A stretch of 64,000 nucleotides of DNA from the NCBI GenBank assembly GCA_019057475.1, contig DXJO01000020.1, positions 96,001 to 160,000 of the forward strand, in the 5' to 3' direction. The notes under the pieces were generated by a model. That model searched no databases and was not told the origin of the DNA. It saw only the letters and a list, made by a program, of their open reading frames with translations. Below, one piece after another: positions 1 through 64,000 of the stretch. This stretch comes from Candidatus Thorarchaeota archaeon (GTDB lineage: Archaea > Asgardarchaeota > Thorarchaeia > Thorarchaeales > Thorarchaeaceae). Positions within the stretch are counted from its first letter, which is position 1, and the number at the start of each line of letters is the position of its first letter. The translations under genes and the position numbers were made by a program.

Positions 1-261
1 AGTGTACAGGGAATGTCAAGAATACTGAGAACCATCCGGTACACTTTCTTTCCCCTCCTTGTTTCTGCATTGTCAAGAGTGGACGCTCTTTCCTTGTCTA
101 TGGATGGGCGAGGTTTCGGGCATAGCAGAACCCGGACCTATCTTCGCAAGTCCTGTTGGACTGCCCTTGATTCTGCAGTGCTTGTTCTATTGTCCACGCT
201 CCTGCTGGCATCCATTCTTCTAACACTGGGATTCCTCCCCCAGATATCTGCGATAATCTAG
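1..261 (+). CDS. ECF transporter transmembrane component T (EcfT/CbiQ), C-terminal part, truncated by window start
   Basis: PLLVSALSRVDALSLSMDGRGF resembles the EcfT conserved 'A..M..RGF' motif, followed by a terminal TM helix. Confidence 0.75.
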   Translation, partial: SVQGMSRILRTIRYTFFPLLVSALSRVDALSLSMDGRGFGHSRTRTYLRKSCWTALDSAVLVLLSTLLLASILLTLGFLPQISAII

Positions 262-273
262 ATCAATCCCAAA

Positions 274-864
274 CTAGGGCTGCAATAACGATTTTTCATG
301 TTCCGATTCCGGAACCAGCTCTTGGTTTGCGAGTGCTTCCAGCTTAGAATCTTCCTGACCTGTGCCTGCATCATCGACAACCTCAACTCCCAATCGTTTG
401 CAGACGTTCTTCAGAGTACCAATAGCTACTGAAGTCCAGCCAGTCACATCCAGTTCACCTGGTTTTGCGAGTTGTCGCGTCATGATGCTGAATGGATGGA
501 TATGCTCAGCAGTCAGTAGCCGTCCTACCACATCTATGATAATTATCCGATCCTCCGAATAGCACTGGGCGTATAGCATTACTAGTCGATCAACGGCTTC
601 GCTGGTACGTAGCGCAGCAAGAGCTCGTATTGATGCAAGCCATTCATCAAAATCATCTGAAACTGCAAGCTTCTCACAAAACTCGAGCATCTCCGGCTCA
701 TTTCTGCGGCCAAGCTCAATCATGGCAGGCTCTCTGAAGAGCAGGTGGATGCTTTTGTCACGGACTAATTCCCATAGCTGCGCACTGCTTGTTTGGGCAT
801 GTAAAGAGGTACGGTCAACATCCGATTGAGGACGCGAGTGCAGGCGCAGCCGTGGATGGTTCAT
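274..864 (-). CDS. Hypothetical protein with HEAT/alpha-solenoid-like helices
   Basis: 196-aa ORF; segments such as WLASIRALAALRTSEAVDRL resemble HEAT repeats. Confidence 0.5.
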   Translation of the reverse strand: MNHPRLRLHSRPQSDVDRTSLHAQTSSAQLWELVRDKSIHLLFREPAMIELGRRNEPEMLEFCEKLAVSDDFDEWLASIRALAALRTSEAVDRLVMLYAQCYSEDRIIIIDVVGRLLTAEHIHPFSIMTRQLAKPGELDVTGWTSVAIGTLKNVCKRLGVEVVDDAGTGQEDSKLEALANQELVPESEHEKSLLQP

Positions 865-942
865 GTATCAGCGTTCCGGGATTTCCTATTAAGGTCGTAA
901 AAGAGTGCAATTGCCCAATCATCGCACATCCATGATATCTAA

Positions 943-3111
943 TCAAAGAGATAGAATCTGACGCTCAATTGCTTCTCTAATCGAGTCAAGGGCTTCCTTC
1001 ATGCTCACACTTCTTCCTTCAGCATCGACGTTTGGATAATGCTTCGAATACTCTTCTAGGCATTTGCCGCAGGCCATCACAAAGATGTCGAGAGAATTGA
1101 ACATTTCTCCCTGTTCCTTGGCATTCTCAATCAGTTTCCATGACGCCTTCAAGATCTCTGCCTTGATTGATTTCCATGAACGCTCTGGGGGGTTTCGTCC
1201 TCTCTTTCGACAAACAAGGACCATATCCATCGTGATGTTCTTCATCTGATGGAGGTGCGTTGAAGCTCTCATCTCGCTTCTGACAGGATACGACGCGGAA
1301 ATGTAGAAACCAGAATTCAAGACGGCTTTTAAAACAAGAGCCCAAGCATCGCTTCTCTTGTGATGAAAAGTAAATACAAAAATGCCCTCGTCCTTTAGAA
1401 CCCGACAAGCTTCAGAAAACACCCGCGTAAGTCCTTCTACGAACTCCTCCTTTCCTTTCTTTTGAGCGCGATTCTCAATCACTTCTGCTTGCCACGGAAC
1501 GGTTTCCCCCTTGAAGTAATCATAGCTTGTTTTTAGAGCAATCCTGAGCCAGACGTAGAAGAAGTTCGAGAGCTCAGAGTACATCACGTTGCCTGCATAA
1601 GGTGGGTCGGTTATCACCGCATCCACGCTCTTACGGGGGATGTCTATAAATTCCGATGACCCACACTGAAGAAGCACACTGCCCGGCTCGTGGATGACAT
1701 CAAATGCCGTAGCGAGTTTTCCGATGATTGGTGTTTCAAACTGCACCTTTCTACTACCATCTTTCTCGATAACCCTTTCAAACGGCTGTCTACAGTATGC
1801 CTTTCCTTCCATTACAAGATTGACAAATGCAGTAAACGCACCCCTCCCCTTTGACGTATCGTAGCAATTTGCTTCGACCGGAGCCATTGAAGGCGAGTAT
1901 GAATGAGTCCTGAAGATGTCTGTTATGAATCCTCTAGTACTGTTGTATTTCGCGAACATGTTGTTATACTTCAGGCAATTCGAGAATGCAAGAAGGAGAA
2001 ACTCCTTGAGGTTCCAGTCCTCGACCCTCAAAATCCAATTAAGGATCTTTCCTAGATTCAGCAGCTGTCTCTCATTGAACAAATCCTTGAATCGGACGTA
2101 TCCATGGTTCAATGCTCTCTTTGTTTCAACTCCAAGAGGAATCGGAGTATCTGGGATTGGCAGCTGGTCCTTCAGCTTATCGAATTCCTGTTTAGCTGAT
2201 GCAAGAAGCTGAAGGTCCGCTGAGTCAGCAGTCTTGTATCCTCGGCCATTCATTAGCCTTGGATTATTAGTCAACTCGCATTGTGGACAATGGAATTCAA
2301 CAGCATACATCCGTTCATGGAGCGGACCATTCCTCCCAGTTGCTGTCACTATCTTGCCGCCCCTACAGCCATTATTGGGGCATTCGTATTTCCGTCTTCT
2401 TGCAGACGAGGTTGCTTTCGGAATGAATTCTGCTCCACATTTCGTGCATTTTGTCTTGATTTCCGCGTTTTTCGTCACAAAAACATCCCAACATTGTGGG
2501 CACACAATCACATCTCCTGTTTCAACTGGAGACCGGGCCAAGAAGTAATTCCGCATCAAAGGGATAGTGTGACCGCACTCAGTACACTCCAGCTCTTTGC
2601 AGTAGAAGTAGTATATCGCCTGTGCGGCGCTTCCGCAATCTGGGCACGTGGTCTTGTAGTACCTGCGCAGTTCGGTGCCAAGATCTCTCTCTAGCAAAGT
2701 AAGAGCGCGCTCGAGTTCCTCAGGATTGATGTCCTCAATCTGTTTCTTTACCACAAACCATGCGACTGGATTGAGGTCTCCAGCAACAACGCTGCAGCCA
2801 AATCGTAGAGCCTCCACGACGGTGGTTCCACCACCCATCATAGGATCAAGAATCACCTTGCTCGGGAGCTTGACATCCTGAGAGTAGAATTCCCAGAGCG
2901 AGTGAGGATCTAGATTCCAACCTTCTATCTGTTCATCTGCGAGGGTGTAGAGTATAATTGCACGAAAGACTGACCCAAGTCGCCTTGCCCACCACTTATG
3001 CATTGTATAAACGGGTCTGTAATGTCGTCTACCAAAGCCAGTGGACTCCTTCTCAGCAATCCTGTTTATCTCGGTTACTGGAAACGTGACCTCAATGGGT
3101 TTCTTCGGCAG
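943..3111 (-). CDS. DUF1156-family adenine-specific DNA methyltransferase with Zn-ribbon insert; start extended to CTG at 3111
   Basis: HKWWARR, LDPMMGGGT (motif I), DPPY (motif IV), multiple CxxC; frame is open upstream of the ATG and encodes the family-like N-terminus PIEVTFPVTEIN; GGAGG lies 7 nt before the CTG. Confidence 0.85.
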   Translation of the reverse strand: MPKKPIEVTFPVTEINRIAEKESTGFGRRHYRPVYTMHKWWARRLGSVFRAIILYTLADEQIEGWNLDPHSLWEFYSQDVKLPSKVILDPMMGGGTTVVEALRFGCSVVAGDLNPVAWFVVKKQIEDINPEELERALTLLERDLGTELRRYYKTTCPDCGSAAQAIYYFYCKELECTECGHTIPLMRNYFLARSPVETGDVIVCPQCWDVFVTKNAEIKTKCTKCGAEFIPKATSSARRRKYECPNNGCRGGKIVTATGRNGPLHERMYAVEFHCPQCELTNNPRLMNGRGYKTADSADLQLLASAKQEFDKLKDQLPIPDTPIPLGVETKRALNHGYVRFKDLFNERQLLNLGKILNWILRVEDWNLKEFLLLAFSNCLKYNNMFAKYNSTRGFITDIFRTHSYSPSMAPVEANCYDTSKGRGAFTAFVNLVMEGKAYCRQPFERVIEKDGSRKVQFETPIIGKLATAFDVIHEPGSVLLQCGSSEFIDIPRKSVDAVITDPPYAGNVMYSELSNFFYVWLRIALKTSYDYFKGETVPWQAEVIENRAQKKGKEEFVEGLTRVFSEACRVLKDEGIFVFTFHHKRSDAWALVLKAVLNSGFYISASYPVRSEMRASTHLHQMKNITMDMVLVCRKRGRNPPERSWKSIKAEILKASWKLIENAKEQGEMFNSLDIFVMACGKCLEEYSKHYPNVDAEGRSVSMKEALDSIREAIERQILSL

Positions 3112-3418
3112 GCTAGAGCCTCCTGTACATTAGGGGTGTGTGAGTAAGAAGCAGTCAGCCCTTTCAATATTCCGAGGTTGATTTGATTATCAGCAAACCC
3201 TTGTTAGGCCTGCTGAGTAATCCTTAGGCACTTGATGGCAGACAATACCTTAGCTGAGCTTCAGGTTACACTGGAGTATGATGGAAACGTCCGGCTGAGG
3301 GAGGGTGGAACACAGAAGCTTCTTGCAGTTGGGCTCACTCATCTCAGGAAACAGGTCAGGCCGGTTCGAATCCCCCTTGCTGAAGGGGCGGACCGAAACA
3401 AGCTTGAAGAAGGGAGAA

Positions 3419-3495
3419 TGGTCCGGATGGCCGGATTTTTCGGCGCACTATTCGCCTATAGCAGCGCAGAACTGGCAACCCATGGATCTACAGCC
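3419..3495 (-). pseudogene. tRNA-Tyr(GTA) 3' fragment (about positions 30-76) with a 30-nt T-loop intron and no 37/38 intron
   Basis: 3419-3438 matches 18/20 and 3469-3493 matches 24/25 to the spliced resident tRNA-Tyr; insert 3439-3468 forms a BHL-type structure; ends in ACCA. Confidence 0.85.
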
Positions 3496-3580
3496 TTTTA
3501 GAGGTCTAGAACATTGAGATGGCACATCAAATCTACTGACTGTTGGATATTAAAGAAAGATATCATACTATAAGTGGGAG

Positions 3581-4162
3581 TTGATAGTGAAACGCCTGTC
3601 ACGGTTTCAGTGGCTTCTTGTTGTAGGTTTGATATTGTTTCTCAGCGGGAATTTTCTACCAATACGATTTCCACTATGGAGCAGTCAGTATTCATTTGAA
3701 ATCGGTCCTTGGGATTCCAGTTCGGAGAGTGTCGATATTCCATTCAGTATATTCTATGGTGAATCTGTGAGAGTGATAGTTGAATTTGACAGCTCTGCGA
3801 CTCCTGATGATTGTTGGGTACGGGCGTTGGTGTACTATCAATATCCCACAAAAGTAATCTCTGATACGGCAATCCGTCTTGAAGGACAATGTGAAGTAAG
3901 CTTCACATTTGGCTGGGAAAATGTGCGCCTCATACCTGTCTTTGTCACTGGATTCACGGTTAGTCTATTCTATACTGGTACAGACAGTGTTTCGGTAGAT
4001 GTTGTTGTCACGAGTTTGGCAAACTTGGTCACTCTCACTGGCTTTGGATTCTTGGTCATTCTAGTCCTACCCATCTTGAAACCAGCAGTAATCAGTAGAT
4101 TTGGTAAACAGAGAAAGCAGCAAGATAGAGGAGTGGATAATGGTCGGGACGGCCGGATTTGA
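3581..4162 (+). CDS. Hypothetical membrane protein (N- and C-terminal TM helices, central beta-rich domain)
   Basis: Two hydrophobic segments; stop codon lies antisense within the tRNA-Tyr 3' end. Confidence 0.6.
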   Translation: MIVKRLSRFQWLLVVGLILFLSGNFLPIRFPLWSSQYSFEIGPWDSSSESVDIPFSIFYGESVRVIVEFDSSATPDDCWVRALVYYQYPTKVISDTAIRLEGQCEVSFTFGWENVRLIPVFVTGFTVSLFYTGTDSVSVDVVVTSLANLVTLTGFGFLVILVLPILKPAVISRFGKQRKQQDRGVDNGRDGRI

Positions 4163-4248
4163 ACCGGCAACCCATGGATCTCTCCAGACAACAACCGAAG
4201 CTGTTGCCCGCTACAGTCCATTGCTCTGCCAGGTTGAGCTACATCCCG
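4141..4248 (-). tRNA. tRNA-Tyr(GTA) with 31-nt intron at 37/38 (4180-4210), encoded CCA
   Basis: Cloverleaf, C1-G72, A73, anticodon arm ATGGA-CTGTAG^A-TCCAT, intron hairpin with UUCG loop. Confidence 0.95.
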
Positions 4249-4403
4249 ATGTTCGGAGCGAGTCCTGCATGGTTCTGAATAAAAGCATTGCTGCATAAGC
4301 TAATCGCTCTTGCTCATTTTCTTTCACAAACGTTGTCTTCAGCATTCAACTCTTGATTTCAATATTCTCCGTGTCTGCAATCTTGAAAGATTTTTGTATA
4401 CTA

Positions 4404-4940
4404 CTAACTCAGGAATTCTGTCACATCATTGACAGATAATCTAGGTCTAGGTTTTGGATTTGCATCTGACCATCCCACAGTTATTGCCGCAAGTAGTTTC
4501 CAAGGTTTCTTGAAATAGTCAACGATACCTTCAGATGTATAAAGGATATCCCCAATCCAACAGGTTCCAAGTCCAAGTGCATGAGCTTTCAATAATAGAT
4601 TTTGAATTGCTGCAGATACACTGTGAATCTCAGTGGACCATCCGAGCTTGTTCGTATTCCAAACCACAATGACCACTGGAGCTTCTTTCATCATTGTGCA
4701 TGAGCCATATGAAGAACCCACATCAAAGGTTAGTTTGTCAAGTTCACTTCTGTACATGTCCGTAAATTTGTCCTTAGATTCACCAGTAAGCACAGTGAAT
4801 CTCCATTGCTGACCATTCTTGGCACTGGGCGCGAATGTTGCCGCTTCGATAATTTCTCTGACTAAATCCTCCTTTACTTCATCTTTCTTGTATGTTCTAA
4901 TACTTCGACGTCCCTTGATAGCCTCATCAATACTCATCAT
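4404..4940 (-). CDS. Nitroreductase family protein
   Basis: RRSIR, APSAKNGQQWRF, QNLLLKAHALGLGTCW motifs. Confidence 0.9.
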   Translation of the reverse strand: MMSIDEAIKGRRSIRTYKKDEVKEDLVREIIEAATFAPSAKNGQQWRFTVLTGESKDKFTDMYRSELDKLTFDVGSSYGSCTMMKEAPVVIVVWNTNKLGWSTEIHSVSAAIQNLLLKAHALGLGTCWIGDILYTSEGIVDYFKKPWKLLAAITVGWSDANPKPRPRLSVNDVTEFLS

Positions 4941-4941
4941 G

Positions 4942-5928
4942 TCATTCAACACCTTCAGGAAGATGAACCAAGAAACTGCACTCCAAGTCGCCTTTGAGCA
5001 CTGACTTTACAACTTCCACTTCCAAGGGCTGATCCAAAGCTACCTCCCAAGGCTGCTTAGTGAAACCTGCACTACAATAGCAAAATGTGGGCGAAACCTC
5101 GATATCTCCAGCCTTGATAGATTCTCTGGCCCATGGACAGTGACAGCAATAGTATCGTTTCATCATCTCGTCAGTTTCTGCAAGATACTCCTTGGTCATA
5201 TATGGAATCTTTGTGTGATAGATTATGTTACCTTTTCGCACACCGGTCAGAATTTCCGGTCGGCTCTTAACGAAGTCAATCACCTCATCAGTAATCTCTT
5301 GATTGAAGAAAGGCGTCCCCTCATCCCTATGCTTCTCCAACTGAGCAATCGCCTTCGCTCGCCTTCTTTCTAGGTATTCATCGATATTCTTAGCCTTGAG
5401 GTATTCGTGTCTCTTCTCGAGATGGTACTCCTTTGGTATCCCATGGGCAACTTCAGACAGGACTTTCTTGCACGTTTCAGCGTCAACTACGGCTTCCAGC
5501 TTATCCATTACAGCTTGTGTGATCTTGGGTTTCTGAGAGGGCGGCAAACCCAGCGGCGGCAGTTCGATTCCATTGAAGACTTCATCCCGTTTCTCTTCGC
5601 CAGCAATAACACCCAGCTTCTCATAGAGTACGTCTATGACATCGCCTCCATCGATCAACCCAAGAAACGACACGTAGATGTCATTATTCTTCACAAAGAG
5701 TCCATATCCAGTCAATGCAGCAAGGTTGTCGTATGTATTCGCTCCTTCTTTGATTAGCACGGTCGAGAACTTCACTACCTCTTCTGATGTCGCTGACTCG
5801 AGCGTCTTTGGCTGGTCAAGGCTTTTCAGGAAGTCTTCGAACTTCTCTGCGATTGAGATAGACTGCATAGTCTGATCTTCAGAGCCTTTTCGTTCTTGTA
5901 GAAATCTACGAAATCCTTCTTTGTCCAA
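4942..5928 (-). CDS. Cys-rich conserved protein (DUF6144-like C-terminal domain)
   Basis: YCCHCPW...FCYCSAGF...VKSVLKGDLEC pattern. Confidence 0.6.
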   Translation of the reverse strand: MDKEGFRRFLQERKGSEDQTMQSISIAEKFEDFLKSLDQPKTLESATSEEVVKFSTVLIKEGANTYDNLAALTGYGLFVKNNDIYVSFLGLIDGGDVIDVLYEKLGVIAGEEKRDEVFNGIELPPLGLPPSQKPKITQAVMDKLEAVVDAETCKKVLSEVAHGIPKEYHLEKRHEYLKAKNIDEYLERRRAKAIAQLEKHRDEGTPFFNQEITDEVIDFVKSRPEILTGVRKGNIIYHTKIPYMTKEYLAETDEMMKRYYCCHCPWARESIKAGDIEVSPTFCYCSAGFTKQPWEVALDQPLEVEVVKSVLKGDLECSFLVHLPEGVE

Positions 5929-6096
5929 CTGTTTTACCTTCCATCTGGGCCTGCTGGCACCCTATTTGCCCTAATCAAGACAAGGGTCATAGCAAGTCTG
6001 GATAGGTCGGAACAAAGGTTTCCAGCCCGAGATATTTCTAGCACTTATGCCAGTATTACTAGGAGTTTTAGTACTCAACTCAGACACGCATTACTG

Positions 6097-6396
6097 GTGG
6101 AAAGCCATTTGAGAGCAATAGAGAATAAGGTCAAGCGTGGTCTCCGTGAGAAGGGCATTCCATGTCAATCGGCCTTCAGAATGCCAGACATGGAGGATTA
6201 CAGAGTCTTGCTCTCTTTCAATTCAAAGGACAGTCAACGCCTAACAACCATGAGAATAAAGAGGGCACTCAACTCTCTTGGTATCGGGGAGTTCAAAGTG
6301 CCTACAGACTTTCGAAGACTGAGCGCATCATTCCTACACCTCGAGGTTGTGCTTGGGGCACGTACGGAGCGTTCAATCACACCAACTGCACGCTAG
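6097..6396 (+). CDS. Small basic hypothetical protein
   Basis: 99-aa ORF filling the intergenic space; no motif recognised. Confidence 0.5.
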   Translation: MESHLRAIENKVKRGLREKGIPCQSAFRMPDMEDYRVLLSFNSKDSQRLTTMRIKRALNSLGIGEFKVPTDFRRLSASFLHLEVVLGARTERSITPTAR

Positions 6397-6455
6397 ATGA
6401 CTTCCGTAGCAGTGATATAGCACCTGTTTTTAGGATGCATTGGTGAAGCAAAGTC

Positions 6456-7223
6456 ATGGATCTTGGATTGAAGAACAAGACCATTCTTGTAACCGCTGCT
6501 TCTCGTGGTCTTGGCTACGGGGCAGCTAAGGCACTTGTTGAAGAGGGTGCCAAAGTCATAATTTGCGGGCGAACCGAAGAATCTCTGAAGAACGCTATTG
6601 CATCATTGGGTCCCAATTCACAATACTTCGTGGCTGATGTCTCCAAATCAGAAGATATCACAGAACTGATCGGTCACGTGAAACAAGCCACTCCGAAGCT
6701 AGACGGCCTATTTGTAAACGCCGGCGGTCCTCCTCCTGGGGCCTTCTCGGACCTATCTGATGAGCATTGGAAATCAGCATTCGAGCTCACTCTGATGAGC
6801 TCTGTTAGACTGACTCGGGAATCTCTCCCACTCCTACGAAATTCGGACTCGCCATCCATTCTATACAGCACCTCAATTTCAGTCAAGGAGCCAATCCAGA
6901 ACCTATTACTCTCAAACGCAATACGTCCTGCGGTTGTTGGAATGATGCGTACAATATCCGATGAAATCGGACCTGAGGGCATCCGTGTCAATGCAATCTG
7001 TCCAGGTTATGTCTACACCAAGCGAGTAGACGAGCTTCTGGCCAAGTCAAAGGAAGGAGGACCTTCCGCCAAGGATGCAATCGAAGCAAGGATTCCTCTG
7101 AAGCGGATGGGCACTCCGGAGGAGTTCGGAGCAGTTTGCGCCTTTCTACTCAGTCCAATGGCAAGCTATGTGCACGGAGCGCTACTACTGGTCGATGGCG
7201 GGCTCTATAGAGGCATGATGTAA
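6456..7223 (+). CDS. Short-chain dehydrogenase/reductase (SDR)
   Basis: TAASRGLG, NAGGPPPG, IRVNAICPG, VDGG motifs. Confidence 0.9.
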   Translation: MDLGLKNKTILVTAASRGLGYGAAKALVEEGAKVIICGRTEESLKNAIASLGPNSQYFVADVSKSEDITELIGHVKQATPKLDGLFVNAGGPPPGAFSDLSDEHWKSAFELTLMSSVRLTRESLPLLRNSDSPSILYSTSISVKEPIQNLLLSNAIRPAVVGMMRTISDEIGPEGIRVNAICPGYVYTKRVDELLAKSKEGGPSAKDAIEARIPLKRMGTPEEFGAVCAFLLSPMASYVHGALLLVDGGLYRGMM

Positions 7224-7228
7224 CTTGA

Positions 7229-8206
7229 TTACAGGCTGAGCCCAAATTCGGTCGGGTCACCTCGGCCAAGAATCAATAGGGCCTTCTTTGCGTAATTGCG
7301 GACCTGCTCATCGGAATCATTTAGCAGTATTTCTAAACTTGCAGCTGCAGGTGGGTAGGGCGATACGCCCATAGCCCAAGCAGCGCTTCGTCTAACATCA
7401 GTTTCAGATGATGTCAGTCGCTCTGCAATTGCTCTAAGGATTATTTCGGACCGTTTCTCAACCAACAGGCGAATCATCCTGACTTGCTCATCTGGAACTG
7501 TGCTTCGCATTACATCCGCTAGTCCCTGCAATGCATGCAAGTCATTCATGTCTCTCAATCCCCGAATCGCCCAATCGCGGACTTGTTCATCATCATCTTC
7601 CAGTGCAGCAAACAAACAATTCACAGAATCTGGGGAACCAATGGTGCTAAGTGCCCATGCGCCCGACTGACGAATTGCAACCTCGGAATCGCCGAGAAGT
7701 GCACAGAGAGCTCCAATACTTTCGCTATCTTCTATCTTCGTCAGGACATACACTGCTTCCTTGCGGAGATTTACATCCTCTGACGAATCTCTAGCAATGT
7801 GTCTCAGCACTCGACCGTATCTCTTGGAATCAGTGCTTGCGAGAATATGAACTGCCCATTTTCTCGCCTGAAACTCCCCGTCCCTATCATTGAGAATCTG
7901 CAGAACCCGATCATTAAGTGAGTCCACTCTGGTCCTGTAGCCTGCTTGAAGCCCCTGCAAACGCACTTTCGGGTCTTGGTCAACAATAGCCAGTTCAACG
8001 ACCATAGTGGCTAACTTGTCGTTCAGAAGGTCAATCAGATCAATTATTCGATATCTTATGTCAGATGTAGTGGCACCCTTCTTCTCTGTGAAGACATCCG
8101 TAAGGAATTCTTCAAACGCTTCCGGGTGCATGTTCATGTACTCTGCAATCTCGCGACGCTTGGTTGCGTCGTAGTCATCCCCTAGGAGTCTTAGCACTGC
8201 AGTCAC
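7229..8206 (-). CDS. HEAT-repeat (PBS lyase-like) protein
   Basis: Repeated D....VR..AA.AL units. Confidence 0.85.
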   Translation of the reverse strand: MTAVLRLLGDDYDATKRREIAEYMNMHPEAFEEFLTDVFTEKKGATTSDIRYRIIDLIDLLNDKLATMVVELAIVDQDPKVRLQGLQAGYRTRVDSLNDRVLQILNDRDGEFQARKWAVHILASTDSKRYGRVLRHIARDSSEDVNLRKEAVYVLTKIEDSESIGALCALLGDSEVAIRQSGAWALSTIGSPDSVNCLFAALEDDDEQVRDWAIRGLRDMNDLHALQGLADVMRSTVPDEQVRMIRLLVEKRSEIILRAIAERLTSSETDVRRSAAWAMGVSPYPPAAASLEILLNDSDEQVRNYAKKALLILGRGDPTEFGLSL

Positions 8207-8255
8207 AATCCTATCAGCAATGATGCGCCCTTGTTACCTTTTCTCTCATAGCATG

Positions 8256-9260
8256 TTAGTATATCTTGAATGCATCGGCATGTGGCTGTTTCCACTGCTT
8301 CTTGCTTGAATCGAATTTCAAGACCGTATGATACGCCGCCATCTGGAGAGCAATTGCATTTGGTATAGTCTGTGCAAGTGATGTCAACAGTTCTAGATCA
8401 TCATCAGCGTAGAGATGATATGCTTGCATTTTGAGGGTCTTCGTGAGGACGTTCATATACGACACATCATCAGGAGCGACCGGATTGTCAGAAACCAGCA
8501 CTGCGCGATCATCATCGTTAATTGAGAGGGCGTAGTGATGCTGAACCTCTTCCCGTCTACCCAAGATACTCTTCATCAGGGAATACTCATTGAACTTCAT
8601 ATGGCCAATCATCGCTGCAACATAGTTTGGCCCCTCTGATATTAGATAAATGGGTCTTCCAACGTCTATCATCTCAAGAATGGCACTTCCCTTTCTATCA
8701 GCCCAGTCAACAATTTTCTTGCCAAGTGTTTCCAATCGCGTCACGTCATGGTGGAATTGCTCGTCTGCCGCATTTGCCAATCCCCCTGCTACCTTGAGCA
8801 GATAGGCCATGGCGGTGGTTGTGGGCGAAGATGGGCTAATGTTATACGAATTCACCCCGGAACGAGTGATCCAAGCTCGATCAGCGCTCTCCACAGCCTT
8901 TCCCTCCGGGTCATCCGTGAGCACAACAGTCGTGGCTCCTTTCGATTTGGCCAGGTCCAATGCAGCAATCGTGGCAAGACTTCGTCCAGATGCCGTGATC
9001 CCGATGACCACACTCCTCTTATCCAGTGCAATGTGCGACATCTCTGTCGGGGACAAGGATATCGCATTGAGTCCAGCCTTGAGAAATGCCCACTTCCCGT
9101 ACTCAGCTGCTGCGTACGAATCACCGCAGCCTACAAGTACGATGCGCTTTCCATCATTGATGATATCTGTTTCTTCGAGGTCAACACTTGCAAGTGTTTC
9201 AGGTATCGCTTTCCCCTGCTTTTTGATTGCGCCGTAGCATGCATCCAAGAATTTAGTCAT
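8256..9260 (-). CDS. Double SIS-domain sugar-phosphate isomerase/deglycase-like protein
   Basis: LVGCGDSY and GITASGRS SIS motifs. Confidence 0.8.
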   Translation of the reverse strand: MTKFLDACYGAIKKQGKAIPETLASVDLEETDIINDGKRIVLVGCGDSYAAAEYGKWAFLKAGLNAISLSPTEMSHIALDKRSVVIGITASGRSLATIAALDLAKSKGATTVVLTDDPEGKAVESADRAWITRSGVNSYNISPSSPTTTAMAYLLKVAGGLANAADEQFHHDVTRLETLGKKIVDWADRKGSAILEMIDVGRPIYLISEGPNYVAAMIGHMKFNEYSLMKSILGRREEVQHHYALSINDDDRAVLVSDNPVAPDDVSYMNVLTKTLKMQAYHLYADDDLELLTSLAQTIPNAIALQMAAYHTVLKFDSSKKQWKQPHADAFKIY

Positions 9261-9285
9261 TTGACACTCATTCCTCGTCCTAACT

Positions 9286-9765
9286 TCACATCATGTTGAC
9301 ATTGGGGGCATTGTAACCCAGTTGTCTGAGCAGCCCTACCACTAGTCCCCTGTGATGGGTTTCATGCGTTGCGAGATGCACAAGCGCCTTGGCTACAGTG
9401 AAACTCACAGTCACATCTCCCCACGTAACACTCCTGACGTGTTGGAGCACTCTCTCATTCTGCTCTCTCAAGAACTCTCTGGTTTTCGTTTCCACACTCT
9501 TCCATGCTTCCCGAATACTCTCAGCATCTGCATAGTCCTTGGAGAAGATCTGTTCCGTGGCGATTCCTCTAAGAACATGATCAATCCAATAAATCTCTGT
9601 GTTCACAAGATGTATGAGGATGTCACGTATCGAGTTTCTACCAACACCAAGGTCCTTTGTGAACTCCTCTTGAGAGAGATGTTTCACAGCTTCTAGAAGC
9701 GGCTCCCTGGAGGCAAAGTTGTGCTCCAAGAGCATCTCGATACAAGACAACATGATAGGCAGCAC
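9286..9765 (-). CDS. DinB/YfiT family protein
   Basis: SIRDILIH and HETHHRG metal-binding motifs. Confidence 0.85.
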   Translation of the reverse strand: MLPIMLSCIEMLLEHNFASREPLLEAVKHLSQEEFTKDLGVGRNSIRDILIHLVNTEIYWIDHVLRGIATEQIFSKDYADAESIREAWKSVETKTREFLREQNERVLQHVRSVTWGDVTVSFTVAKALVHLATHETHHRGLVVGLLRQLGYNAPNVNMM

Positions 9766-9854
9766 ATGGAATCTACTTCCTTATCATAATCTCGGTGGGA
9801 CCGAAGATAATAGCTATCGAAGAACAGAAAAGCAATCGATTTCAACTATGATAC

Positions 9855-10034
9855 ATGCTCTGGAAGGAATCTGCTGATCAAGTTGCGTCTTCAGGCTTAC
9901 TCTGTGTGATATTCGGCACGTGTATTGGTTTCTTATTCGGATCATCCACTATTGGCTTTGGACCTGCAGTAATGTTCTATCTGCTTGGTATCGGTCTTAT
10001 TACGTATGCAATGTACCTAAGGCAGAATGAATAG
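9855..10034 (+). CDS. Unannotated 59-aa two-TM small membrane protein
   Basis: Manual translation MLWKESADQVASSGLLCVIFGTCIGFLFGSSTIGFGPAVMFYLLGIGLITYAMYLRQNE; below the ORF-track cutoff. Confidence 0.55.
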   Translation: MLWKESADQVASSGLLCVIFGTCIGFLFGSSTIGFGPAVMFYLLGIGLITYAMYLRQNE

Positions 10035-10082
10035 AGCGAGATTAGCCCATTCTGTTCGCTTGTATTCCAATCTCAAGAGAAG

Positions 10083-10190
10083 TGGCGCCCCCGCCGGGAT
10101 TCGAACCCGGATCTCAAGAGTTCCGTTTTAGCAATCAAGAGATTACTTGATTGACAGTCTTGAATGCTAACCGGGCTACACTACAGGGGC
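10083..10190 (-). tRNA. tRNA-Asp(GTC) with 31-nt intron at 37/38 (10121-10151), encoded CCA
   Basis: Cloverleaf, G73, CAAGA-CTGTCA^C-TCTTG; CTGT/ACGG central helix. Confidence 0.95.
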
Positions 10191-10527
10191 CCGCATCGCT
10201 CGACCTTCAAAATTCTATTAAACCTGTCGGAACTGCAATGTGATTCCGTGACTATTTCCTAGGATTGCACTTCGAGCGGCAGTTCGGCAAACCTTTTTAC
10301 CCCATGACCCACTATGTGACGTGGCTCTTTTCCGCAGAAGCCATGCTAGAGGGTATGCTATCTAACTTGGTTTCAAGGAAAACCTTTTATGGCCACAAAA
10401 TTTCTCGTCGGTTGCTCACGCAGAACTGCTTCCCACTCATGCATGACCATATGTAGTACTCCGTATGAGTCAGTGCTTTGTGTAAGTACTCGATTTACCG
10501 CGTGTCACATATGGCAAGCAGACGCAC

Positions 10528-10620
10528 GGGCTCGTGGCGCAGACAGGTAGCGCAGCAGGCTTTTAAACTAAAAGTGAAGACACCTGATGGCCGCGGGTTC
10601 AAATCCCGCCGAGCCCGCCA
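10528..10620 (+). tRNA. tRNA-Lys(TTT) with 16-nt intron at 37/38 (10566-10581), encoded CCA
   Basis: Cloverleaf; BHB with CTTT/GAAG central helix and two 3-nt bulges. Confidence 0.95.
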
Positions 10621-10659
10621 TGTTTCCCGGGCGCAAGAGTGTTGGAGTGATTTTGCTAG

Positions 10660-10766
10660 AGTGAATAAACGGGGCGGCTATTGCGGCGGAAGATTGAGCT
10701 CGGATTTTCTGGGTCTCATGCGTTGGGAAGCGTGTATTCCAGTAGTAGTACCCCCCGTCCTTCACT
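10660..10766 (+). ncRNA. Putative structured RNA (three-way junction) leader upstream of rpoB
   Basis: Manual fold: AGTGAA/TTCACT, ACGGGG/CCCCGT, CTATTGC/GTAGTAG, GGAA/TTCC plus two hairpins; ends next to SD AAGGTG. Confidence 0.55.
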
Positions 10767-10779
10767 AAGGTGCGGTAAC

Positions 10780-13700
10780 ATGGCGGACAATAAGGGTAAG
10801 GACAAGTACTGGCCAGTGATCGAGGCCTTCTTTGACCATTACGGACTGGTAGGCCAACATCTAGATTCGTTCAATCGATTCGTCAGAGAGGAGCTACAGG
10901 ACGTAGTCGATAGTATTGCTCAGCTCAATCCGAAGGTCGAGGGATACACAGTTCAACTCGGCAGGATAACCATAGAGTCTCCCACTGTCCGGGAGGCTGA
11001 TGGCAGTGAGCATGCACTCTACCCCAATGAGGCTCGCATTCGAAACTTAACTTATGCAAGCAAGCTCTTCCTTGAGTGCACCCCCGTCCGCAAGGAGGGC
11101 TCAGTCACCACGCGGCTTGAAACTCTGCCGATTTACATCGGCAACTTGCCAATTATGCTCCGAAGTGAGAAGTGCCTTCTCCATGGCATGTCAGAAGAAG
11201 AGCTGATACAGCATTGTGAGGATCCAAAGGACCCCGGCGGGTACTTCATCATTAATGGTTCAGAGCGTGTGCTAGTCACGCAAGAGGATTTGGCGCCAAA
11301 CCGAATACTAATTGATGAGGCCAGCAAGAGCTCGAGCTACACACATGTTGCCAAGGTATTCTCAACCTCCAGAGGATTTCGTGCTCCAGTGACCATTGAG
11401 AGAAAGAGAAGTGGGGAGCTTCGCGTGTCATTTCCGTCAGTTCCAGGCAAGATTCCCTTGGCGATTCTTCTGAAAGCTCTTGGCTTGGAGTCTGATAGAG
11501 AGATTGTCGACGTAATCTCAGATGATGAAGAGATACGCAACGAGCTAATTGTGACTATAGAGCAGTCTTCGCCAATCAATGCTCTTATGGATGATGAAGA
11601 TGGCTCCACTCGAAGCAACGCATTGGATTTCATAGGAAAGCGTGTTGCTGTGGGCCAGACCAAGGAATATCGGTTAGCTAGAGCAGAGAAAGTGCTTGAC
11701 AGATACCTATTACCACATATCGGAACCGAAGATAAACACCGCCTTCAGAAGGCTTACTACTTGGGTCAGATGGTGGAACGACTGCTCGAACTAGTCTTGA
11801 GCAAGCGCCAGCCAGATGACAAGGATCATTATTCCAACAAGCGACTAAAACTCTCAGGAGATCTTCTCATGTCCCTGTTCAGAGTAGCTCTCTACTCTTT
11901 GACTCGCGACATCAAATATCAGCTCGAGCGCACGGCTGTTCGTGGTCGCAAGCCGAACATTCGCACTGCAGTCCGGGCTGATGTTATTACTCAGAGAATG
12001 AAGCATGCTCTTGCCACAGGCAACTGGGTCGGCGGAAAGGCTGGTGTGTCTCAGCTACTTGACCGTACCAACTACATCTCATCGCTTTCTCATCTTAGAA
12101 GAGTAGTTTCACCTCTCTCGCGGTCACAACCGCACTTTGAGGCGCGAGATCTGCATTCGACTCACTGGGGGAAGATATGTCCCAATGAAACGCCAGAAGG
12201 TCCAAACTGTGGTCTTGTGAAGAATATCGCCATGATGGCGTACATCTCCGTTGGTACTGAGGAGGAAGCAGTAGAACGCGCTCTACTCAAGAGTGAAGTA
12301 GAATCGATTGAAACTCTGAAGGGCAAGCGCGGCTCGAAGTGGGCTGATGTGTTCCTGAATGGCCGTCTTGTAGGAATCCACCCAGCTCCTCTGGTTCTTG
12401 TTAAGGCCATGCGCCAGAAGCGTCGTGCTGGTGAGATAGATCAAGAAACCAACATTGCCTACTATGACGGTATTAATGAAGTTCAAGTAAATTGCGATGC
12501 AGGTCGTGTCAGGCGTCCGCTAATAGTTGTTGAGAATGGCAAAAGTCGTCTCACCAATGAACACCTTAAAATGGTTGTAGAAGACGAATGGGGTTTTCCA
12601 GACCTGATGCGGAACGGAGCAGTCGAATTCATAGATGCTGAGGAAGAGGAGAACACCCTAATCGCAATGTATCCAGATGATATTGGTCCTAAGACGACAC
12701 ATATGGAGATTGTTCCGTCAACAATTCTCGGTATCTCTGCAGCACTGATTCCATTCCCTGAGCGGAACCAATCGCCTCGTAACGTGTACATGGCAGGCAT
12801 GGCAAAGCAGTCCGTAGGTGTGCCAGCGGCCAACTTCAATTTTAGGACTGACACTCGTGCGCACTTCTTCCACTATCCACAGGTACCTCTTATCAAGACT
12901 CGCGCCATGAATTCAATCGGGTTCGAAGAACGTCCCGCTGGGCAAAACTTCGTGGTTGCAATCCTGTCATTCGAGGGCTACAACATCGAAGATGCCCTGA
13001 TTCTGAACAAGGCCTCTGTTGAGAGAGGGCTGGGCAGAAGCACCTTCTGCAGAGTTTATGAGAGCGAAGAACGCAAGTATCCTGGTGGGCAGGAAGACAA
13101 GTTTGAGATTCCAGATCGAAGTGTTCGAGGCTACAGAGCATCCGAGTCATACCGTAACCTAGGTGAGGATGGAATAATTGAAACCGAGGTTGAGGTTCTG
13201 GGCGGCGATGTACTGATAGGGCGAACCTCTCCACCACGCTTCCTTGAGGAATATTCAGAGTTCGAGATTGCCTCTCCCAACCGACGAGAAACTTCTGTTG
13301 CTGTACGCCACGGAGAGTCTGGAGTCGTAGACAGTGTCATTCTCACTGAAACCATTGATGGTAATCGACTGGTGAAGGTAAAGGTCCGAGACCTCCGGAT
13401 TCCAGAACTAGGCGATAAGTATGCTTCGCGTCACGGACAGAAGGGCATCATTGGCCATATAGTTCCTCAGGCAGACATTCCATTCACTGAAGACGGTGTT
13501 GTGCCTGATCTGATTCTGAATCCTCATGCCATTCCAAGCCGAATGACAATCGGTCAGATTCTGGAGATGATTGCTGGAAAGGCAGCATCAATGCATGGTG
13601 AACAGCAAGACGCAACACCATTCTGCGGTGTTTCCGAGGAGGAGCTGTTCAAGATACTAAGAAATCATGGTCTGCAGCATAACGGCCGCGAAACTATGTA

Positions 13701-14148
13701 CTCCGGTATCACCGGCGAGAAACTCAGAGTTGACATATTCATCGGTGTAATCTACTATCAAAAGCTCCACCATATGGTGGCAGACAAGATACATGCCCGC
13801 GCCAGGGGCCCCGTACAGATTCTCACACGCCAGCCCACGGAGGGAAGAGCGAGAGAAGGTGGTCTCAGGTTCGGTGAGATGGAGCGAGATGTTCTAATCG
13901 GTCACGGTGCAGCTATCCTGTTGAAAGGCAGGCTACTCGATGAATCGGACAAGAGCAACATGCTGGTCTGTGAGGACTGCGGTTTAATTGGTGTCTACGA
14001 CCGCAACAAGGATACGTACTACTGTCCGATTTGCGGCACCAACGCCAAAATCAGTAGCGTGGTTGTGTCGTATGCTTTCAAACTGTTAATACAAGAAATG
14101 ATGTCGCTTGGACTTGCCTGTAGGCTGCGACTCAAGGAGATGATCTAA
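10780..14148 (+). CDS. rpoB: DNA-directed RNA polymerase subunit B (Rpo2, unsplit)
   Basis: GDKYASRHGQKG, GGLRFGEMERD, C-terminal Zn ribbon; ATG 10780 after SD. Confidence 0.99.
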   Translation: MADNKGKDKYWPVIEAFFDHYGLVGQHLDSFNRFVREELQDVVDSIAQLNPKVEGYTVQLGRITIESPTVREADGSEHALYPNEARIRNLTYASKLFLECTPVRKEGSVTTRLETLPIYIGNLPIMLRSEKCLLHGMSEEELIQHCEDPKDPGGYFIINGSERVLVTQEDLAPNRILIDEASKSSSYTHVAKVFSTSRGFRAPVTIERKRSGELRVSFPSVPGKIPLAILLKALGLESDREIVDVISDDEEIRNELIVTIEQSSPINALMDDEDGSTRSNALDFIGKRVAVGQTKEYRLARAEKVLDRYLLPHIGTEDKHRLQKAYYLGQMVERLLELVLSKRQPDDKDHYSNKRLKLSGDLLMSLFRVALYSLTRDIKYQLERTAVRGRKPNIRTAVRADVITQRMKHALATGNWVGGKAGVSQLLDRTNYISSLSHLRRVVSPLSRSQPHFEARDLHSTHWGKICPNETPEGPNCGLVKNIAMMAYISVGTEEEAVERALLKSEVESIETLKGKRGSKWADVFLNGRLVGIHPAPLVLVKAMRQKRRAGEIDQETNIAYYDGINEVQVNCDAGRVRRPLIVVENGKSRLTNEHLKMVVEDEWGFPDLMRNGAVEFIDAEEEENTLIAMYPDDIGPKTTHMEIVPSTILGISAALIPFPERNQSPRNVYMAGMAKQSVGVPAANFNFRTDTRAHFFHYPQVPLIKTRAMNSIGFEERPAGQNFVVAILSFEGYNIEDALILNKASVERGLGRSTFCRVYESEERKYPGGQEDKFEIPDRSVRGYRASESYRNLGEDGIIETEVEVLGGDVLIGRTSPPRFLEEYSEFEIASPNRRETSVAVRHGESGVVDSVILTETIDGNRLVKVKVRDLRIPELGDKYASRHGQKGIIGHIVPQADIPFTEDGVVPDLILNPHAIPSRMTIGQILEMIAGKAASMHGEQQDATPFCGVSEEELFKILRNHGLQHNGRETMYSGITGEKLRVDIFIGVIYYQKLHHMVADKIHARARGPVQILTRQPTEGRAREGGLRFGEMERDVLIGHGAAILLKGRLLDESDKSNMLVCEDCGLIGVYDRNKDTYYCPICGTNAKISSVVVSYAFKLLIQEMMSLGLACRLRLKEMI

Positions 14149-18007
<3,859 letters not shown>

Positions 18008-18136
18008 GCTATCTGAGGCGATACTAGCGCATCAATCAATGTTACAATGCGGAAACATTAAAACAGAAGTTAGTTTGACGAGATTGTTTCTGGGTTTATC
18101 AAGAAGCCGCATCAATACAAAATGAGGTTATGACCA

Positions 18137-18430
18137 TTGAGCCTGAATCAACCGATTGCAAGTGCAGTAAGCACAGGTGAGTGTCGCATAGGAGCAAAGT
18201 CCTCCATCGATGCGATAAAGAGCGGTGCTGCAAAACTAGTTGTGGTTGCTGCAAATTGTCCGAAGAATGAATACGCGGACATTGAAACCTACGCACAACT
18301 TGCTGAGGTCAAGGTGCTAGAGTTTGAAGGCACATCATGGGATTTGGGAGAGGTCATAGGCAAACCCTTCATGGTATCAGCTATTGCTGTGATAAAGCCG
18401 GGCGATTCCAAGATTTTGAAGGCTGTTTGA
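18137..18430 (+). CDS. rpl30e: 50S ribosomal protein L30e (TTG start)
   Basis: AKLVVVAANCP, DLGEVIGKPF; synteny after rpoA2. Confidence 0.95.
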   Translation: MSLNQPIASAVSTGECRIGAKSSIDAIKSGAAKLVVVAANCPKNEYADIETYAQLAEVKVLEFEGTSWDLGEVIGKPFMVSAIAVIKPGDSKILKAV

Positions 18431-18441
18431 GGCGATTCATA

Positions 18442-18876
18442 TTGCCCCGAGTCAGACTCTCGATGGATGACATGGCTCTCATTGCCACGTTCGAACGCAT
18501 CACTGGGGCCTCCGCGGTGGATGTGGTTCGGGATGACGAGGGTGATCGACTGATCTTCATTGTGCGCCCAAAACAGCTCGGCAAAGCCATTGGTCGTGGT
18601 GGTGCAAACGTCAAGGCAGCGGCTGACGTCTTCGGCAGGCCTATCGACATTGTTGAGATAGCTGAAACTGCAGAGGAGTTTGTGAAGAAGGCGCTTGCCC
18701 CCGCCCGAGTTGAACAAGTGAAACTCGTTCGCCACAAGAATGGAAACACGATTGCCACAGTTACAGTCAAACAAGCGGACAGAGGCATTGCCATTGGACG
18801 AGAGGGTCGGAATATCGCCCGTGCTCGAATATTAGCCAAGCGTCACTTTGACGTGACCAATGTGACAATTGCATAA
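18442..18876 (+). CDS. nusA: Archaeal NusA (two KH domains), TTG start
   Basis: GKAIGRGG and GIAIGREG KH motifs; SD GAGGCGA before TTG 18442. Confidence 0.95.
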   Translation: MPRVRLSMDDMALIATFERITGASAVDVVRDDEGDRLIFIVRPKQLGKAIGRGGANVKAAADVFGRPIDIVEIAETAEEFVKKALAPARVEQVKLVRHKNGNTIATVTVKQADRGIAIGREGRNIARARILAKRHFDVTNVTIA

Positions 18877-19033
18877 GGGACCTGACGCACTCAGAGGCCG
18901 TTTCGCAGCAATATTCAATGAGATTGCCCTGGTTGTGTCATAACGCTTTTAAGCATACAACAGGCGGATGCCGTGACCACACGTAGAGAGCACTATGAAT
19001 GGTGGTCCCATTATCACCACAGAGGCGAATTAT

Positions 19034-19477
19034 TTGACTGGTTCAAAGAGCCCGATGGGCGAATTTGCAGCAAGACCCCTCCGGTCCAAGCGGAAGAAGT
19101 ACCGCTGGAAGAAGCCCAGCTTGAAGAGACGAATGCTCAAGCTGAAGCGGAAGACCGATCCGCTAGAGGGTGCCCCGCAGGCACGCGGAATCGTGTTGGA
19201 GAAGGTCGGTATTGAGTCGAAACAACCCAACTCAGCTATCAGAAAGGCCGTTAGGATTCAGCTCTCTAAGAACGGTAAACAAATCACCGCATTCATACCG
19301 GGCGATGGCGGACTCAAATATATCGATGAACACGACGAAGTCATTGTCCAGGGCATTGGGGGCGCAATGGGAGGAGCTATGGGTGATATCCCCGGCGTAA
19401 GATGGGCTGTGGTAAAAGTCAACGGAGTTTCCCTTGAGTCTCTTATCTACGGCAGGGCAGAGAAACCAATTCGTTAG
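19034..19477 (+). CDS. rps12: 30S ribosomal protein S12 (uS12), TTG start
   Basis: [17 protein letters not shown]; SD GAGGCGA before TTG 19034. Confidence 0.97.
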
Positions 19478-19486
19478 GTGATAAAG

Positions 19487-20149
19487 ATGACTGAAGAAAA
19501 AAAAGATGCGCCAGTCCAAGAAGAGCCGAAGGCGCAAAGCCTGCCTGTAGCCACGCCTGATTTTCTGTTGTTTGGTAAATGGGATTCAACAGTGGTCCAA
19601 GTGAAGGATGTTGGTCTTACCCGATACATCTCTCTGAAGTCTGTCCTGATTCCGCATACAGCAGGAAGGCACAGCCACAAACGTTTCCACAAGAGCAATG
19701 TACCTATTGTAGAGCGATTCGTGAATAAACTACTCAATGCAGGACGGCGCAAAGACAAGAAGACACGCACTGGCAGGACCGCAGGCAAGAAAACACGAAC
19801 AATCAACGTGGTCAGACGAGTCTTTGAGATTATTAATTTCAGAACTGGCCTCAATCCAATCCAAGTTCTCGTGACTGCTATCGAAAATACTGCTCCTTCC
19901 GAGGAAACGACAAGAATTTCCTATGGTGGAATGGCATATCCTCGCTCAGTAGACGTTTCTCCCCAGCGCAGGATTGATCTCGCTTTGAAGTACCTCGCTG
20001 TAGGCGCAGTTCGTTCATCGCACAAGAATGCCAAGTCGTTCGAGGAATGTATCGTTGACGAGCTGCTTCTTGCTTACAAAGGCGATTCTGGAAGCTATGG
20101 AATTTCCAGAAAAGAAGAGCGCGAGAGAGTGGCCCGTTCAGCAAGGTAG
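19487..20149 (+). CDS. rps7: 30S ribosomal protein S7 (uS7)
   Basis: IPHTAGRH, VDVSPQRR, ERERVARSAR. Confidence 0.97.
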   Translation: MTEEKKDAPVQEEPKAQSLPVATPDFLLFGKWDSTVVQVKDVGLTRYISLKSVLIPHTAGRHSHKRFHKSNVPIVERFVNKLLNAGRRKDKKTRTGRTAGKKTRTINVVRRVFEIINFRTGLNPIQVLVTAIENTAPSEETTRISYGGMAYPRSVDVSPQRRIDLALKYLAVGAVRSSHKNAKSFEECIVDELLLAYKGDSGSYGISRKEERERVARSAR

Positions 20150-20292
20150 TATTCTTCTCAACCTTGTATTATCATCCTGTATCAGCAGAATTGATGCTGC
20201 ATTTCATAGTGTTTTTAGAGAGCCTTATCAGAGAGATAGGTTCCAGTCGATGCACTCAATGCGCAAGTGAAGAACCTGACGAGGAACGAGAG

Positions 20293-21201
20293 ATGAACAA
20301 GTCTACTGCGGCATGGCTTACAATAAATCTCATTACAGTGGCTTGGGCATCTTCTCTCATCCTCGCAAAGATTGCTTTCCTGGAAGGGTTGACACCCATC
20401 ATCTTCGTTGCGGTACGCTACACTATCGCTTGCCCCTTTCTCATTGCAGCTGTTTACATGTTCGGACGCAGGTCGAAGCTGCGTGGAGATATGAGGAGTA
20501 ACTGGCGGATCATCCTGCTTGCGGGAATCACAGGTCCATTTCTCTCCCAAGTGCTGCAATACATTGGACTAAGTATGACAACAGCAGACGAAACCATACT
20601 ACTCTTGAACATGAGCCCTGTTTTCGCAGTCTTGATGGCCGCTCCAGTTCTGAAGGAGAAGATAACTAGTGAGAAGATAGGAGGCCTCTTTCTAGCGGTC
20701 ATTGGTGTGGGTCTGATCGTCTTGGGTGGTACGCCACTTGATGATGCTTTTGGTCCCCTACGCCTGGTGGGCAACGCAATTGTGATAGTATCTACATTTC
20801 TGTTTGCGGTTAACGGAATAGCCGGCAAAATGGCGATTAAATCAATTGACGCTGTATCCCTCACTCTATACAGCACCCTATTTGCTGTGCCTTTCATCTG
20901 GCTCTCTGCAGCGTTCATGGAGGACATAACTGTAATACTGCGGCTGAGTGCTGGTGTCTGGGCAATCATCCTCTGGGTCGGGATAGTGAATACGGCACTA
21001 GCATTCGTCCTGTATTACAATGCGATGAATCACATTGAAGCCTCCAGAGTACAGATTGCGCTGAATCTGATAACAGTGTGGGGTGTGCTAATGGCGTTTC
21101 TATTCCTTGGTGAGCCTTTGTTTGCTCTTCAACTCGTAGGCGGTGCCTTGACTGTCGTTGGCGTCATAATCGCTCAGAGAGTTCGCAAAGCCGCCCCTTA
21201 A
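20293..21201 (+). CDS. EamA/DMT family transporter (about 10 TM)
   Basis: Two EamA repeats, LKEKIT and LFLGE motifs. Confidence 0.88.
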   Translation: MNKSTAAWLTINLITVAWASSLILAKIAFLEGLTPIIFVAVRYTIACPFLIAAVYMFGRRSKLRGDMRSNWRIILLAGITGPFLSQVLQYIGLSMTTADETILLLNMSPVFAVLMAAPVLKEKITSEKIGGLFLAVIGVGLIVLGGTPLDDAFGPLRLVGNAIVIVSTFLFAVNGIAGKMAIKSIDAVSLTLYSTLFAVPFIWLSAAFMEDITVILRLSAGVWAIILWVGIVNTALAFVLYYNAMNHIEASRVQIALNLITVWGVLMAFLFLGEPLFALQLVGGALTVVGVIIAQRVRKAAP

Positions 21202-21357
21202 GCTTGAAGTCGATGAGTCCACTGTTGGGAAATGAGTGCGCCATCTCCAATTAATCAGGCTGTCTTGTAGAAAGCGTTAAAAGCACGGTCCAAGGTGGCA
21301 CTCACGGTCTGTACCCCTTAGAGGACAGATTGAAAGCGAATAAGGAGAAATAATGCC

Positions 21358-22662
21358 TTGTCCAAGAAACAGAAGGATCACCTGAATCTAGTGGTAGTTG
21401 GTCACGTCGACCACGGCAAGTCCACTATGACTGGTAGACTCCTATACGAAACTGGCGCTGTTGACGAACGCACTTTCCAACAGCATAAAGCCGAAGCAGA
21501 AAAACTTGGGCGACCCAGCTGGGCATGGGCTTTTGCGCTGGACCGCCTGAAAGAGGAACGTGAGCGAGGTCTAACCATTGACATCGCCTTCTTCAAGTTC
21601 CTCACTGACAAATACTATTACACGATCATCGATGCACCTGGTCACAAGGACTTCATCAAGAACATGATCACTGGCGCATCTCAGGCCGACGTGGCTCTTC
21701 TTGTGGTATCTGCAAAGAAGGGTGAATTCGAAGCCGGCATCGGACCTGGTGGCCAGACAAAGGAGCACGCATACCTAGTGATGACACTCGGTGTGCCGAG
21801 CATAATTGTCTGTGTCAACAAGATGGATGACGACAGCGTGAAGTACAGCGAGGACCGCTACAATGAGGTTAAGGAGGAAGTATCAGGCTTCCTGAAGAGC
21901 ATTGGTTACAAAATGGACAAGATTCCGTTCATTCCAACTTCAGCCCTCGATGCAGCAAACCTGAAGGAACAGTCCAAGGACTTCACTCCTTGGTATGAAG
22001 GTCCCAGCTTGCTTCAGGCACTCGACCTCGTCGATCTTCCGCCAAAGCCACTTAAGAAGCCTCTGAGGATTCCGATTAACGACGTCTACTCAATCAAGGG
22101 TGTCGGAACTGTGCCAGTCGGTCGTGTTGAAACCGGTGTGATGAAGCCTGGGATGAAGATTACCTTCATGCCCCCCAACAAGACTGGAGAGGTCAAGTCA
22201 ATCGAGATGCATCACGAGATTCTGTCGCAGGCAGTACCTGGTGATAACATTGGCTTCAACATAAGAGGCATCGAGAGGAAAGACCTTGGCCGTGGTGACG
22301 TTGCAGGTCCTACTGACAAGCCACCGACAGTCGCTGCTGACTACACTGGCCAGATCATGGTCATCCAGCATCCGACAGCCATCACAGTGGGTTATACTCC
22401 AGTTGTTCATGCACACACCGCTCAGGTAGCGTGCAGGTTCGATCAGATTCTGCAGAAGCTAGACCAGGCAACTGGTCAGCTTATCGAAGAGAATCCTGAC
22501 TTTGTGAAGAAAGGCGAGAGCATGATAGCGAAACTCGTGCCTCTCAAGCCGATGTGCATTGAAACCTACAAGCAGTTCCCACAGCTCGGCCGCTTCGCGG
22601 TACGTGACATGGGCATGACAGTCGCAGTCGGCGTTGTCACAAAAGTCACTAAGAGGAAATAG
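21358..22662 (+). CDS. tuf: Translation elongation factor EF-1alpha (TTG start)
   Basis: [37 protein letters not shown]. Confidence 0.99.
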
Positions 22663-22667
22663 TTCAC

Positions 22668-22710
22668 AGAACCGGGTCGCAAGGCCCGAGTTCTCTCTTA
22701 TTTTTTTATT
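22668..22710 (+). terminator. Hairpin plus T-tract terminator after tuf
   Basis: AGAAC-CGGGTC-GCAA-GGCCCG-A-GTTCT followed by TTATTTTTTTATT. Confidence 0.7.
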
Positions 22711-22793
22711 CAGCTTTGCTTGTTACTATGCAATCCATATGCGATTCATCATTACCTGCTCTTGGGATAATGGGACTTCATCAAAATAGAGAG

Positions 22794-22908
22794 TGGCGCT
22801 GGGGGCGAGATTCGAACTCGCGCGTGCAAGCACACCAACTGTCAGCCCGCCCGCGTCACGCGTAGGCGATTAGCAGGCTGGCTCCGTACCAGGCTCGGAA
22901 ACCCCAGC
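22794..22908 (-). tRNA. tRNA-Ser(GCT) with 30-nt intron at 37/38 (22841-22870), encoded CCA
   Basis: Cloverleaf with long variable arm, G73. Confidence 0.95.
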
Positions 22909-23047
22909 ATCAAGGTGTGCGAACTTTGCTCTTCTCTTAAAGATTATCGTACTTCTCTTTTACTTCGGCATTTGCCATCAACGATTTCATCATTACTGCA
23001 ATAACAAACGCTATTTTGCTAAGAGTTATCCTTAGATTTGTGGGGTT

Positions 23048-23401
23048 GTGGCGATTTATCTGCTTACAGTAATCTATTCCGCGCTGAGAATAATACTGCA
23101 TAATGAATCGGAACGGACTGGATACTCGGTAGTCCTCCTTAGGAAGCAGAGAATTCTCCTGTCGTTGGCAACCATTCCTGCATGGACAATTTACTATGTC
23201 TACACAGTCATGACGTTCATAGTAATCTATTCAGACCCTCCAGATTTTTCAGGATTTCCACCATGGCCAGTTCCGTTCTACATTGCTGGCTTGGCCTGGC
23301 TTGTATTCGATGTGTTGTGGCAGTTCCGGAAGCTTCAGCACGAGATAATTCGAGGTCCTATTATAGACGGCACCGCCGATTCATTTCAGAATCGTTGGTA
23401 G
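23048..23401 (+). CDS. Small membrane protein, tandem paralog A
   Basis: About 3 TM; shares RK.RILLSL..IPA and YIA.LAWLVFDVL with the next ORF. Confidence 0.55.
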   Translation: MAIYLLTVIYSALRIILHNESERTGYSVVLLRKQRILLSLATIPAWTIYYVYTVMTFIVIYSDPPDFSGFPPWPVPFYIAGLAWLVFDVLWQFRKLQHEIIRGPIIDGTADSFQNRW

Positions 23402-23485
23402 CACCTATCAACAATTCTTCTCTAGGAAACCAGTACGAAAACGAACAGTTTTTCACTAAGAACAAGATATGCACCTGCGGGGGTC

Positions 23486-23824
23486 GTGTCGATTCAACTC
23501 GTTAAGAATTGTGTAGCAGCAGGAGTCTATCTCTTGTTGAGAGTACTACTCCAAAATGCACCAGAACAAACTAGACTCTCGATAATTCGCGTTCGCAAGC
23601 TGAGGATTCTTTTATCGCTATTGGCCATTCCCGCGTTGACTTTGCTTTATGTTGATGACATCATGGTACACCTACAGTACTATCCCATGGTCATGCCCCC
23701 GCTTCCTGTTTCGGTTTACATTGCTTGCCTAGCGTGGCTTGTATTCGATGTGTTGCGGGAGTACAATGCGCTTGTCAAAGCTAAAAGGTGGGCTAGTGAA
23801 GAAGATCCCGTTGAATCATCTTAG
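23486..23824 (+). CDS. Small membrane protein, tandem paralog B
   Basis: Paralog of 23048-23401; start uncertain. Confidence 0.55.
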   Translation: MSIQLVKNCVAAGVYLLLRVLLQNAPEQTRLSIIRVRKLRILLSLLAIPALTLLYVDDIMVHLQYYPMVMPPLPVSVYIACLAWLVFDVLREYNALVKAKRWASEEDPVESS

Positions 23825-23883
23825 GACTGATAGAGCCTGACAACTACTCCTTTTCAATGAATCAGAATAACAACAAGCAAAGG

Positions 23884-24195
23884 TGCAGCGGCCCCAACAC
23901 TTCGGGTGTCCTTCTCCTGCGAAGAATGCTCGTCGTGCTTCTCAAAGCAGCGCTCTCTGAGGCTCCACCACTTAGTCTGAGGGCTGTTCCCGCCAGGGCC
24001 TGACCCGGTTCGACAATCTAAGTCAATCACAACAGTCCTACGACTGTTGGTATGACCGTGACAGACTTCAAAGACTGCTCGTCATCGTCCCACAGCGAAT
24101 CTCAACAGGATTGGGGTTCATCCTCCGCATGGTTACTGGTGCCACTATTGCCATGTGGTTTCAGCCGCGGCAAACGGCCCACCCTGCCCGCTGCA
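23884..24195 (-). ncRNA. ffs: Archaeal SRP (7S) RNA
   Basis: Terminal helix TGCAGCGG/CCGCTGCA, helix 6 CAACAGTC-GTAG-GACTGTTG, helix 8 GGGTCAGGCCC-TGGC-GGGAACAGCCC, ~312 nt. Confidence 0.92.
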
Positions 24196-24249
24196 GTTCG
24201 AGGAATCTACTGGTATGCCTAAAAAAGTTACCAATTGGGCTCAAACAAA

Positions 24250-26031
24250 CTAGATGAAGGCTCCAGCCGCCCTCTTTATTGTAACGATCTCTTCCAACAC
24301 ATCCAGTTCTGGCTGTGTTAAATCCTCAGAAAACTTCTTTCTGATTGCGAGAATATGCTTGTCAGGCACGTCAATGTAGAGTACTTCATTGTCCTTTACC
24401 TGTCTGCCAATGCTCGGCCCTCGGATAGACACTGCAACTTCCATTCCATCAGTTGCCTCATCTATCGTGACACTTCTATCCTGAATCTGCAGAATGGTTC
24501 CCACGCGCTTTCCTTGCCCATTGATGAGGGCTGTTCTTGGCTTCACAACGCCGCTTACTTTGACGCCTACGACTGCTGGATTCTTCTGCCTGAATACATA
24601 GTCAGGTATGAGCGTAATTTTTCCAGGCCTAACAATTGAGCCAAGCGACTCAGCCTTTGCCTGCTCTCGTTTCACTATGAGCCACGCGTTGAAATCATCA
24701 AAGAGGCGATAGATCACCTCATTCATGAATACCTCGACTCCGTATTCTGCAGCCAGATCCTCAATATCAGGTGCAATTTTAACGTTGAACCCCAGTACGA
24801 CGGCGTTGAGAGGGTCTGTATCACCTGCAGCTTGGGCCTCAACTATGTCCCTTTTAACAATCTGACCAACATCAGCAATCCGTACTGGAATCTTGCGGTC
24901 CTGCAAGAACTGACTGACTGCCTCCAAAGAACCAAGAGTATCGGTCTTCAGAACAACACCGGATGAATCCTTCTGAATGCGTATTGAGCTGATCTCATCA
25001 CGTATTTTGGACTTGATAGCTTCAAGTTCATCTAAATCACTAACAGCATAGACTGGTGCACCAGCCAGTGCTCCCTTGATGTCGGGAGACACAATTTTAA
25101 CACCTGCCGCGGCATGCACCTCGTCAACGTGCGCAAACTTCTCTTTTGGGTCTCTAATCTCATCAAGCGCCTTTGGGAGCAGTAATGCTCTGATTTTAGC
25201 AACTATGACATCATCGAGACCGCCGACCACTATAGTATCAGACTTCCTCAAAACCCCCTCATAGATTATTGTATCAAGCGTTGTGCCTAGGCCGGTTTCC
25301 TCTCTGACCTCCAGTATCGCTCCCTTAGCCGGACCCGTGGAGATACTGAGCCTATCCTTAAGGTACTGCTGAGTCAGTCCTGAGAGGACCATCAACAGCT
25401 CAGGAATGCCATCCCCGGTCTTCGCACTAGTGGGCACAATGGCCACAGTCTGCGTGAAGTCCTCTACACGATCATATCTTTCCGAAGCGATTCCGTTTGC
25501 AGACAGTGCTCCAACAATCTCGTATAGACGTCGGTCTAGCTCGTTCTGTATTGTCTTGTTCTGCGACTTTATGGCCTGGAACAGGTCGACATCAGGAACA
25601 CTCCTCCATCCCGGGACCTTGTCGAGCTTGTTAGCGGCTATGAGGAACGGTGTTTTCCCTGATTTCAGTATCTTCAATGATTCATAGGACTGAGTCAGTG
25701 GCCCCTCATTGATGTCCACTACTAATATCGCTATGTCAGCTATCGCTCCACCGCGTCTTCTGAGGTTCAGGTATGCTTCATGGCCTGGCGTGTCAATGAA
25801 CAGCAGGCCATCGATTGTTAATTGGGTGTTGACGCTCTCCAGAAGGTTTCCACAAATGGAGAGAATCGTTTCAGTCGGGAAAAAGGAAGCGCCGATATGT
25901 TGAGTGATGCCTGCCGCCTCTCGATCCTGCACTGCTGTACCTCGCATCTTGTCCAGTAGTGAGGTTTTGCCATGGTCTATGTGACCGAGTACCGTGACAA
26001 TGGGGGAACGCAGTTTTGCTTCCTGAGTCAT
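24250..26031 (-). CDS. infB: Translation initiation factor aIF5B (IF-2)
   Basis: LRSPIVTVLGHIDHGKT, GITQHIGA, DTPGHE, NKLD. Confidence 0.98.
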   Translation of the reverse strand: MTQEAKLRSPIVTVLGHIDHGKTSLLDKMRGTAVQDREAAGITQHIGASFFPTETILSICGNLLESVNTQLTIDGLLFIDTPGHEAYLNLRRRGGAIADIAILVVDINEGPLTQSYESLKILKSGKTPFLIAANKLDKVPGWRSVPDVDLFQAIKSQNKTIQNELDRRLYEIVGALSANGIASERYDRVEDFTQTVAIVPTSAKTGDGIPELLMVLSGLTQQYLKDRLSISTGPAKGAILEVREETGLGTTLDTIIYEGVLRKSDTIVVGGLDDVIVAKIRALLLPKALDEIRDPKEKFAHVDEVHAAAGVKIVSPDIKGALAGAPVYAVSDLDELEAIKSKIRDEISSIRIQKDSSGVVLKTDTLGSLEAVSQFLQDRKIPVRIADVGQIVKRDIVEAQAAGDTDPLNAVVLGFNVKIAPDIEDLAAEYGVEVFMNEVIYRLFDDFNAWLIVKREQAKAESLGSIVRPGKITLIPDYVFRQKNPAVVGVKVSGVVKPRTALINGQGKRVGTILQIQDRSVTIDEATDGMEVAVSIRGPSIGRQVKDNEVLYIDVPDKHILAIRKKFSEDLTQPELDVLEEIVTIKRAAGAFI

Positions 26032-26165
26032 CAATGGCCACCTCACAAGAAGATTGATGCCAAGCAATTTTCCCTAGCTTATGAAACTGTCGTTTGCGAT
26101 AGTCGAGCCACAACCCTGAAATAACAAAGAACTGTGTTCGCCATCAGCAAGATAGACATAGTTCG

Positions 26166-26837
26166 GTGAAGCAGTTGGAACGCTCTTTTGTAATAATCAA
26201 ACCTGATGGAACCGCTAGAAGAAGAGTGAGTGCCTTAGTGATCAAGGCTCTACTGGATAGAGGATACAGTGTCCGTGCCTTCAAAGAAATGAAGGTATCC
26301 AAATCGTTGGCTGAAATGCACTACGCGGTCCATAAGGAGAAACCATTCTTCCCTTGGCTTGTAGACTTCATAACTTCCGCCAATGTTCTGACAATGATTC
26401 TCGAAGCTGATAACGTAATCGAGGGCGTTCGCGAAGCGCTTGGTGCGACATTCGTTCAGAAGGCTTCGTCCGATTCACTAAGAGGACGTTATGGAATATG
26501 GGCTGGCATCAATATCGCCCACGCATCTGATGGACCGGATACCGCAAGAACTGAGATATCTCTCTGGATGACTGAAGGTGGCATTGAAGAGTCTGATGAC
26601 GCAGAGGCCTCTGCTTGGGCCTATATCAACAAGTACAGTTCTGGAAGCGCAGATTATACCATGGATATTCGCAATATTGTCAAAGAATCCATTGAAAATG
26701 GAAACACATCACCTGCTGTTCTGAGCTCGCTGGAAGATCTGCTAGGTAAAGATGCAGACGGAATCGAGAAGAAATCAATCGACGCTCTGGCAAACGCGAT
26801 TTTTGATTACATTAAGGAAGAAGCCGAGAAAAAATGA
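26166..26837 (+). CDS. ndk: Nucleoside diphosphate kinase with C-terminal extension
   Basis: IKPDG, HYAVH, NIAHASD catalytic His. Confidence 0.93.
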   Translation: MKQLERSFVIIKPDGTARRRVSALVIKALLDRGYSVRAFKEMKVSKSLAEMHYAVHKEKPFFPWLVDFITSANVLTMILEADNVIEGVREALGATFVQKASSDSLRGRYGIWAGINIAHASDGPDTARTEISLWMTEGGIEESDDAEASAWAYINKYSSGSADYTMDIRNIVKESIENGNTSPAVLSSLEDLLGKDADGIEKKSIDALANAIFDYIKEEAEKK

Positions 26838-26894
26838 CACCAGGTGGCAAAAAGTACCACCTATGCCTTTTACATGCAGATTCAAACAGGTGCT

Positions 26895-27095
26895 TCAGCG
26901 CTTCGTTTTGCCACCCTTCTCATAGCCCGTAGTCCACTTGGTATCTCTGGGCTTCATCTTCCGTTTTATCCTGTTGACCTTGCACTTATTCGAACAGAAC
27001 CACAGTACAGCCCCGTCCTTTGTCTGTACGTAGGCCATGCCCGTGCCAGGCTCGATGTCCTTGCCACAGAAGACGCATTTCTGTGTTCCAACCAC
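26895..27095 (-). CDS. rpl24e: 50S ribosomal protein L24e
   Basis: CVFCG.DIEPGTG, FCSNKC. Confidence 0.97.
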   Translation of the reverse strand: MVGTQKCVFCGKDIEPGTGMAYVQTKDGAVLWFCSNKCKVNRIKRKMKPRDTKWTTGYEKGGKTKR

Positions 27096-27097
27096 GC

Positions 27098-27331
27098 CTA
27101 ACGCCTCCTCATCTTCCGAGCTTCACGTTCAGTTTCTCGGAGAGAGAGAATATCGCCCTCTCTGACAGGGCCTTTCACGTTGCGAGTGAGCACCCGACCT
27201 CTGTCCCGTCCGTCCAATATCTTGACTCGGACTTGGGTGATTTCCCCGGTCACTCCAGTTCTTCCCAGAATCTGGATAACCTCCGCCGGGGTTGCGGCAG
27301 TCCTATCTGAGTCATCATTTGTTTTACTCAT
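27098..27331 (-). CDS. rps28e: 30S ribosomal protein S28e
   Basis: [31 protein letters not shown]. Confidence 0.98.
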
Positions 27332-27355
27332 CTAAAGCCATCACCTAGAAGAGCA

Positions 27356-27727
27356 CTATTTGCGCAGTCCAGCTATCTTCTCAACCAAGTCATCAACAAG
27401 GTCCTTCGCCTTGCCATCAATGACGATGGCGACCGCCGCTGTGGGGCGTTCGATACCGCAAGCATTACCAAGGTCCTTCTTGCTATCCACGAAGATGTAT
27501 GGTGCTTTCTTGTCATCACAGAGACCTGGCAAGTACATGATGATCTCTGGAGGTTCTACGTCCCCTGCAACCAGTACAAGACGTGCAATTCCACGCTCGA
27601 TGGACTTAGTTGCCTCGTTTATTCCTTTCTTGATTCGTCCTGTATCTTTGGCAATCTCAAGAGCTTCGAGAGCCTTCTTCTGGAGCTCTTCAGGGAATTC
27701 AACTTCAACAAAACTCGGTTTCGGCAT
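27356..27727 (-). CDS. rpl7ae: 50S ribosomal protein L7Ae
   Basis: KKGINEATKSIERG, DVEPPEI. Confidence 0.98.
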   Translation of the reverse strand: MPKPSFVEVEFPEELQKKALEALEIAKDTGRIKKGINEATKSIERGIARLVLVAGDVEPPEIIMYLPGLCDDKKAPYIFVDSKKDLGNACGIERPTAAVAIVIDGKAKDLVDDLVEKIAGLRK

Positions 27728-27734
27728 TATTATC

Positions 27735-27759
27735 TACCTCTGTTTTCACATCATTGGTA
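27735..27759 (-). promoter_or_regulatory. Kink-turn in the L7Ae 5' UTR overlapping the Shine-Dalgarno
   Basis: Minus strand TACC-AAT-GA-TGT-GAAA-ACA-GA-GGTA: C-stem, 3-nt bulge, tandem G.A pairs, NC stem, GNRA loop. Confidence 0.85.
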
Positions 27760-27868
27760 TGAGTGTCTATTAACGCACCCGTTGCAAAGGGTGCATTCTC
27801 GTCGCTGTCATGCCTACTTCTTTTAAAACTGTCGAACTAGTCTGACTCAACAACTAGGGATGGCATGT

Positions 27869-28861
27869 CTAATATCCTAGTTCCCTGATTGCCCCTACTA
27901 GGTCATCATCACTTGCTTTGCAATGAGCAAGAACCGAGTATCTTCCTCGTTTCTTCATAATTTTCTGTGCGTGGTGTATGTCATCAAGAAATGTAGCTTC
28001 AGTTAAATCCAGTTCCTTGAGTTCTACTGGCATATTCCTCTCCAGTAGAAAGTCCCTGATATCTGATGGTCGATGCTTGGCATAGCCGGCCTCGTCAAGA
28101 AAATGGAGGCTTAGGGGAGTAGCAAATGCAACTTGAAGGCCATGTAGACTCTGCATCCTTCGATCCATTGCGTGGGATATTGCATGTTCTGTTCCGGAGC
28201 AGGGTCTAGAACTCCCAAAGTCAGTCATGGCATTGCCTGTGTCTATCACAGATTTGACGAGGGTTTCGAGGTTATCGTCCTTTAGCACAGTTTCGAGTGC
28301 GAACTCTACTGTTCTGTAGACGTCCTCATCCAGTGGCTCACCTGCAAGCTCATTGGCGAGTCGCCACTCCGCTAAACTTGATGCCTTGCTGAGTATATCT
28401 CCTATCCCAGACAGAGTCAGTATTCGAGGAGCGGTAGACATCACACTCAAATCCGCAAGTATGAAACTTGGCTTCTTGCATTTCTCTGAATAGCGATAAC
28501 CGTCGTGCATTACAGAGGCAACGTCACTCGCAATGCCGTCATGTGATGCCGCAGTGGGGATAGAAATCCAATCGAGTCCTGCTTCGAGTGCGAAGAGCTT
28601 GGCCATATCGATGCTCCTTCCACCGCCAAAGCCTATGATCACATCGATGCCATGATATCGCGAAACCAATCCCTTCCGATAATCAGGTGATATGGACCAC
28701 ATCACGTCAGCATCGATAATACTCTCCATCATTTGCCCATACTTGTCGTAGATGACCACATCCGATACGATTAGAGGTTTCTTGTATCCTTCAAGGATGT
28801 CATTGAGCTTCTCTAAGGCACCCTCTGCAATAATCACATTGCTTGAGGTCATATCGTCCAC
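27869..28861 (-). CDS. egsA: sn-glycerol-1-phosphate dehydrogenase
   Basis: GGGRSID, PTAASHDGIAS, SSRPCSGTEHAISHA, LHGLQV. Confidence 0.93.
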   Translation of the reverse strand: MDDMTSSNVIIAEGALEKLNDILEGYKKPLIVSDVVIYDKYGQMMESIIDADVMWSISPDYRKGLVSRYHGIDVIIGFGGGRSIDMAKLFALEAGLDWISIPTAASHDGIASDVASVMHDGYRYSEKCKKPSFILADLSVMSTAPRILTLSGIGDILSKASSLAEWRLANELAGEPLDEDVYRTVEFALETVLKDDNLETLVKSVIDTGNAMTDFGSSRPCSGTEHAISHAMDRRMQSLHGLQVAFATPLSLHFLDEAGYAKHRPSDIRDFLLERNMPVELKELDLTEATFLDDIHHAQKIMKKRGRYSVLAHCKASDDDLVGAIRELGY

Positions 28862-29326
28862 TTCTTATGGGCCGGTCCAAGTACCACAATTAAGGGTATG
28901 CAACAGCTGCGAAGAACCTGTAAAATCTTGAACATTTCGTAGGTAGTTATGACATACTGCTCAGGATTGAGTGGTGTGGTTGTTCAATGCTGATTGCTAA
29001 TGCCTGCATGCAATTTGGTCGCCGCCAGTTAGACGGAGACAGAAAACGCCTATGGAGAGGACGTGAGACTTGTCGCAGATTCAGTAGGATCTGCAGAGCA
29101 GACCTCAATGAATCAGGAACCGAACATCAGTCAAGGACATTGATGTCTAGGATTGTACAAGTTTCGGGCTACGGCTTCTATCTCGTGCCAACTGGGCCAG
29201 CTTCCAGTAATCCTTGTATCAGTCTTAAGTAGAGTGAATTACGGGCCGGGAATTTGCGAGTGTAATACTACAGCTGATATGTTGAAGGTGCACGATTCAT
29301 TCAGTGAGCACCTGGAGTCCCATCTC

Positions 29327-29824
29327 ATGACCCGCTATGTCAAGGTTGCATTAATGGGGTCAGGGTATGCCGGCAAGTCCACCCTGATCAAACTTCTCAC
29401 AGACAACATGTCCGATCTAGATGCCAACTACAAGCCGACCTGTGGGATGGATTGCGGGACAATCACACTCGACAAGTTCACCAAGATATCGTTGGTTGAG
29501 ATGGGTGGTCAGACACACTTCGAGTTTATGTGGGCTGACTTGCTAAGGGGGAGCAAGATGGTGGTCGTTGTCACTGAGAGCACCCCCAAGGCAGTACTGA
29601 AGACGCGTCAAATACTGCAGAAATACAGGAAGGAGCTCGAAGGCATTCAGGTCATCGCAATTGCAAATAAGCAGGACCTTCCAGGCTCTATGAAGCCCCG
29701 CTCAGTTGAGGATTTGCTCGGAATTCCCACCTATGGCATGGTAGCTATTGATCCAAAGCAACAGCTACACGGCTACAAGCTGATAGTCAATGGACTACGT
29801 GATATGGCCCAAGTAGCAGCATAG
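29327..29824 (+). CDS. Arf-related small GTPase (Asgard type)
   Basis: G1 GSGYAGKST, G2 YKPT, G3 EMGGQ, Arf-type W after switch II, G4 ANKQD. Confidence 0.88.
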   Translation: MTRYVKVALMGSGYAGKSTLIKLLTDNMSDLDANYKPTCGMDCGTITLDKFTKISLVEMGGQTHFEFMWADLLRGSKMVVVVTESTPKAVLKTRQILQKYRKELEGIQVIAIANKQDLPGSMKPRSVEDLLGIPTYGMVAIDPKQQLHGYKLIVNGLRDMAQVAA

Positions 29825-30020
29825 CCACAGTTTCTTTGTTTATTGGGCAGGTTTTCAAGGCTTAATAGCAACGTTCTAGGACAATGCTTTTATACATACA
29901 CAAGTGTGGCAGTCTTACCCAGAGCATGGGCGAGTGAGCTGTCAGCCCTCTGGTAGGGTATTTCAGCGAGTCTGTCCGGGATCAGTGTCTTTTGGGTACA
30001 CTCCAAGGTCAGGTGAGATA

Positions 30021-30824
30021 ATGGAAATCACAATCATTAACAAACAGGATGATTCAATCCATTTCCTGGTTGAGGATGTAGATGTCGCATTCGCTAATGC
30101 AATCCGCAGGACAATGCTAACTAAGTTACCTGCTATGGCGATAGATGAAGTACTCATACTGGAAAATACCAGTGTTATGTACGATGAAATGATTGCTCAG
30201 CGTCTTGGTCTCATTCCTATAGTAACGGACCTAGACTCCTACAATCTTCCCCAAGACTGCGAATGTGAAGGAAAAGGCTGCAGCCTCTGCCAATGTACGC
30301 TCACACTAGAGGTGGAACCTGAAGATGAAGAGGTCGTTGTATACTCACGTAGCCTGACCTCACAAGATCCAAAGATAGTTCCTGCCTCTGGAAACATCCC
30401 AATTACCAAACTAGCACCCCATCAAAGACTGATTATAGAGGCCTACGCTCGACTTGGAACAGGAGCCGAGAATGCCAAGTTCCAACCCGTCGCAACGGTT
30501 GCATACAAGTATGTTCCAGTTATTAGCGTGGATAAATCGAAATGCAATCTTTGTGAAGAATGCGTAAAGATCTGTCCGAAGAATATCATGAAAGTTGATG
30601 GAAGCACTTTGTCGACTCAGAACACATTGGACTGCAGCTTGTGCGAGGCCTGTGTTGATGTCTGCGAGCCTGGAGCCATAACAATCGATTCCAAGAAGAA
30701 CGCCTTTCTCTTCAAAGTAGAATCTACCGGCTCTCTAAGCCCCGAAACCATTGTTTCGAAGACAGCAGAAATTCTGAAGACTAGAATCCAAGCAGCTCTT
30801 GATTACGCGAACTCTCTGAGGTGA
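30021..30824 (+). CDS. rpoD: RNA polymerase subunit D (Rpo3) with ferredoxin-like domain
   Basis: FANAIRR, DEMIAQRLGLIP, two CxxCxxCxxxC motifs, FKVESTGSL. Confidence 0.97.
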   Translation: MEITIINKQDDSIHFLVEDVDVAFANAIRRTMLTKLPAMAIDEVLILENTSVMYDEMIAQRLGLIPIVTDLDSYNLPQDCECEGKGCSLCQCTLTLEVEPEDEEVVVYSRSLTSQDPKIVPASGNIPITKLAPHQRLIIEAYARLGTGAENAKFQPVATVAYKYVPVISVDKSKCNLCEECVKICPKNIMKVDGSTLSTQNTLDCSLCEACVDVCEPGAITIDSKKNAFLFKVESTGSLSPETIVSKTAEILKTRIQAALDYANSLR

Positions 30825-30831
30825 GCCCGAG

Positions 30832-31191
30832 ATGGTAAGAGGACCAACCGACCCCAATACACGCGCTCTAATCAATTCATTAAAGAAGACATCTACAAAA
30901 TATGATGTTAGAATATGGAGAAGAGTGGCCGAGCTTATAGCGCGCCCGGCTAGAAAACGTGCTACTGTGAATGTTGGCAAAATTGGCCGGCATACACGAG
31001 CTGGCGACATAGTCATTGTGCCAGGCAAAATCCTGGGATCAGGTATCATTCCACACAAAGTCACAGTCGCAGCAATGAATGCATCAACAACTGCTAGGTC
31101 GGCTATAGTGAATGCAGGTGGATCACTGATTACGATCCCGGAGCTGCTCAACCAATCCCCAAAGGGGACAGGAATTACGATTATCATATGA
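30832..31191 (+). CDS. rpl18e: 50S ribosomal protein L18e
   Basis: VNVGKI, IVPGKILGSG. Confidence 0.96.
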   Translation: MVRGPTDPNTRALINSLKKTSTKYDVRIWRRVAELIARPARKRATVNVGKIGRHTRAGDIVIVPGKILGSGIIPHKVTVAAMNASTTARSAIVNAGGSLITIPELLNQSPKGTGITIII

Positions 31192-31201
31192 GGTGGTTTC
31201 A

Positions 31202-31654
31202 ATGACCGAACAGGCAGTGAAAGTTTACGATGCAGATAACATGGTGGTCGGCAGAATGGCATCAAAGGTTGCGAAGGCTGCCTTGCTAGGTGACCGAGTG
31301 GTCATACTGAACGCCGAGAAGGCCATCATAACGGGTGCCCGACGAACAGTCATTGAAGCTTACAAGGAGAAATTCAATATCAGGACCTCCTACAGCCCGA
31401 GAAGGGGTCCATTCCATCATCGACGTCCCGATAAGATGATACGACGGATTATACGTGGCATGCTTCCTTGGCCCACTCCCCGTGGAAAGGCAGCTTACAA
31501 ACGAGTCCACGTTTACATAGGTGTGCCCGAACAGTACGCCGAAACTGAGAAGATAGTCCTCGAAGGATCGCGCTACAACAGCTTGGTCCGGAGATATATC
31601 ACGGTCGGGGACCTTAGTCATGAACTTGGCTGGAGAAATCCAGAGGTGCGATGA
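31202..31654 (+). CDS. rpl13: 50S ribosomal protein L13 (uL13)
   Basis: GRMASKVAK, RRIIRGMLP. Confidence 0.97.
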   Translation: MTEQAVKVYDADNMVVGRMASKVAKAALLGDRVVILNAEKAIITGARRTVIEAYKEKFNIRTSYSPRRGPFHHRRPDKMIRRIIRGMLPWPTPRGKAAYKRVHVYIGVPEQYAETEKIVLEGSRYNSLVRRYITVGDLSHELGWRNPEVR

Positions 31655-31655
31655 G

Positions 31656-32054
31656 ATGCGCGTAGTTGTTACCACCGGCAAAAGAAAGACGAGCCTAGCA
31701 AAGGCCACAATCAAGGATGGGCGTGGTAGAATCAGAATCAATGGACGGCCGCTAGAGATTCACCAGCCAGAGATTGCCCGGATGCGAATCACAGAACCGT
31801 TGATACTCTTTGGCGATGGATGGAAGAGATACGACATCAAGGTAAGGGTTCGAGGCGGTGGTTTCATGAGTCAGGCTGATGCTATCAGAATGGCCATCGC
31901 CAATGGACTGATTCGCATGAGCCAGAATTTCGAGGCACGCTCAAAGATGCAAGAACATGATAGGACAATGCTGGTCGGTGATCCTCGACGTACTGAACCG
32001 AAGAAGTTTGGCGGCCCCTCAGCACGATCTAGATATCAGAAATCCTACAGGTAG
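31656..32054 (+). CDS. rps9: 30S ribosomal protein S9 (uS9)
   Basis: GKRKTS, GGGFMSQA, PKKFGGPSARSRYQKSYR. Confidence 0.98.
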   Translation: MRVVVTTGKRKTSLAKATIKDGRGRIRINGRPLEIHQPEIARMRITEPLILFGDGWKRYDIKVRVRGGGFMSQADAIRMAIANGLIRMSQNFEARSKMQEHDRTMLVGDPRRTEPKKFGGPSARSRYQKSYR

Positions 32055-32066
32055 GGAGATGTAACG

Positions 32067-32282
32067 ATGATAATTCCTGTGCGATGTTTCACATGCGGCA
32101 AAGTAGTTGCCGACAAGTACGAGCAGTTCAAGAGTGAGGTCCAACAGGGTGAGGACCCTGCAGCTGTGCTAGACCGCCTTGGACTCCAGAGATACTGCTG
32201 TCGAAGAATGCTTCTGGCACACATTGACATAATTGACAGCTTCATGGCTTTCGCCACATCTGATGTTGTGGAGGGTGTCTGA
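32067..32282 (+). CDS. rpoN: RNA polymerase subunit N (Rpo10)
   Basis: [19 protein letters not shown]. Confidence 0.98.
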
Positions 32283-32284
32283 TC

Positions 32285-32920
32285 ATGAGTGAAACAGAAA
32301 TCTCAGAGATCGACCTGCTGACTCCCATGGATCAGTACCTTGCAGCAGGTTGTCATATAGGAACGCAAGTAAAGACTCATGACATGGAGCCGTTTGTCTA
32401 CCGGCAAAGGCCCATCGGCCTCTACGTGTTGGATGTTCGTAAGACCGACGAACGAATCAGAGTTGCTGGCAAATACATTGCCAGAGTCAATGCCGACAGG
32501 ATTGCAGTGGTTTCTGGTCGAGTCTACGGAAAGCGACCAGTAGAAGCATTTGCCCACTACATTACTGCCAATGCTTTCACAGAACGGTTCATCCCCGGTA
32601 CTTTCACAAATCCAAACATTTCCGGTCCTCGAACATATGTCGAGCCAGAGCTGGTGATTCTAACCGACCCCCGAACGGATCAACAAGCCTTGTCAGAGGC
32701 AGCTAGAATCGGCGTGCCTGTCATCGCACTCTGCGATACTGACAATGTGACGACTAACGTGGACTTGGTGGTGCCTACCAACAATCGTGGTCGCAAGTCA
32801 CTGGCGCTTATCTACTACCTATTGACTCGTCAGGTGCTGCGCGAGAAGGGTGACATACCTGAAGATGGCGAAACCGCCTTCACACCCGCAGATTTCGAGC
32901 CCCAGATTCAGCGGTACTAG
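32285..32920 (+). CDS. rps2: 30S ribosomal protein S2 (uS2)
   Basis: LAAGCHIG, RFIPGTFTNP, PTNNRG. Confidence 0.97.
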   Translation: MSETEISEIDLLTPMDQYLAAGCHIGTQVKTHDMEPFVYRQRPIGLYVLDVRKTDERIRVAGKYIARVNADRIAVVSGRVYGKRPVEAFAHYITANAFTERFIPGTFTNPNISGPRTYVEPELVILTDPRTDQQALSEAARIGVPVIALCDTDNVTTNVDLVVPTNNRGRKSLALIYYLLTRQVLREKGDIPEDGETAFTPADFEPQIQRY

Positions 32921-32928
32921 CGTTTCAT

Positions 32929-33324
32929 CTATTCCACGATAGAAACGACGCCGAGACCGGCGTCTACCACTAATTTCTGTCCAGTCCTAATTTTACTAAC
33001 ATCAATGTGATCAATCGTTGGTATTTCAGAGATGATACTTCCAACAGCAACCACCGGGTCAGTTTCCTTGTTGACTATCGCTAGGGGTGCTTTGCCAGCC
33101 TTCTTCAGGGCGAAGAGAACATATGAACCAACAGTCGAACCCTTGCCAGACGGAAACACAAATATTTTTCCTGCAACGGATTTGCCCTCAAGTTCATGTC
33201 CTTTCTCGACGATGACTCCGGTATCAGGCTCGCACCCACCGTAGAAACTGATGTCTTCTGACGTTACTAGGGCTTCGCCCTCAGCTCTGCCCTTGTAGAT
33301 TTTTCTACCTTCGAACTTACTCAT
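32929..33324 (-). CDS. Aconitase X swivel domain (DUF126), phosphomevalonate dehydratase small subunit
   Basis: GKGSTVGSYV motif; ATGA-coupled to the DUF521 gene. Confidence 0.9.
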   Translation of the reverse strand: MSKFEGRKIYKGRAEGEALVTSEDISFYGGCEPDTGVIVEKGHELEGKSVAGKIFVFPSGKGSTVGSYVLFALKKAGKAPLAIVNKETDPVVAVGSIISEIPTIDHIDVSKIRTGQKLVVDAGLGVVSIVE

Positions 33325-34514
33325 GCAATCGCCTCCTTGATGCATTCTTCGATTGTTCTTATTTTTGTCTTGAAGCTATTCTTTCCGCGCGCATAGAAAC
33401 AAGCCTTGGCAGAGTCCGTCAGCAGACCCTTGAATCGTCCTTTTAGCGGTGCTACTGCGCAACAAGCGTCACTGACTAGGAACGCACCAGCCTTCTCTAT
33501 AGTGTCATAGTATCCCATCTTGACTGCAAGATCTTTGGTGGGTTTTGCAGTCGTAATCCAGACAGTCTTCTCCTTTGCCACCTTCTTGCCCTCTAGCATT
33601 TCCGCAATCTCTGCTATCTCCTTTATGCTAGCATGCGGACAGCCTACACTGATGAAATCAATCTCAACATCTGCATCGTCAAGCTCACTTCGAGCCGCAT
33701 CCAACTCATCCTGAGTGATGACTTCAGTCTTGTCAGGTACCAGTGTCCTGTTTGGCGTCAAACCCTCCATGTGAAAGAGCGCAACTCCTCCGTAGGTTGC
33801 AACCGATGCGCAAAACGACTTCAGCTGCTCAGTTGTAGCATTTGCCACCCCTGTGATATAGGGTATCGCCTTCTTTGTGCGTGTCCCGATTACTTGCCCG
33901 AGAAGGCCAAAATCATCAGTGTTCTCTATCCTTGCCTCGACATCGTATCTAACCTGTGCGACGCGATTCTCTTGCAGATGGAACCCATACTCTGCAGTTC
34001 TCCCGGTGAGTGCAGAAGCGAGCGCACTCGGGCCACCCTCTCTATTGGTCATTGCACCAATCACCGAGTTAGCAAAGCATACCGCTGAAGACTCCGCCCA
34101 CGCGATATGTTCCCCATAGTGCGGCAGATTACCGATTAGGTACGGTGTGCATGTGCACGTGGCAATCACACCCATCTTCAAGAAGGCGTCCACTACTCTC
34201 TTCTGATTCTTCGCAAAGCTCTCACTGATGCCGTGCTTCTTCCATTCAGTCAGGTCCATTCCGGCAGGATTCAAAGTGGTGAGGACTCTGGTCTGACCAT
34301 CTTCTGCCATATCGGAGAGATATTCAAGACCTGCTTCTCCAAGATTATGGTACGAAACTCCCGCAATTTGGACACTTGAAACTGAAATGAGCCTCTTGGC
34401 CCCGTATATTTCTCCAAGTGCTGTTATGATCTCCATGGCCTTTTTGGCAGATTTTCCGTGCTTGCCATCCAGCATATCTCTGTCATCTTTAGTGAGTTCC
34501 AGCCCCAATCTCAA
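33321..34514 (-). CDS. Aconitase X catalytic subunit (DUF521), phosphomevalonate dehydratase large subunit
   Basis: TCTCTPY, AWAESSA..FANSVIGA.TNREG, GCPH; operonic with mvk. Confidence 0.92.
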   Translation of the reverse strand: MRLGLELTKDDRDMLDGKHGKSAKKAMEIITALGEIYGAKRLISVSSVQIAGVSYHNLGEAGLEYLSDMAEDGQTRVLTTLNPAGMDLTEWKKHGISESFAKNQKRVVDAFLKMGVIATCTCTPYLIGNLPHYGEHIAWAESSAVCFANSVIGAMTNREGGPSALASALTGRTAEYGFHLQENRVAQVRYDVEARIENTDDFGLLGQVIGTRTKKAIPYITGVANATTEQLKSFCASVATYGGVALFHMEGLTPNRTLVPDKTEVITQDELDAARSELDDADVEIDFISVGCPHASIKEIAEIAEMLEGKKVAKEKTVWITTAKPTKDLAVKMGYYDTIEKAGAFLVSDACCAVAPLKGRFKGLLTDSAKACFYARGKNSFKTKIRTIEECIKEAIA

Positions 34515-35818
34515 TCGCTCCTGAATTTACTTGGGTCCATTTTTGGAAATTCCGCCCGGTCAAAGCTCTTTCCTTTCGCAACCAATGGCTTTGTGACGTC
34601 GAAGCCAATCTTTGTAGTCAACTTGGTGCCTGGCTCAGCACTCGGGTCGAGAGAGCTACCAGGTTCACGGTCCTTGATGAGCATGTCTTCATCACCCTGG
34701 AATCGTGTCGCCAATGCCCACTCTCTGTCCTGCTCGTTGTAGATGTCTATGTCATCATCATAAACCCAGACATGTTTTGCGCTTCGGTGTCCTCCAAATG
34801 CCCCCTCTAGAGCTTTGAGGCCATCATCCTCATTCTTTTTCCTGATTTTGATGGCTATGTGAAGCCAACTTGCCCCTCCAGGCGTGATGTTAACATCAAG
34901 CACATCAACTCCCTTCTCAGCCACCTTGCGAAAGACAGTAGGCTCCCTGGGCATCCCCATCAAGACCTTGTGCTCTGATCGTCCTGGCAGAAGTCCCTGC
35001 CAAATTGCAGTCTTTCTGTGAGTAATCTTCTTGACTTCAAAGATGGGTTCCTGACGAATCACGTCTACCGTTTCTGTCAGGTCAATGAATGGCCCTTCAT
35101 CAGCTTTCTTTTCCAAGAACACTCTCCCTTCCAGCACAAACTCTGAATCTGCTGGTATCATCAGATCAACGGTCTTTGCTTTGGTCACTCTGATTGGTCT
35201 GAGCGCGTTGGCTATCTCGAGTTCGTCTACACCCGTTTCCACGGAAGTCGCGGCGGCTATCAGAATCTCCGGTGTATTACCTATACAGTAAGCAACGTCA
35301 ACCTCGCCATTCCGTTCCAAGAACTTGTGAAAGTCACGTCCTCTGACAACTCTGGTGACCATTCGGTCCTTGCCAATCTGCATGGCTCTATGGAAGTCCA
35401 GATTCTGTCCAAACTCAGGGTCGCTAGCAACAACAACCCCTGATGATATGTATGGTCCTCCATCCACCTCATTATGAATTAGTATCGGGATGTCATCTAA
35501 GTTCACACTATCCCTAATGACCTCTTGGCAAGGTGCGTCCTTTATTGCTTCAGGAGGGCTTCTATTCTCAATAGCCCTGGTAAGAGTTGGAATGATGTCT
35601 TCCGTCTTGATTCCGAAATAATCCGCAATCTGCTCCTTTGTGCAGAAGAGGTTCCCTGCTACTCGAAATTCAGACTCCTTCACTTTTTCGAATATAGCTG
35701 GTGTTGGTTCCAATGCTTTGAGTACGCCCGCAATCTCAAGATTCCTTGAGATCTTCTTATCAAATTTCTCTATCTTGTTCTCATTGCTCAGTTTCTTAAT
35801 GTAATTCTCGAGTATCAT
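34511..35818 (-). CDS. UbiD-family decarboxylase, probable anhydromevalonate phosphate decarboxylase
   Basis: EGPFIDLT, WALATRFQ, LDPSA; located between mvk and the AcnX genes. Confidence 0.88.
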   Translation of the reverse strand: MILENYIKKLSNENKIEKFDKKISRNLEIAGVLKALEPTPAIFEKVKESEFRVAGNLFCTKEQIADYFGIKTEDIIPTLTRAIENRSPPEAIKDAPCQEVIRDSVNLDDIPILIHNEVDGGPYISSGVVVASDPEFGQNLDFHRAMQIGKDRMVTRVVRGRDFHKFLERNGEVDVAYCIGNTPEILIAAATSVETGVDELEIANALRPIRVTKAKTVDLMIPADSEFVLEGRVFLEKKADEGPFIDLTETVDVIRQEPIFEVKKITHRKTAIWQGLLPGRSEHKVLMGMPREPTVFRKVAEKGVDVLDVNITPGGASWLHIAIKIRKKNEDDGLKALEGAFGGHRSAKHVWVYDDDIDIYNEQDREWALATRFQGDEDMLIKDREPGSSLDPSAEPGTKLTTKIGFDVTKPLVAKGKSFDRAEFPKMDPSKFRSD

Positions 35819-35832
35819 TACGCACGCCTCTC

Positions 35833-36774
35833 TTACAGTCCAAAGGATGTTGTCCATACCCCAGCCGCGCCTGCTTGTTCCAAGACTTTTGCAATCCTAT
35901 CTCTGGTAGCCTCATCCGGGGCTAGCGATATCATGTTGCCTCCTCGTCCTGTCCCAGTCATCTTGGAGCCCAGCGCTCCATTTTCTCCAGCAACTTTCGT
36001 CAGGGCATCCAGTTCCTTGCACGACACAGTGAGTTCCTGCAGCAGTTCGTGGTTCTTGTTCATGAGCTTGCCCACTTTCGAAAAATCCAGTTGAAGCAAT
36101 GCATCATGACCAGAATGGACTAAGTTCTCGTACTCTCGGGCAATTTTGTCGAACCATTCAGGATTCTCATTTTTCTTGGCTCTCACATCCCCTACTACCT
36201 CTATCGTACTCGCAGTGATACCGGTGGATGCAATCACTAAATGCGCCAGTTTCTTCAGTTTGAGTTTCTCAAATGTTGGCGGGCCGCCCTTGAGATTTCT
36301 GATATACCACACAAGTCCTCCAAAGGTTGACGCGGTGTTATCAATCCCAGATGGTGTTCCGTGATAGCCCTTCTCCCCCTCAAATGCAGCCTCATTGATC
36401 TGGTTATTGTTCAGTCCAAGTGAGAATTCATCACTCAGAGCTCGAGCTAGAGCGACACAGCTCGCTGCACTTGCTCCTATGCCAGACGCGCAGACTAAAT
36501 CGCCTCCCAACTCAATATGAATACCCGTTTCTGACAAGTCCACGTTGCAATATCGAAGAACATTGTCAATCGAAACCTTCTGCTCATCGAGTTTCTTGGC
36601 TTTGTATCCAGGCATGGCTGGCCTCTGATCATTAAGTGTCCATCCCACTTGATCTATCTTGCTAACCTTCGCCGTAGTTTCGGCAGCTATACCTGCAGCA
36701 AGCGCGGGTAATCCATATACCACGAAATGCTCACCGAAGAGGATAGTCTTGCCTTTTCCGCTTCCTTGACCCAT
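35833..36774 (-). CDS. mvk: Mevalonate kinase
   Basis: GKTILFGEHFVVYG, GIGASAA, HGTPSGID, KMTGTGRGG. Confidence 0.93.
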   Translation of the reverse strand: MGQGSGKGKTILFGEHFVVYGLPALAAGIAAETTAKVSKIDQVGWTLNDQRPAMPGYKAKKLDEQKVSIDNVLRYCNVDLSETGIHIELGGDLVCASGIGASAASCVALARALSDEFSLGLNNNQINEAAFEGEKGYHGTPSGIDNTASTFGGLVWYIRNLKGGPPTFEKLKLKKLAHLVIASTGITASTIEVVGDVRAKKNENPEWFDKIAREYENLVHSGHDALLQLDFSKVGKLMNKNHELLQELTVSCKELDALTKVAGENGALGSKMTGTGRGGNMISLAPDEATRDRIAKVLEQAGAAGVWTTSFGL

Positions 36775-36932
36775 TGTCACTCAGGTTTAGGTCTGTAAAG
36801 CGGCTGTAGTTAATCGTTGCGCTTGAGCTCTCCCTTCGACATTGGATTAAGTTATGAAAACTTCGCCCTTTGCGTAAGACTCTTGTCCATTTCGCACGAT
36901 GAACAATATATCAACGTGTTAACTGCGGGATA

Positions 36933-37901
36933 ATGATGAGAATTCTTGATCTCTTTGCTGGTGCAGGTGGTTTCTCTGCAGGATTCGGTCCGTCATCTAC
37001 TCACTCGCACCTAGCAATAGACAATGATCCTTTTCCTCTTGGCACATATGCGCTCAATAATCCCCATGCCAAAACCTTGCAGCGCGACATCAGCAAGCTT
37101 CACTCACTGCAGATAGAGGGGATTCTTGGAGGAACCCCAGACATAATCCTTGCATCACCACCCTGTGAAGAATTCAGTCTAGCGAATCCAAAGAGCAATG
37201 ATCTCGCAGCTAATCGAATATATGGTACAGGAACTGCACGATTGCTGTTGGATACAATTCGACTAATTGGAGACCTCGCCCCAGATGTCTTTGTGATTGA
37301 AAACGTGGCCGCGCTCCTTCGGGCAGGAGGCAGAGAAATAACGACTCGAGAGTTCGAGCGTATCGGAATCTATGATATCCATTTCAATCTAGTCCGAGCA
37401 CATCAACACGGAAACCCCTCGAAACGCCTCAGACTCTTCATGAGCAATGTGAAGTTGAAACTTCCAAGAAGTTATTCCCCCACTGTCATGGACGCGATTG
37501 GTAATCTCCCTCCCCTTGGACTCAATGCTCTTCTAAGCCCCTCCAATGAGGTTCCTAACCACGTTTATCGTCCCGCCACCGAACGCAATCAGAAACTAAT
37601 CAATAAAGCACGGTGGGGTTTCGGTGCGAAGCAATTCAGGGGTCCAAAAGGCAGAACCATGCCCAACTGGGTAAGACTATACCCGAATCAATCTTCATCA
37701 TCCATAATCGGCCTATCTCGTTATATTCACCCATACGAAGACCGACTGCTCACTGTGCGCGAGCACGCGCGATTGATGTCATATCCAGATGGCTTTGTCT
37801 TCACGGGCCCGATTGAGAGCCAATACAATCAAGTGGGGGAGAGTGTTCCACCCCTCATATCCAAGCTCATAGCCAAGGAGGTTCAAAAACATCTTGAATG
37901 A
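36933..37901 (+). CDS. C5-cytosine methyltransferase (Dcm family), orphan
   Basis: DLFAGAGG, SPPC, ENV, R.R, QVGESVPP motifs. Confidence 0.9.
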   Translation: MMRILDLFAGAGGFSAGFGPSSTHSHLAIDNDPFPLGTYALNNPHAKTLQRDISKLHSLQIEGILGGTPDIILASPPCEEFSLANPKSNDLAANRIYGTGTARLLLDTIRLIGDLAPDVFVIENVAALLRAGGREITTREFERIGIYDIHFNLVRAHQHGNPSKRLRLFMSNVKLKLPRSYSPTVMDAIGNLPPLGLNALLSPSNEVPNHVYRPATERNQKLINKARWGFGAKQFRGPKGRTMPNWVRLYPNQSSSSIIGLSRYIHPYEDRLLTVREHARLMSYPDGFVFTGPIESQYNQVGESVPPLISKLIAKEVQKHLE

Positions 37902-38364
37902 TACTACAAAGAACGTGTATGTAGTACTACATAACGTACATTCAGTTAGCAAGGTTGCCGAAACCGCTCAGGTCGTCTACGGTCTCGGTTTTTCTAACTT
38001 CATTGTTTCAAAGGCTGAGGGTTCAGCCGCTCAGACAGGGGTTCCGGACGCAAATCGGTTTGCAGTCAAGATGAAGAGCAGCTTCATGGTGATGCCAGAT
38101 TTACGGGATGTGCTCGAAGTCCTTGGAGTTGAAACCCCCCTGCTAGTTACATCCCCCGTTCTTACAAAAGAGAGAGTGAACTTTGACACGCTTGGCAAGA
38201 GAGTGAGGTCAGGAGAGAGGACAGTGATAGTCTTGTCTGGAAGCAACAGTTCGTTCTCGCGAAAAGAAATGGACGTGGGTGAGTGCGTAAGCCTTGAAGC
38301 CCGTGTCGACATCGGACCTGCAGGAACTGCAGCGGTAATCCTTCATAGAATCCTTAGCTCATGA
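37894..38364 (+). CDS. DUF2122-like protein (probable SPOUT fold)
   Basis: VVLHNVHS, GSAAQTGVP, IVLSG motifs; overlaps the methyltransferase stop. Confidence 0.7.
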   Translation: MNDTTKNVYVVLHNVHSVSKVAETAQVVYGLGFSNFIVSKAEGSAAQTGVPDANRFAVKMKSSFMVMPDLRDVLEVLGVETPLLVTSPVLTKERVNFDTLGKRVRSGERTVIVLSGSNSSFSRKEMDVGECVSLEARVDIGPAGTAAVILHRILSS

Positions 38365-38396
38365 AAACGATGAGGTACTAAGAGGATTAGCCCAGT

Positions 38397-39686
38397 CTAG
38401 AAGAGATCAGGAAGCAATGCCTTAGAGCCATGCAGTTTCGCTTGAATCAACGCTTTGATGGCAGTTGTCTTTGAAGGAGTGATATCAAGAACGCCTACTC
38501 CCATGAGTTTGCAGAGTGCAGACAGTGTCGCCGCTAGCCTGTTACAGGTCGGACTAGTGAACACATTTTTCCTCCCCAATCGTGCTTCGAGTGCCTCTCT
38601 GGTTTCTTCAATTGCACAATCACCTGCGATGAATACCCTGCCAGTTATGGAGCCGACATCCTCTCTATCGAAGCCCTTTCCCATGAGGATTGTGAATCCC
38701 CCCTTTCCTTCGTAGTCATAATGAAGCATCTGTAGAACAATCAGCACATTCAGTTCACACCCCTCCGGGCAGAGCATCTCCTTGCCACGGATTATTCTAA
38801 CATCCTCTGGCATTGTATCGAGAATGTTACATGGATACTTCTTCTGGAATCGAGATAGATTCCCTTTCACATTTATCTTACTCAGGTCGCCGATGCCATT
38901 TCCATCATCACGGACAAGTGCGAGGTGCTTGACTTCATTAATATCATAGCCAAGAACCTTGGCTCCCACCGTGTCTGTAGCCAGCGTATCTGCGCCACCG
39001 ATTAGGATGTTCAATCGGTCCAACGACTTACTTTGGAATGGCTCAGTGCTCAGTGGATAGTGTCCGTTAAAGACGGCATTGGTTCCATCAACGAGCGTAT
39101 AATCCGGTCGAACCAGCGCGAAGAAATCGGCTAGTCTGCGGTGGAGATTGTAATTGTGATGGTACCCTCTATCTTTCTGGCTTGGGAATGCCATCTGATT
39201 CTTGACACCCAGAGTGACTGTACTCATAGAGTGAGTCTTCAGTTTGGGCAGAGAAACGTAAGTGTACTCGTCCTGTTCATTCATAAACTTCTGAACAATG
39301 AGCCTTGGAAACTCTATTGTTTCATCGAAATGCGGCAGTTTGACACTTTCAGTGGGCTTCTCATCCAAATAGATGGGCTTTCCCCCAGTTCTCTTACACA
39401 CTTCACGATACCCTGTGAACTCGAACACAATTCGCGTCATGTTTCCTTGTGTTGAATTCTCCATAACAAAGACCTTGGATGCATCCAACTCGTAGAAGTA
39501 GTTAATCACAGCCTCCAAGACACTGGGATCTGTGTAGGCATAAGGCTTGAAGTCAATCGCATTTGGTTTGAGATACACCTCACCGGATGACTTGATTAGG
39601 CTCCTTTCTGGCACAGTGAGTCTGAAGACTTCTCTCACTGCGCTCAACACATCATTCTCAATGTCTACCACAGCAACATCAAACAT
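38397..39686 (-). CDS. DUF362 domain protein (probable Fe-S)
   Basis: YLKPN, PKLKTH..TVTLGVKN, CPEGC, GDCA. Confidence 0.82.
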   Translation of the reverse strand: MFDVAVVDIENDVLSAVREVFRLTVPERSLIKSSGEVYLKPNAIDFKPYAYTDPSVLEAVINYFYELDASKVFVMENSTQGNMTRIVFEFTGYREVCKRTGGKPIYLDEKPTESVKLPHFDETIEFPRLIVQKFMNEQDEYTYVSLPKLKTHSMSTVTLGVKNQMAFPSQKDRGYHHNYNLHRRLADFFALVRPDYTLVDGTNAVFNGHYPLSTEPFQSKSLDRLNILIGGADTLATDTVGAKVLGYDINEVKHLALVRDDGNGIGDLSKINVKGNLSRFQKKYPCNILDTMPEDVRIIRGKEMLCPEGCELNVLIVLQMLHYDYEGKGGFTILMGKGFDREDVGSITGRVFIAGDCAIEETREALEARLGRKNVFTSPTCNRLAATLSALCKLMGVGVLDITPSKTTAIKALIQAKLHGSKALLPDLF

Positions 39687-39726
39687 ATTGGGTCAGTCAT
39701 AGAATAGCAGTGGCAAGAGAAAAGTA

Positions 39727-39834
39727 TGGTGGGCCGGAGGCGATTTGAACGCCCGATCCCTTGGATCCGAACCAAGAATCAATTTGGCAGGTCGCTATTA
39801 GCGGCACCTTGTTACCAAGCTAGACCACCGACCC
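39727..39834 (-). tRNA. tRNA-Pro(CGG) with 31-nt non-canonical D-arm intron (about 21/22; 39782-39812), encoded CCA
   Basis: Removing the intron restores GTCTAGCTTGGTATGAT; TTGG/CCAA central helix; anticodon arm CTTGG-TTCGGAT-CCAAG. Confidence 0.9.
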
Positions 39835-39948
39835 ATGTGCGAACCCAATCCTAGGCGGGTGTCATTTAATTATTTCGTCGAGCATCAGGTGGAATACAGT
39901 CAACCGTACAACATAATAAAGCGCCATATGAAAACGTGGCTGAGAAAC

Positions 39949-40335
39949 ATGTCACTACCTCCTAACGAAGTCAAAATGCTTTCTCGCAAGGACTTGACAC
40001 AGAAGGATATAGAGTACTTCCGGGTCAAGTACGGCAAGAGGTTCGTGAGAGCATTGCGTGCTGTTGAGGAAGGGAAAGTAAAGAAATACCACTTCCTCCC
40101 AAGCGACACCACTAAATGGGTTGTGCATGGTGATACTCGGGCGTACTTGCTAAGCCCTGAAGTTTTCTGTACATGTCGTTCATTCTATCAGTCAGCAGTC
40201 ATTGCACGCGAAATCGACATGTGTTATCACATGCTAGCCCAGAAAATCGCGGCAATTCGCAGTCAGTACATGGCTATTGAGTCTAGTGACGCAGAGCGTA
40301 GACGATTATATACACAGTGGCGAAAAGTAGGTTGA
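39949..40335 (+). CDS. SWIM zinc-finger protein
   Basis: FCTCRSF...MCYHMLA (CxC...CxH). Confidence 0.8.
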   Translation: MSLPPNEVKMLSRKDLTQKDIEYFRVKYGKRFVRALRAVEEGKVKKYHFLPSDTTKWVVHGDTRAYLLSPEVFCTCRSFYQSAVIAREIDMCYHMLAQKIAAIRSQYMAIESSDAERRRLYTQWRKVG

Positions 40336-40420
40336 TTCATCAGTCGTGCATTCTTTGATTTGAGGATAACTTTAAAACTCAGACCAAGTGTGGCACGCTA
40401 ACTGAGCTAGAAGGTCGGAA

Positions 40421-41530
40421 GTGCGAATGCCACGCTTCAATAATACCTCACGGATTATCGTGACTGTAGTAGCCCTGATGATACTTCTGTCATCCTTTCA
40501 GCTCAACGTAAAAGCTCAAGCGCAGCTTGACCCAATTGTTGTTCTTTATGATGCAAGTCATCTTCAGCAGATTGACCCATTCGATGAGGAAGGGCTGAAG
40601 CTGATGTTTGACATGGTGAATGAGTCATCACGATACATTATAAGAATCAATGAGGACAATTCTCTGAATGCATCGGTTCTGAATGATGTGGACATACTGA
40701 TAATATCTGATCCCGACGCAACCTCTGAATTCACTCAAGAGGAATCTTCTGCCATCGCAGAGATGCTGGTTAATGGCAGCTCGCTTTTGGCACTGGGAAA
40801 TCCTACAATCACTCAAAATTCGACCTATTGGAGTTCCGCACCGTTTCAGGATCTAGGTGAGAACATCGCACTGAATACACTCTTTGATCAAATCAACATG
40901 AGCGGAGTGAGATTCAGTGTGAACTACACCTTGGACGACCGGATTTGGGGCGATACGTTGTTCGACTATGAGCATTCCCTACACCCCAACAGCTCGTGGG
41001 TACTACAGCTCGATTCCAGTACTTGGGATACAACGCATCCTATCTTCAAGGACATCAACGAGCTATTCACAATGACTGCCACGCTCAGGCCCATTGATGC
41101 GGCAAGCGCTGTTGCCAGAGGATACGATTCCTCTTTTGCCCAGTTTAGAAAAGGCCCTTACAGCTGGGGCAATGTATCGTTTCCGAACATTAGCCTGACA
41201 GAGTTTGAGGAAGCCCCGCTTTCGTATTCAGCCATCAATGGTACCCTCCCCCCATGGCTTGCAGCCTTCGAGTATAACGGAAGCAGGGTAATCGTTGCCG
41301 GGTCAACGATGATGTTCACCGGTTACAACCTTGACCTGCCAGATGGGGTTTCAAGGTCGGAATCGCAGTGGTTCTACCAAGGTGATAACGCAAGGCTCTT
41401 CATGAATATGCTCGATTGGCTTTCAGCTGGTTCTGCTGAGCCTCCCAGTGCAATAGTGCCCATGTTGACGATTTCTGCTGTGATACTACTTGTTGGTATT
41501 GCTTACTACCTCATCAAAAAGATGCGGTGA
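40421..41530 (+). CDS. Type I membrane glycoprotein with GIFT/GATase-like domain (OST48/IFT52/GldG-like)
   Basis: Signal peptide, VVLYDASH, DILIISDP, SRVIVAGS..MF, DNARLFMNMLDWL, C-terminal TM and KKMR tail. Confidence 0.7.
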   Translation: MRMPRFNNTSRIIVTVVALMILLSSFQLNVKAQAQLDPIVVLYDASHLQQIDPFDEEGLKLMFDMVNESSRYIIRINEDNSLNASVLNDVDILIISDPDATSEFTQEESSAIAEMLVNGSSLLALGNPTITQNSTYWSSAPFQDLGENIALNTLFDQINMSGVRFSVNYTLDDRIWGDTLFDYEHSLHPNSSWVLQLDSSTWDTTHPIFKDINELFTMTATLRPIDAASAVARGYDSSFAQFRKGPYSWGNVSFPNISLTEFEEAPLSYSAINGTLPPWLAAFEYNGSRVIVAGSTMMFTGYNLDLPDGVSRSESQWFYQGDNARLFMNMLDWLSAGSAEPPSAIVPMLTISAVILLVGIAYYLIKKMR

Positions 41531-41534
41531 AACA

Positions 41535-42155
41535 TCACCATTCCGGCTTCTCTACGCCCCGCCTGTCCAAATTCGCTTCGATGGTTTCCTTAAGCTGTGA
41601 GATGTTAACACGCTTAGATGCAGATATCGGCACAATCTGAGGCTCTATGTCTGGCACAACCTCTCTAAGCTTCATCTCCAAATAGTCGAGCTCGTGGGAA
41701 ATCCTGCTTTTCTTGACTTTATCGATTTTGTTTGCAGCCACAACTACACCTGAGGAAATCTCGGATAAGAAACCGTAAAACTCGATATCAACAGGAATCT
41801 CACCACGTTTATCCCATCTCTCGACAAGCACTCTAAACAGGGATACATCTACAATCAGGATTGCTACAGCTATTTTCTTCCCCCATTCCTCAAGCCTGTG
41901 AATGACCGTAGTCTTCGTTTCTTCTATTGTTGCCTTGCTTTGACCTGCCATGTGACCAAAGCCTGCCATGTCAGCTAGAATGACTGGACCAAGGTCTATG
42001 AGAAACTCCCAGCGCGTGCTTCCGGGGCGCTTGCCAACCCGCACTCGCCTACCAGTCAACGCCCGTATAGTACTGCTTTTTCCAACATTGCTTCTGCCAG
42101 CAAATACTATCAGCGGCTTTCCACCCTTGATCTTGGTACGGCTTCGTTCTTGCAT
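41535..42155 (-). CDS. engB: GTP-binding protein EngB
   Basis: AGRSNVGKSS, GKRPGST, DMAGFG, NKID. Confidence 0.92.
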   Translation of the reverse strand: MQERSRTKIKGGKPLIVFAGRSNVGKSSTIRALTGRRVRVGKRPGSTRWEFLIDLGPVILADMAGFGHMAGQSKATIEETKTTVIHRLEEWGKKIAVAILIVDVSLFRVLVERWDKRGEIPVDIEFYGFLSEISSGVVVAANKIDKVKKSRISHELDYLEMKLREVVPDIEPQIVPISASKRVNISQLKETIEANLDRRGVEKPEW

Positions 42156-42199
42156 TCTCCTTCTTCGCCTTTGCTATTTCTCTCAAGAGTGCGTGTTGT

Positions 42200-42352
42200 T
42201 CATGTCGTAGAATAATCGATGCAGTCGGCGGTCCAACTCCTGCGTCCGAGAACTCTGGGAACAGTCTTCTCCTGAATCTCAGTAAAAGGTGTAATTTGCT
42301 GGGATGAAATACAATTGTGTATCTCTTCATTGAGGGACGCAAACATGCTCAT
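42200..42352 (-). pseudogene. Truncated SF2 (Lhr/DEAD-like) helicase N-terminal fragment, 50 codons
   Basis: MFASLNEEIHNCISSQQITPFTEIQEKTVPRVLG resembles a helicase Q motif; stops before Walker A; ATGA-coupled to the upstream ORF. Confidence 0.5.
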
Positions 42353-42600
42353 CTAGAGGACTTCCTCTCCTTCAGATGCTGAATCTCGTTTATCAAGATA
42401 CGCATGTCAGTCCTAAGTGTAATCTCCACATCATCCATTTTGGACTCAAGATCACGCACAACGCCATCGATTGAAACGCATTCAGTCACGAACTCATCAA
42501 CAGTCATCTGTAATGCTGCCAAGTTAGAGATGTGCGCTGCAACATTGTCAAAAGCAGAACGAATTATTTCGTAACAGTCACTGGGAGGAGATTCTCCCAT
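42349..42600 (-). CDS. Hypothetical helical protein, 83 aa
   Basis: ORF with GAGGAG upstream, coupled to neighbours. Confidence 0.6.
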   Translation of the reverse strand: MGESPPSDCYEIIRSAFDNVAAHISNLAALQMTVDEFVTECVSIDGVVRDLESKMDDVEITLRTDMRILINEIQHLKERKSSR

Positions 42601-42603
42601 CGC

Positions 42604-42717
42604 CTACTCCTCTTCTTGAGTTTCACCATAGACTGTGTAGCCGAGAATCATAATTAGCACTACAATGCCGAGTATCTTTAGGGCGACATCAACTATTGGA
42701 ATTAAATCGGCTTGCAT
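42604..42717 (-). CDS. Unannotated 37-aa single-pass membrane protein (OST4-like)
   Basis: MQADLIPIVDVALKILGIVVLIMILGYTVYGETQEEE; TATA-like TTATAA upstream; 3 nt before the next ATG. Confidence 0.6.
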   Translation of the reverse strand: MQADLIPIVDVALKILGIVVLIMILGYTVYGETQEEE

Positions 42718-42797
42718 GGCAATCCTGTGTCCTCGGAATAGGTCGGCTTATAATAATTGCTGATAGACAAATCCCGAACTACAGGACAATGCTCTGT

Positions 42798-43052
42798 CTA
42801 TGCAGCTTCTGCTTTGCGCTTTTCATAGAATTTGTCTATGAAAGATCCATAGACGTCTACAGGCTCAGTTAAATCATTAACTTCATCTATTGCCATCTCC
42901 AGCCCACAGAATCCGCACTTGACTGTCGCCACAATTTTGGCACGATATAGCTCTATCTTGATGGAGGTGTTACCACACTCCGGACACGGGTAGACGTCCG
43001 GAATACGCTTCTGAGGTCGTCGACGCACCTTCTGCCTTCGTCTTCTACCCAT
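42798..43052 (-). CDS. elf1: Transcription elongation factor Elf1
   Basis: MGRRRR basic N-terminus, CPEC...CGFC Zn ribbon, EPVDVYGSFID. Confidence 0.92.
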   Translation of the reverse strand: MGRRRRQKVRRRPQKRIPDVYPCPECGNTSIKIELYRAKIVATVKCGFCGLEMAIDEVNDLTEPVDVYGSFIDKFYEKRKAEAA

Positions 43053-43258
43053 ATTGAATCACCATTTGCCTATTTCACACAGACCGCGGATGGGCCCCGA
43101 AAGAAACAGAGCGGGCTCTGCGACGCCAGTTTTCATTTAAGCATTATGTTAGGTCAACCATCACTAACTGAAATCAGTGACCTAAACGCTGAACGTTCAA
43201 ATCAAGCAAGTTTTGCGCACAGAAGCTTTCTTATCTCAGCATACTTCGCTGTGAAACT

Positions 43259-43495
43259 ATGTCAGGTTTCTCAAGGAACGCCCAGTGTGTTTTGCGCATC
43301 CTAGAGTCGTCAGAGTCGATGTTAACTTCGGAGATTCTGGAAACCGCAAAACAGCCTGAGTATGTGGATCTCTGCGCAGACTGCGCTGGAGGCGACGCAT
43401 TCATTGCAGCTGCGAATCAGCTAGCAAGTCAAGGTCTAATTGCTAAGAAGTTTGGAAAGGGCGGCTACCGCTGGCATCTTGTGGGGGCGAAGTAG
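43259..43495 (+). CDS. Small winged-helix protein with three Cys (CxxC)
   Basis: L.TSEI...L..QGLI.K....Y.W wHTH pattern; abuts sufS start. Confidence 0.65.
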   Translation: MSGFSRNAQCVLRILESSESMLTSEILETAKQPEYVDLCADCAGGDAFIAAANQLASQGLIAKKFGKGGYRWHLVGAK

Positions 43496-44734
43496 TTGGA
43501 CGTAGCAAGAATACGCGAGGATTTTCCTGTCTTGAAGCGCATAATCAATGGTCATCCACTCGTTTACCTTGATAGTGCATGCATGTCACTGAAGCCTTTG
43601 CAGGTACTTGCTGCTATGCGCGAGTACTATGAACAGTATCCAGCTTGTGCTGGTCGAAGTATCCACAAGCTTGGTGAAGAAGCATCAAATGCATACTCTG
43701 CAGCACGAGCCAAGATTGCCGACTTCATCAATACTGCTGAGCCTGAGGAGTGTATCTGGACGAGGAATGCAACTGAGTCGTTGAACATGGTGGCCAGTTC
43801 GGTGAAGCTTCCGAAGGGCTCGAAGATAGTTACTACTACCCTAGAGCATCACAGTGGCTCATTGCCATTTGTGGAGCGCGCACGCAGAGATGGTCTAAAG
43901 ATTGAGATAATTGAAGCCAAAGATGATGGCACATTCGACATTGAGGACTGGAAAAGAGTCATAGATACTAACACTAGTTTGATTTCAGTAGTCCATTCAT
44001 CCAATGTAACTGGCACTGTTGCCCCGATGAAGGAGATTGTCGAGATAGCTCATGACCGGGGGGCGTTGGTCATGTCTGATGATGCCCAATACGCTCCACA
44101 CCACCCCCTGGACGTGCAGGATTTAGATGTTGATTTCTCAGCTATCTCAGTTCACAAGATGTGTGGACCCACCGGTGTAGGGGTTCTCTATGGAAAGATG
44201 GACCTTCTGAAGTCAATGGACATGTTTCTGGTTGGAGGTGACACCGTAGCTGACGTCAGGTATGTTGATGGCAAAATCGTTCCGGAATACTTGCCTCCGC
44301 CAGAGAAATTTGAGGCCGGGCTGCAGAACTATGCTGGAGCCATTGGTGCAGGAGCAGCTGCTGATTATCTTCAATCAATTGGGATGCACAACATCGAGCT
44401 TCATGAGAGGAATCTTTTGAGTTTCGTGTTGAAGTCCCTGAAAGAGATGGATAATCTTACAATCTTTGGAACGGACGACATCAGCATCAAAACTGGACTT
44501 GTTGCTTTTATGGTCAGTACAGTGAACACTGCGCATGATGTGGCCGGCTATCTCAGTGATTCATACGGCGTAATGCTGAGGTCTGGTGCACACTGCACTC
44601 ATCCTTACCACTACCAGATGGGAATACCTCCTTCGAAAGGGACCAACAGGGCTTCGGTCTACCTCTACAATAACAGAAAGGATGTGGAGGCATTCATAGA
44701 GGGATTGCATGCGCTGATTGAAGCAAGTTCCTAG
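43496..44734 (+). CDS. sufS: Cysteine desulfurase, SufS/group II
   Basis: VYLDSA, SVHKMCGPTG (PLP Lys), FEAG, RSGAHC. Confidence 0.92.
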   Translation: MDVARIREDFPVLKRIINGHPLVYLDSACMSLKPLQVLAAMREYYEQYPACAGRSIHKLGEEASNAYSAARAKIADFINTAEPEECIWTRNATESLNMVASSVKLPKGSKIVTTTLEHHSGSLPFVERARRDGLKIEIIEAKDDGTFDIEDWKRVIDTNTSLISVVHSSNVTGTVAPMKEIVEIAHDRGALVMSDDAQYAPHHPLDVQDLDVDFSAISVHKMCGPTGVGVLYGKMDLLKSMDMFLVGGDTVADVRYVDGKIVPEYLPPPEKFEAGLQNYAGAIGAGAAADYLQSIGMHNIELHERNLLSFVLKSLKEMDNLTIFGTDDISIKTGLVAFMVSTVNTAHDVAGYLSDSYGVMLRSGAHCTHPYHYQMGIPPSKGTNRASVYLYNNRKDVEAFIEGLHALIEASS

Positions 44735-46533
44735 TCCAGCATATCTGCGACATTCTGCTTCATTCGCTTGATCTCTTCAATGGGATCTGCGAAATCAAGA
44801 CCGCTCGCAGCTATATCTACAGAGTCTTTGTACTTAGTCACACGTCCTTGAATCGAAATGTATCGTCCAAGCATCTTGTCAGTGTTTTGCTCTATTGGTG
44901 CTTGGTTGTTTCCAGATTTTGAAATGAGATCGAATGCCTCTTGGGCTGTCATCTGCAGGAGTTCTTCACCTGTTTCGCCAAAGAGAGTCACTCGAATAGA
45001 ACCGGAACCATCGTCCAACGTGACCTTGTACAGCATTCTGGGCTCTGGTTTCTTAACCTCGCCGCAGACGCTGCAGATGTACTTACCATCTCTATCCTCG
45101 ACCTTCTTCCTACAACTCGGGCAGGCTTGGTACACAGGACTTACCTGACCAACCCCTACAACTATGCCACAGACCTCTACAGTTTGTCCTTCGTTCTCCG
45201 CATCTATGTCGCCAATCATGACTCTTCCTGCGCGAGTTATCGTTTCCAAAGACACTCCCGAGAGGTCAAGCTTTGCCAGTTTCGAACCCTTGGGGTTGAT
45301 TTTGATTTTAGCACGGCGACCCACGTGAAATTCAATACCACCTCTAAATCCCTCCTTCACGTAGCCATGTTTGATTCTGATGACATTGTCCTCCTGCAAA
45401 TCTTCTATCTTGTCTACATCATCATTCCAAAATGTGACCCGTGTGGTCCCAGATTCATCGGCAACAATAAGATTCTGAACTTTGCCCTCTTTTCCGTCCC
45501 TCTCAAAGGTCTTGGACGGGAAAATCCTGGCCACTTTGCCCTCAATGTCGACATCACGCATATCTACTGTCAGTTCCGAGATGTTCTTCCTGCCAAGTGG
45601 CTCTGAGGCAGGTGCTCCTACACTCACTTCCACCGCATCTATCTTCTCCTTTAAATCTCTCTCAACTTTCGAGGCTCTGGTGGTATGGAACTCGACATCT
45701 CCGTAGCGACCAGCCTTGGTGCGGCCGCCAGTGACTCTGATGACCTCACCCTCCTTAGCATCCTGCATCTCTTCCGCATGCTGGTCCCAAAATACAAGTC
45801 TGGCACTGCCAGTTTCATCAGCGCCAATGATGCTCAACACCTTGCCTTCACTACCGTCGCTTTTGCGGGTGAATGTGGATAGATTGAAAATCTTGCCGAT
45901 TTTCACCAACAGATTCACATCAAACGCCCCATCCTGAAGGTCATTCATTTTAGCAGTCTGCGACTCAAGCACATCAAACTCTAGACCTTCCATCTCGTGG
46001 TCATCAATGATTCTAATGTTCGCCATGCGACCAAGGTTGAGTTCAAGGGCGTCACGCATTCCTTTCTTCACATAGGCACCTCTTATCTGAATTACGTCGC
46101 CAACATTGATTGCCCCCTCAGACACTGCCACTGTTTGGTCGTCCCACATAGCGATTCTGATTCTTCCAGTTTCATCTGCAACCACTATGCTGGCGACCTT
46201 TCCTTCTCCGCCGCCGGATCGAGAAAAAGTTCTGACTGTACCAACATTGACAACCTTTGCAGTTAGGGCAACATTCCTAATATCCTCGGATATGTCTTTG
46301 ATTGTCAGGCGTGCTTTGGGAGATACCTGATGAAGATCGATACCAAGTTCACGTGCAACAATCATTGCTGCAGATTCGTCGTTAACAACCTCAGGACCCA
46401 ACTCCTGGCGTTTCTCTTCGATGAATTTCAAGATGTCCTTGCGTTCATAATCGGATTTGTGTTTCAAAATAAGTTGAATTGTTTCTTCAAGCGTGAGCAC
46501 TTCTATTACCATCCAGTTGCTGGGTAGTGACAT
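44731..46533 (-). CDS. rpa: Replication protein A, multi-OB-fold with Zn-finger OB (RPA1-like); start may be 46512 or 46500
   Basis: Three repeated DETG/DESG OB folds plus YQACPSC..CSVC and LDDGSG. Confidence 0.92.
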   Translation of the reverse strand: MSLPSNWMVIEVLTLEETIQLILKHKSDYERKDILKFIEEKRQELGPEVVNDESAAMIVARELGIDLHQVSPKARLTIKDISEDIRNVALTAKVVNVGTVRTFSRSGGGEGKVASIVVADETGRIRIAMWDDQTVAVSEGAINVGDVIQIRGAYVKKGMRDALELNLGRMANIRIIDDHEMEGLEFDVLESQTAKMNDLQDGAFDVNLLVKIGKIFNLSTFTRKSDGSEGKVLSIIGADETGSARLVFWDQHAEEMQDAKEGEVIRVTGGRTKAGRYGDVEFHTTRASKVERDLKEKIDAVEVSVGAPASEPLGRKNISELTVDMRDVDIEGKVARIFPSKTFERDGKEGKVQNLIVADESGTTRVTFWNDDVDKIEDLQEDNVIRIKHGYVKEGFRGGIEFHVGRRAKIKINPKGSKLAKLDLSGVSLETITRAGRVMIGDIDAENEGQTVEVCGIVVGVGQVSPVYQACPSCRKKVEDRDGKYICSVCGEVKKPEPRMLYKVTLDDGSGSIRVTLFGETGEELLQMTAQEAFDLISKSGNNQAPIEQNTDKMLGRYISIQGRVTKYKDSVDIAASGLDFADPIEEIKRMKQNVADMLD

Positions 46534-46665
46534 CCACTCGATACAACATTTCAGCTTGTATCCTATAAAGTAGTATGCTCAATCCTACCGAGCTGGATTG
46601 ACTAATCCGCAGTTGACAGGCCGAAACATAAATGACCACTACCGACAACAGAGAAATGACAACTT

Positions 46666-49600
46666 GTGACCGAGTCTGAGCCTAGCCTACCAAAGCATAG
46701 CATCCACTATGCCCGCTACTTCGCTGCACTGAATAAAGAGGTCAAAAGAATCTATGCAGTCGCAGAGAGTGCAAGGGCGAAGGGCGTTGACCCCACAACA
46801 GTTGTTGAGATTCCGCCAGCGTATGATGTAGCTGCTCGTGTTGAAGCTACACTTGACGGCCCTGTTGGCGTAGCAAAGCGAATTCGAGAGCTGCAGAAAG
46901 ACAAAAAGCGCTCAAGAGAAGAGGTAGCCTTTGCTGTCGCCAAAGAGATTGCCACAGGGAATCTAGGTGGCATCACAGACCATGAAAAGGCTGCAGACAA
47001 AGCCGTACGAGTGGCTCTGGCGATACTTACCGAGAGCATTACTGCTGCTCCAATTGAAGGAATCTCAAAAGTTCGAATTAGGGGCGCGGGTTCAGATCAA
47101 TACCTTGCCATCTATCTCGCGGGGCCTATACGGGCTGCTGGCGGTACAGAGGCCGCCATGACGGTTCTAGTTGCAGACTATGTACGGCAGGTGTTAGATC
47201 TTCCAGCATTCAAGGCTACTGAGGAGGAAGTCGAGAGATCTCTGGAAGAGGTTGAGCTCTATGCACGAGCAGTGCATCTTCAGTATCCAGTGCAGCTTGA
47301 CCTTTTACGACTAGCAGCCTCGAAACTACCAATAATGCTGACGGGGGAACCAACGGAGGAGTTCGAGGTATCGGGCAGTCGCGATTTGGATCGAATAGAA
47401 ACCAACCGTGTTAGAGGTGGGGCAGTTCTAGTACTCAATGACGGAGTCGTTGGGAGGGCTGCCAAGCTCGCCAAGATTGTGAACGGATTGGAGATGCCTG
47501 GGTGGGAGTGGCTCAATGAGTTAGCTGAAAAAACCAGCAAGGCCGAGTCATCAGAGGATGAATCAGAGGAGAAGAAACTGGCTCCGAAATCCGAGTATCT
47601 AGCAGATGTGATTGGCGGCCGCCCGGTGTTTTCACATCCATCACGAATTGGTGGTTTCAGATTGAGATATGGCCGGTCTCGCAACACAGGATTGGCAGGG
47701 GTGGGCGTACATCCTGCTACGATGTTCTTGGCTGACGAGTTCTTGGCTCCTGGGACTCACATCCGAACAGAGCGTCCCGGTAAAGGCTCCATAGTGTCCC
47801 CCGTAGACACCATCGAAGGCCCTACGGTACTTCTTCGAGATGGAACAGTTAAGCAGGTATTTACTGCTGAAGAGGCATGCAGGCTTCAAGATAAGACCGA
47901 ACGCATAATCTTTCTTGGCGATATATTGGTTGCACTTGGCGAGTTTCTTGAGAACAATCACCCACTCGTTCCATCGGGGTATTGCGAAGAATGGTGGTCA
48001 CACGATCTCGACAAAGCACTCATGAAACTCAAAAAATCTGAGGTCGAACAACGCCTTTCAGGCTCGGACATCACCGCCAGTGATTTATCCGGATTTATCA
48101 GCAACCCTCTCTCAAGTATCCCCTCACCAGAACAAGCACTTCATCTGGCAATGTCATTTAGGGTGCCACTTCACCCTAGGTATCTCTATCGTTGGCTTGC
48201 GTTGAATGGTGAGGAAATATCGGATCTTAGGACTTGGCTTTTGAAGAATAAGAGGATAGAGAGAACCTCCCAAAACAGCCGCATAGTCCTTCCAAATGAT
48301 GCACGATACAAAGAGCTACTCACAAGAGCAGGTATCCCTCATTCTCTGAATGAAGACCGTAGTATGATTTGCATCACAGATAGCCCCGCAACAGTTCTAG
48401 CGCAATTGGGTGACAAACGCAAATCCCCCAAGGGAAGTAACGCTCTTGAGGCTCTCAATTCTTGCACGAAAATCGAGCTTAGGGATAAATTGGGGTTCTC
48501 GATAGGGGCAAGAATGGGTCGGCCTGAGAAGGCTGAAGAACGCAAGATGAAGCCTCCTGTTCACGTGTTGTTCCCGGTAGGACGAGCTCTATCAAGCGAA
48601 CGACGAGTGGAACGCATTGCCAAAAGCAACGAACACACATCAACACAATGCACCTTCGATGCTGATGGCACGGTTATGGAACCCGCTCTGGGGGGTTCAG
48701 GTGTACGGCTTGAAATGGTATCCAGAATCTGCACAGGATGTGGGCTTGAAACCTTTGAGTCCAAATGTCGCGAATGTGAGTCACATACTGAAGTCCAATC
48801 GTGGTGTTCGCATGAAGAGTGTGGCAGGGCAGTGGATACCACCACTGGAGTGTGCCCCAATAAACATGACATGAATCTTATCCGCACCACGAAGACTATC
48901 TCTGTGGACTTCCAAGCGCTTTTGGAAGACATAAAGAAAGATCTTGGTGAGTCACAGACTTACAATCTTCGAGGAGTCCTAGGACTGACCAGCAATCATA
49001 AGGTGCCAGAATATCTTGGAAAGGGAGTCTTGCGCGCCAAACATGATGTATACACTTACCGCGATGGCACAGCACGATTCGACGCCACTGATGCACCGCT
49101 GACTCACTTCAAACCCAGAGAGATTGGGGTTTCTGTGGGCCGTTTACATGAACTCGGATACAGAGCTGATTATCAAGGCGAGCCTCTGGTTTCAGATGAG
49201 CAGGTCATTGAGCTCATGGTTCAAGATTTGGTTGTCCCTGAAAATTGTGCGGACTACTTGGTTAATGTAGGCAATTTTGTAGATGATTGCCTTCAGCGAA
49301 TCTATGGCTTGGACAGATACTACGGGTTCCGTAGTCGTGAGGCCATAATCGGACAGTTGGTGATTGGGCTTGCTCCTCACACATCTGCGGGGATAATTGG
49401 CAGAATAATTGGGTTTACAAATGCAAGCGTGTGCTATGCACATCCTTACTGGCATGCTGCAAAACGGAGAAACTGTGATGGTGACGAAGACGCCCTAATT
49501 CTAGTCCTTGATGCACTCATCAACTTCTCTAAAGCTTATCTTCCAAGGGGCAGAGGTGGATTCATGGATGCTCCCCTTGTTCTGTCTGTAGTTCTAGACC

Positions 49601-50229
49601 CGACCGAGATTGATGATGAAGCTCACAACATGGAAGTCTGCAATCGATATCCTGCTCAGTTCTACAGTACGGCTGCTGAGGCGCAGCACCCTCGAGTGGT
49701 CGAGAGTCTCGTAGATATCGTGGCATCACGACTAGACAAAGAGGCACAATACGAGGGACTTGGCTTTACACATGACACGTCATCAATCGATGATGGTCCG
49801 CGCAACTCGAGATACAAGACGCTAGGCAGTATGGTTGAGAAACTTGATGCACAGCTCAAGCTTGCGAAACTCATTGATGCAGTAGACTCGCAGGATGTTG
49901 CAGAACGTGTGCTTTCACATCATTTCATTCGTGATATCAGGGGAAATCTTCGGGCATACTCAACGCAGAAAATACAATGCCTGAAGTGTCACAGAGTATA
50001 CAGAAGAGTTCCACTCTCCGGTTCTTGTGTCTGTGGCGCGAAGCTCTCACTCACTGTGAGGCAGAAGAATATCTCAAAGTACCTGACTATAGCCCAGCGG
50101 TTGATTCGTGAACATGGACTCGGACAGTACCTACAACAACGCCTTAATCTGATTAACTCATCTTTGGACTCGATGTTCGTATCCGAACAGACATCTCTGT
50201 CTGAACAAGCTTCTCAAGCCAGCCTGTAA
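46666..50229 (+). CDS. polC: DNA polymerase II (PolD) large subunit DP2
   Basis: GPIRAAGGT, GGFRLRYGRSR, AAKRRNCDGDED; no intein evident. Confidence 0.98.
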   Translation: MTESEPSLPKHSIHYARYFAALNKEVKRIYAVAESARAKGVDPTTVVEIPPAYDVAARVEATLDGPVGVAKRIRELQKDKKRSREEVAFAVAKEIATGNLGGITDHEKAADKAVRVALAILTESITAAPIEGISKVRIRGAGSDQYLAIYLAGPIRAAGGTEAAMTVLVADYVRQVLDLPAFKATEEEVERSLEEVELYARAVHLQYPVQLDLLRLAASKLPIMLTGEPTEEFEVSGSRDLDRIETNRVRGGAVLVLNDGVVGRAAKLAKIVNGLEMPGWEWLNELAEKTSKAESSEDESEEKKLAPKSEYLADVIGGRPVFSHPSRIGGFRLRYGRSRNTGLAGVGVHPATMFLADEFLAPGTHIRTERPGKGSIVSPVDTIEGPTVLLRDGTVKQVFTAEEACRLQDKTERIIFLGDILVALGEFLENNHPLVPSGYCEEWWSHDLDKALMKLKKSEVEQRLSGSDITASDLSGFISNPLSSIPSPEQALHLAMSFRVPLHPRYLYRWLALNGEEISDLRTWLLKNKRIERTSQNSRIVLPNDARYKELLTRAGIPHSLNEDRSMICITDSPATVLAQLGDKRKSPKGSNALEALNSCTKIELRDKLGFSIGARMGRPEKAEERKMKPPVHVLFPVGRALSSERRVERIAKSNEHTSTQCTFDADGTVMEPALGGSGVRLEMVSRICTGCGLETFESKCRECESHTEVQSWCSHEECGRAVDTTTGVCPNKHDMNLIRTTKTISVDFQALLEDIKKDLGESQTYNLRGVLGLTSNHKVPEYLGKGVLRAKHDVYTYRDGTARFDATDAPLTHFKPREIGVSVGRLHELGYRADYQGEPLVSDEQVIELMVQDLVVPENCADYLVNVGNFVDDCLQRIYGLDRYYGFRSREAIIGQLVIGLAPHTSAGIIGRIIGFTNASVCYAHPYWHAAKRRNCDGDEDALILVLDALINFSKAYLPRGRGGFMDAPLVLSVVLDPTEIDDEAHNMEVCNRYPAQFYSTAAEAQHPRVVESLVDIVASRLDKEAQYEGLGFTHDTSSIDDGPRNSRYKTLGSMVEKLDAQLKLAKLIDAVDSQDVAERVLSHHFIRDIRGNLRAYSTQKIQCLKCHRVYRRVPLSGSCVCGAKLSLTVRQKNISKYLTIAQRLIREHGLGQYLQQRLNLINSSLDSMFVSEQTSLSEQASQASL

Positions 50230-50234
50230 TATCC

Positions 50235-51086
50235 CTATTCGACCTCGGTTGCTAGCCCCAACAAATCGCGATCATCTATTATGCCAATAAGATTGCCTGC
50301 GGCTGAAAGCACCGGTGCTTGGTCAATGTCATTTTTCCTTAGTATTCGTACACATTCAGGAATGGTTGTGACTTCGGTTACATTGATTATGCTCTTGGTC
50401 ATGACCTGTTCCACAGGAACATTGGGCAATTTCAAGAGTCTCTTGGTGACAATCAGAAAATCCTTGGAGGTCCAGCCCCATTCCACAGCTTGGTCAGTCC
50501 CGCTGTAGGTCTTGGATACATTCTCCTCGACTGTGATCTCAGACAGTCGTATGTAATCGCTGACTGATATCACACCTGCGACTCCTCCGGCTTCGTTGAC
50601 TACCACAAGCGCATGCTTCCCGGCCATCTCCATAATCATGTATGATAGGGGAAGAGGAGTCTGATCCCACACTGCAATGACTTGATGGTTAACAAAGTCT
50701 TCGATGCTCTTGTCGTCATATTCTCCGCTCTCTTCTAGTATTGCACCCAGAATGTCAGGTATGGACACAAGCCCCACGAGCTTGTCCTTATCCACCACAG
50801 GTAATCTCCTGTACTTCTTGTCCCGCATGAGCTTGGCTGCCGTCTTCACATTAGTTCTAGGTGTGACAGTGTCCGGGTCTCTTACCATGAGCATGGCAAG
50901 CTGGTTCTCGTCTGCTTTCCGCAAGAGGTCTGTTCTTGTGACTATTCCCACAAGGGTTTTGGTCCCTTTCTTCACGATAGGGAGTCCGTTGATTTGTTTC
51001 TCTGCCATGAGTAGCAGGACATCTTCTCTGGTGCCTGGTACTGATACGAAGACCACGTCTTTCTGCATGCAGTCTGCGACTTTCAT
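50235..51086 (-). CDS. CBS-domain protein (four CBS)
   Basis: GLPIV, RRLPVVD, LVG repeats. Confidence 0.9.
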   Translation of the reverse strand: MKVADCMQKDVVFVSVPGTREDVLLLMAEKQINGLPIVKKGTKTLVGIVTRTDLLRKADENQLAMLMVRDPDTVTPRTNVKTAAKLMRDKKYRRLPVVDKDKLVGLVSIPDILGAILEESGEYDDKSIEDFVNHQVIAVWDQTPLPLSYMIMEMAGKHALVVVNEAGGVAGVISVSDYIRLSEITVEENVSKTYSGTDQAVEWGWTSKDFLIVTKRLLKLPNVPVEQVMTKSIINVTEVTTIPECVRILRKNDIDQAPVLSAAGNLIGIIDDRDLLGLATEVE

Positions 51087-51243
51087 TGTTGATATTACTC
51101 CGGTACAAGATATAGAGTGTCATTGAACCTGCTAATTCTTGTTGGACAATTGAGATGTCTAGCCTCAACGACAGAACAAGAATAGGCTCTCTGCTGACCT
51201 TTTATGTCTATCTTTCATTTTAAAATGTTCATCTTTGGACACG

Positions 51244-51804
51244 CTACCAAGGGTTCTTCTTTAGCCCCAGTAGGTAGCTGCCTGCATTGCTCACCCAGTG
51301 AATGACGAGGGTTATGAGAATAAGAATTGCGGGATACACTGGATTTGGCTGTAGGAATGGAGCAGCAAGAATCAACGCCATCAGTACAAACCCGAGCTGA
51401 TCAAGCATTGGCGATGGCGCGCCACTATGGAGATTGACTCGCCTTTTTAGAAATGAACCTACCAAATCACCAAGCAGAGCGCCAATCGACAATATCAGGG
51501 CGATTGAAACGCCTGAGAAGAGAATGGTTTCCATGCCTTGTGTCACCGCAAGATACTGCACCATATGCGATTTAACATATGGGGCAGCGATTGATTGTGC
51601 AACTCCGGTAAAAACACCGAAAATAATCCCTGAAGTAAATCCTCTGATAGTCTTGCCGTCCCCGAGAATCCTGTTGCCATCCCTGAACAGTAGCCCAGCG
51701 TCCATTGGTCTTCTTCCGCCAAAGATAACTGGAGTGGCATTGGCAACCCACGCTGGCAAGCCGAGCCATAGGGCGAGTCCAACTAGGGCAAGTTCCTCAT
51801 ACAT
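51244..51804 (-). CDS. carS: CDP-archaeol synthase
   Basis: PAWVANATPV, GDGKT.RG, GDLVGSFLKRR, LDQL. Confidence 0.94.
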   Translation of the reverse strand: MYEELALVGLALWLGLPAWVANATPVIFGGRRPMDAGLLFRDGNRILGDGKTIRGFTSGIIFGVFTGVAQSIAAPYVKSHMVQYLAVTQGMETILFSGVSIALILSIGALLGDLVGSFLKRRVNLHSGAPSPMLDQLGFVLMALILAAPFLQPNPVYPAILILITLVIHWVSNAGSYLLGLKKNPW

Positions 51805-52550
51805 CAGCGTTGCTCCTGTGTCAGACTCTCTTCTGGTTCCATTTCACTGTTTTCTTCTGTGCTGCGCTCTGCTGTGAATCCTTTCATAGCAAGATACATC
51901 ACACTCTTCGAGGGCTCGCCTTCAGGTACCAGTCTCTCCACGATTCTTTCTGCTCTGCCACGCCCGACTTTCAATCGTATGGAATAGTCCTCATAAAACT
52001 CCATGATGTTTCGGGCGACGGGTTCGAATCCTTGTGATTCATCCATTCGTCCCCTTACTTGATTCAATACCATCACAGCCATGTTTCGTTCCTTTGCAAG
52101 TCCCTTCAGGACGCCCATCTGTGTATTCAGTTCTCGATGTGCTGCGTAGTTAATCTTCTTGTCTTCAAGGGCGGCTCTGTACAATCTTGTGAGAGTGTCG
52201 ACAACAACCAGTCTTGTCCCCTCTCGCGAATAGAGGTCGAGGTCATCTATGAGTGTTCCCTGTTCGCTGAAGCTCTTAGGCGAAAGAATGGTCACTAGGC
52301 TCTCAATCTCATCTAGTTTCTTATTCGTGATTTGCTCAAGTCTTTCGATTGGTGATGCCCCCTCAGAATTCACATAGACGGTTCCAACATCCAGACGACA
52401 AGCGGCGCTGACAAAATGGAGTGCCAAGGTTGTCTTACCAGCTGCCGCTTCACCAAAGGCATGAGTCAGGCGTCCAGTGTGCAAGCCTCCATTAAGGATG
52501 AGGTCCAATGAGGAAACCCCTGTTGGAATAATCAATGCGGATTTCACCAT
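51804..52550 (-). CDS. radB: RadB-like RecA-family paralog
   Basis: PTG..SLD.ILNGG, GEAAAGKT, VVVD, NQV; no N-terminal HhH domain; KHR motif absent. Confidence 0.78.
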   Translation of the reverse strand: MVKSALIIPTGVSSLDLILNGGLHTGRLTHAFGEAAAGKTTLALHFVSAACRLDVGTVYVNSEGASPIERLEQITNKKLDEIESLVTILSPKSFSEQGTLIDDLDLYSREGTRLVVVDTLTRLYRAALEDKKINYAAHRELNTQMGVLKGLAKERNMAVMVLNQVRGRMDESQGFEPVARNIMEFYEDYSIRLKVGRGRAERIVERLVPEGEPSKSVMYLAMKGFTAERSTEENSEMEPEESLTQEQR

Positions 52551-52600
52551 CTGTAGATTCTATCTAAGAAGTCTTAAGGATACCCCAGTACGCGTATGTA

Positions 52601-53362
52601 ATGCCTCGCAGCGAAGTCGCAGTAGCAACAAGAAACCCTAAAACGCTCTATCTCATTATGGAGGTTCTCAAGAGCCTAGATCTGGATTTCGTGGTCTGTG
52701 AGCCTAGTGGTGCAGAGTGTCAGATTGCCAAGGTAATCATAACCACAAGTGACGAGGCAAAAGATCTAGACCCTGAACGAGTAGTCATTGTAGAAGATGA
52801 TTTTAATGAAGACTCCATGGTGATTGCTCTGATGCTCCACCTTCTGGACATAAAAAAACCCACAAGCATTGTTGTTGGGATTGATCCCGGACTGCGATTC
52901 GGGTTGGCCCTGGTCATAGACGGCAACGTAGTTCGGACCAAGATATCCTCCTCACCGGCCAAGGCTGCCCGTTTCACCTTGCGCTGGTTGGCAGCAGTCA
53001 ACGAAAGCTTCTCTCAGGAGCCCGTGATACGAGTTGGTACTGGATCCAGCATGTTTACAGCACTCTTTCTTCGAGAAATCACTCCTCATGTAGACAGCAC
53101 TTCACTGGAGCTGGTTAACGAAGAGAATACCACAAAGGTTGGTGAATCGGACAAGTCATCTGCTATTCTGATTGCCATGCGTAAAGGTCGGCCGTTGAAA
53201 GAATCGGATGATATCTTTGAAATCCGGGAAAGCCATGTGCAATCGCTGAAACATTTGGTTCTTGATATCACCAATGGCACCAAACGTATTTCCACAGCTG
53301 ATGCACAAGCAGTACTGCTGGGCGACAAATCATTTGAATGGCTACTGGGCACCACTAGCTAG
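52601..53362 (+). CDS. YqgF/RuvX-like RNase H-fold protein
   Basis: VVGIDPG, LVNEENTT, D.SSAILIA. Confidence 0.65.
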   Translation: MPRSEVAVATRNPKTLYLIMEVLKSLDLDFVVCEPSGAECQIAKVIITTSDEAKDLDPERVVIVEDDFNEDSMVIALMLHLLDIKKPTSIVVGIDPGLRFGLALVIDGNVVRTKISSSPAKAARFTLRWLAAVNESFSQEPVIRVGTGSSMFTALFLREITPHVDSTSLELVNEENTTKVGESDKSSAILIAMRKGRPLKESDDIFEIRESHVQSLKHLVLDITNGTKRISTADAQAVLLGDKSFEWLLGTTS

Positions 53363-55287
53363 TCGCTGAAGAAGGCTTCCACCTGTTGAGCCACCATGTC
53401 TGGGCTGTCAGGCATCACTTGTGTAACCTCATCTAACCATTTGGGCATAAATCGTCGGAGGTAACTTGTTGCAAATCGTTGATCCAAGAGAATAATGACT
53501 CCGCGGTCTTCGAGTCGCCGAACTGGCCGGCCAGCCGCCTGAACCGCTCGAGTCATTGATGGTAGGACATAGGCATAGTCCCTTCCTCTGCGATTAAAGC
53601 GCTTATCGAAGTACTGAATCAGTGCATCCGTTCGAGGGGTTGGTCTAGCATAAGGCACCCCCACAACGATGACACTCTCCATTGTAGAACTTGGGAAGTC
53701 ACCTCCCTCGGAGTTGCGCCCTCCTTGCACTCCCAATAGGACGGCACCTCCCATATCACCTCTTGCTTTGAATTCCTCTATCAGGGTGTCGTTGTCACTG
53801 GTCTTCATCCCTTGCTTCTCTAAATAGAGCTTCTTCCGCAGCCTCTTCTCCAAGCCTGCTCTGAGCAGGGCACCCCCTACAGCATAGCTTGTGGTGAAAA
53901 TGCCAGTGTTGCCTGGCGTAGCGTGAGCAACAGCAACACAGTGATCAACCATGCGACTGAATAGCGCATCAGACCGTGTCTTGTAGGAAGTACCCACCCC
54001 CTCAACAATCATCGCCAACCTGTTTCGCTTAGCGAACGGATTATGGAATGTCAATTTAGCAGTTTCAGGACCAAACCCTATCATCTCGGAAAAGGCATCG
54101 AGGGGGGAGAGAGTCCCGGAGATTGCAACTGAACTACGCACCATTCTGAGTATTGGATTCGTGATTACAGTTGGGTCAAGTGCCACAAGATCAAGCGAAA
54201 CTCTTCTACTCTCTCTACTAGCCTGAGCTGACGCAATCATGAACGTGTAGTCTTCTCGTTCAGAATATTCAACCCACTTCAGCATGAAATCAGCAACTCT
54301 GTGAATTGTAGACCTAGGGAATTTCCCAGCCTTCAGAAGACCTCGTCGTATACTTGCTCCCATGTCTTTCATGTGCGATATGACTTCGTCTTCCGGTTCC
54401 ATTCCAGCCTCCATAATCGCAATCTCAAAGATGACCTCTGGATCCACCATCTTCTCATCATCTTCTTTCATCTCTGCTGAATGCTCTAGGATGACTTTTG
54501 CAAGTTCTCTGCAGAAGTCCTTGGAAATGGTATCGTGGTAAGTCGTCGCCTCACGGATGGCCTGTCTCACCGTTCCCACGGATAGCGAGTCGCTAGCAGA
54601 ACTTAGAGCTGTAGACGGTATATTGTGCGCTTCATCTTGAATCAAAACGACCCTTCCAAGAGGGGTTTCAAGTTCGGGTATGAACGCTTCCATAACAAAA
54701 GGGTCAAACACGTAGAGGTAGGAGAGAGCTACAACATCAACGACCTTGGCGAGCTTCTTGGCCAGTTCGTATGGGCAGAAAGTACGCTTCTTGGCGACTC
54801 TCACTATGTCCGGCGCCGTGAGGACCCCTGAGGGCATAATGTCAAGAACACTCGCAGAATTCACTGCTTTCTTTGTTCTCTCGTAGTATGCGCACTTTCC
54901 TGTTGCCTTTAGCTGTCCACATACCTCACTGATGGGCGCGAAAAAGCCAGCATTCTCAAGAACGAAAGGATTGAGACACATATGGCGCCTTCCTCTGAAA
55001 GAAACTCCAGTTACGCATTGCTTCTTTGATATTGCGTCAAGCTCTTCCATGACACGATCTAGCTGTCTATGCGTCCGTGCGCAATAGAGCACTTTTCCAT
55101 TGTTTTCCAAAACCCATGGTAGAACTCCACATAATGTCACGCAAGTCTTTCCAAATCCATTTGGCGCCTCACAGACAATATCGTGCCCGCTTCTGACCTT
55201 GTCGCTAATCTGATTCATCATGTCCTCTTGGCCGTTACGAGGTTCATCATATGGAAAGAAGTCCATTGGAGCGGGTTGTTCAGTCAT
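53359..55287 (-). CDS. xpd: XPD/Rad3-like Fe-S helicase
   Basis: FPY..PR.GQ, EAPNGFGKT, Fe-S Cys (CLN..C..C..CPY), DEAH, QAAGRPVR. Confidence 0.92.
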   Translation of the reverse strand: MTEQPAPMDFFPYDEPRNGQEDMMNQISDKVRSGHDIVCEAPNGFGKTCVTLCGVLPWVLENNGKVLYCARTHRQLDRVMEELDAISKKQCVTGVSFRGRRHMCLNPFVLENAGFFAPISEVCGQLKATGKCAYYERTKKAVNSASVLDIMPSGVLTAPDIVRVAKKRTFCPYELAKKLAKVVDVVALSYLYVFDPFVMEAFIPELETPLGRVVLIQDEAHNIPSTALSSASDSLSVGTVRQAIREATTYHDTISKDFCRELAKVILEHSAEMKEDDEKMVDPEVIFEIAIMEAGMEPEDEVISHMKDMGASIRRGLLKAGKFPRSTIHRVADFMLKWVEYSEREDYTFMIASAQASRESRRVSLDLVALDPTVITNPILRMVRSSVAISGTLSPLDAFSEMIGFGPETAKLTFHNPFAKRNRLAMIVEGVGTSYKTRSDALFSRMVDHCVAVAHATPGNTGIFTTSYAVGGALLRAGLEKRLRKKLYLEKQGMKTSDNDTLIEEFKARGDMGGAVLLGVQGGRNSEGGDFPSSTMESVIVVGVPYARPTPRTDALIQYFDKRFNRRGRDYAYVLPSMTRAVQAAGRPVRRLEDRGVIILLDQRFATSYLRRFMPKWLDEVTQVMPDSPDMVAQQVEAFFSD

Positions 55288-55402
55288 GAAGATTCCACCG
55301 AAATCAGCAGTGCTACTATTGATAACGATGTTGCTTGGCTTGCATGAATTCGCCGCACATCATACCTGTTTATTACCTCATTGAGCATTATGGCATCCGG
55401 CG

Positions 55403-55753
55403 ATGGAAATGAGTCTGGATGATATCAGGGAATTCGAATCCGCGTTTTCACAGGGCAAGCTTAGGGGTAGAGTAATTGACCTTGAGAATGGCATACTGCT
55501 TCTCTTGTCTGACTCAGAAAGGTTCCGAATTTCTCTTTCGGCTGTGGCAATTCCGCCGGCTCATGGACGTAAAGAGCCCGTTTCCACTGGTTTTCTCTCG
55601 ACGGGTCTAGACGCAACGCTTGTACGCACTATAGCCGAGAGAGTTGCAGCATGGACCAATCAGACCTGCATGCTAGTCATCGCGGTGAATGGTCTGAACA
55701 GGGAACTGATGATGGAAATCATTGCAATCCTGAAGAACTACCTTGTGACATAA
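55403..55753 (+). CDS. Proteasome assembly chaperone 4 (PAC4/PSMG4)-like protein
   Basis: SAVAIP...PVSTGFL...IAERVAAWTNQ matches the PAC4 pattern LAVAM...PVSTSLL...LAQRLARKTNK as recalled. Confidence 0.72.
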   Translation: MEMSLDDIREFESAFSQGKLRGRVIDLENGILLLLSDSERFRISLSAVAIPPAHGRKEPVSTGFLSTGLDATLVRTIAERVAAWTNQTCMLVIAVNGLNRELMMEIIAILKNYLVT

Positions 55754-55952
55754 GATGTTCAGCAATCTCGCGTACCCACATACCCGTTTCATCTAGTTCG
55801 TGCACGCGATTCAGGTACTCTTTCCAGTCTATCTCAAATGCGCGTTTCCAATCATCGAACGTAGCCCGCAGGTTATCAAGCGCGTGTCTGTGGTAAATAC
55901 AGAGCTCTGAGTCCTCTGCAACTTCACGACCGCATACCGAACACACATTCAC
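55719..55952 (-). CDS. Small Zn-finger protein (CxxC-x10-CxxH) coupled to topA
   Basis: CSVC...CIYH; GTG start overlaps the topA stop. Confidence 0.72.
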   Translation of the reverse strand: MNVCSVCGREVAEDSELCIYHRHALDNLRATFDDWKRAFEIDWKEYLNRVHELDETGMWVREIAEHLMSQGSSSGLQ

Positions 55953-58078
55953 TTGCTCTTTCCTCCCGTTTTGCGCTTAGCATAGCTCTTTCTACGTTTC
56001 TCAAGCTCCTCGAGGTCATCCTGGCGGCCAGAACATTCAGCCCAGTTGATGCAGGTTTCCCACGCCCTTCTTCCAGAGGTAATCTTGATCATCTGATATC
56101 CGCAATGAGGGCACATCTTGTCTAGTGGAGATATCTTACCGCTTTGGGGCAGTGGGTACGTCTGTTCACATCTCCCCTCCTTATAGTTCGAGCAGCCTAG
56201 AAATCGCTTTCCCGTCTTTGATGAAGATATTATGTTCAGTGTTCCCACATTGCAAGTTGGGCATGGTCCAATCTCTTGTTTTTCCGTCCAGTATCTTCGA
56301 AGACCTCTAACTAAGGTGTTCCCTATTGCCGCCTCCATCAGCCTGAACCTCTCCAGAATTTCGAGAAGTTCTCTCTTGGCATCCACCAACACTTGCTCTC
56401 TATCAGTATCCCCATCTTGGATACCTTCCATCTGTTTCTCAAGATGTCGAGTCAACTCAGCAGACAACACCTCGGGTACATACCGTTCCAATGTTTCGAA
56501 TAATGCATAACCCAAAGTCGATAGTTCGAACCTATCATTCAAGACATACCCTCTTGACCTGACAGAATCAGCAATTCTTGAACGAGTTGACTTTGTACCC
56601 AAGTTCTCTCTCTCAAGGGCTTTGAGCAGACTGGAGGGATTGTAACGTGGAACCGGGGAGGTCTGTTTGTCAGTTACATGTACTGAAGTAAGTTGTATCG
56701 AATCTCCTCTCTCTATCGGTGGAAATTCCTTCTCATTTGTAGTTGCATATGGCTCGTAGAACGCCATCCAGCCCTGCTTCACCACTCTGAGCCCTCGCAC
56801 ATGGAATAGATGGGTGTTGCACCTGACATCAGCCCTGCGGCTCTCCTTGACAGATGGCTCTCCAAAGAGCGCAATGAATCGCCGAACGATTAGGTCGAAA
56901 ACCTTCTTCTCGCTGGGAGTGAGTCGACGAGGGGGTTTAACTCCTGTAGGATGTATCGCTGGATGTGCTGGGTCATCTTTCTTACCTTGAACAGGCATGA
57001 GCATTCCGCCATCAAGCACACGTTTGGCCAGAAACCCATATTGCTTGAGTCCGCTGAGTCCAAGGAGAATCTCCTTCACATCAACACTCGCTGGTATCTT
57101 CTGACTACTGGTTCGTGGGTACGAGATTAAAGCATCCAAGTAGAGCTTCTGTGCAAGAACGAGCGTTCTACTAGGCTTGAACCCGAAGTGTCTGTATGAT
57201 TCTGCTTGGAGGCCGCTTAGGTTGAACGGAACAGGCGGTTTTTGTGTGCTCTTCTTCTTTTCGATTGAATCAATATGTGCTTGTTTCCCCTGAAGTTCAC
57301 TACCAATCGCATCTGCCTCTTTCTTGATGTCGATTCGTTTCCTAGAGTACTCCAGTTCGATTTCAACTCCGTCGTGGTCGCCCATGGCCTTTATGGTCCA
57401 GAATGGGACCGGCACGAAGAGGTTGATCTCCTGCTCTCTTTTTGCCACAAATGCAAGTGCGGGACCCTGAACTCTGCCAGTTGATACTATCTTGAACCAG
57501 CCCGCAGTACTCTTGATTGCAAGAGTCAGGGCACGTGTGAGGTTTATTCCATAGAGCCAATCGACCTCATGCCGCACCTGACCCGCTTCTATTATGGGAA
57601 ACTCCAACGTCAGTGACATGTTTTCATAGGCATTTTCAAGGTCCTTGGCTGTCAGCGACGAGAAAATCATTCTCTTTGCATCTGCAGGGTCCGTCCCACA
57701 AGCATACTTCACAGTCAGATAACCAATCAAGCTCCCCTCAATGTCGTAATCAGTAGCTACCACAAATTCATCTGCGTCTTTTGCAAGCCTCTTGATCAGT
57801 CGGATGATTGGCTTGATTGCTGTCGCTTTCTTGACGACCTCATATTTCGGAACCCACTCTGTTTCGAGTCTAGGGTATGTCCACCCCTTCTCTATTTGGC
57901 GGAGATCATACAGATGCCCTAGCGCGTAGGCTACAATGAGGGTGTCCTTACCTCTCTTGAACTTGTAGTATGAAACTCGCCCCTCCTTGACTTCACTCAA
58001 AGACTCCTGTTGACTCAACGCTTCAGCGATTCGTTTCGCGGCGGTGGGTTTTTCAGAGATAATCAGGACTCTCGACAG
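55949..58078 (-). CDS. topA: DNA topoisomerase IA; probable CTG start at 58078
   Basis: IISEKP, ATDYDIEG, STGRVQ, ISYPRT (catalytic Tyr), C-terminal Zn ribbons; SD GAGGCGA before CTG. Confidence 0.96.
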   Translation of the reverse strand: MSRVLIISEKPTAAKRIAEALSQQESLSEVKEGRVSYYKFKRGKDTLIVAYALGHLYDLRQIEKGWTYPRLETEWVPKYEVVKKATAIKPIIRLIKRLAKDADEFVVATDYDIEGSLIGYLTVKYACGTDPADAKRMIFSSLTAKDLENAYENMSLTLEFPIIEAGQVRHEVDWLYGINLTRALTLAIKSTAGWFKIVSTGRVQGPALAFVAKREQEINLFVPVPFWTIKAMGDHDGVEIELEYSRKRIDIKKEADAIGSELQGKQAHIDSIEKKKSTQKPPVPFNLSGLQAESYRHFGFKPSRTLVLAQKLYLDALISYPRTSSQKIPASVDVKEILLGLSGLKQYGFLAKRVLDGGMLMPVQGKKDDPAHPAIHPTGVKPPRRLTPSEKKVFDLIVRRFIALFGEPSVKESRRADVRCNTHLFHVRGLRVVKQGWMAFYEPYATTNEKEFPPIERGDSIQLTSVHVTDKQTSPVPRYNPSSLLKALERENLGTKSTRSRIADSVRSRGYVLNDRFELSTLGYALFETLERYVPEVLSAELTRHLEKQMEGIQDGDTDREQVLVDAKRELLEILERFRLMEAAIGNTLVRGLRRYWTEKQEIGPCPTCNVGTLNIISSSKTGKRFLGCSNYKEGRCEQTYPLPQSGKISPLDKMCPHCGYQMIKITSGRRAWETCINWAECSGRQDDLEELEKRRKSYAKRKTGGKSK

Positions 58079-58208
58079 TTTGGCTCGCCTCTCTCGAATC
58101 TGGCGGAATAGACCAGTCCAATCTAGTGATACTTGGACTGGTACAAATGTGCATTTCACGATAGTCTTAAAAGCAGACCGCCAAACGGCACCGTTCGAGG
58201 TCGAACAG

Positions 58209-58673
58209 ATGAAACCATGGTGGCCGCGATTCATTGTCAAACCCCGCGTGCGACTTATTAGGCCGCGTTTCGGAATGCCCGCACGGCCTCCAGAAATTCT
58301 CGTATTTGGTGTGTTTTTCTTTGCTATATTGTTCGTTCTCGGGGGAAACATCTACACTCTGGTGAAGTCCCCCCCTGCCATAGCAACTGGGCCAAACAGT
58401 GAACCCATCATAGTCTACCCCGCCCTCGACGTCCAGCTGGGGCTGGAGGGCATGGTAGCTTCGGTTGTCATAATGATTGGTGTCATTGGTCTGGGGCTAA
58501 TCTATTACAGTTCTAGATACGTTTTCCAACCGGGTTACGCAATGCGTCTCATGGCTCTTGGGATGATTCTGGCTGGAGGAGCTTTCCTTATGGTCACCTA
58601 TCTTATGATCCTGAAATCTCCAAGTAGAACAGGCATCATTCCGGTGCTCGAAATGGTCCAAGCTTTAACCTAA
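58209..58673 (+). CDS. OSTC/DC2-like oligosaccharyltransferase subunit (OST3/OST6 family)
   Basis: LGGNIYTLVKSPP...QLGLEG..AS....G..GL with three TM helices, 154 aa. Confidence 0.78.
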   Translation: MKPWWPRFIVKPRVRLIRPRFGMPARPPEILVFGVFFFAILFVLGGNIYTLVKSPPAIATGPNSEPIIVYPALDVQLGLEGMVASVVIMIGVIGLGLIYYSSRYVFQPGYAMRLMALGMILAGGAFLMVTYLMILKSPSRTGIIPVLEMVQALT

Positions 58674-59378
58674 CACGTGGTACTCTATCCTGCTGCTCGA
58701 CATCAAATGTGTCAAGAGCTCTTCTGCAATCTGAAGCTTAATCCTCTTCCGCTTGCTGGCACGGAAATTCCCTTCGTGATTGGGTTTTGACCACTTGCCC
58801 ACAGTTACCCCAAAATCCATCCCCGCAAGTACTATGCGTCTTGGTGCATTCTGGGCAATGATATGACAGGCTCTATCTCCATCAGTGAAGCCGCCCCAGA
58901 GGAATACATTGTCTGTGGGTTCGACCTGGGTGCTGCCCAAGATTATTCCTAAACTTGGAACGGACTCTCTCACCATTTCCATGTTATCACCATGCGCATG
59001 AACAATGGCGAGGGTGCCATGCTCTACTGCTTTCTTAATGTGCTCCATTCGCCCATCAAGGTCAGTTACAATAATGTCACAGTTTAGTCCCAGATTGATA
59101 AATGCTGATATCGCTCCATCCGCAGCAACGTACACGGCATTGTCAAACTCCTTTGACTTGATCACAATTTCAAGGTGTCGCTCTAAAGATGGGCCCGCTC
59201 CGCATACTATTACTGTGCGTCCAGCAACAAGTTCATTCAGGTCACGAAGTAGTGGTTCAGGATCTATATCCTTAAGCAAGTCTGTCAGCAGGGCTGTAGC
59301 CATGCGGTCTGCTTGAACATCGAGCTCAAGTCTATCAACGATGTCCAGATAGAACGGTTTCCACTCTTCCCATCGCAT
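58665..59378 (-). CDS. mptE: 6-hydroxymethyl-7,8-dihydropterin pyrophosphokinase (MptE, DUF115)
   Basis: GAGPSL, AADGA, VTDLDG, HAHGDN, GGFTDGDRA. Confidence 0.92.
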   Translation of the reverse strand: MRWEEWKPFYLDIVDRLELDVQADRMATALLTDLLKDIDPEPLLRDLNELVAGRTVIVCGAGPSLERHLEIVIKSKEFDNAVYVAADGAISAFINLGLNCDIIVTDLDGRMEHIKKAVEHGTLAIVHAHGDNMEMVRESVPSLGIILGSTQVEPTDNVFLWGGFTDGDRACHIIAQNAPRRIVLAGMDFGVTVGKWSKPNHEGNFRASKRKRIKLQIAEELLTHLMSSSRIEYHVLG

Positions 59379-59384
59379 ATGGAA

Positions 59385-60278
59385 CTACTCCGCGCTCTCC
59401 CGACTCTCGCTTATGCCAGACACTCTCCTCAGTGCTTTTCCTATTTTCGCAGCAATCTTGCCCTCTTTCACATCGTGTGTACGGATCAAATTGGCGCCAT
59501 TCGCCACAGCTATAGATGTGACTGCGATGGTGCCCGTGAGTCTTATGCTAGGATCTGGCTGATTGAGTAGATTTCCAATGAAAGCCTTCCTCGAAACACC
59601 AACAAGCACAGGGTGCCCCAGACTGCAGAATCTATCTAGCTCTCTGATAATTTCCAGATCCACCTCTGATGGCTTGCCAAATCCAATACCTGGGTCAATA
59701 ATGATTCTTTCTTGCGGTATGCCAACAGATAGAGCGGTCTTGACACTCCTCTCAACTGAGCGAATGGACGCCTTCAACGTCTGACATGAGCCTCCGCAGT
59801 CAGCCATCAGCACAATGGGCACGCCACGGTCAGCGACAAGCTTTGCCATTCTCTTGTCTCTGGCAAGTCCTGAAACATCATTCACCAATGAAACCCCAAT
59901 GTCGATAGCAGCTTCAGCAACTTCTGAGTGGACCGTGTCTATTGAAACCGGAACTCTCGTGTTCCGAATAATGTACTCCAAATTCCTAGTCACTCTCTCA
60001 AGCTCAACTTCAACAGTCACCTCGGGAGTACCATAGACTCCTCTTGGTGCGGTTGATGCGCCCCCGACATCAATGATGTCAGCACCATCTTGTTCCATAC
60101 CGTTGATGGCCTTGGCCAGTTGTTCACTGTTATCCACGATTGAGTCGCGATAGAATGATTCCGGGGAGAGGTTGATGACACTCATGACGCGCGGAAGAAA
60201 GTCAGCTCCAACCTTGAGCCCACCTATGTCTACCGTGTGATGCTTCACGACCAAGAAACCTCGCGTGGTGAGCGACAC
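59385..60278 (-). CDS. folP: Dihydropteroate synthase (start may be near 60248)
   Basis: INLSPESF, DVGGAST, IIDPGIGFGK, SRKAF, RTHDV. Confidence 0.93.
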   Translation of the reverse strand: MSLTTRGFLVVKHHTVDIGGLKVGADFLPRVMSVINLSPESFYRDSIVDNSEQLAKAINGMEQDGADIIDVGGASTAPRGVYGTPEVTVEVELERVTRNLEYIIRNTRVPVSIDTVHSEVAEAAIDIGVSLVNDVSGLARDKRMAKLVADRGVPIVLMADCGGSCQTLKASIRSVERSVKTALSVGIPQERIIIDPGIGFGKPSEVDLEIIRELDRFCSLGHPVLVGVSRKAFIGNLLNQPDPSIRLTGTIAVTSIAVANGANLIRTHDVKEGKIAAKIGKALRRVSGISESRESAE

Positions 60279-60307
60279 AGAAGAAGATAAAACCTAGCTC
60301 ATTTCGA

Positions 60308-61483
60308 GTGAGCTTGAATGACTTGGAGTCAACGACCTTGAATGACAAGCTCCGCCGACCTCAGCTATTCGAATGGCACAAAGCTCATGGAGATGTAGTT
60401 CCGTTTGCGGGCTGGGAGATGCCAGTTAGATATACAGACATCCGAGAAGAACACTTAGCTGTCAGGAATGCAGTTGGCATATTCGACATTTCGCATATGT
60501 ATCGCTTCTTCATCAGAGGTCGTCAGGCAGCACAGTTTCTGCAGACAATCACAACAAATAACGTGAATAAACTGAAGGTGAACGGAGGGCACTACACGAC
60601 GTGTCTCAATGAGCAGGGCGGAATCCATGACGATTTGATGCTCTACAGAATTGCTGAGCACGAGTACATTTGGATCACCAATGCATCGAATGGCCCAAAA
60701 ATCACACAGCATCTATTGACGGAAGCCGTGAATTTCGAGGTTGAAGTGGAGGACAAGACAAGTGAGATTACTATGGTTGCTGTTCAAGGCCCAAAAGCGC
60801 TTTCCTTGCTGTGCAAACTGGCTGGAACCGATGTAAGCGAATTTCCAAAGTTCAGTTGCAATCTTATCAAGCTTGCAGGACATGACTGTTACTTGTGCCG
60901 AACCGGTTACACTGGGGAGGCGGGGGCCGAGATACTCCTTCTCAATACCCCCTTCAATGATGAAGGGACGAGCAGAGCAGTTGCATTCTGGGAAGAGCTG
61001 CTGAAGCAAGGTGCGGAATATGGCGTGAAACCATGCGGTCTCGGCTCAAGAGATTCCACCCGCCTAGAGGCTGGTTTCGTTCTCTATGGTCACGAGCTGG
61101 AGGAAGACATCACTCCGATTGAAGCACGGATACGCTATGCGGTGAAGTTCAAAGTTGAGCCACATTATATCGGATATGATGTGTTGAAGAAGCAGAAGGA
61201 AGAGGGAGTAGAGAAAACGCGTATCGGACTCGTCATGATAGACCGCGGTGTTCCGCGGCAACACTACAATGTTCTATTCAACAGCAACAAAATTGGGCAC
61301 ATCAGTAGTGGTGGCGTATCTCCGCTCTTGAAGAAGGGCATCGGACTGGCCTTTGTCATTCCAAGCATGGTCAATGAAGGCGATACTGTTGAGATAGACA
61401 TCAAAGGGCGACTACGAAAGGCTCGTGTGAGCGGGTGGCCCTTCTTTGACTCAGAACGCTATGGTGAGAAGCGCACCAAGTGA
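60308..61483 (+). CDS. gcvT: Glycine cleavage system aminomethyltransferase T
   Basis: FAGWEMPV.Y, FDISHM, RTGYTGE, RLEAG. Confidence 0.95.
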   Translation: MSLNDLESTTLNDKLRRPQLFEWHKAHGDVVPFAGWEMPVRYTDIREEHLAVRNAVGIFDISHMYRFFIRGRQAAQFLQTITTNNVNKLKVNGGHYTTCLNEQGGIHDDLMLYRIAEHEYIWITNASNGPKITQHLLTEAVNFEVEVEDKTSEITMVAVQGPKALSLLCKLAGTDVSEFPKFSCNLIKLAGHDCYLCRTGYTGEAGAEILLLNTPFNDEGTSRAVAFWEELLKQGAEYGVKPCGLGSRDSTRLEAGFVLYGHELEEDITPIEARIRYAVKFKVEPHYIGYDVLKKQKEEGVEKTRIGLVMIDRGVPRQHYNVLFNSNKIGHISSGGVSPLLKKGIGLAFVIPSMVNEGDTVEIDIKGRLRKARVSGWPFFDSERYGEKRTK

Positions 61484-61536
61484 TGGGAACTGATTTAAAG
61501 GAGCCCAAATCACACCGAACCCGAAGGTGTAATCCT

Positions 61537-61935
61537 ATGACAAAAGGCACCGCAGTTATCGAAGGACTATACTACAGTAAGGCTCACGAATGGGCCAAAG
61601 TTGAAGGTGACGTCGTGATTGTGGGCATTACAGACTATGCTCAAAACTCACTGCACGAAATCACATTCGTAGAAATCAGTGATGTAGGGACATCACTCAA
61701 AGTTGATGAAGAGTGTGGCCTTGTTGAGTCTATGAAGGCATCATCGGACCTCTTCACACCCCTGGCTGGAGAGATTGTCGAAGTGAACGAAGCATTGGAA
61801 GACGCACCAGAACTCGTCAATGAGGATCCCTACGGCAAGGGATGGATGTGGAAGATTAAGCCATCCAATCTTAAGGGTGATTTGAAGGCACTCCTAGACG
61901 CCAAGGGCTACAGCGAGTATACTGCATCCCTCTAG
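61537..61935 (+). CDS. gcvH: Glycine cleavage system H protein
   Basis: HEWA, VGITDYAQ, VESMKA (lipoyl Lys), NEDPYGKGW. Confidence 0.96.
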   Translation: MTKGTAVIEGLYYSKAHEWAKVEGDVVIVGITDYAQNSLHEITFVEISDVGTSLKVDEECGLVESMKASSDLFTPLAGEIVEVNEALEDAPELVNEDPYGKGWMWKIKPSNLKGDLKALLDAKGYSEYTASL

Positions 61936-62223
61936 CAAGGTTCTAACGCCCCGAGCGATAGATACTCCTGGGAACTGCATAAACAGATTGGGGGTCTTTT
62001 GAATTCGGCCCCCAACCATTATTATCCAATTGGCACTGCTCAGATACCACCTCTCAGACATCTTAACCCCATCACACTGCATAAGTGATGAAAATTCTTC
62101 TCGAGTCTACGGGGGTTTTGCATTTTATTCCGAAGTGTACATCCTCTGAACTAACAGCAACCTTTTTAGCGAATCCAAGTTTGCCTCGAACTAATTCGAG
62201 TCCAAACGGAGAGAACCCGCTGT

Positions 62224-64000
62224 ATGTCTAGACTTAGCAGACTCAAGAAAGCCACCGTAAAATTCCTACGGCAGGTCTTTCACAAACCCAAAGCCAAGAT
62301 CTCGCGAGGCTCCATTATCATAGTTCTCGCATTGACTATCATATTCTTTGTGGCTCTGGGGCTGCGTCTGCAACCCTTACTGAACTCCCAACCTATTGTG
62401 CGCGCTTTCGACCCATGGCTTCAGCTGAAGCTCACGTCGTATATCACAGAGAACGGAATCTCGGCGTTTTTCACGTGGTATGATGACTCCACATGGGTGC
62501 CGTTCGGTCGAGACGTAGCTGCTGGCGTGTACCTTGGAGTGCCGTTCACAACTGCATTCTTCTATTGGTTCTTGAATGCAATCGGTATCAGTGTAGAATT
62601 GATATACGTCGCCATAGTCTTGCCCGCTTTCATGGGAGCACTCACATGTATGGTTATGTTCCTCCTTGGTAGAGAGCTTCACAGCAACAGCGTTGGATTA
62701 TTCAGTGCGCTCTTCATGGCGTTCATTCCAGCTTTCATGCAGAGGACTGTTGTTGGTTTCTTCGACAATGAGTGCATAGGTGTTTTCGCTATTGTCCTCA
62801 CTTCATACTTCTTCATTAGAAGCACAAGGAAAAGCTCTATGCGTTCTGCGGTCGGAGCCGGCCTCTCCCTAGCTTACCTTCTTGGGTCTTGGGGAGCAGC
62901 TGACTTTATGCTCGGCCTTCTTGCTCTCTATGGGTTCTTCATGCTGGTTTCCGGACGATACAGTAGGCGCCTGTTGACTTCCTATCTCATAACACTGAGC
63001 CTTGGCATTTTCTTGGGTGGTCTAGTCCCGCGCAATGGGTTTGGTAATCTCACTTCATTCTCCATGCTCGCCCCGATTGGAGTGGGAGCTCTGCTGGCAG
63101 GTTATGAGATATGGCGGAGGATTGGAGTTTACCGTGAAGCGACTGCCTCCGTACTTGCTCCACATATGAAACCGATTCTGCTCGGTCTGATAACCCCCGT
63201 TGTGGGCGCAGCAGCCTACTTCATCTTTGCAGGAAACGAAGAACTCACCATTAGTCCTTTTCAATCCAACCCGTTCGTCACTCTCGGTGCCAAATTCATG
63301 AGCGTCATCAATCCATTCTTCAGGCTGGATCAACGAATTTTCGCATCAGTTGCGGAGCATCTTCCCAGCCCATGGGGAAGCTTTTACCAGACGTTGCTGG
63401 TCTTGATATTCTTTTTCCCATTAGGGATGTACTTTCTGTTCAAACGGGGTCGTGATGAAGACTGGTTTATCTTTCTATTCGGTCTAACCACCGTCTACTT
63501 CGCAGGGAGTATGATTCGACTTGGACTCATTCTCGCCCCTGCCGTATCAGTCATTGGAGCTGTCGCAGTTTACAGCATCCTCTCTCCGTTCGCCAAAATA
63601 GTAACTCAGCAGTCAGTCTTTGAGAGGCGTCGATTTCGAATCAGCTCAGCACTCACGTCTGAGCACGCGATCGCAGCGTATATGATTGTTGGACTCTTGC
63701 TATCAGTGAACGTGATTCTGGGTGCAGACTATGCCGCTAACATGTCCAACCCCGAATTCTCTCCCGGTGATATTTCCAAGGGCGCAACCCTTACTGACTG
63801 GCCCACCGCAATGACATATATCCGCAATGTATTACCTGACGACGCAATTATCGCTAGCTGGTGGGACTACGGATACTGGATCAATGGTGCAGCGGGTGGG
63901 ACCACTATTGTGGATAACGCAACATGGAACAGTACGCAAATCGCATGGATGGGCTATGCATTAATGGCGCTGAATTTGACGGAGTCACTCAAGACCTTCA
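62224..64000 (+). CDS. aglB: Oligosaccharyltransferase AglB/STT3, truncated by window end and absent from the ORF track
   Basis: Manual translation: AFDPW, W.PFGR, GFFDNE, SVAEH, SWWDYG, VDNATWNSTQI. Confidence 0.95.
   Translation, partial: MSRLSRLKKATVKFLRQVFHKPKAKISRGSIIIVLALTIIFFVALGLRLQPLLNSQPIVRAFDPWLQLKLTSYITENGISAFFTWYDDSTWVPFGRDVAAGVYLGVPFTTAFFYWFLNAIGISVELIYVAIVLPAFMGALTCMVMFLLGRELHSNSVGLFSALFMAFIPAFMQRTVVGFFDNECIGVFAIVLTSYFFIRSTRKSSMRSAVGAGLSLAYLLGSWGAADFMLGLLALYGFFMLVSGRYSRRLLTSYLITLSLGIFLGGLVPRNGFGNLTSFSMLAPIGVGALLAGYEIWRRIGVYREATASVLAPHMKPILLGLITPVVGAAAYFIFAGNEELTISPFQSNPFVTLGAKFMSVINPFFRLDQRIFASVAEHLPSPWGSFYQTLLVLIFFFPLGMYFLFKRGRDEDWFIFLFGLTTVYFAGSMIRLGLILAPAVSVIGAVAVYSILSPFAKIVTQQSVFERRRFRISSALTSEHAIAAYMIVGLLLSVNVILGADYAANMSNPEFSPGDISKGATLTDWPTAMTYIRNVLPDDAIIASWWDYGYWINGAAGGTTIVDNATWNSTQIAWMGYALMALNLTESLKTF

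Follow-up and report, generated by a model that had tools for sequence, protein, structure and literature searches.

A decaying tRNA-Tyr insertion scar with a T-loop intron in a Thorarchaeota genome and its probable origin by recombination with the working gene

Displaced tRNA ends at the borders of insertions are textbook knowledge, and split tRNA genes are known in Nanoarchaeum equitans and Caldivirga maquilingensis. The locus described here, behind the tRNA-Tyr gene of a Thorarchaeota genome, shares its geometry with the attachment-site duplications of the SSV1 and pNOB8 types, outlined in PMC3293823 and, for the Islander principle, in PMC4383910: an intact tRNA gene is kept, some 45 nt of its 3' part, from the anticodon loop to the 3' terminus, are repeated at the far border, a native trailer follows the distal repeat in sister genomes, and in some relatives tRNA-Tyr lies directly beside the flanking gene. 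Compared with what is described there, our locus differs in having no integrase of either type, whole or split, and a cargo of one gene of 191 aa; its insert is an old one that genus-level lineages have inherited, and its repeat, which carries an intron, was probably rebuilt by later recombination.

Heterogeneity of the tRNA-Thr(GGU) locus of Caldiarchaeum subterraneum was described by Sugahara et al. 2012 (PMC3293823), who proposed site-specific and homologous recombination for intron gain and the scattering of fragments. There, as here, a direct repeat of part of a tRNA flanks inserted DNA, gene and fragment differ in intron content, locus variants occur among near-identical genomes, and a transposable element lies beside the locus. 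However, the Caldiarchaeum fragment is a 5' part whereas ours is a 3' part, its working gene has an extra intron whereas here the scar holds an intron missing from the gene, and a recombinase gene is present there while none remains here. The Caldiarchaeum intron was proposed to arrive with the attachment site of the element; our intron is homologous in other genera and therefore predates the event, and the transfer would have run in the reverse direction, from gene to scar.

In Asgard archaea, heavy and repeated interruption of tRNA genes has been documented, the route by which the introns arrive being left open (bioRxiv 10.64898/2026.10.13.758758); the census in that preprint excluded pseudogenes and found no link to mobile elements. 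The multi-intron tRNA genes of Asgard archaea and Thermoproteales resemble those studied here in having T-arm and D-arm introns at splice-motif sites, with repeated gains and losses. In contrast to the 2026 census, our locus is a single case, in which an intron-bearing tRNA segment was probably copied by recombination at an insertion scar, together with a clean 30-nt polymorphism. In the literature, we found no description of a displaced archaeal tRNA end carrying an intron homologous to one in working genes.

The window, meaning the whole stretch of 64,000 nt that was analysed (G000:C54:96001-160000), is part of a 3.34-Mb assembly with 48% G+C that is 96% complete. This genome, G000, was compared with its congeners G001 and G006, with G010, G023 and G056 from two other genera and with further genomes and public contigs (L-numbers), all of the genomes being metagenome assemblies. 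Homologues of the local genes carry the source names Thorarchaeota, Sifarchaeia or Hodarchaeota. The sole GTA tRNA of the genome, as called by ARAGORN with introns, is a functional tRNA-Tyr(GUA) with an encoded CCA at 4141-4248 on the minus strand (Rfam RF00005, 56.2 bits; ARAGORN -i), composed of exon 1 (4211-4248), a 31-nt intron at 37/38 (4180-4210) and exon 2 (4141-4179), and followed by its own trailer at 4121-4140. ARAGORN run without introns miscalls it as a tRNA-Asn, and a search of 3000-4700 against Rfam gave no match besides tRNA. The working gene has no intron at 56/57, and one allele in metagenome run X2 skips 4180-4210. Very long tRNA "introns" called by ARAGORN elsewhere in the genome (e.g. 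on C39, 1513 nt) held no recognisable gene and were dropped; a 17-nt exact match to the 5' end of tRNA-Tyr on C29 and C45 lies inside duplicated radical-SAM genes and was set aside as chance.

On the same strand, 645 nt downstream of the gene, lies a fragment running from the anticodon loop to CCA (3419-3495), which we call the scar. It matches the mature tRNA at 42 of 45 positions from C32 to CCA, the mismatches being A52, A67 and G71. Its left part (3469-3495, 27 nt; repeat family D4, 95%) corresponds to tRNA-Tyr positions ~32-56 and is uninterrupted at 37/38. This is followed by a 30-nt insert at 56/57 (3439-3468), whose boundary cannot be slid, and by a right part of 20 nt (3419-3438) with positions 57-76 and CCA, in which A67 and G71 are substitutions due to decay. 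The 3' end of the scar reads ...ATCCGGACCA, and its trailer (3399-3418) is homologous to the trailer of the working gene; right part and trailer belong to repeat family D1 (40 nt, 80%), and both parts of the repeat were recovered by the repeat search. A spacer (3496-3586) separates the scar from the cargo gene and contains an AT-rich box, TTTAATAT, on the minus strand at 3547-3554. In all of these facts (the intact gene with its 37/38 intron, the 42/45 match, the 30-nt insert at 56/57 and the box) our analysis agrees with an earlier, sequence-only reading of the locus.

The same reading had taken the 30-nt insert for a splice motif, and this was borne out: the insert appears to be a genuine archaeal (BHB-type) intron, as a homologous copy is found at the same site in intact tRNA-Tyr genes and its helices covary. 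Homologous 56/57 inserts are present in the intact genes of G001, G010, G023, G056, L042, L048 and L061, so that relatives with such an intron, which had been predicted, do exist; pattern scans of metagenome and genome collections added one contig (L061, a gene copy) and recovered G001 itself. Identity to the G001 gene copy is 29/30 for the scar of L042 and 24/30 for that of G000, and identity with the introns of G010, G023 and G056 is 81-88% over the matched stretch. The copies in the scars of G000 and L048 share derived changes, and the tRNA-Tyr of G015 has unrelated sequence at 56/57. Excising 30 nt at this site restores the T arm in the genes of G001, G010, L042, L048 and G015. The motif consists of a 4-bp central helix (positions 51-54 with intron nt 25-28), an 8-bp intron helix (nt 2-9 with nt 17-24) and 3-nt bulges containing both splice sites; the outer exon helix is not formed, making it a motif of the relaxed kind. 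In an alignment of ten copies (A1), 95.8% of the cells in 12 pairs are paired and 7 pairs have compensatory changes on both sides, a level reached in 0 of 500 shuffles and far above that of every slid control. The sole non-pairs in the central helix are the A52.C of three scars. G000 encodes two EndA paralogues, at C42:52804-53058 and C54:85728-85985, which would be consistent with a broad-specificity two-subunit enzyme.

In G000 the 56/57 intron sits in the fragment and not in the gene.

Intron content varies extremely among relatives, and the working gene contains {37/38} in G000, L046 and L047, {37/38, 56/57} in G001, {22/23, 56/57} in L042 and L048, 22/23 together with a different 37/38 intron in L050 and L045, no intron in G006, three introns in G010 and four in G023 and G056. 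The 37/38 intron is identical in G000, G001 and L046 and homologous in G000, G001, G010, G023 and G063, and it shows a divergence between genera similar to that of the 56/57 intron. The two introns are independent, and they coexist in one gene in G001. The suggestion of the sequence-only reading that an intron had moved from the T loop to 37/38 is therefore unsupported. Over 1.1 kb of the cassette, G001 and L046 differ by one SNP and exactly the 30 nt, which means that the 56/57 intron was cleanly lost or gained within a near-clonal population. The G000 gene differs at three intron sites from other genes in the same arrangement ({37/38} against {22/23, 56/57}), so that allele replacement between lineages is as likely as loss in place. 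Furthermore, genomes with the inverted arrangement described below do not group in a tree of flank B, and the locus types are not monophyletic, which implies that alleles also move between lineages. The G000 gene could thus either have lost its intron in place or have taken over an L046-like allele.

The order tRNA, ORF193 (the cargo gene, on the opposite strand) and scar is common to the three genus-level genomes G000, G001 and G006, and more distant Thorarchaeota contigs, with an ORF193 that is ~70% identical, have the same scar in a plain form, its left boundary again falling in the anticodon loop. Where a genus lacks ORF193, tRNA-Tyr lies between a DNA methylase gene and the p328 gene and is oriented as in G001. 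The trailer of the working gene is alike in all genus-level genomes, reading TTATCCACTC...; what stands behind the scar differs between two locus types. Direct-type scars (G001, G006, L045-L047 and L050) are intronless and are followed by CTATT/CCATT... and flank B; the first 5-9 nt of their trailer match the trailer start of the uninterrupted tRNA-Tyr in G010 and G023, and therefore a direct-type scar ends in the displaced host 3' end, intronless, as in a classical tRNA-targeted insertion. Inverted-type scars (G000, L042 and L048) all have the intron, then the tRNA end and then the trailer of the working gene, with a match of 13/13 in L042, 11/13 in L048 and 14/20 in G000.

Scars of the two types are collinear as far as position 56 and no further. 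In its left part, the G000 scar is orthologous to the intronless scars of sister genomes and collinear with L002 and L003 up to 3469-3475. Its right part is a copy of the gene's own 3' end, since the trailer at 3399-3418 is homologous to 4121-4140. A distal repeat followed by the native downstream flank is seen in direct-type relatives but not in G000, with its gene-side trailer and inverted cassette, and none of nine loci combines an intron-bearing scar with an unchanged native 3' flank. A lone 30-nt intron hop cannot carry the flank along, whereas a crossover with an intron-bearing gene, in the state seen in G001, can. This points to recombination between the repeats, and to the G000 scar as a hybrid in which the old scar is continued by the intron, the tRNA end and a gene-side trailer of 13-20 nt. 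The fragment had been proposed to be the displaced 3' half of the host gene. It is indeed a 3' part, displaced or duplicated, that closes a one-gene insert without integrase at the far end, but it is not simply the host half, because from the intron onward it is followed by the trailer of the working gene, while sister scars are intronless with a native trailer.

The three intron-bearing scars differ from one another at 10-15 of 77 positions, compared with 8-13 of 85 in the adjacent spacer and 0-2 of 77 in the tRNA exons, and the scar thus drifts neutrally at a spacer-like rate. All three carry A52.C, which disrupts the T stem as well as the central splice helix, and the orthologues in G001 and G006 are intronless and have each decayed differently. 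Region 3419-3495 is a non-functional, decaying scar and not a tRNA half; the decay that had been read from the sequence, A52.C included, is real.

The insertion looks like that of a tRNA-targeted element, with the 3' part of the tRNA directly repeated at the distal border and the intact gene at the proximal border. No integrase (SSV-type split or pNOB8-type intact) or other recombinase was found in the 0.65-kb insert or in the inspected tRNA-Tyr neighbourhoods, and an integrative origin is therefore suggested by the anatomy alone. No tandem or circular intermediate of the cassette was seen. In two genomes of other genera without ORF193, tRNA-Tyr lies close to the p328 homologue (75 nt in G007, and similar in G014). 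Joints in run X2 that connect 4139 or 4142 to 4390 or 4409, and thereby the tRNA end to flank B, were rejected as evidence of an empty site, as their sides are too short (35-43 nt) and well-preserved scars could equally explain them. The only cargo is ORF193 (3587-4162, plus strand; 191 aa from GTG), whose last 7 codons and stop are antisense to the acceptor and T arm of the tRNA. The model of its protein has an N-terminal membrane helix, a beta-sandwich and a C-terminal membrane helix (AF2 pLDDT 84), with fold matches that are generic beta-sandwiches only (GOLD, carbohydrate-binding-module or jelly-roll-like; TM-scores up to about 0.5), and there was no Pfam match. Every source name given for its 55 homologues is that of an Asgard MAG, mostly Thorarchaeota, and dN/dS was 0.34-0.7 in the nine pairs computed. 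ORF193 is predicted to be a fast-evolving accessory membrane-protein gene.

Set against G001, G006 and the synteny of the outgroups, the segment 3226-4389 of G000 is inverted while its flanks are unchanged, and the G000 arrangement is the derived one. The right breakpoint lies 2 nt past the end of the old scar and the left one in the old promoter. At the left junction is the truncated right end of an IS200/IS605-type TnpB element with its 3' guide-RNA region (3233-3362, plus strand, left-truncated), followed by a 36-nt flank (3363-3398, plus strand) that is common to all inverted-type loci and includes a hairpin and a T-arm-like 14-mer (3360-3373; pair I2, with 93% complementarity to the T arm of the tRNA). 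The relic shows 72-75% identity over ~110 nt to at least 7 copies, several of them at contig ends. A full copy in L021 encodes a 558-aa protein that scores 27.7 bits for OrfB_IS605, below the cut-off of 30.5, and 43.9 bits for Cas12f1-like TNB; Rfam returned nothing on two full copies. Neither tnpB nor tnpA is left at the relic site in G000; the element is better preserved in L048 and in run X3, and L042 shares the inversion but has no IS at that place. The leader and promoter region of the working gene (4249-4389, minus strand), with a TATA-like box about 33 nt upstream, lies within the inverted cassette, and this region of 141 nt (query 4249-4375) had no counterpart in direct-type congeners; the search gave no match in five congeners, a weak negative as these are incomplete bins. 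When 4290-4389 was considered as a decayed original scar attached to flank B, local alignment stayed at shuffle level (p 0.19-0.85), and this idea was rejected. Single-step inversion schemes (between two T loops, IS-mediated or by simple re-inversion) were also rejected, none of them yielding the observed junctions. The hybrid scar and the inversion may therefore be products of one complex rearrangement, not of a simple crossover.

As the genome is a metagenome bin, and runs X2 and X3 each hold both the direct and the inverted locus type, an assembly chimera joining two strains with different tRNA-Tyr alleles is one conceivable explanation of the arrangement. It is an extremely improbable one: an independent Logan contig, built by a second assembler from the probable source run, spans 2900-4518 with 0 differences at an even depth of 53; two other studies supplied contigs that cross both junctions at ~91-94% identity, covering 3239-3604 and 4214-4452 in related strains; and the identical architecture recurs in three more public contigs (L042, L048 and L049). 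A chimera is not indicated by these contigs, and the assembly at the locus is sound. The sequence-only reading had also offered the fragment as an expressed 3' half of a split tRNA-Tyr, whose 5' half would be encoded at another site and attached in trans. Like the split tRNA genes mentioned at the outset, it is a free-standing 3' portion beginning near the anticodon loop; a hypothetical 5' strand CCGGATG would be a perfect partner for its altered acceptor strand, the AT-rich box lies about 50 nt upstream, and a contig from an RNA library of a related strain (X20) covers 3239-3597. This contig was not accepted as evidence of expression, as its strand is unknown, its identity is 90% and it could stem from DNA carry-over. 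The box is kept in relatives irrespective of the state of the scar, also where the scar is dead, and its position fits a promoter of ORF193 equally well. What characterises a split tRNA, namely a partner half, a complementary leader and tRNA-like constraint without an intact isoacceptor gene, is absent here. A fuzzy search of the 96%-complete assembly for CCGGATG with a Tyr D arm returned the resident gene and chance matches in coding genes only, with no matching 5' half; matches to the 35 nt upstream of the fragment did not exceed 13 nt anywhere else in the genome, and a sequence of at least 14 nt complementary to the leader was not present. The intact gene stands 645 nt away, the fragment diverges at the spacer rate with orthologues that decayed in differing ways, and A52.C breaks the T stem and central splice helix in 3/3 intron-bearing scars. 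The left boundary, which had been likened to a splice bulge, is where the repeat ends in a conserved manner, also in relatives without the intron. We therefore give next to no credence to a trans-spliced half.

Two further explanations concern how the intron came to be in the scar. In the one, which fits the geometry of classical tRNA-targeted integration, the host tRNA-Tyr would have had only the T-loop intron, an island would have put its own sequence in place of the 3' half so that the host half with the intron ended up at the far end, and G000 would be the primitive state directly after integration. Relatives do have 56/57 introns, and the similar divergence of the 56/57 and 37/38 introns means that the ancestral gene probably had a T-loop intron when the insert arrived. 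However, from the intron onward the G000 scar has the trailer of the working gene and not the native trailer with flank B, every direct-type scar, in which the native trailer is kept, is without the intron, the 37/38 intron is homologous in five genomes and coexists with 56/57 in G001, so that nothing was relocated, and the inverted arrangement of G000 is derived against outgroup synteny. We consider this history improbable. Autonomous transposition of the intron, by homing or reverse splicing into the T-loop site of an intronless scar, is harder still to credit. The scar does present the same target sequence, and transposition between tRNA genes of Thermoproteales has been proposed, as cited in 10.64898/2026.10.13.758758. 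Against it, the same census found that Asgard tRNA genes have hardly ever copied introns from one another, and the gene-side trailer behind the CCA of the scar came together with the intron, which means that a DNA segment of at least ~63 nt was transferred and not 30 nt.

The reading that we prefer, with a probability of roughly 75%, is that of an old 0.65-kb insertion whose intronless scar became a hybrid through recombination between the repeats, after which the gene lost its 56/57 intron and the scar drifted neutrally. The comparisons show how the locus is built, that the intron is homologous and its helices covary, that the trailer is hybrid, that the scar evolves at a neutral rate and that relatives are polymorphic. 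An insertion with one gene would have been placed behind tRNA-Tyr, leaving a distal direct repeat from the anticodon loop to CCA, at a time when the working gene had the 56/57 intron and the independent 37/38 intron. In the simplest history, the crossover of this insertion would have lain 3' of position 56, leaving both introns in the gene and the scar intronless, followed by the native tRNA trailer; such a crossover gives exactly the state of G001. Recombination between the direct repeats could then have fused what was left of position 57 in the old scar with a copied 3' end of the gene itself; this segment comprises the intron, positions 57-76 with CCA, and a gene-side trailer of 13-20 nt. 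Unequal crossover, a tandem element or excision followed by re-entry may have been the route, since a hybrid site is expected both in an excised circle and where unequal crossover has produced a tandem duplication. Later the working gene would have come to be without the 56/57 intron, by precise loss or allele replacement, and the scar would have retained it and now decays neutrally. The order of these events, the type of recombination and the derivation of the original insert from an integrative element are what we infer from the comparisons.

The gain and loss of introns in archaeal tRNA genes is an unsolved problem, and this locus provides a dated natural series for one gene, with five intron positions combined variously among close relatives. 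The first origin of introns is not shown by the locus itself. Its recombination product brings an intron, the adjoining exon and the flank into a dead repeat, and would count as direct evidence for tRNA segments with introns being moved when DNA recombines at insertion scars. Scars can also act as fossils of past intron states. The interest of the finding is moderate and would be greater if exchange between gene and scar proves general. As a tentative proposal, which we hold to be possible rather than probable, such scars may not be inert: exchange between gene and scar could recur by unequal crossover, conversion, or excision and re-entry, and a scar could store an intron and in principle return it to the gene or erase it there. 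Together with recombination between strains, this may offer a DNA route for the fast turnover of introns in Asgard tRNA genes.

Comparison with two congeneric loci (L002 and L003) and with outgroup synteny showed that the entire cassette, made up of tRNA-Tyr (4141-4248, minus strand), the membrane-protein gene ORF193 (3587-4162, plus strand) and the scar (3419-3495, minus strand), has been inverted in the window, at 3226-4389, with its flanks unchanged. The metagenomes X2 and X3 each hold both the inverted and the non-inverted arrangement, and in the flank tree the inverted type is non-monophyletic.

The 30-nt intron at 56/57 (L002:1589-1618) is cleanly polymorphic, present in one and absent from the other of two assemblies, L002 and L046, whose only further difference along 1.1 kb of the cassette is a single SNP. 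At 4141-4162 in the window, the ORF193 stop codon is formed by the antisense strand of the tRNA T loop, and where the tRNA gene carries the 56/57 intron, ORF193 is longer by 7 codons, reaching into the intron (L042 and L048, at 3055-3097).

Across the family, tRNA-Tyr introns occupy at least six positions (about 16/17, 22/23, 37/38, 56/57, 59/60 and 60/61), and one gene can contain as many as four of them. The genes of other genera noted for intron positions were those of loci L004, L007, L056, L008, L011, L015, L014 and L027, several of which were missed or wrongly labelled by ARAGORN. In the window, ARAGORN with introns called further intron-bearing tRNA genes at 10083-10190, 10528-10620 and 22794-22908, all absent from the default run, one of them a putative tRNA-Stop(tta).

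Throughout Thorarchaeota, the DNA surrounding tRNA-Tyr, from the methylase gene to the p328 gene, forms a variable island (L038-L041 and the window flanks), with contents including TFIIB-like, CorA, nitroreductase, flavoprotein and TnpB genes. An EndA gene lies a few kb away in relatives, and at C54:85728-85985 in the present genome.

At L045:3030-4480, a SIR2-like gene and a second, different tRNA-Tyr allele came in together. The older tRNA-Tyr gene there is cut within its 37/38 intron, so its scar retains the final 11 nt of the intron and is a second case of scar-preserved intron sequence. In genome G063 (L026:1980-3230), a direct duplication of ~230 nt, comprising the tRNA-Tyr T arm to CCA and the C-terminal part of ORF193, encloses about 0.85 kb of inserted DNA together with a third 3' fragment of the tRNA, and is an additional insertion layer at the same tRNA.

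A single subfamily of TnpB/IS605 right ends, terminating in GGTCAG or GGTCAAG, adjoins tRNA-Tyr pieces in several genomes (window 3233-3362; L029:2240-2300; L027:2366-2440; L045:4390-4480; L050). In G080 the adjoining piece is the antisense 5' end; in G050 and L041 it covers positions 22-37, and in L045 and L050 positions 26-37. In the window the right end is followed by a T-arm-like 14-mer. As these right ends abut tRNA-Tyr pieces, the element's RNA would have a guide segment that matches tRNA-Tyr DNA.

Follow-up and report, generated by a model that had tools for sequence, protein, structure and literature searches.

Does the STT3 protein of a Thorarchaeota (Thor) archaeon act alone, or is it the catalytic subunit of an oligosaccharyltransferase (OST) built on eukaryotic lines? 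The question is raised by four genes spread over 24 kb of the window, the term used here for the whole 64,000-nucleotide stretch of DNA that was analysed. A sequence-only reading had proposed that the four encode STT3, DC2/OSTC, OST4 and OST48/Wbp1 equivalents of a complex with more subunits than currently recognized. All four candidate ORFs were confirmed in the ORF list of the window. The database matches carry the name Thorarchaeota, which supports the assignment of the organism. The features discussed below are as follows.

62224..64000, + strand: STT3 catalytic subunit, eukaryote type; open at the window end, full gene 908 aa
58209..58673, + strand: DC2/OSTC-like protein, 154 aa, three TM helices (OSTC profile match)
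42604..42717, − strand: Ost4-like mini-protein, 37 aa, one TM helix, acidic C-terminal tail (conservation and complex prediction)
42349..42600, − strand: conserved soluble 83-aa protein with no assigned function (ORF layout and synteny)
40427..41530, + strand: membrane protein of type I topology with a single extracytoplasmic GIFT domain, paralogue of Asgard Wbp1 (fold and tree)

The four genes are interspersed with PolD, RPA, topoisomerase, XPD, RadA-like, CarS, folate and glycine-cleavage genes. An operon of the OST candidates was ruled out because these intervening replication, repair and metabolism genes occupy both strands. The co-location is inherited gene order amid replication and repair genes: the candidates lie together because they belong to an old conserved housekeeping block. 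The sequence-only reading had likewise called the genes non-operonic and their proximity weak evidence. A Sec61-β gene lies 1.7 kb beyond STT3.

STT3 and the DC2/OSTC-like protein

The STT3 gene, which is the sole STT3 of the genome, runs past the window end to genome position C54:160947 (L001:1408-4134). Pfam STT3 (PF02516; N-terminal 13-TM domain) was matched with an E value of 2.4e-47 over profile positions 2–404 of 405. The best solved relatives were human STT3A (1.7e-82), yeast Stt3 and STT3B. All seven PDB matches at E ≤ 0.001 were eukaryotic STT3 proteins, with no archaeal AglB chain among them, and the archaeal model TIGR04154 (archaeo_STT3) scored 72.9 bits, its cut-off being 450. The SVAEH and DNATWNSTQI motifs, previously described as eukaryote-like, and WWDYGYW align column by column with SVSEH, DNNTWNNTHI and WWDYGY of human STT3A, which bears out that description. 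Judged by these comparisons, the protein is an STT3 of eukaryote type, nearer to eukaryotic STT3 than to archaeal AglB. It differs from eukaryotic STT3 in having ∼180 additional C-terminal residues.

The DC2-like protein (154 residues; orthologues ∼140 residues) consists of three hydrophobic helices with nothing further visible, and carries no thioredoxin domain. Every homologue starts with MKPWWP; the start at 58209 that had been proposed is therefore right, and a 5′-extended frame of 209 residues from the GTG at 58044 was ruled out. A PDB search with a profile of 34 orthologues retrieved OSTC chains only (6s7o_H and 6ftg_3). The match to 6s7o_H was end to end (E = 5.8e-7; 12–137 of 140 versus 15–143 of 149). 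None of the Ost3, Ost6, TUSC3 or MagT1 chains in the PDB was matched at E values up to 10. The Pfam model OST3_OST6 reached 26.4 bits (cut-off 27), the match falling in the TM region of the model, and a precomputed PF04756 match was present on all DC2-like homologues among the matches listed. By profile comparison the protein is clearly a full-length DC2/OSTC homologue, as the earlier reading had suggested.

DC2/OSTC connects STT3A to Sec61. The DC2-like family is conserved across Asgard archaea. Its gene lies 2–5 kb from STT3 in each Thor genus searched and directly adjoins STT3, in divergent orientation, in family f4; the linkage is kept in four Asgard families (f1, f2, f3 and f4). Eme et al. 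(2023; PMC10307638) filed the same three-TM family as Ost3/6; in the present comparison, by contrast, it matches OSTC and none of the Ost3/6 chains.

The 37-residue mini-protein and its predicted position

All 43 genomes of the Thor family keep the mini-protein as a frame of 33–41 residues, with the consensus MQ...LnAMGIxALxLILAYsVYGEEEEE, and a syntenic orthologue was found in a second Asgard family (f15). Differences at codon positions 1, 2 and 3 of its gene (0.38, 0.19 and 0.68, respectively) follow a coding pattern. On this sequence conservation it is a real gene under purifying selection. The Pfam model Ost4 (PF10215) matched none of 18 orthologues; across the 201 Asgard genomes searched it nowhere passed its cut-off, and it is therefore a weak test of the mini-protein. 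No OST4 chain in the PDB was matched by the mini-protein profile at E values up to 10. Only 3 nt separate the end of the mini-protein gene from the start of the 83-residue gene, and the two probably share a transcript. No Pfam family was matched by the 83-residue product; in other Thor genera, as well as in family f15, a gene of ∼75–110 residues is found at the corresponding place.

A complex of STT3, the DC2-like protein and the mini-protein was predicted, and the mini-protein alone was scored as partner. A confident interface was obtained, with ipSAE values of 0.80–0.81 over three runs (0.81, where the best of three controls gave 0.00). The controls were two unrelated 37-residue proteins placed in the same groove (0.00) and a replacement of STT3 (0.00). 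The mark reached by the docking score is also attained by 58 of the 80 solved complexes and by two of the 110 mismatched pairs, the alignments used for docking being outside the calibration of the score. The runs share at least 84% of their contacts, with a partner pLDDT of at least 75. The contacts on STT3 fall on residues 28–54 (TM1) and 486–505 (TM13), and the N-terminal residues of the mini-protein are placed at the outer helix ends. According to a review, Ost4 sits between TMH1 and TMH13 of Stt3 (PMC7226087). The prediction thus places the mini-protein in the Ost4 groove of STT3 with its N-terminus outside. The docking score may stem from solved STT3–Ost4 structures memorized by the model; it speaks for likeness and not for binding. 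The 37-residue ORF that had been called OST4-like is accordingly retained as a gene and as a predicted occupant of the groove, though with no sequence match to Ost4. It resembles eukaryotic Ost4 in size, in its single helix and in the predicted TM1/TM13 position; it differs in its C-terminal tail, which is acidic where that of Ost4 is basic, and in showing no sequence similarity.

The GIFT-domain protein and Wbp1/OST48

The fourth candidate had been described as an OST48/Wbp1-like type I membrane protein encoded at 40421–41530. The ORF is present; Met3 is invariant in 30 orthologues, and the true start is therefore probably the ATG at 40427. In the 369-residue product a signal-peptide-like N-terminus is followed by a GIFT domain and then by a C-terminal TM helix with a short basic KKMR tail; the protein contains 13 N-glycosylation sequons. 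An AF2 model from a 108-sequence alignment (pLDDT 88.7) superseded an earlier model from 30 Thor-only sequences (pLDDT 54). The best match of the model in VIA-align was IFT52 (Z = 22.9, r.m.s.d. 2.4), followed by human OST48 (Z = 21.5, 21.0 and 20.9; r.m.s.d. 2.7 over 230 residues for the top match) and yeast Wbp1 (Z = 19.3). The GIFT fold is modelled with confidence and is as near to OST48 as to IFT52, the two being effectively tied. IFT52 was also the best match in a PDB profile search; it is cytoplasmic, whereas the Thor protein is extracytoplasmic and membrane-anchored. The sole Pfam match was ABC_transp_aux, which constitutes the likeness to the GldG/ABC_transp_aux/DUF4350 proteins.

The GIFT fold (Z ≃ 21), signal peptide, single C-terminal TM helix and short tail are shared with Wbp1/OST48 and its Heimdall homologues. 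Wbp1 has two luminal domains (PMC7226087), whereas residues 36–341 of the Thor protein form a single GIFT domain that is followed directly by the TM helix, with no second luminal domain. The OST48_N model (PF03345) was absent from the protein at E values up to 1 and from the genome at E values up to 10; within the Thor family it gave weak matches in two of 43 genomes, both to other, longer frames (673–687 residues). A tree of GIFT proteins, unrooted and built without eukaryotic OST48, IFT52 or GldG rows, separated a clade containing the 369-residue protein (clade B) from the Heimdall Wbp1 clade with 100% SH-aLRT support. HMM scores of the protein were 60–88 bits to clade B and below 30 to the Wbp1 clade. 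Clade B is Asgard-wide; Heimdall-group genomes contain both clades, with one gene of each in the f4 and f22 genomes. A search for eukaryotic OST48 using a Heimdall-group Wbp1 query returned only seven close archaeal relatives. Orthology to Wbp1/OST48 was rejected on the single luminal domain, the lack of OST48_N and the separate paralogous clade. The protein is a paralogue of the true Asgard Wbp1 that shares only its fold and topology. The earlier description therefore stands for the GIFT fold and type I topology and falls for the orthology.

Composition of the proposed complex

The reading that we prefer (probability about 0.7) is a single STT3 of eukaryote type with DC2-like and Ost4-like partners, a GIFT protein that is a Wbp1 paralogue with no placement in the complex, and a gene grouping that reflects a conserved block. 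The set supported is a core of STT3, Ost4-like and DC2-like proteins resembling eukaryotic OST subcomplex II, i.e. STT3A–OST4–DC2/OSTC of human OST-A (PDB entries 6S7O and 8B6L) and Stt3–Ost4–Ost3/6 of yeast (PDB entry 6EZN). The Thor STT3 is closest to STT3A/Stt3 with the catalytic motifs kept, and its DC2-like partner is a full-length OSTC homologue; the eukaryotic assemblies are solved, whereas the Thor complex is a prediction. Most likely, STT3 would have two or more small membrane proteins to work with, a set that mirrors subcomplex II. The mini-protein would pack between TM1 and TM13 of STT3 in the manner of Ost4, with its N-terminus outside and its acidic tail inside. By analogy with the eukaryotic complex, it would stabilize STT3 and hold the DC2-like subunit, which would in turn connect STT3 to the Sec61 channel. 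The GIFT protein would be a glycosylated surface or membrane protein of an Asgard-wide family.

The sequence-only reading, in which all four proteins form an STT3A-like complex with the GIFT protein as its Wbp1/OST48 equivalent, is unlikely. The fold lying as near to OST48 as to IFT52, the type I topology, the short basic tail, the presence of the GIFT protein in 43 of 43 Thor genomes and the persistence of its gene near the mini-protein gene (1–5 kb across Thor genera, at most 8 kb in family f15) all speak for it. This linkage, however, falls within a block of housekeeping genes that includes Lhr, EngB and RPA, and the protein belongs to a clade paralogous to Wbp1, with one luminal domain in place of two and no OST48_N match. 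Its nearest feature-based clusters are GIFT/DUF4350 proteins from non-Asgard archaea and bacteria. Eukaryotic Wbp1, moreover, is held through Ost2 and Swp1 (PMC7226087), neither of which was found here with the Pfam models DAD and Ribophorin_II. It is likewise improbable that clade B is an unrecognized luminal-side accessory subunit of OST or the translocon, sister of or forerunner to Wbp1/OST48; if it were, a Wbp1-like component would already be present in non-Heimdall Asgard archaea.

Two further explanations concern the small partners. Archaeal OSTs are mostly single-subunit (PMC7226087), and STT3 might act alone like other archaeal AglB, the DC2-like and 37-residue proteins being employed elsewhere and the docking being spurious and due to likeness with eukaryotic complexes of solved structure. 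The potential memory of the prediction tool and the probable co-transcription of the mini-protein gene with that of an unrelated soluble protein are in keeping with this account. Against it stand the controls, which scored 0.00 both for the unrelated 37-residue proteins and for the replaced STT3, and the linkage of the DC2-like gene to STT3 in four Asgard families. OSTC, to our knowledge, is known as an OST subunit only. We regard a solitary STT3 as rather improbable. Alternatively, the 37-residue protein could be a mini-protein of a generic membrane type that, for example, partners the neighbouring 83-residue protein, leaving a complex of STT3 and the DC2-like protein only. The lack of a sequence link to Ost4 and the 3 nt gap within a gene pair conserved in synteny would fit, but the predicted docking is strong and specific with an Ost4-like position and orientation, and the size and single helix are those of Ost4; this explanation is very unlikely.

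Asgard homologues of all OST subunits have been reported, with Ost3 and Ost1 widespread, Ost4 and Ost5 in most Asgard classes, and Wbp1, Ost2 and Swp1 limited to Heimdallarchaeia including Njordarchaeales (Eme et al., 2023; PMC10307638). The OST gene content of the window fits this picture. Since Ost3/6, Ost4 and Ost5 homologues were already known for most Asgard classes, the claim of more subunits than recognized is unsupported; the idea of a multi-subunit Asgard OST is already published, and the window is a further Thorarchaeota example. The sequence-only interpretation as a whole is thus partly supported. On the genome (96% complete), the Pfam models for Ribophorin I, Ribophorin II and DAD gave no credible match, although the Ribophorin_II and DAD models may lack reach; KCP2 was not found with Pfam models. 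An Ost5-like ORF is present elsewhere in the same genome.

How the multi-subunit OST of eukaryotes originated belongs to the wider problem of the descent of the ER translocon from an archaeal ancestor. To this the window adds a well documented Thorarchaeota set of STT3 with DC2-like and Ost4-like proteins. The Asgard 'Ost3/6' protein looks like DC2/OSTC, and a membrane protein with a GIFT domain should not be taken for Wbp1 when it comes from outside Heimdallarchaeia; the published picture is unchanged by these two points.

STT3 and the DC2-like protein

Four candidate subunits of an oligosaccharyltransferase (OST) were considered in the window (G000:C54:96001-160000), as follows.
62224 to the end of the window: STT3
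58209–58673: DC2/OSTC-like protein, 154 amino acids
42604–42717, minus strand: mini-protein, 37 amino acids; ORF conserved in the family
40427–41530: GIFT protein, 369 amino acids

The STT3 frame runs open to the window end; the full gene, the sole STT3 of the source genome (3.34 Mb, 56 contigs, 96% complete), encodes 908 residues. The protein was matched by the Pfam STT3 model (E = 2.4e-47). A search against all solved structures returned seven matches, every one a eukaryotic STT3, including human STT3A (1.7e-82), canine STT3A, yeast Stt3, human STT3B and the isolated yeast C-terminal domain; no archaeal AglB was found among them at E 0.001. The motifs SVAEH, WWDYGYW and DNATWNSTQI were aligned with SVSEH, WWDYGY and DNNTWNNTHI, and together with the eukaryote-only structure matches this alignment bears out the eukaryote-like STT3 of the sequence-only reading. 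Thor STT3 is extended at its C-terminus by about 180 residues (residues about 726–908; L001:3583-4131 in the extracted locus). Matches from other Asgard families stop near residue 665–734, so the extension looks lineage-specific. Beyond the window, about 1.7 kb downstream of the end of STT3, lies a Sec61-beta gene (G000:C54:162634-162747, minus strand; locus L117), which scored above the Pfam cut-off (4.2e-13); STT3, the catalytic subunit of the OST, thus has a translocon subunit as a near neighbour.

The start of the DC2-like protein was placed at 58209 because MKPWWP opens every orthologue. Orthologues are about 140 residues long with three hydrophobic helices, and PF04756 was found on all those listed; on the source copy, Pfam OST3_OST6 reached 26.4 bits (cut-off 27) over the transmembrane part of its profile. 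A profile built from 34 orthologues matched only OSTC in the PDB, namely human OSTC (6s7o_H, 5.8e-7, positions 12–137 of 140 against 15–143 of 149) and canine OSTC (6ftg_3, 1.9e-5), and no Ost3, Ost6, TUSC3 or MagT1 chain at E values up to 10. The OSTC/DC2-like assignment read from the sequence is supported over the whole length of the protein. The longest frame of the topoisomerase gene (55949–58351, minus strand) runs about 140 nt into the DC2-like gene; since its Toprim domain begins at residue 95, translation probably starts further inside this frame, which would leave the two genes as divergent neighbours.

The Ost4-like mini-protein

The mini-protein ORF is kept in 24 of 24 genomes of the source organism's own (Thor) family and in 43 of 43 in a wider draw. 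Its orthologues (33–41 residues; 18 genomes, 16 genera; consensus MQ...LnAMGIxALxLILAYsVYGEEEEE) differ at codon positions 1, 2 and 3 at 0.38, 0.19 and 0.68, a coding pattern, and their gene invariably has Elf1 on one side and a gene of about 80 residues on the other. In the window the latter (42349–42600, minus strand) encodes a soluble protein of 83 residues with no Pfam family, and its start follows the mini-protein gene at a distance of 3 nt; other Thor genera and Asgard family f15 have a similarly sized gene at this position.

No sequence match of the mini-protein to Ost4 was found, which says little since none of 201 Asgard genomes yields an above-cut-off hit to the Pfam Ost4 model. A complex of STT3 residues 1–725, the DC2-like protein and the mini-protein was predicted, with the mini-protein as the scored partner. 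The ipSAE values were 0.80, 0.81 and 0.81 (best of three controls 0.00), a pass that may reflect the model's memory of solved complexes and that used supplied alignments outside the calibration of the tool; among solved complexes 58 of 80 attain this ipSAE mark, and among mismatched pairs two of 110. The runs share at least 84% of contacts, with a partner pLDDT of at least 75. Confident predicted contacts on STT3 fall at residues 28–54 (TM1), 154–167, 450–461 and 486–505, the last being the final helix ahead of the luminal domain (TM13), and the N-terminal residues of the mini-protein are predicted to touch the outer ends of the contacted helices. Ost4 sits nestled between TMH1 and TMH13 of Stt3 (review, PMC7226087). 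What the predicted complex shows is likeness of position, not binding.

The GIFT protein

GIFT orthologues are present in 43 of 43 Thor-family genomes. Pfam gave ABC_transp_aux alone, below cut-off (2.3e-6), and OST48_N matched neither this protein nor any other in the genome. A first structure model was poor; one built with 108 sequences reached a pLDDT of 88.7 and a pTM of 0.83. In Foldseek, IFT52 GIFT domains ranked top (4.8e-10), with OST48 and Wbp1 near (1.8e-8 to 1.1e-7), and VIA-align gave Z values of 22.9 and 22.3 for IFT52, 21.5 to 20.9 for human OST48 and 19.3 for yeast Wbp1. The original assignment of a GIFT fold is correct, but the fold fails to separate OST48 from IFT52. Wbp1 has two luminal domains (PMC7226087), whereas the Thor protein has one (residues 36–341), followed directly by a transmembrane helix. 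The nearest feature-based clusters consisted of GIFT/DUF4350 proteins from non-Asgard archaea and from bacteria. Of 13 N-x-S/T sequons in the Thor protein, 11 lie in the ectodomain, and the protein is probably a substrate for heavy N-glycosylation in its own right.

Among the 201 Asgard genomes, OST48_N scored above cut-off only in families f4, f22 and f27 (frames of 431–586 residues; one f4 relative is labelled Hodarchaeota). In f5, f10 and f14, a Thor-family GIFT HMM scored short GIFT-TM proteins at 60–88 bits; on Wbp1-type proteins it gave less than 30 bits or nothing. Each f4 and f22 genome encodes a second protein of 378–400 residues, at 66–81 bits to the Thor profile. A maximum-likelihood tree of 40 rows, unrooted and built from rows other than eukaryotic ones, was split at 100% SH-aLRT into two clades.
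Clade A: Wbp1-type proteins; f27, f18, f20 and f23; one f15 protein
Clade B: Thor, f2, Hermod/Odin, Baldr, Loki and Hel proteins; f5, f10 and f14; the short f4 and f22 proteins

No clade-A protein was found in the source genome. The tree split, the HMM scores and the presence of both types in f4 and f22 identify the GIFT protein, by sequence comparison, as a paralogue of Asgard Wbp1; its proposed identity as the OST48/Wbp1 counterpart is not supported, and any role in the OST would be putative. In f15 the clade-B GIFT gene adjoins a DUF92 integral membrane protein (L102:2767-3588, plus strand, 2.9e-71; L118:8261-9085, minus strand, 2.3e-73), a possible tie to the metabolism of lipid carriers.

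Gene order and reported Asgard subunits

Other genes at 38–64 kb lie on both strands.
DUF362, EngB-type GTPase, Elf1
Cysteine-desulfurase-type aminotransferase
RPA, PolD large subunit, CBS protein
CarS, RadA-like ATPase, XPD helicase
Topoisomerase, MptE-like and pterin-binding enzymes, GcvT, GcvH

With such replication, repair and metabolism-type neighbours, the region is not a glycosylation cluster. Close homologues of two candidate proteins bear the name Candidatus Thorarchaeota. The mini-protein gene lies 12–37 kb from STT3 on the same contig in 16 genera, most commonly at about 20 kb, and 1–5 kb from the GIFT gene across the whole Thor family. Lhr and EngB stand between these last two in other genera, with Lhr (roughly 950 residues) between the gene of about 80 residues and EngB (L096:650-3499, L097:2049-4907); the source genus is without Lhr at that position (41535–42600). 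The block recurs in f15, in the order mini-ORF, 86-residue gene, Lhr, EngB, RPA, DUF92 and GIFT. Co-location of the candidates is inherited gene order, in keeping with the earlier caution that these non-operonic genes offer weak positional evidence.

Asgard homologues of Ost1 to Ost5, Swp1 and Wbp1 have been reported, with Ost4 and Ost5 in most Asgard classes and Wbp1, Ost2 and Swp1 in Heimdallarchaeia only, Njordarchaeales included (Eme et al., 2023; PMC10307638). For a Lokiarchaeon, OST1, OST3/6 and STT3 are listed in a paper of 2024, and sibling structural clusters of OST48/WBP1 in Asgard are mentioned in a preprint of 2026. Given these publications the proposal of a multi-subunit OST is not new; its observation is sound and its interpretation partly right. 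Elsewhere in the genome, a two-helix ORF of 75 residues (G000:C19:50320-50505, minus strand; L007:1495-1722) matched Pfam Ost5/TMEM258 at 1.8e-5 (25.3 bits, cut-off 27.4; positions 7–70 of 73) and is a probable Ost5 homologue.

The DC2-like gene lies 1.9–4 kb from STT3 in all Thor genera searched, 4.9 kb in f2 and 4.2 kb in f3, and adjoins it divergently in two f4 genomes (G027:C69:7532-10320, G038:C119:4444-6964; one relative labelled Hodarchaeota). This linkage over four families is the best genomic pointer to, and hints at, a functional tie between STT3 and the DC2-like protein.
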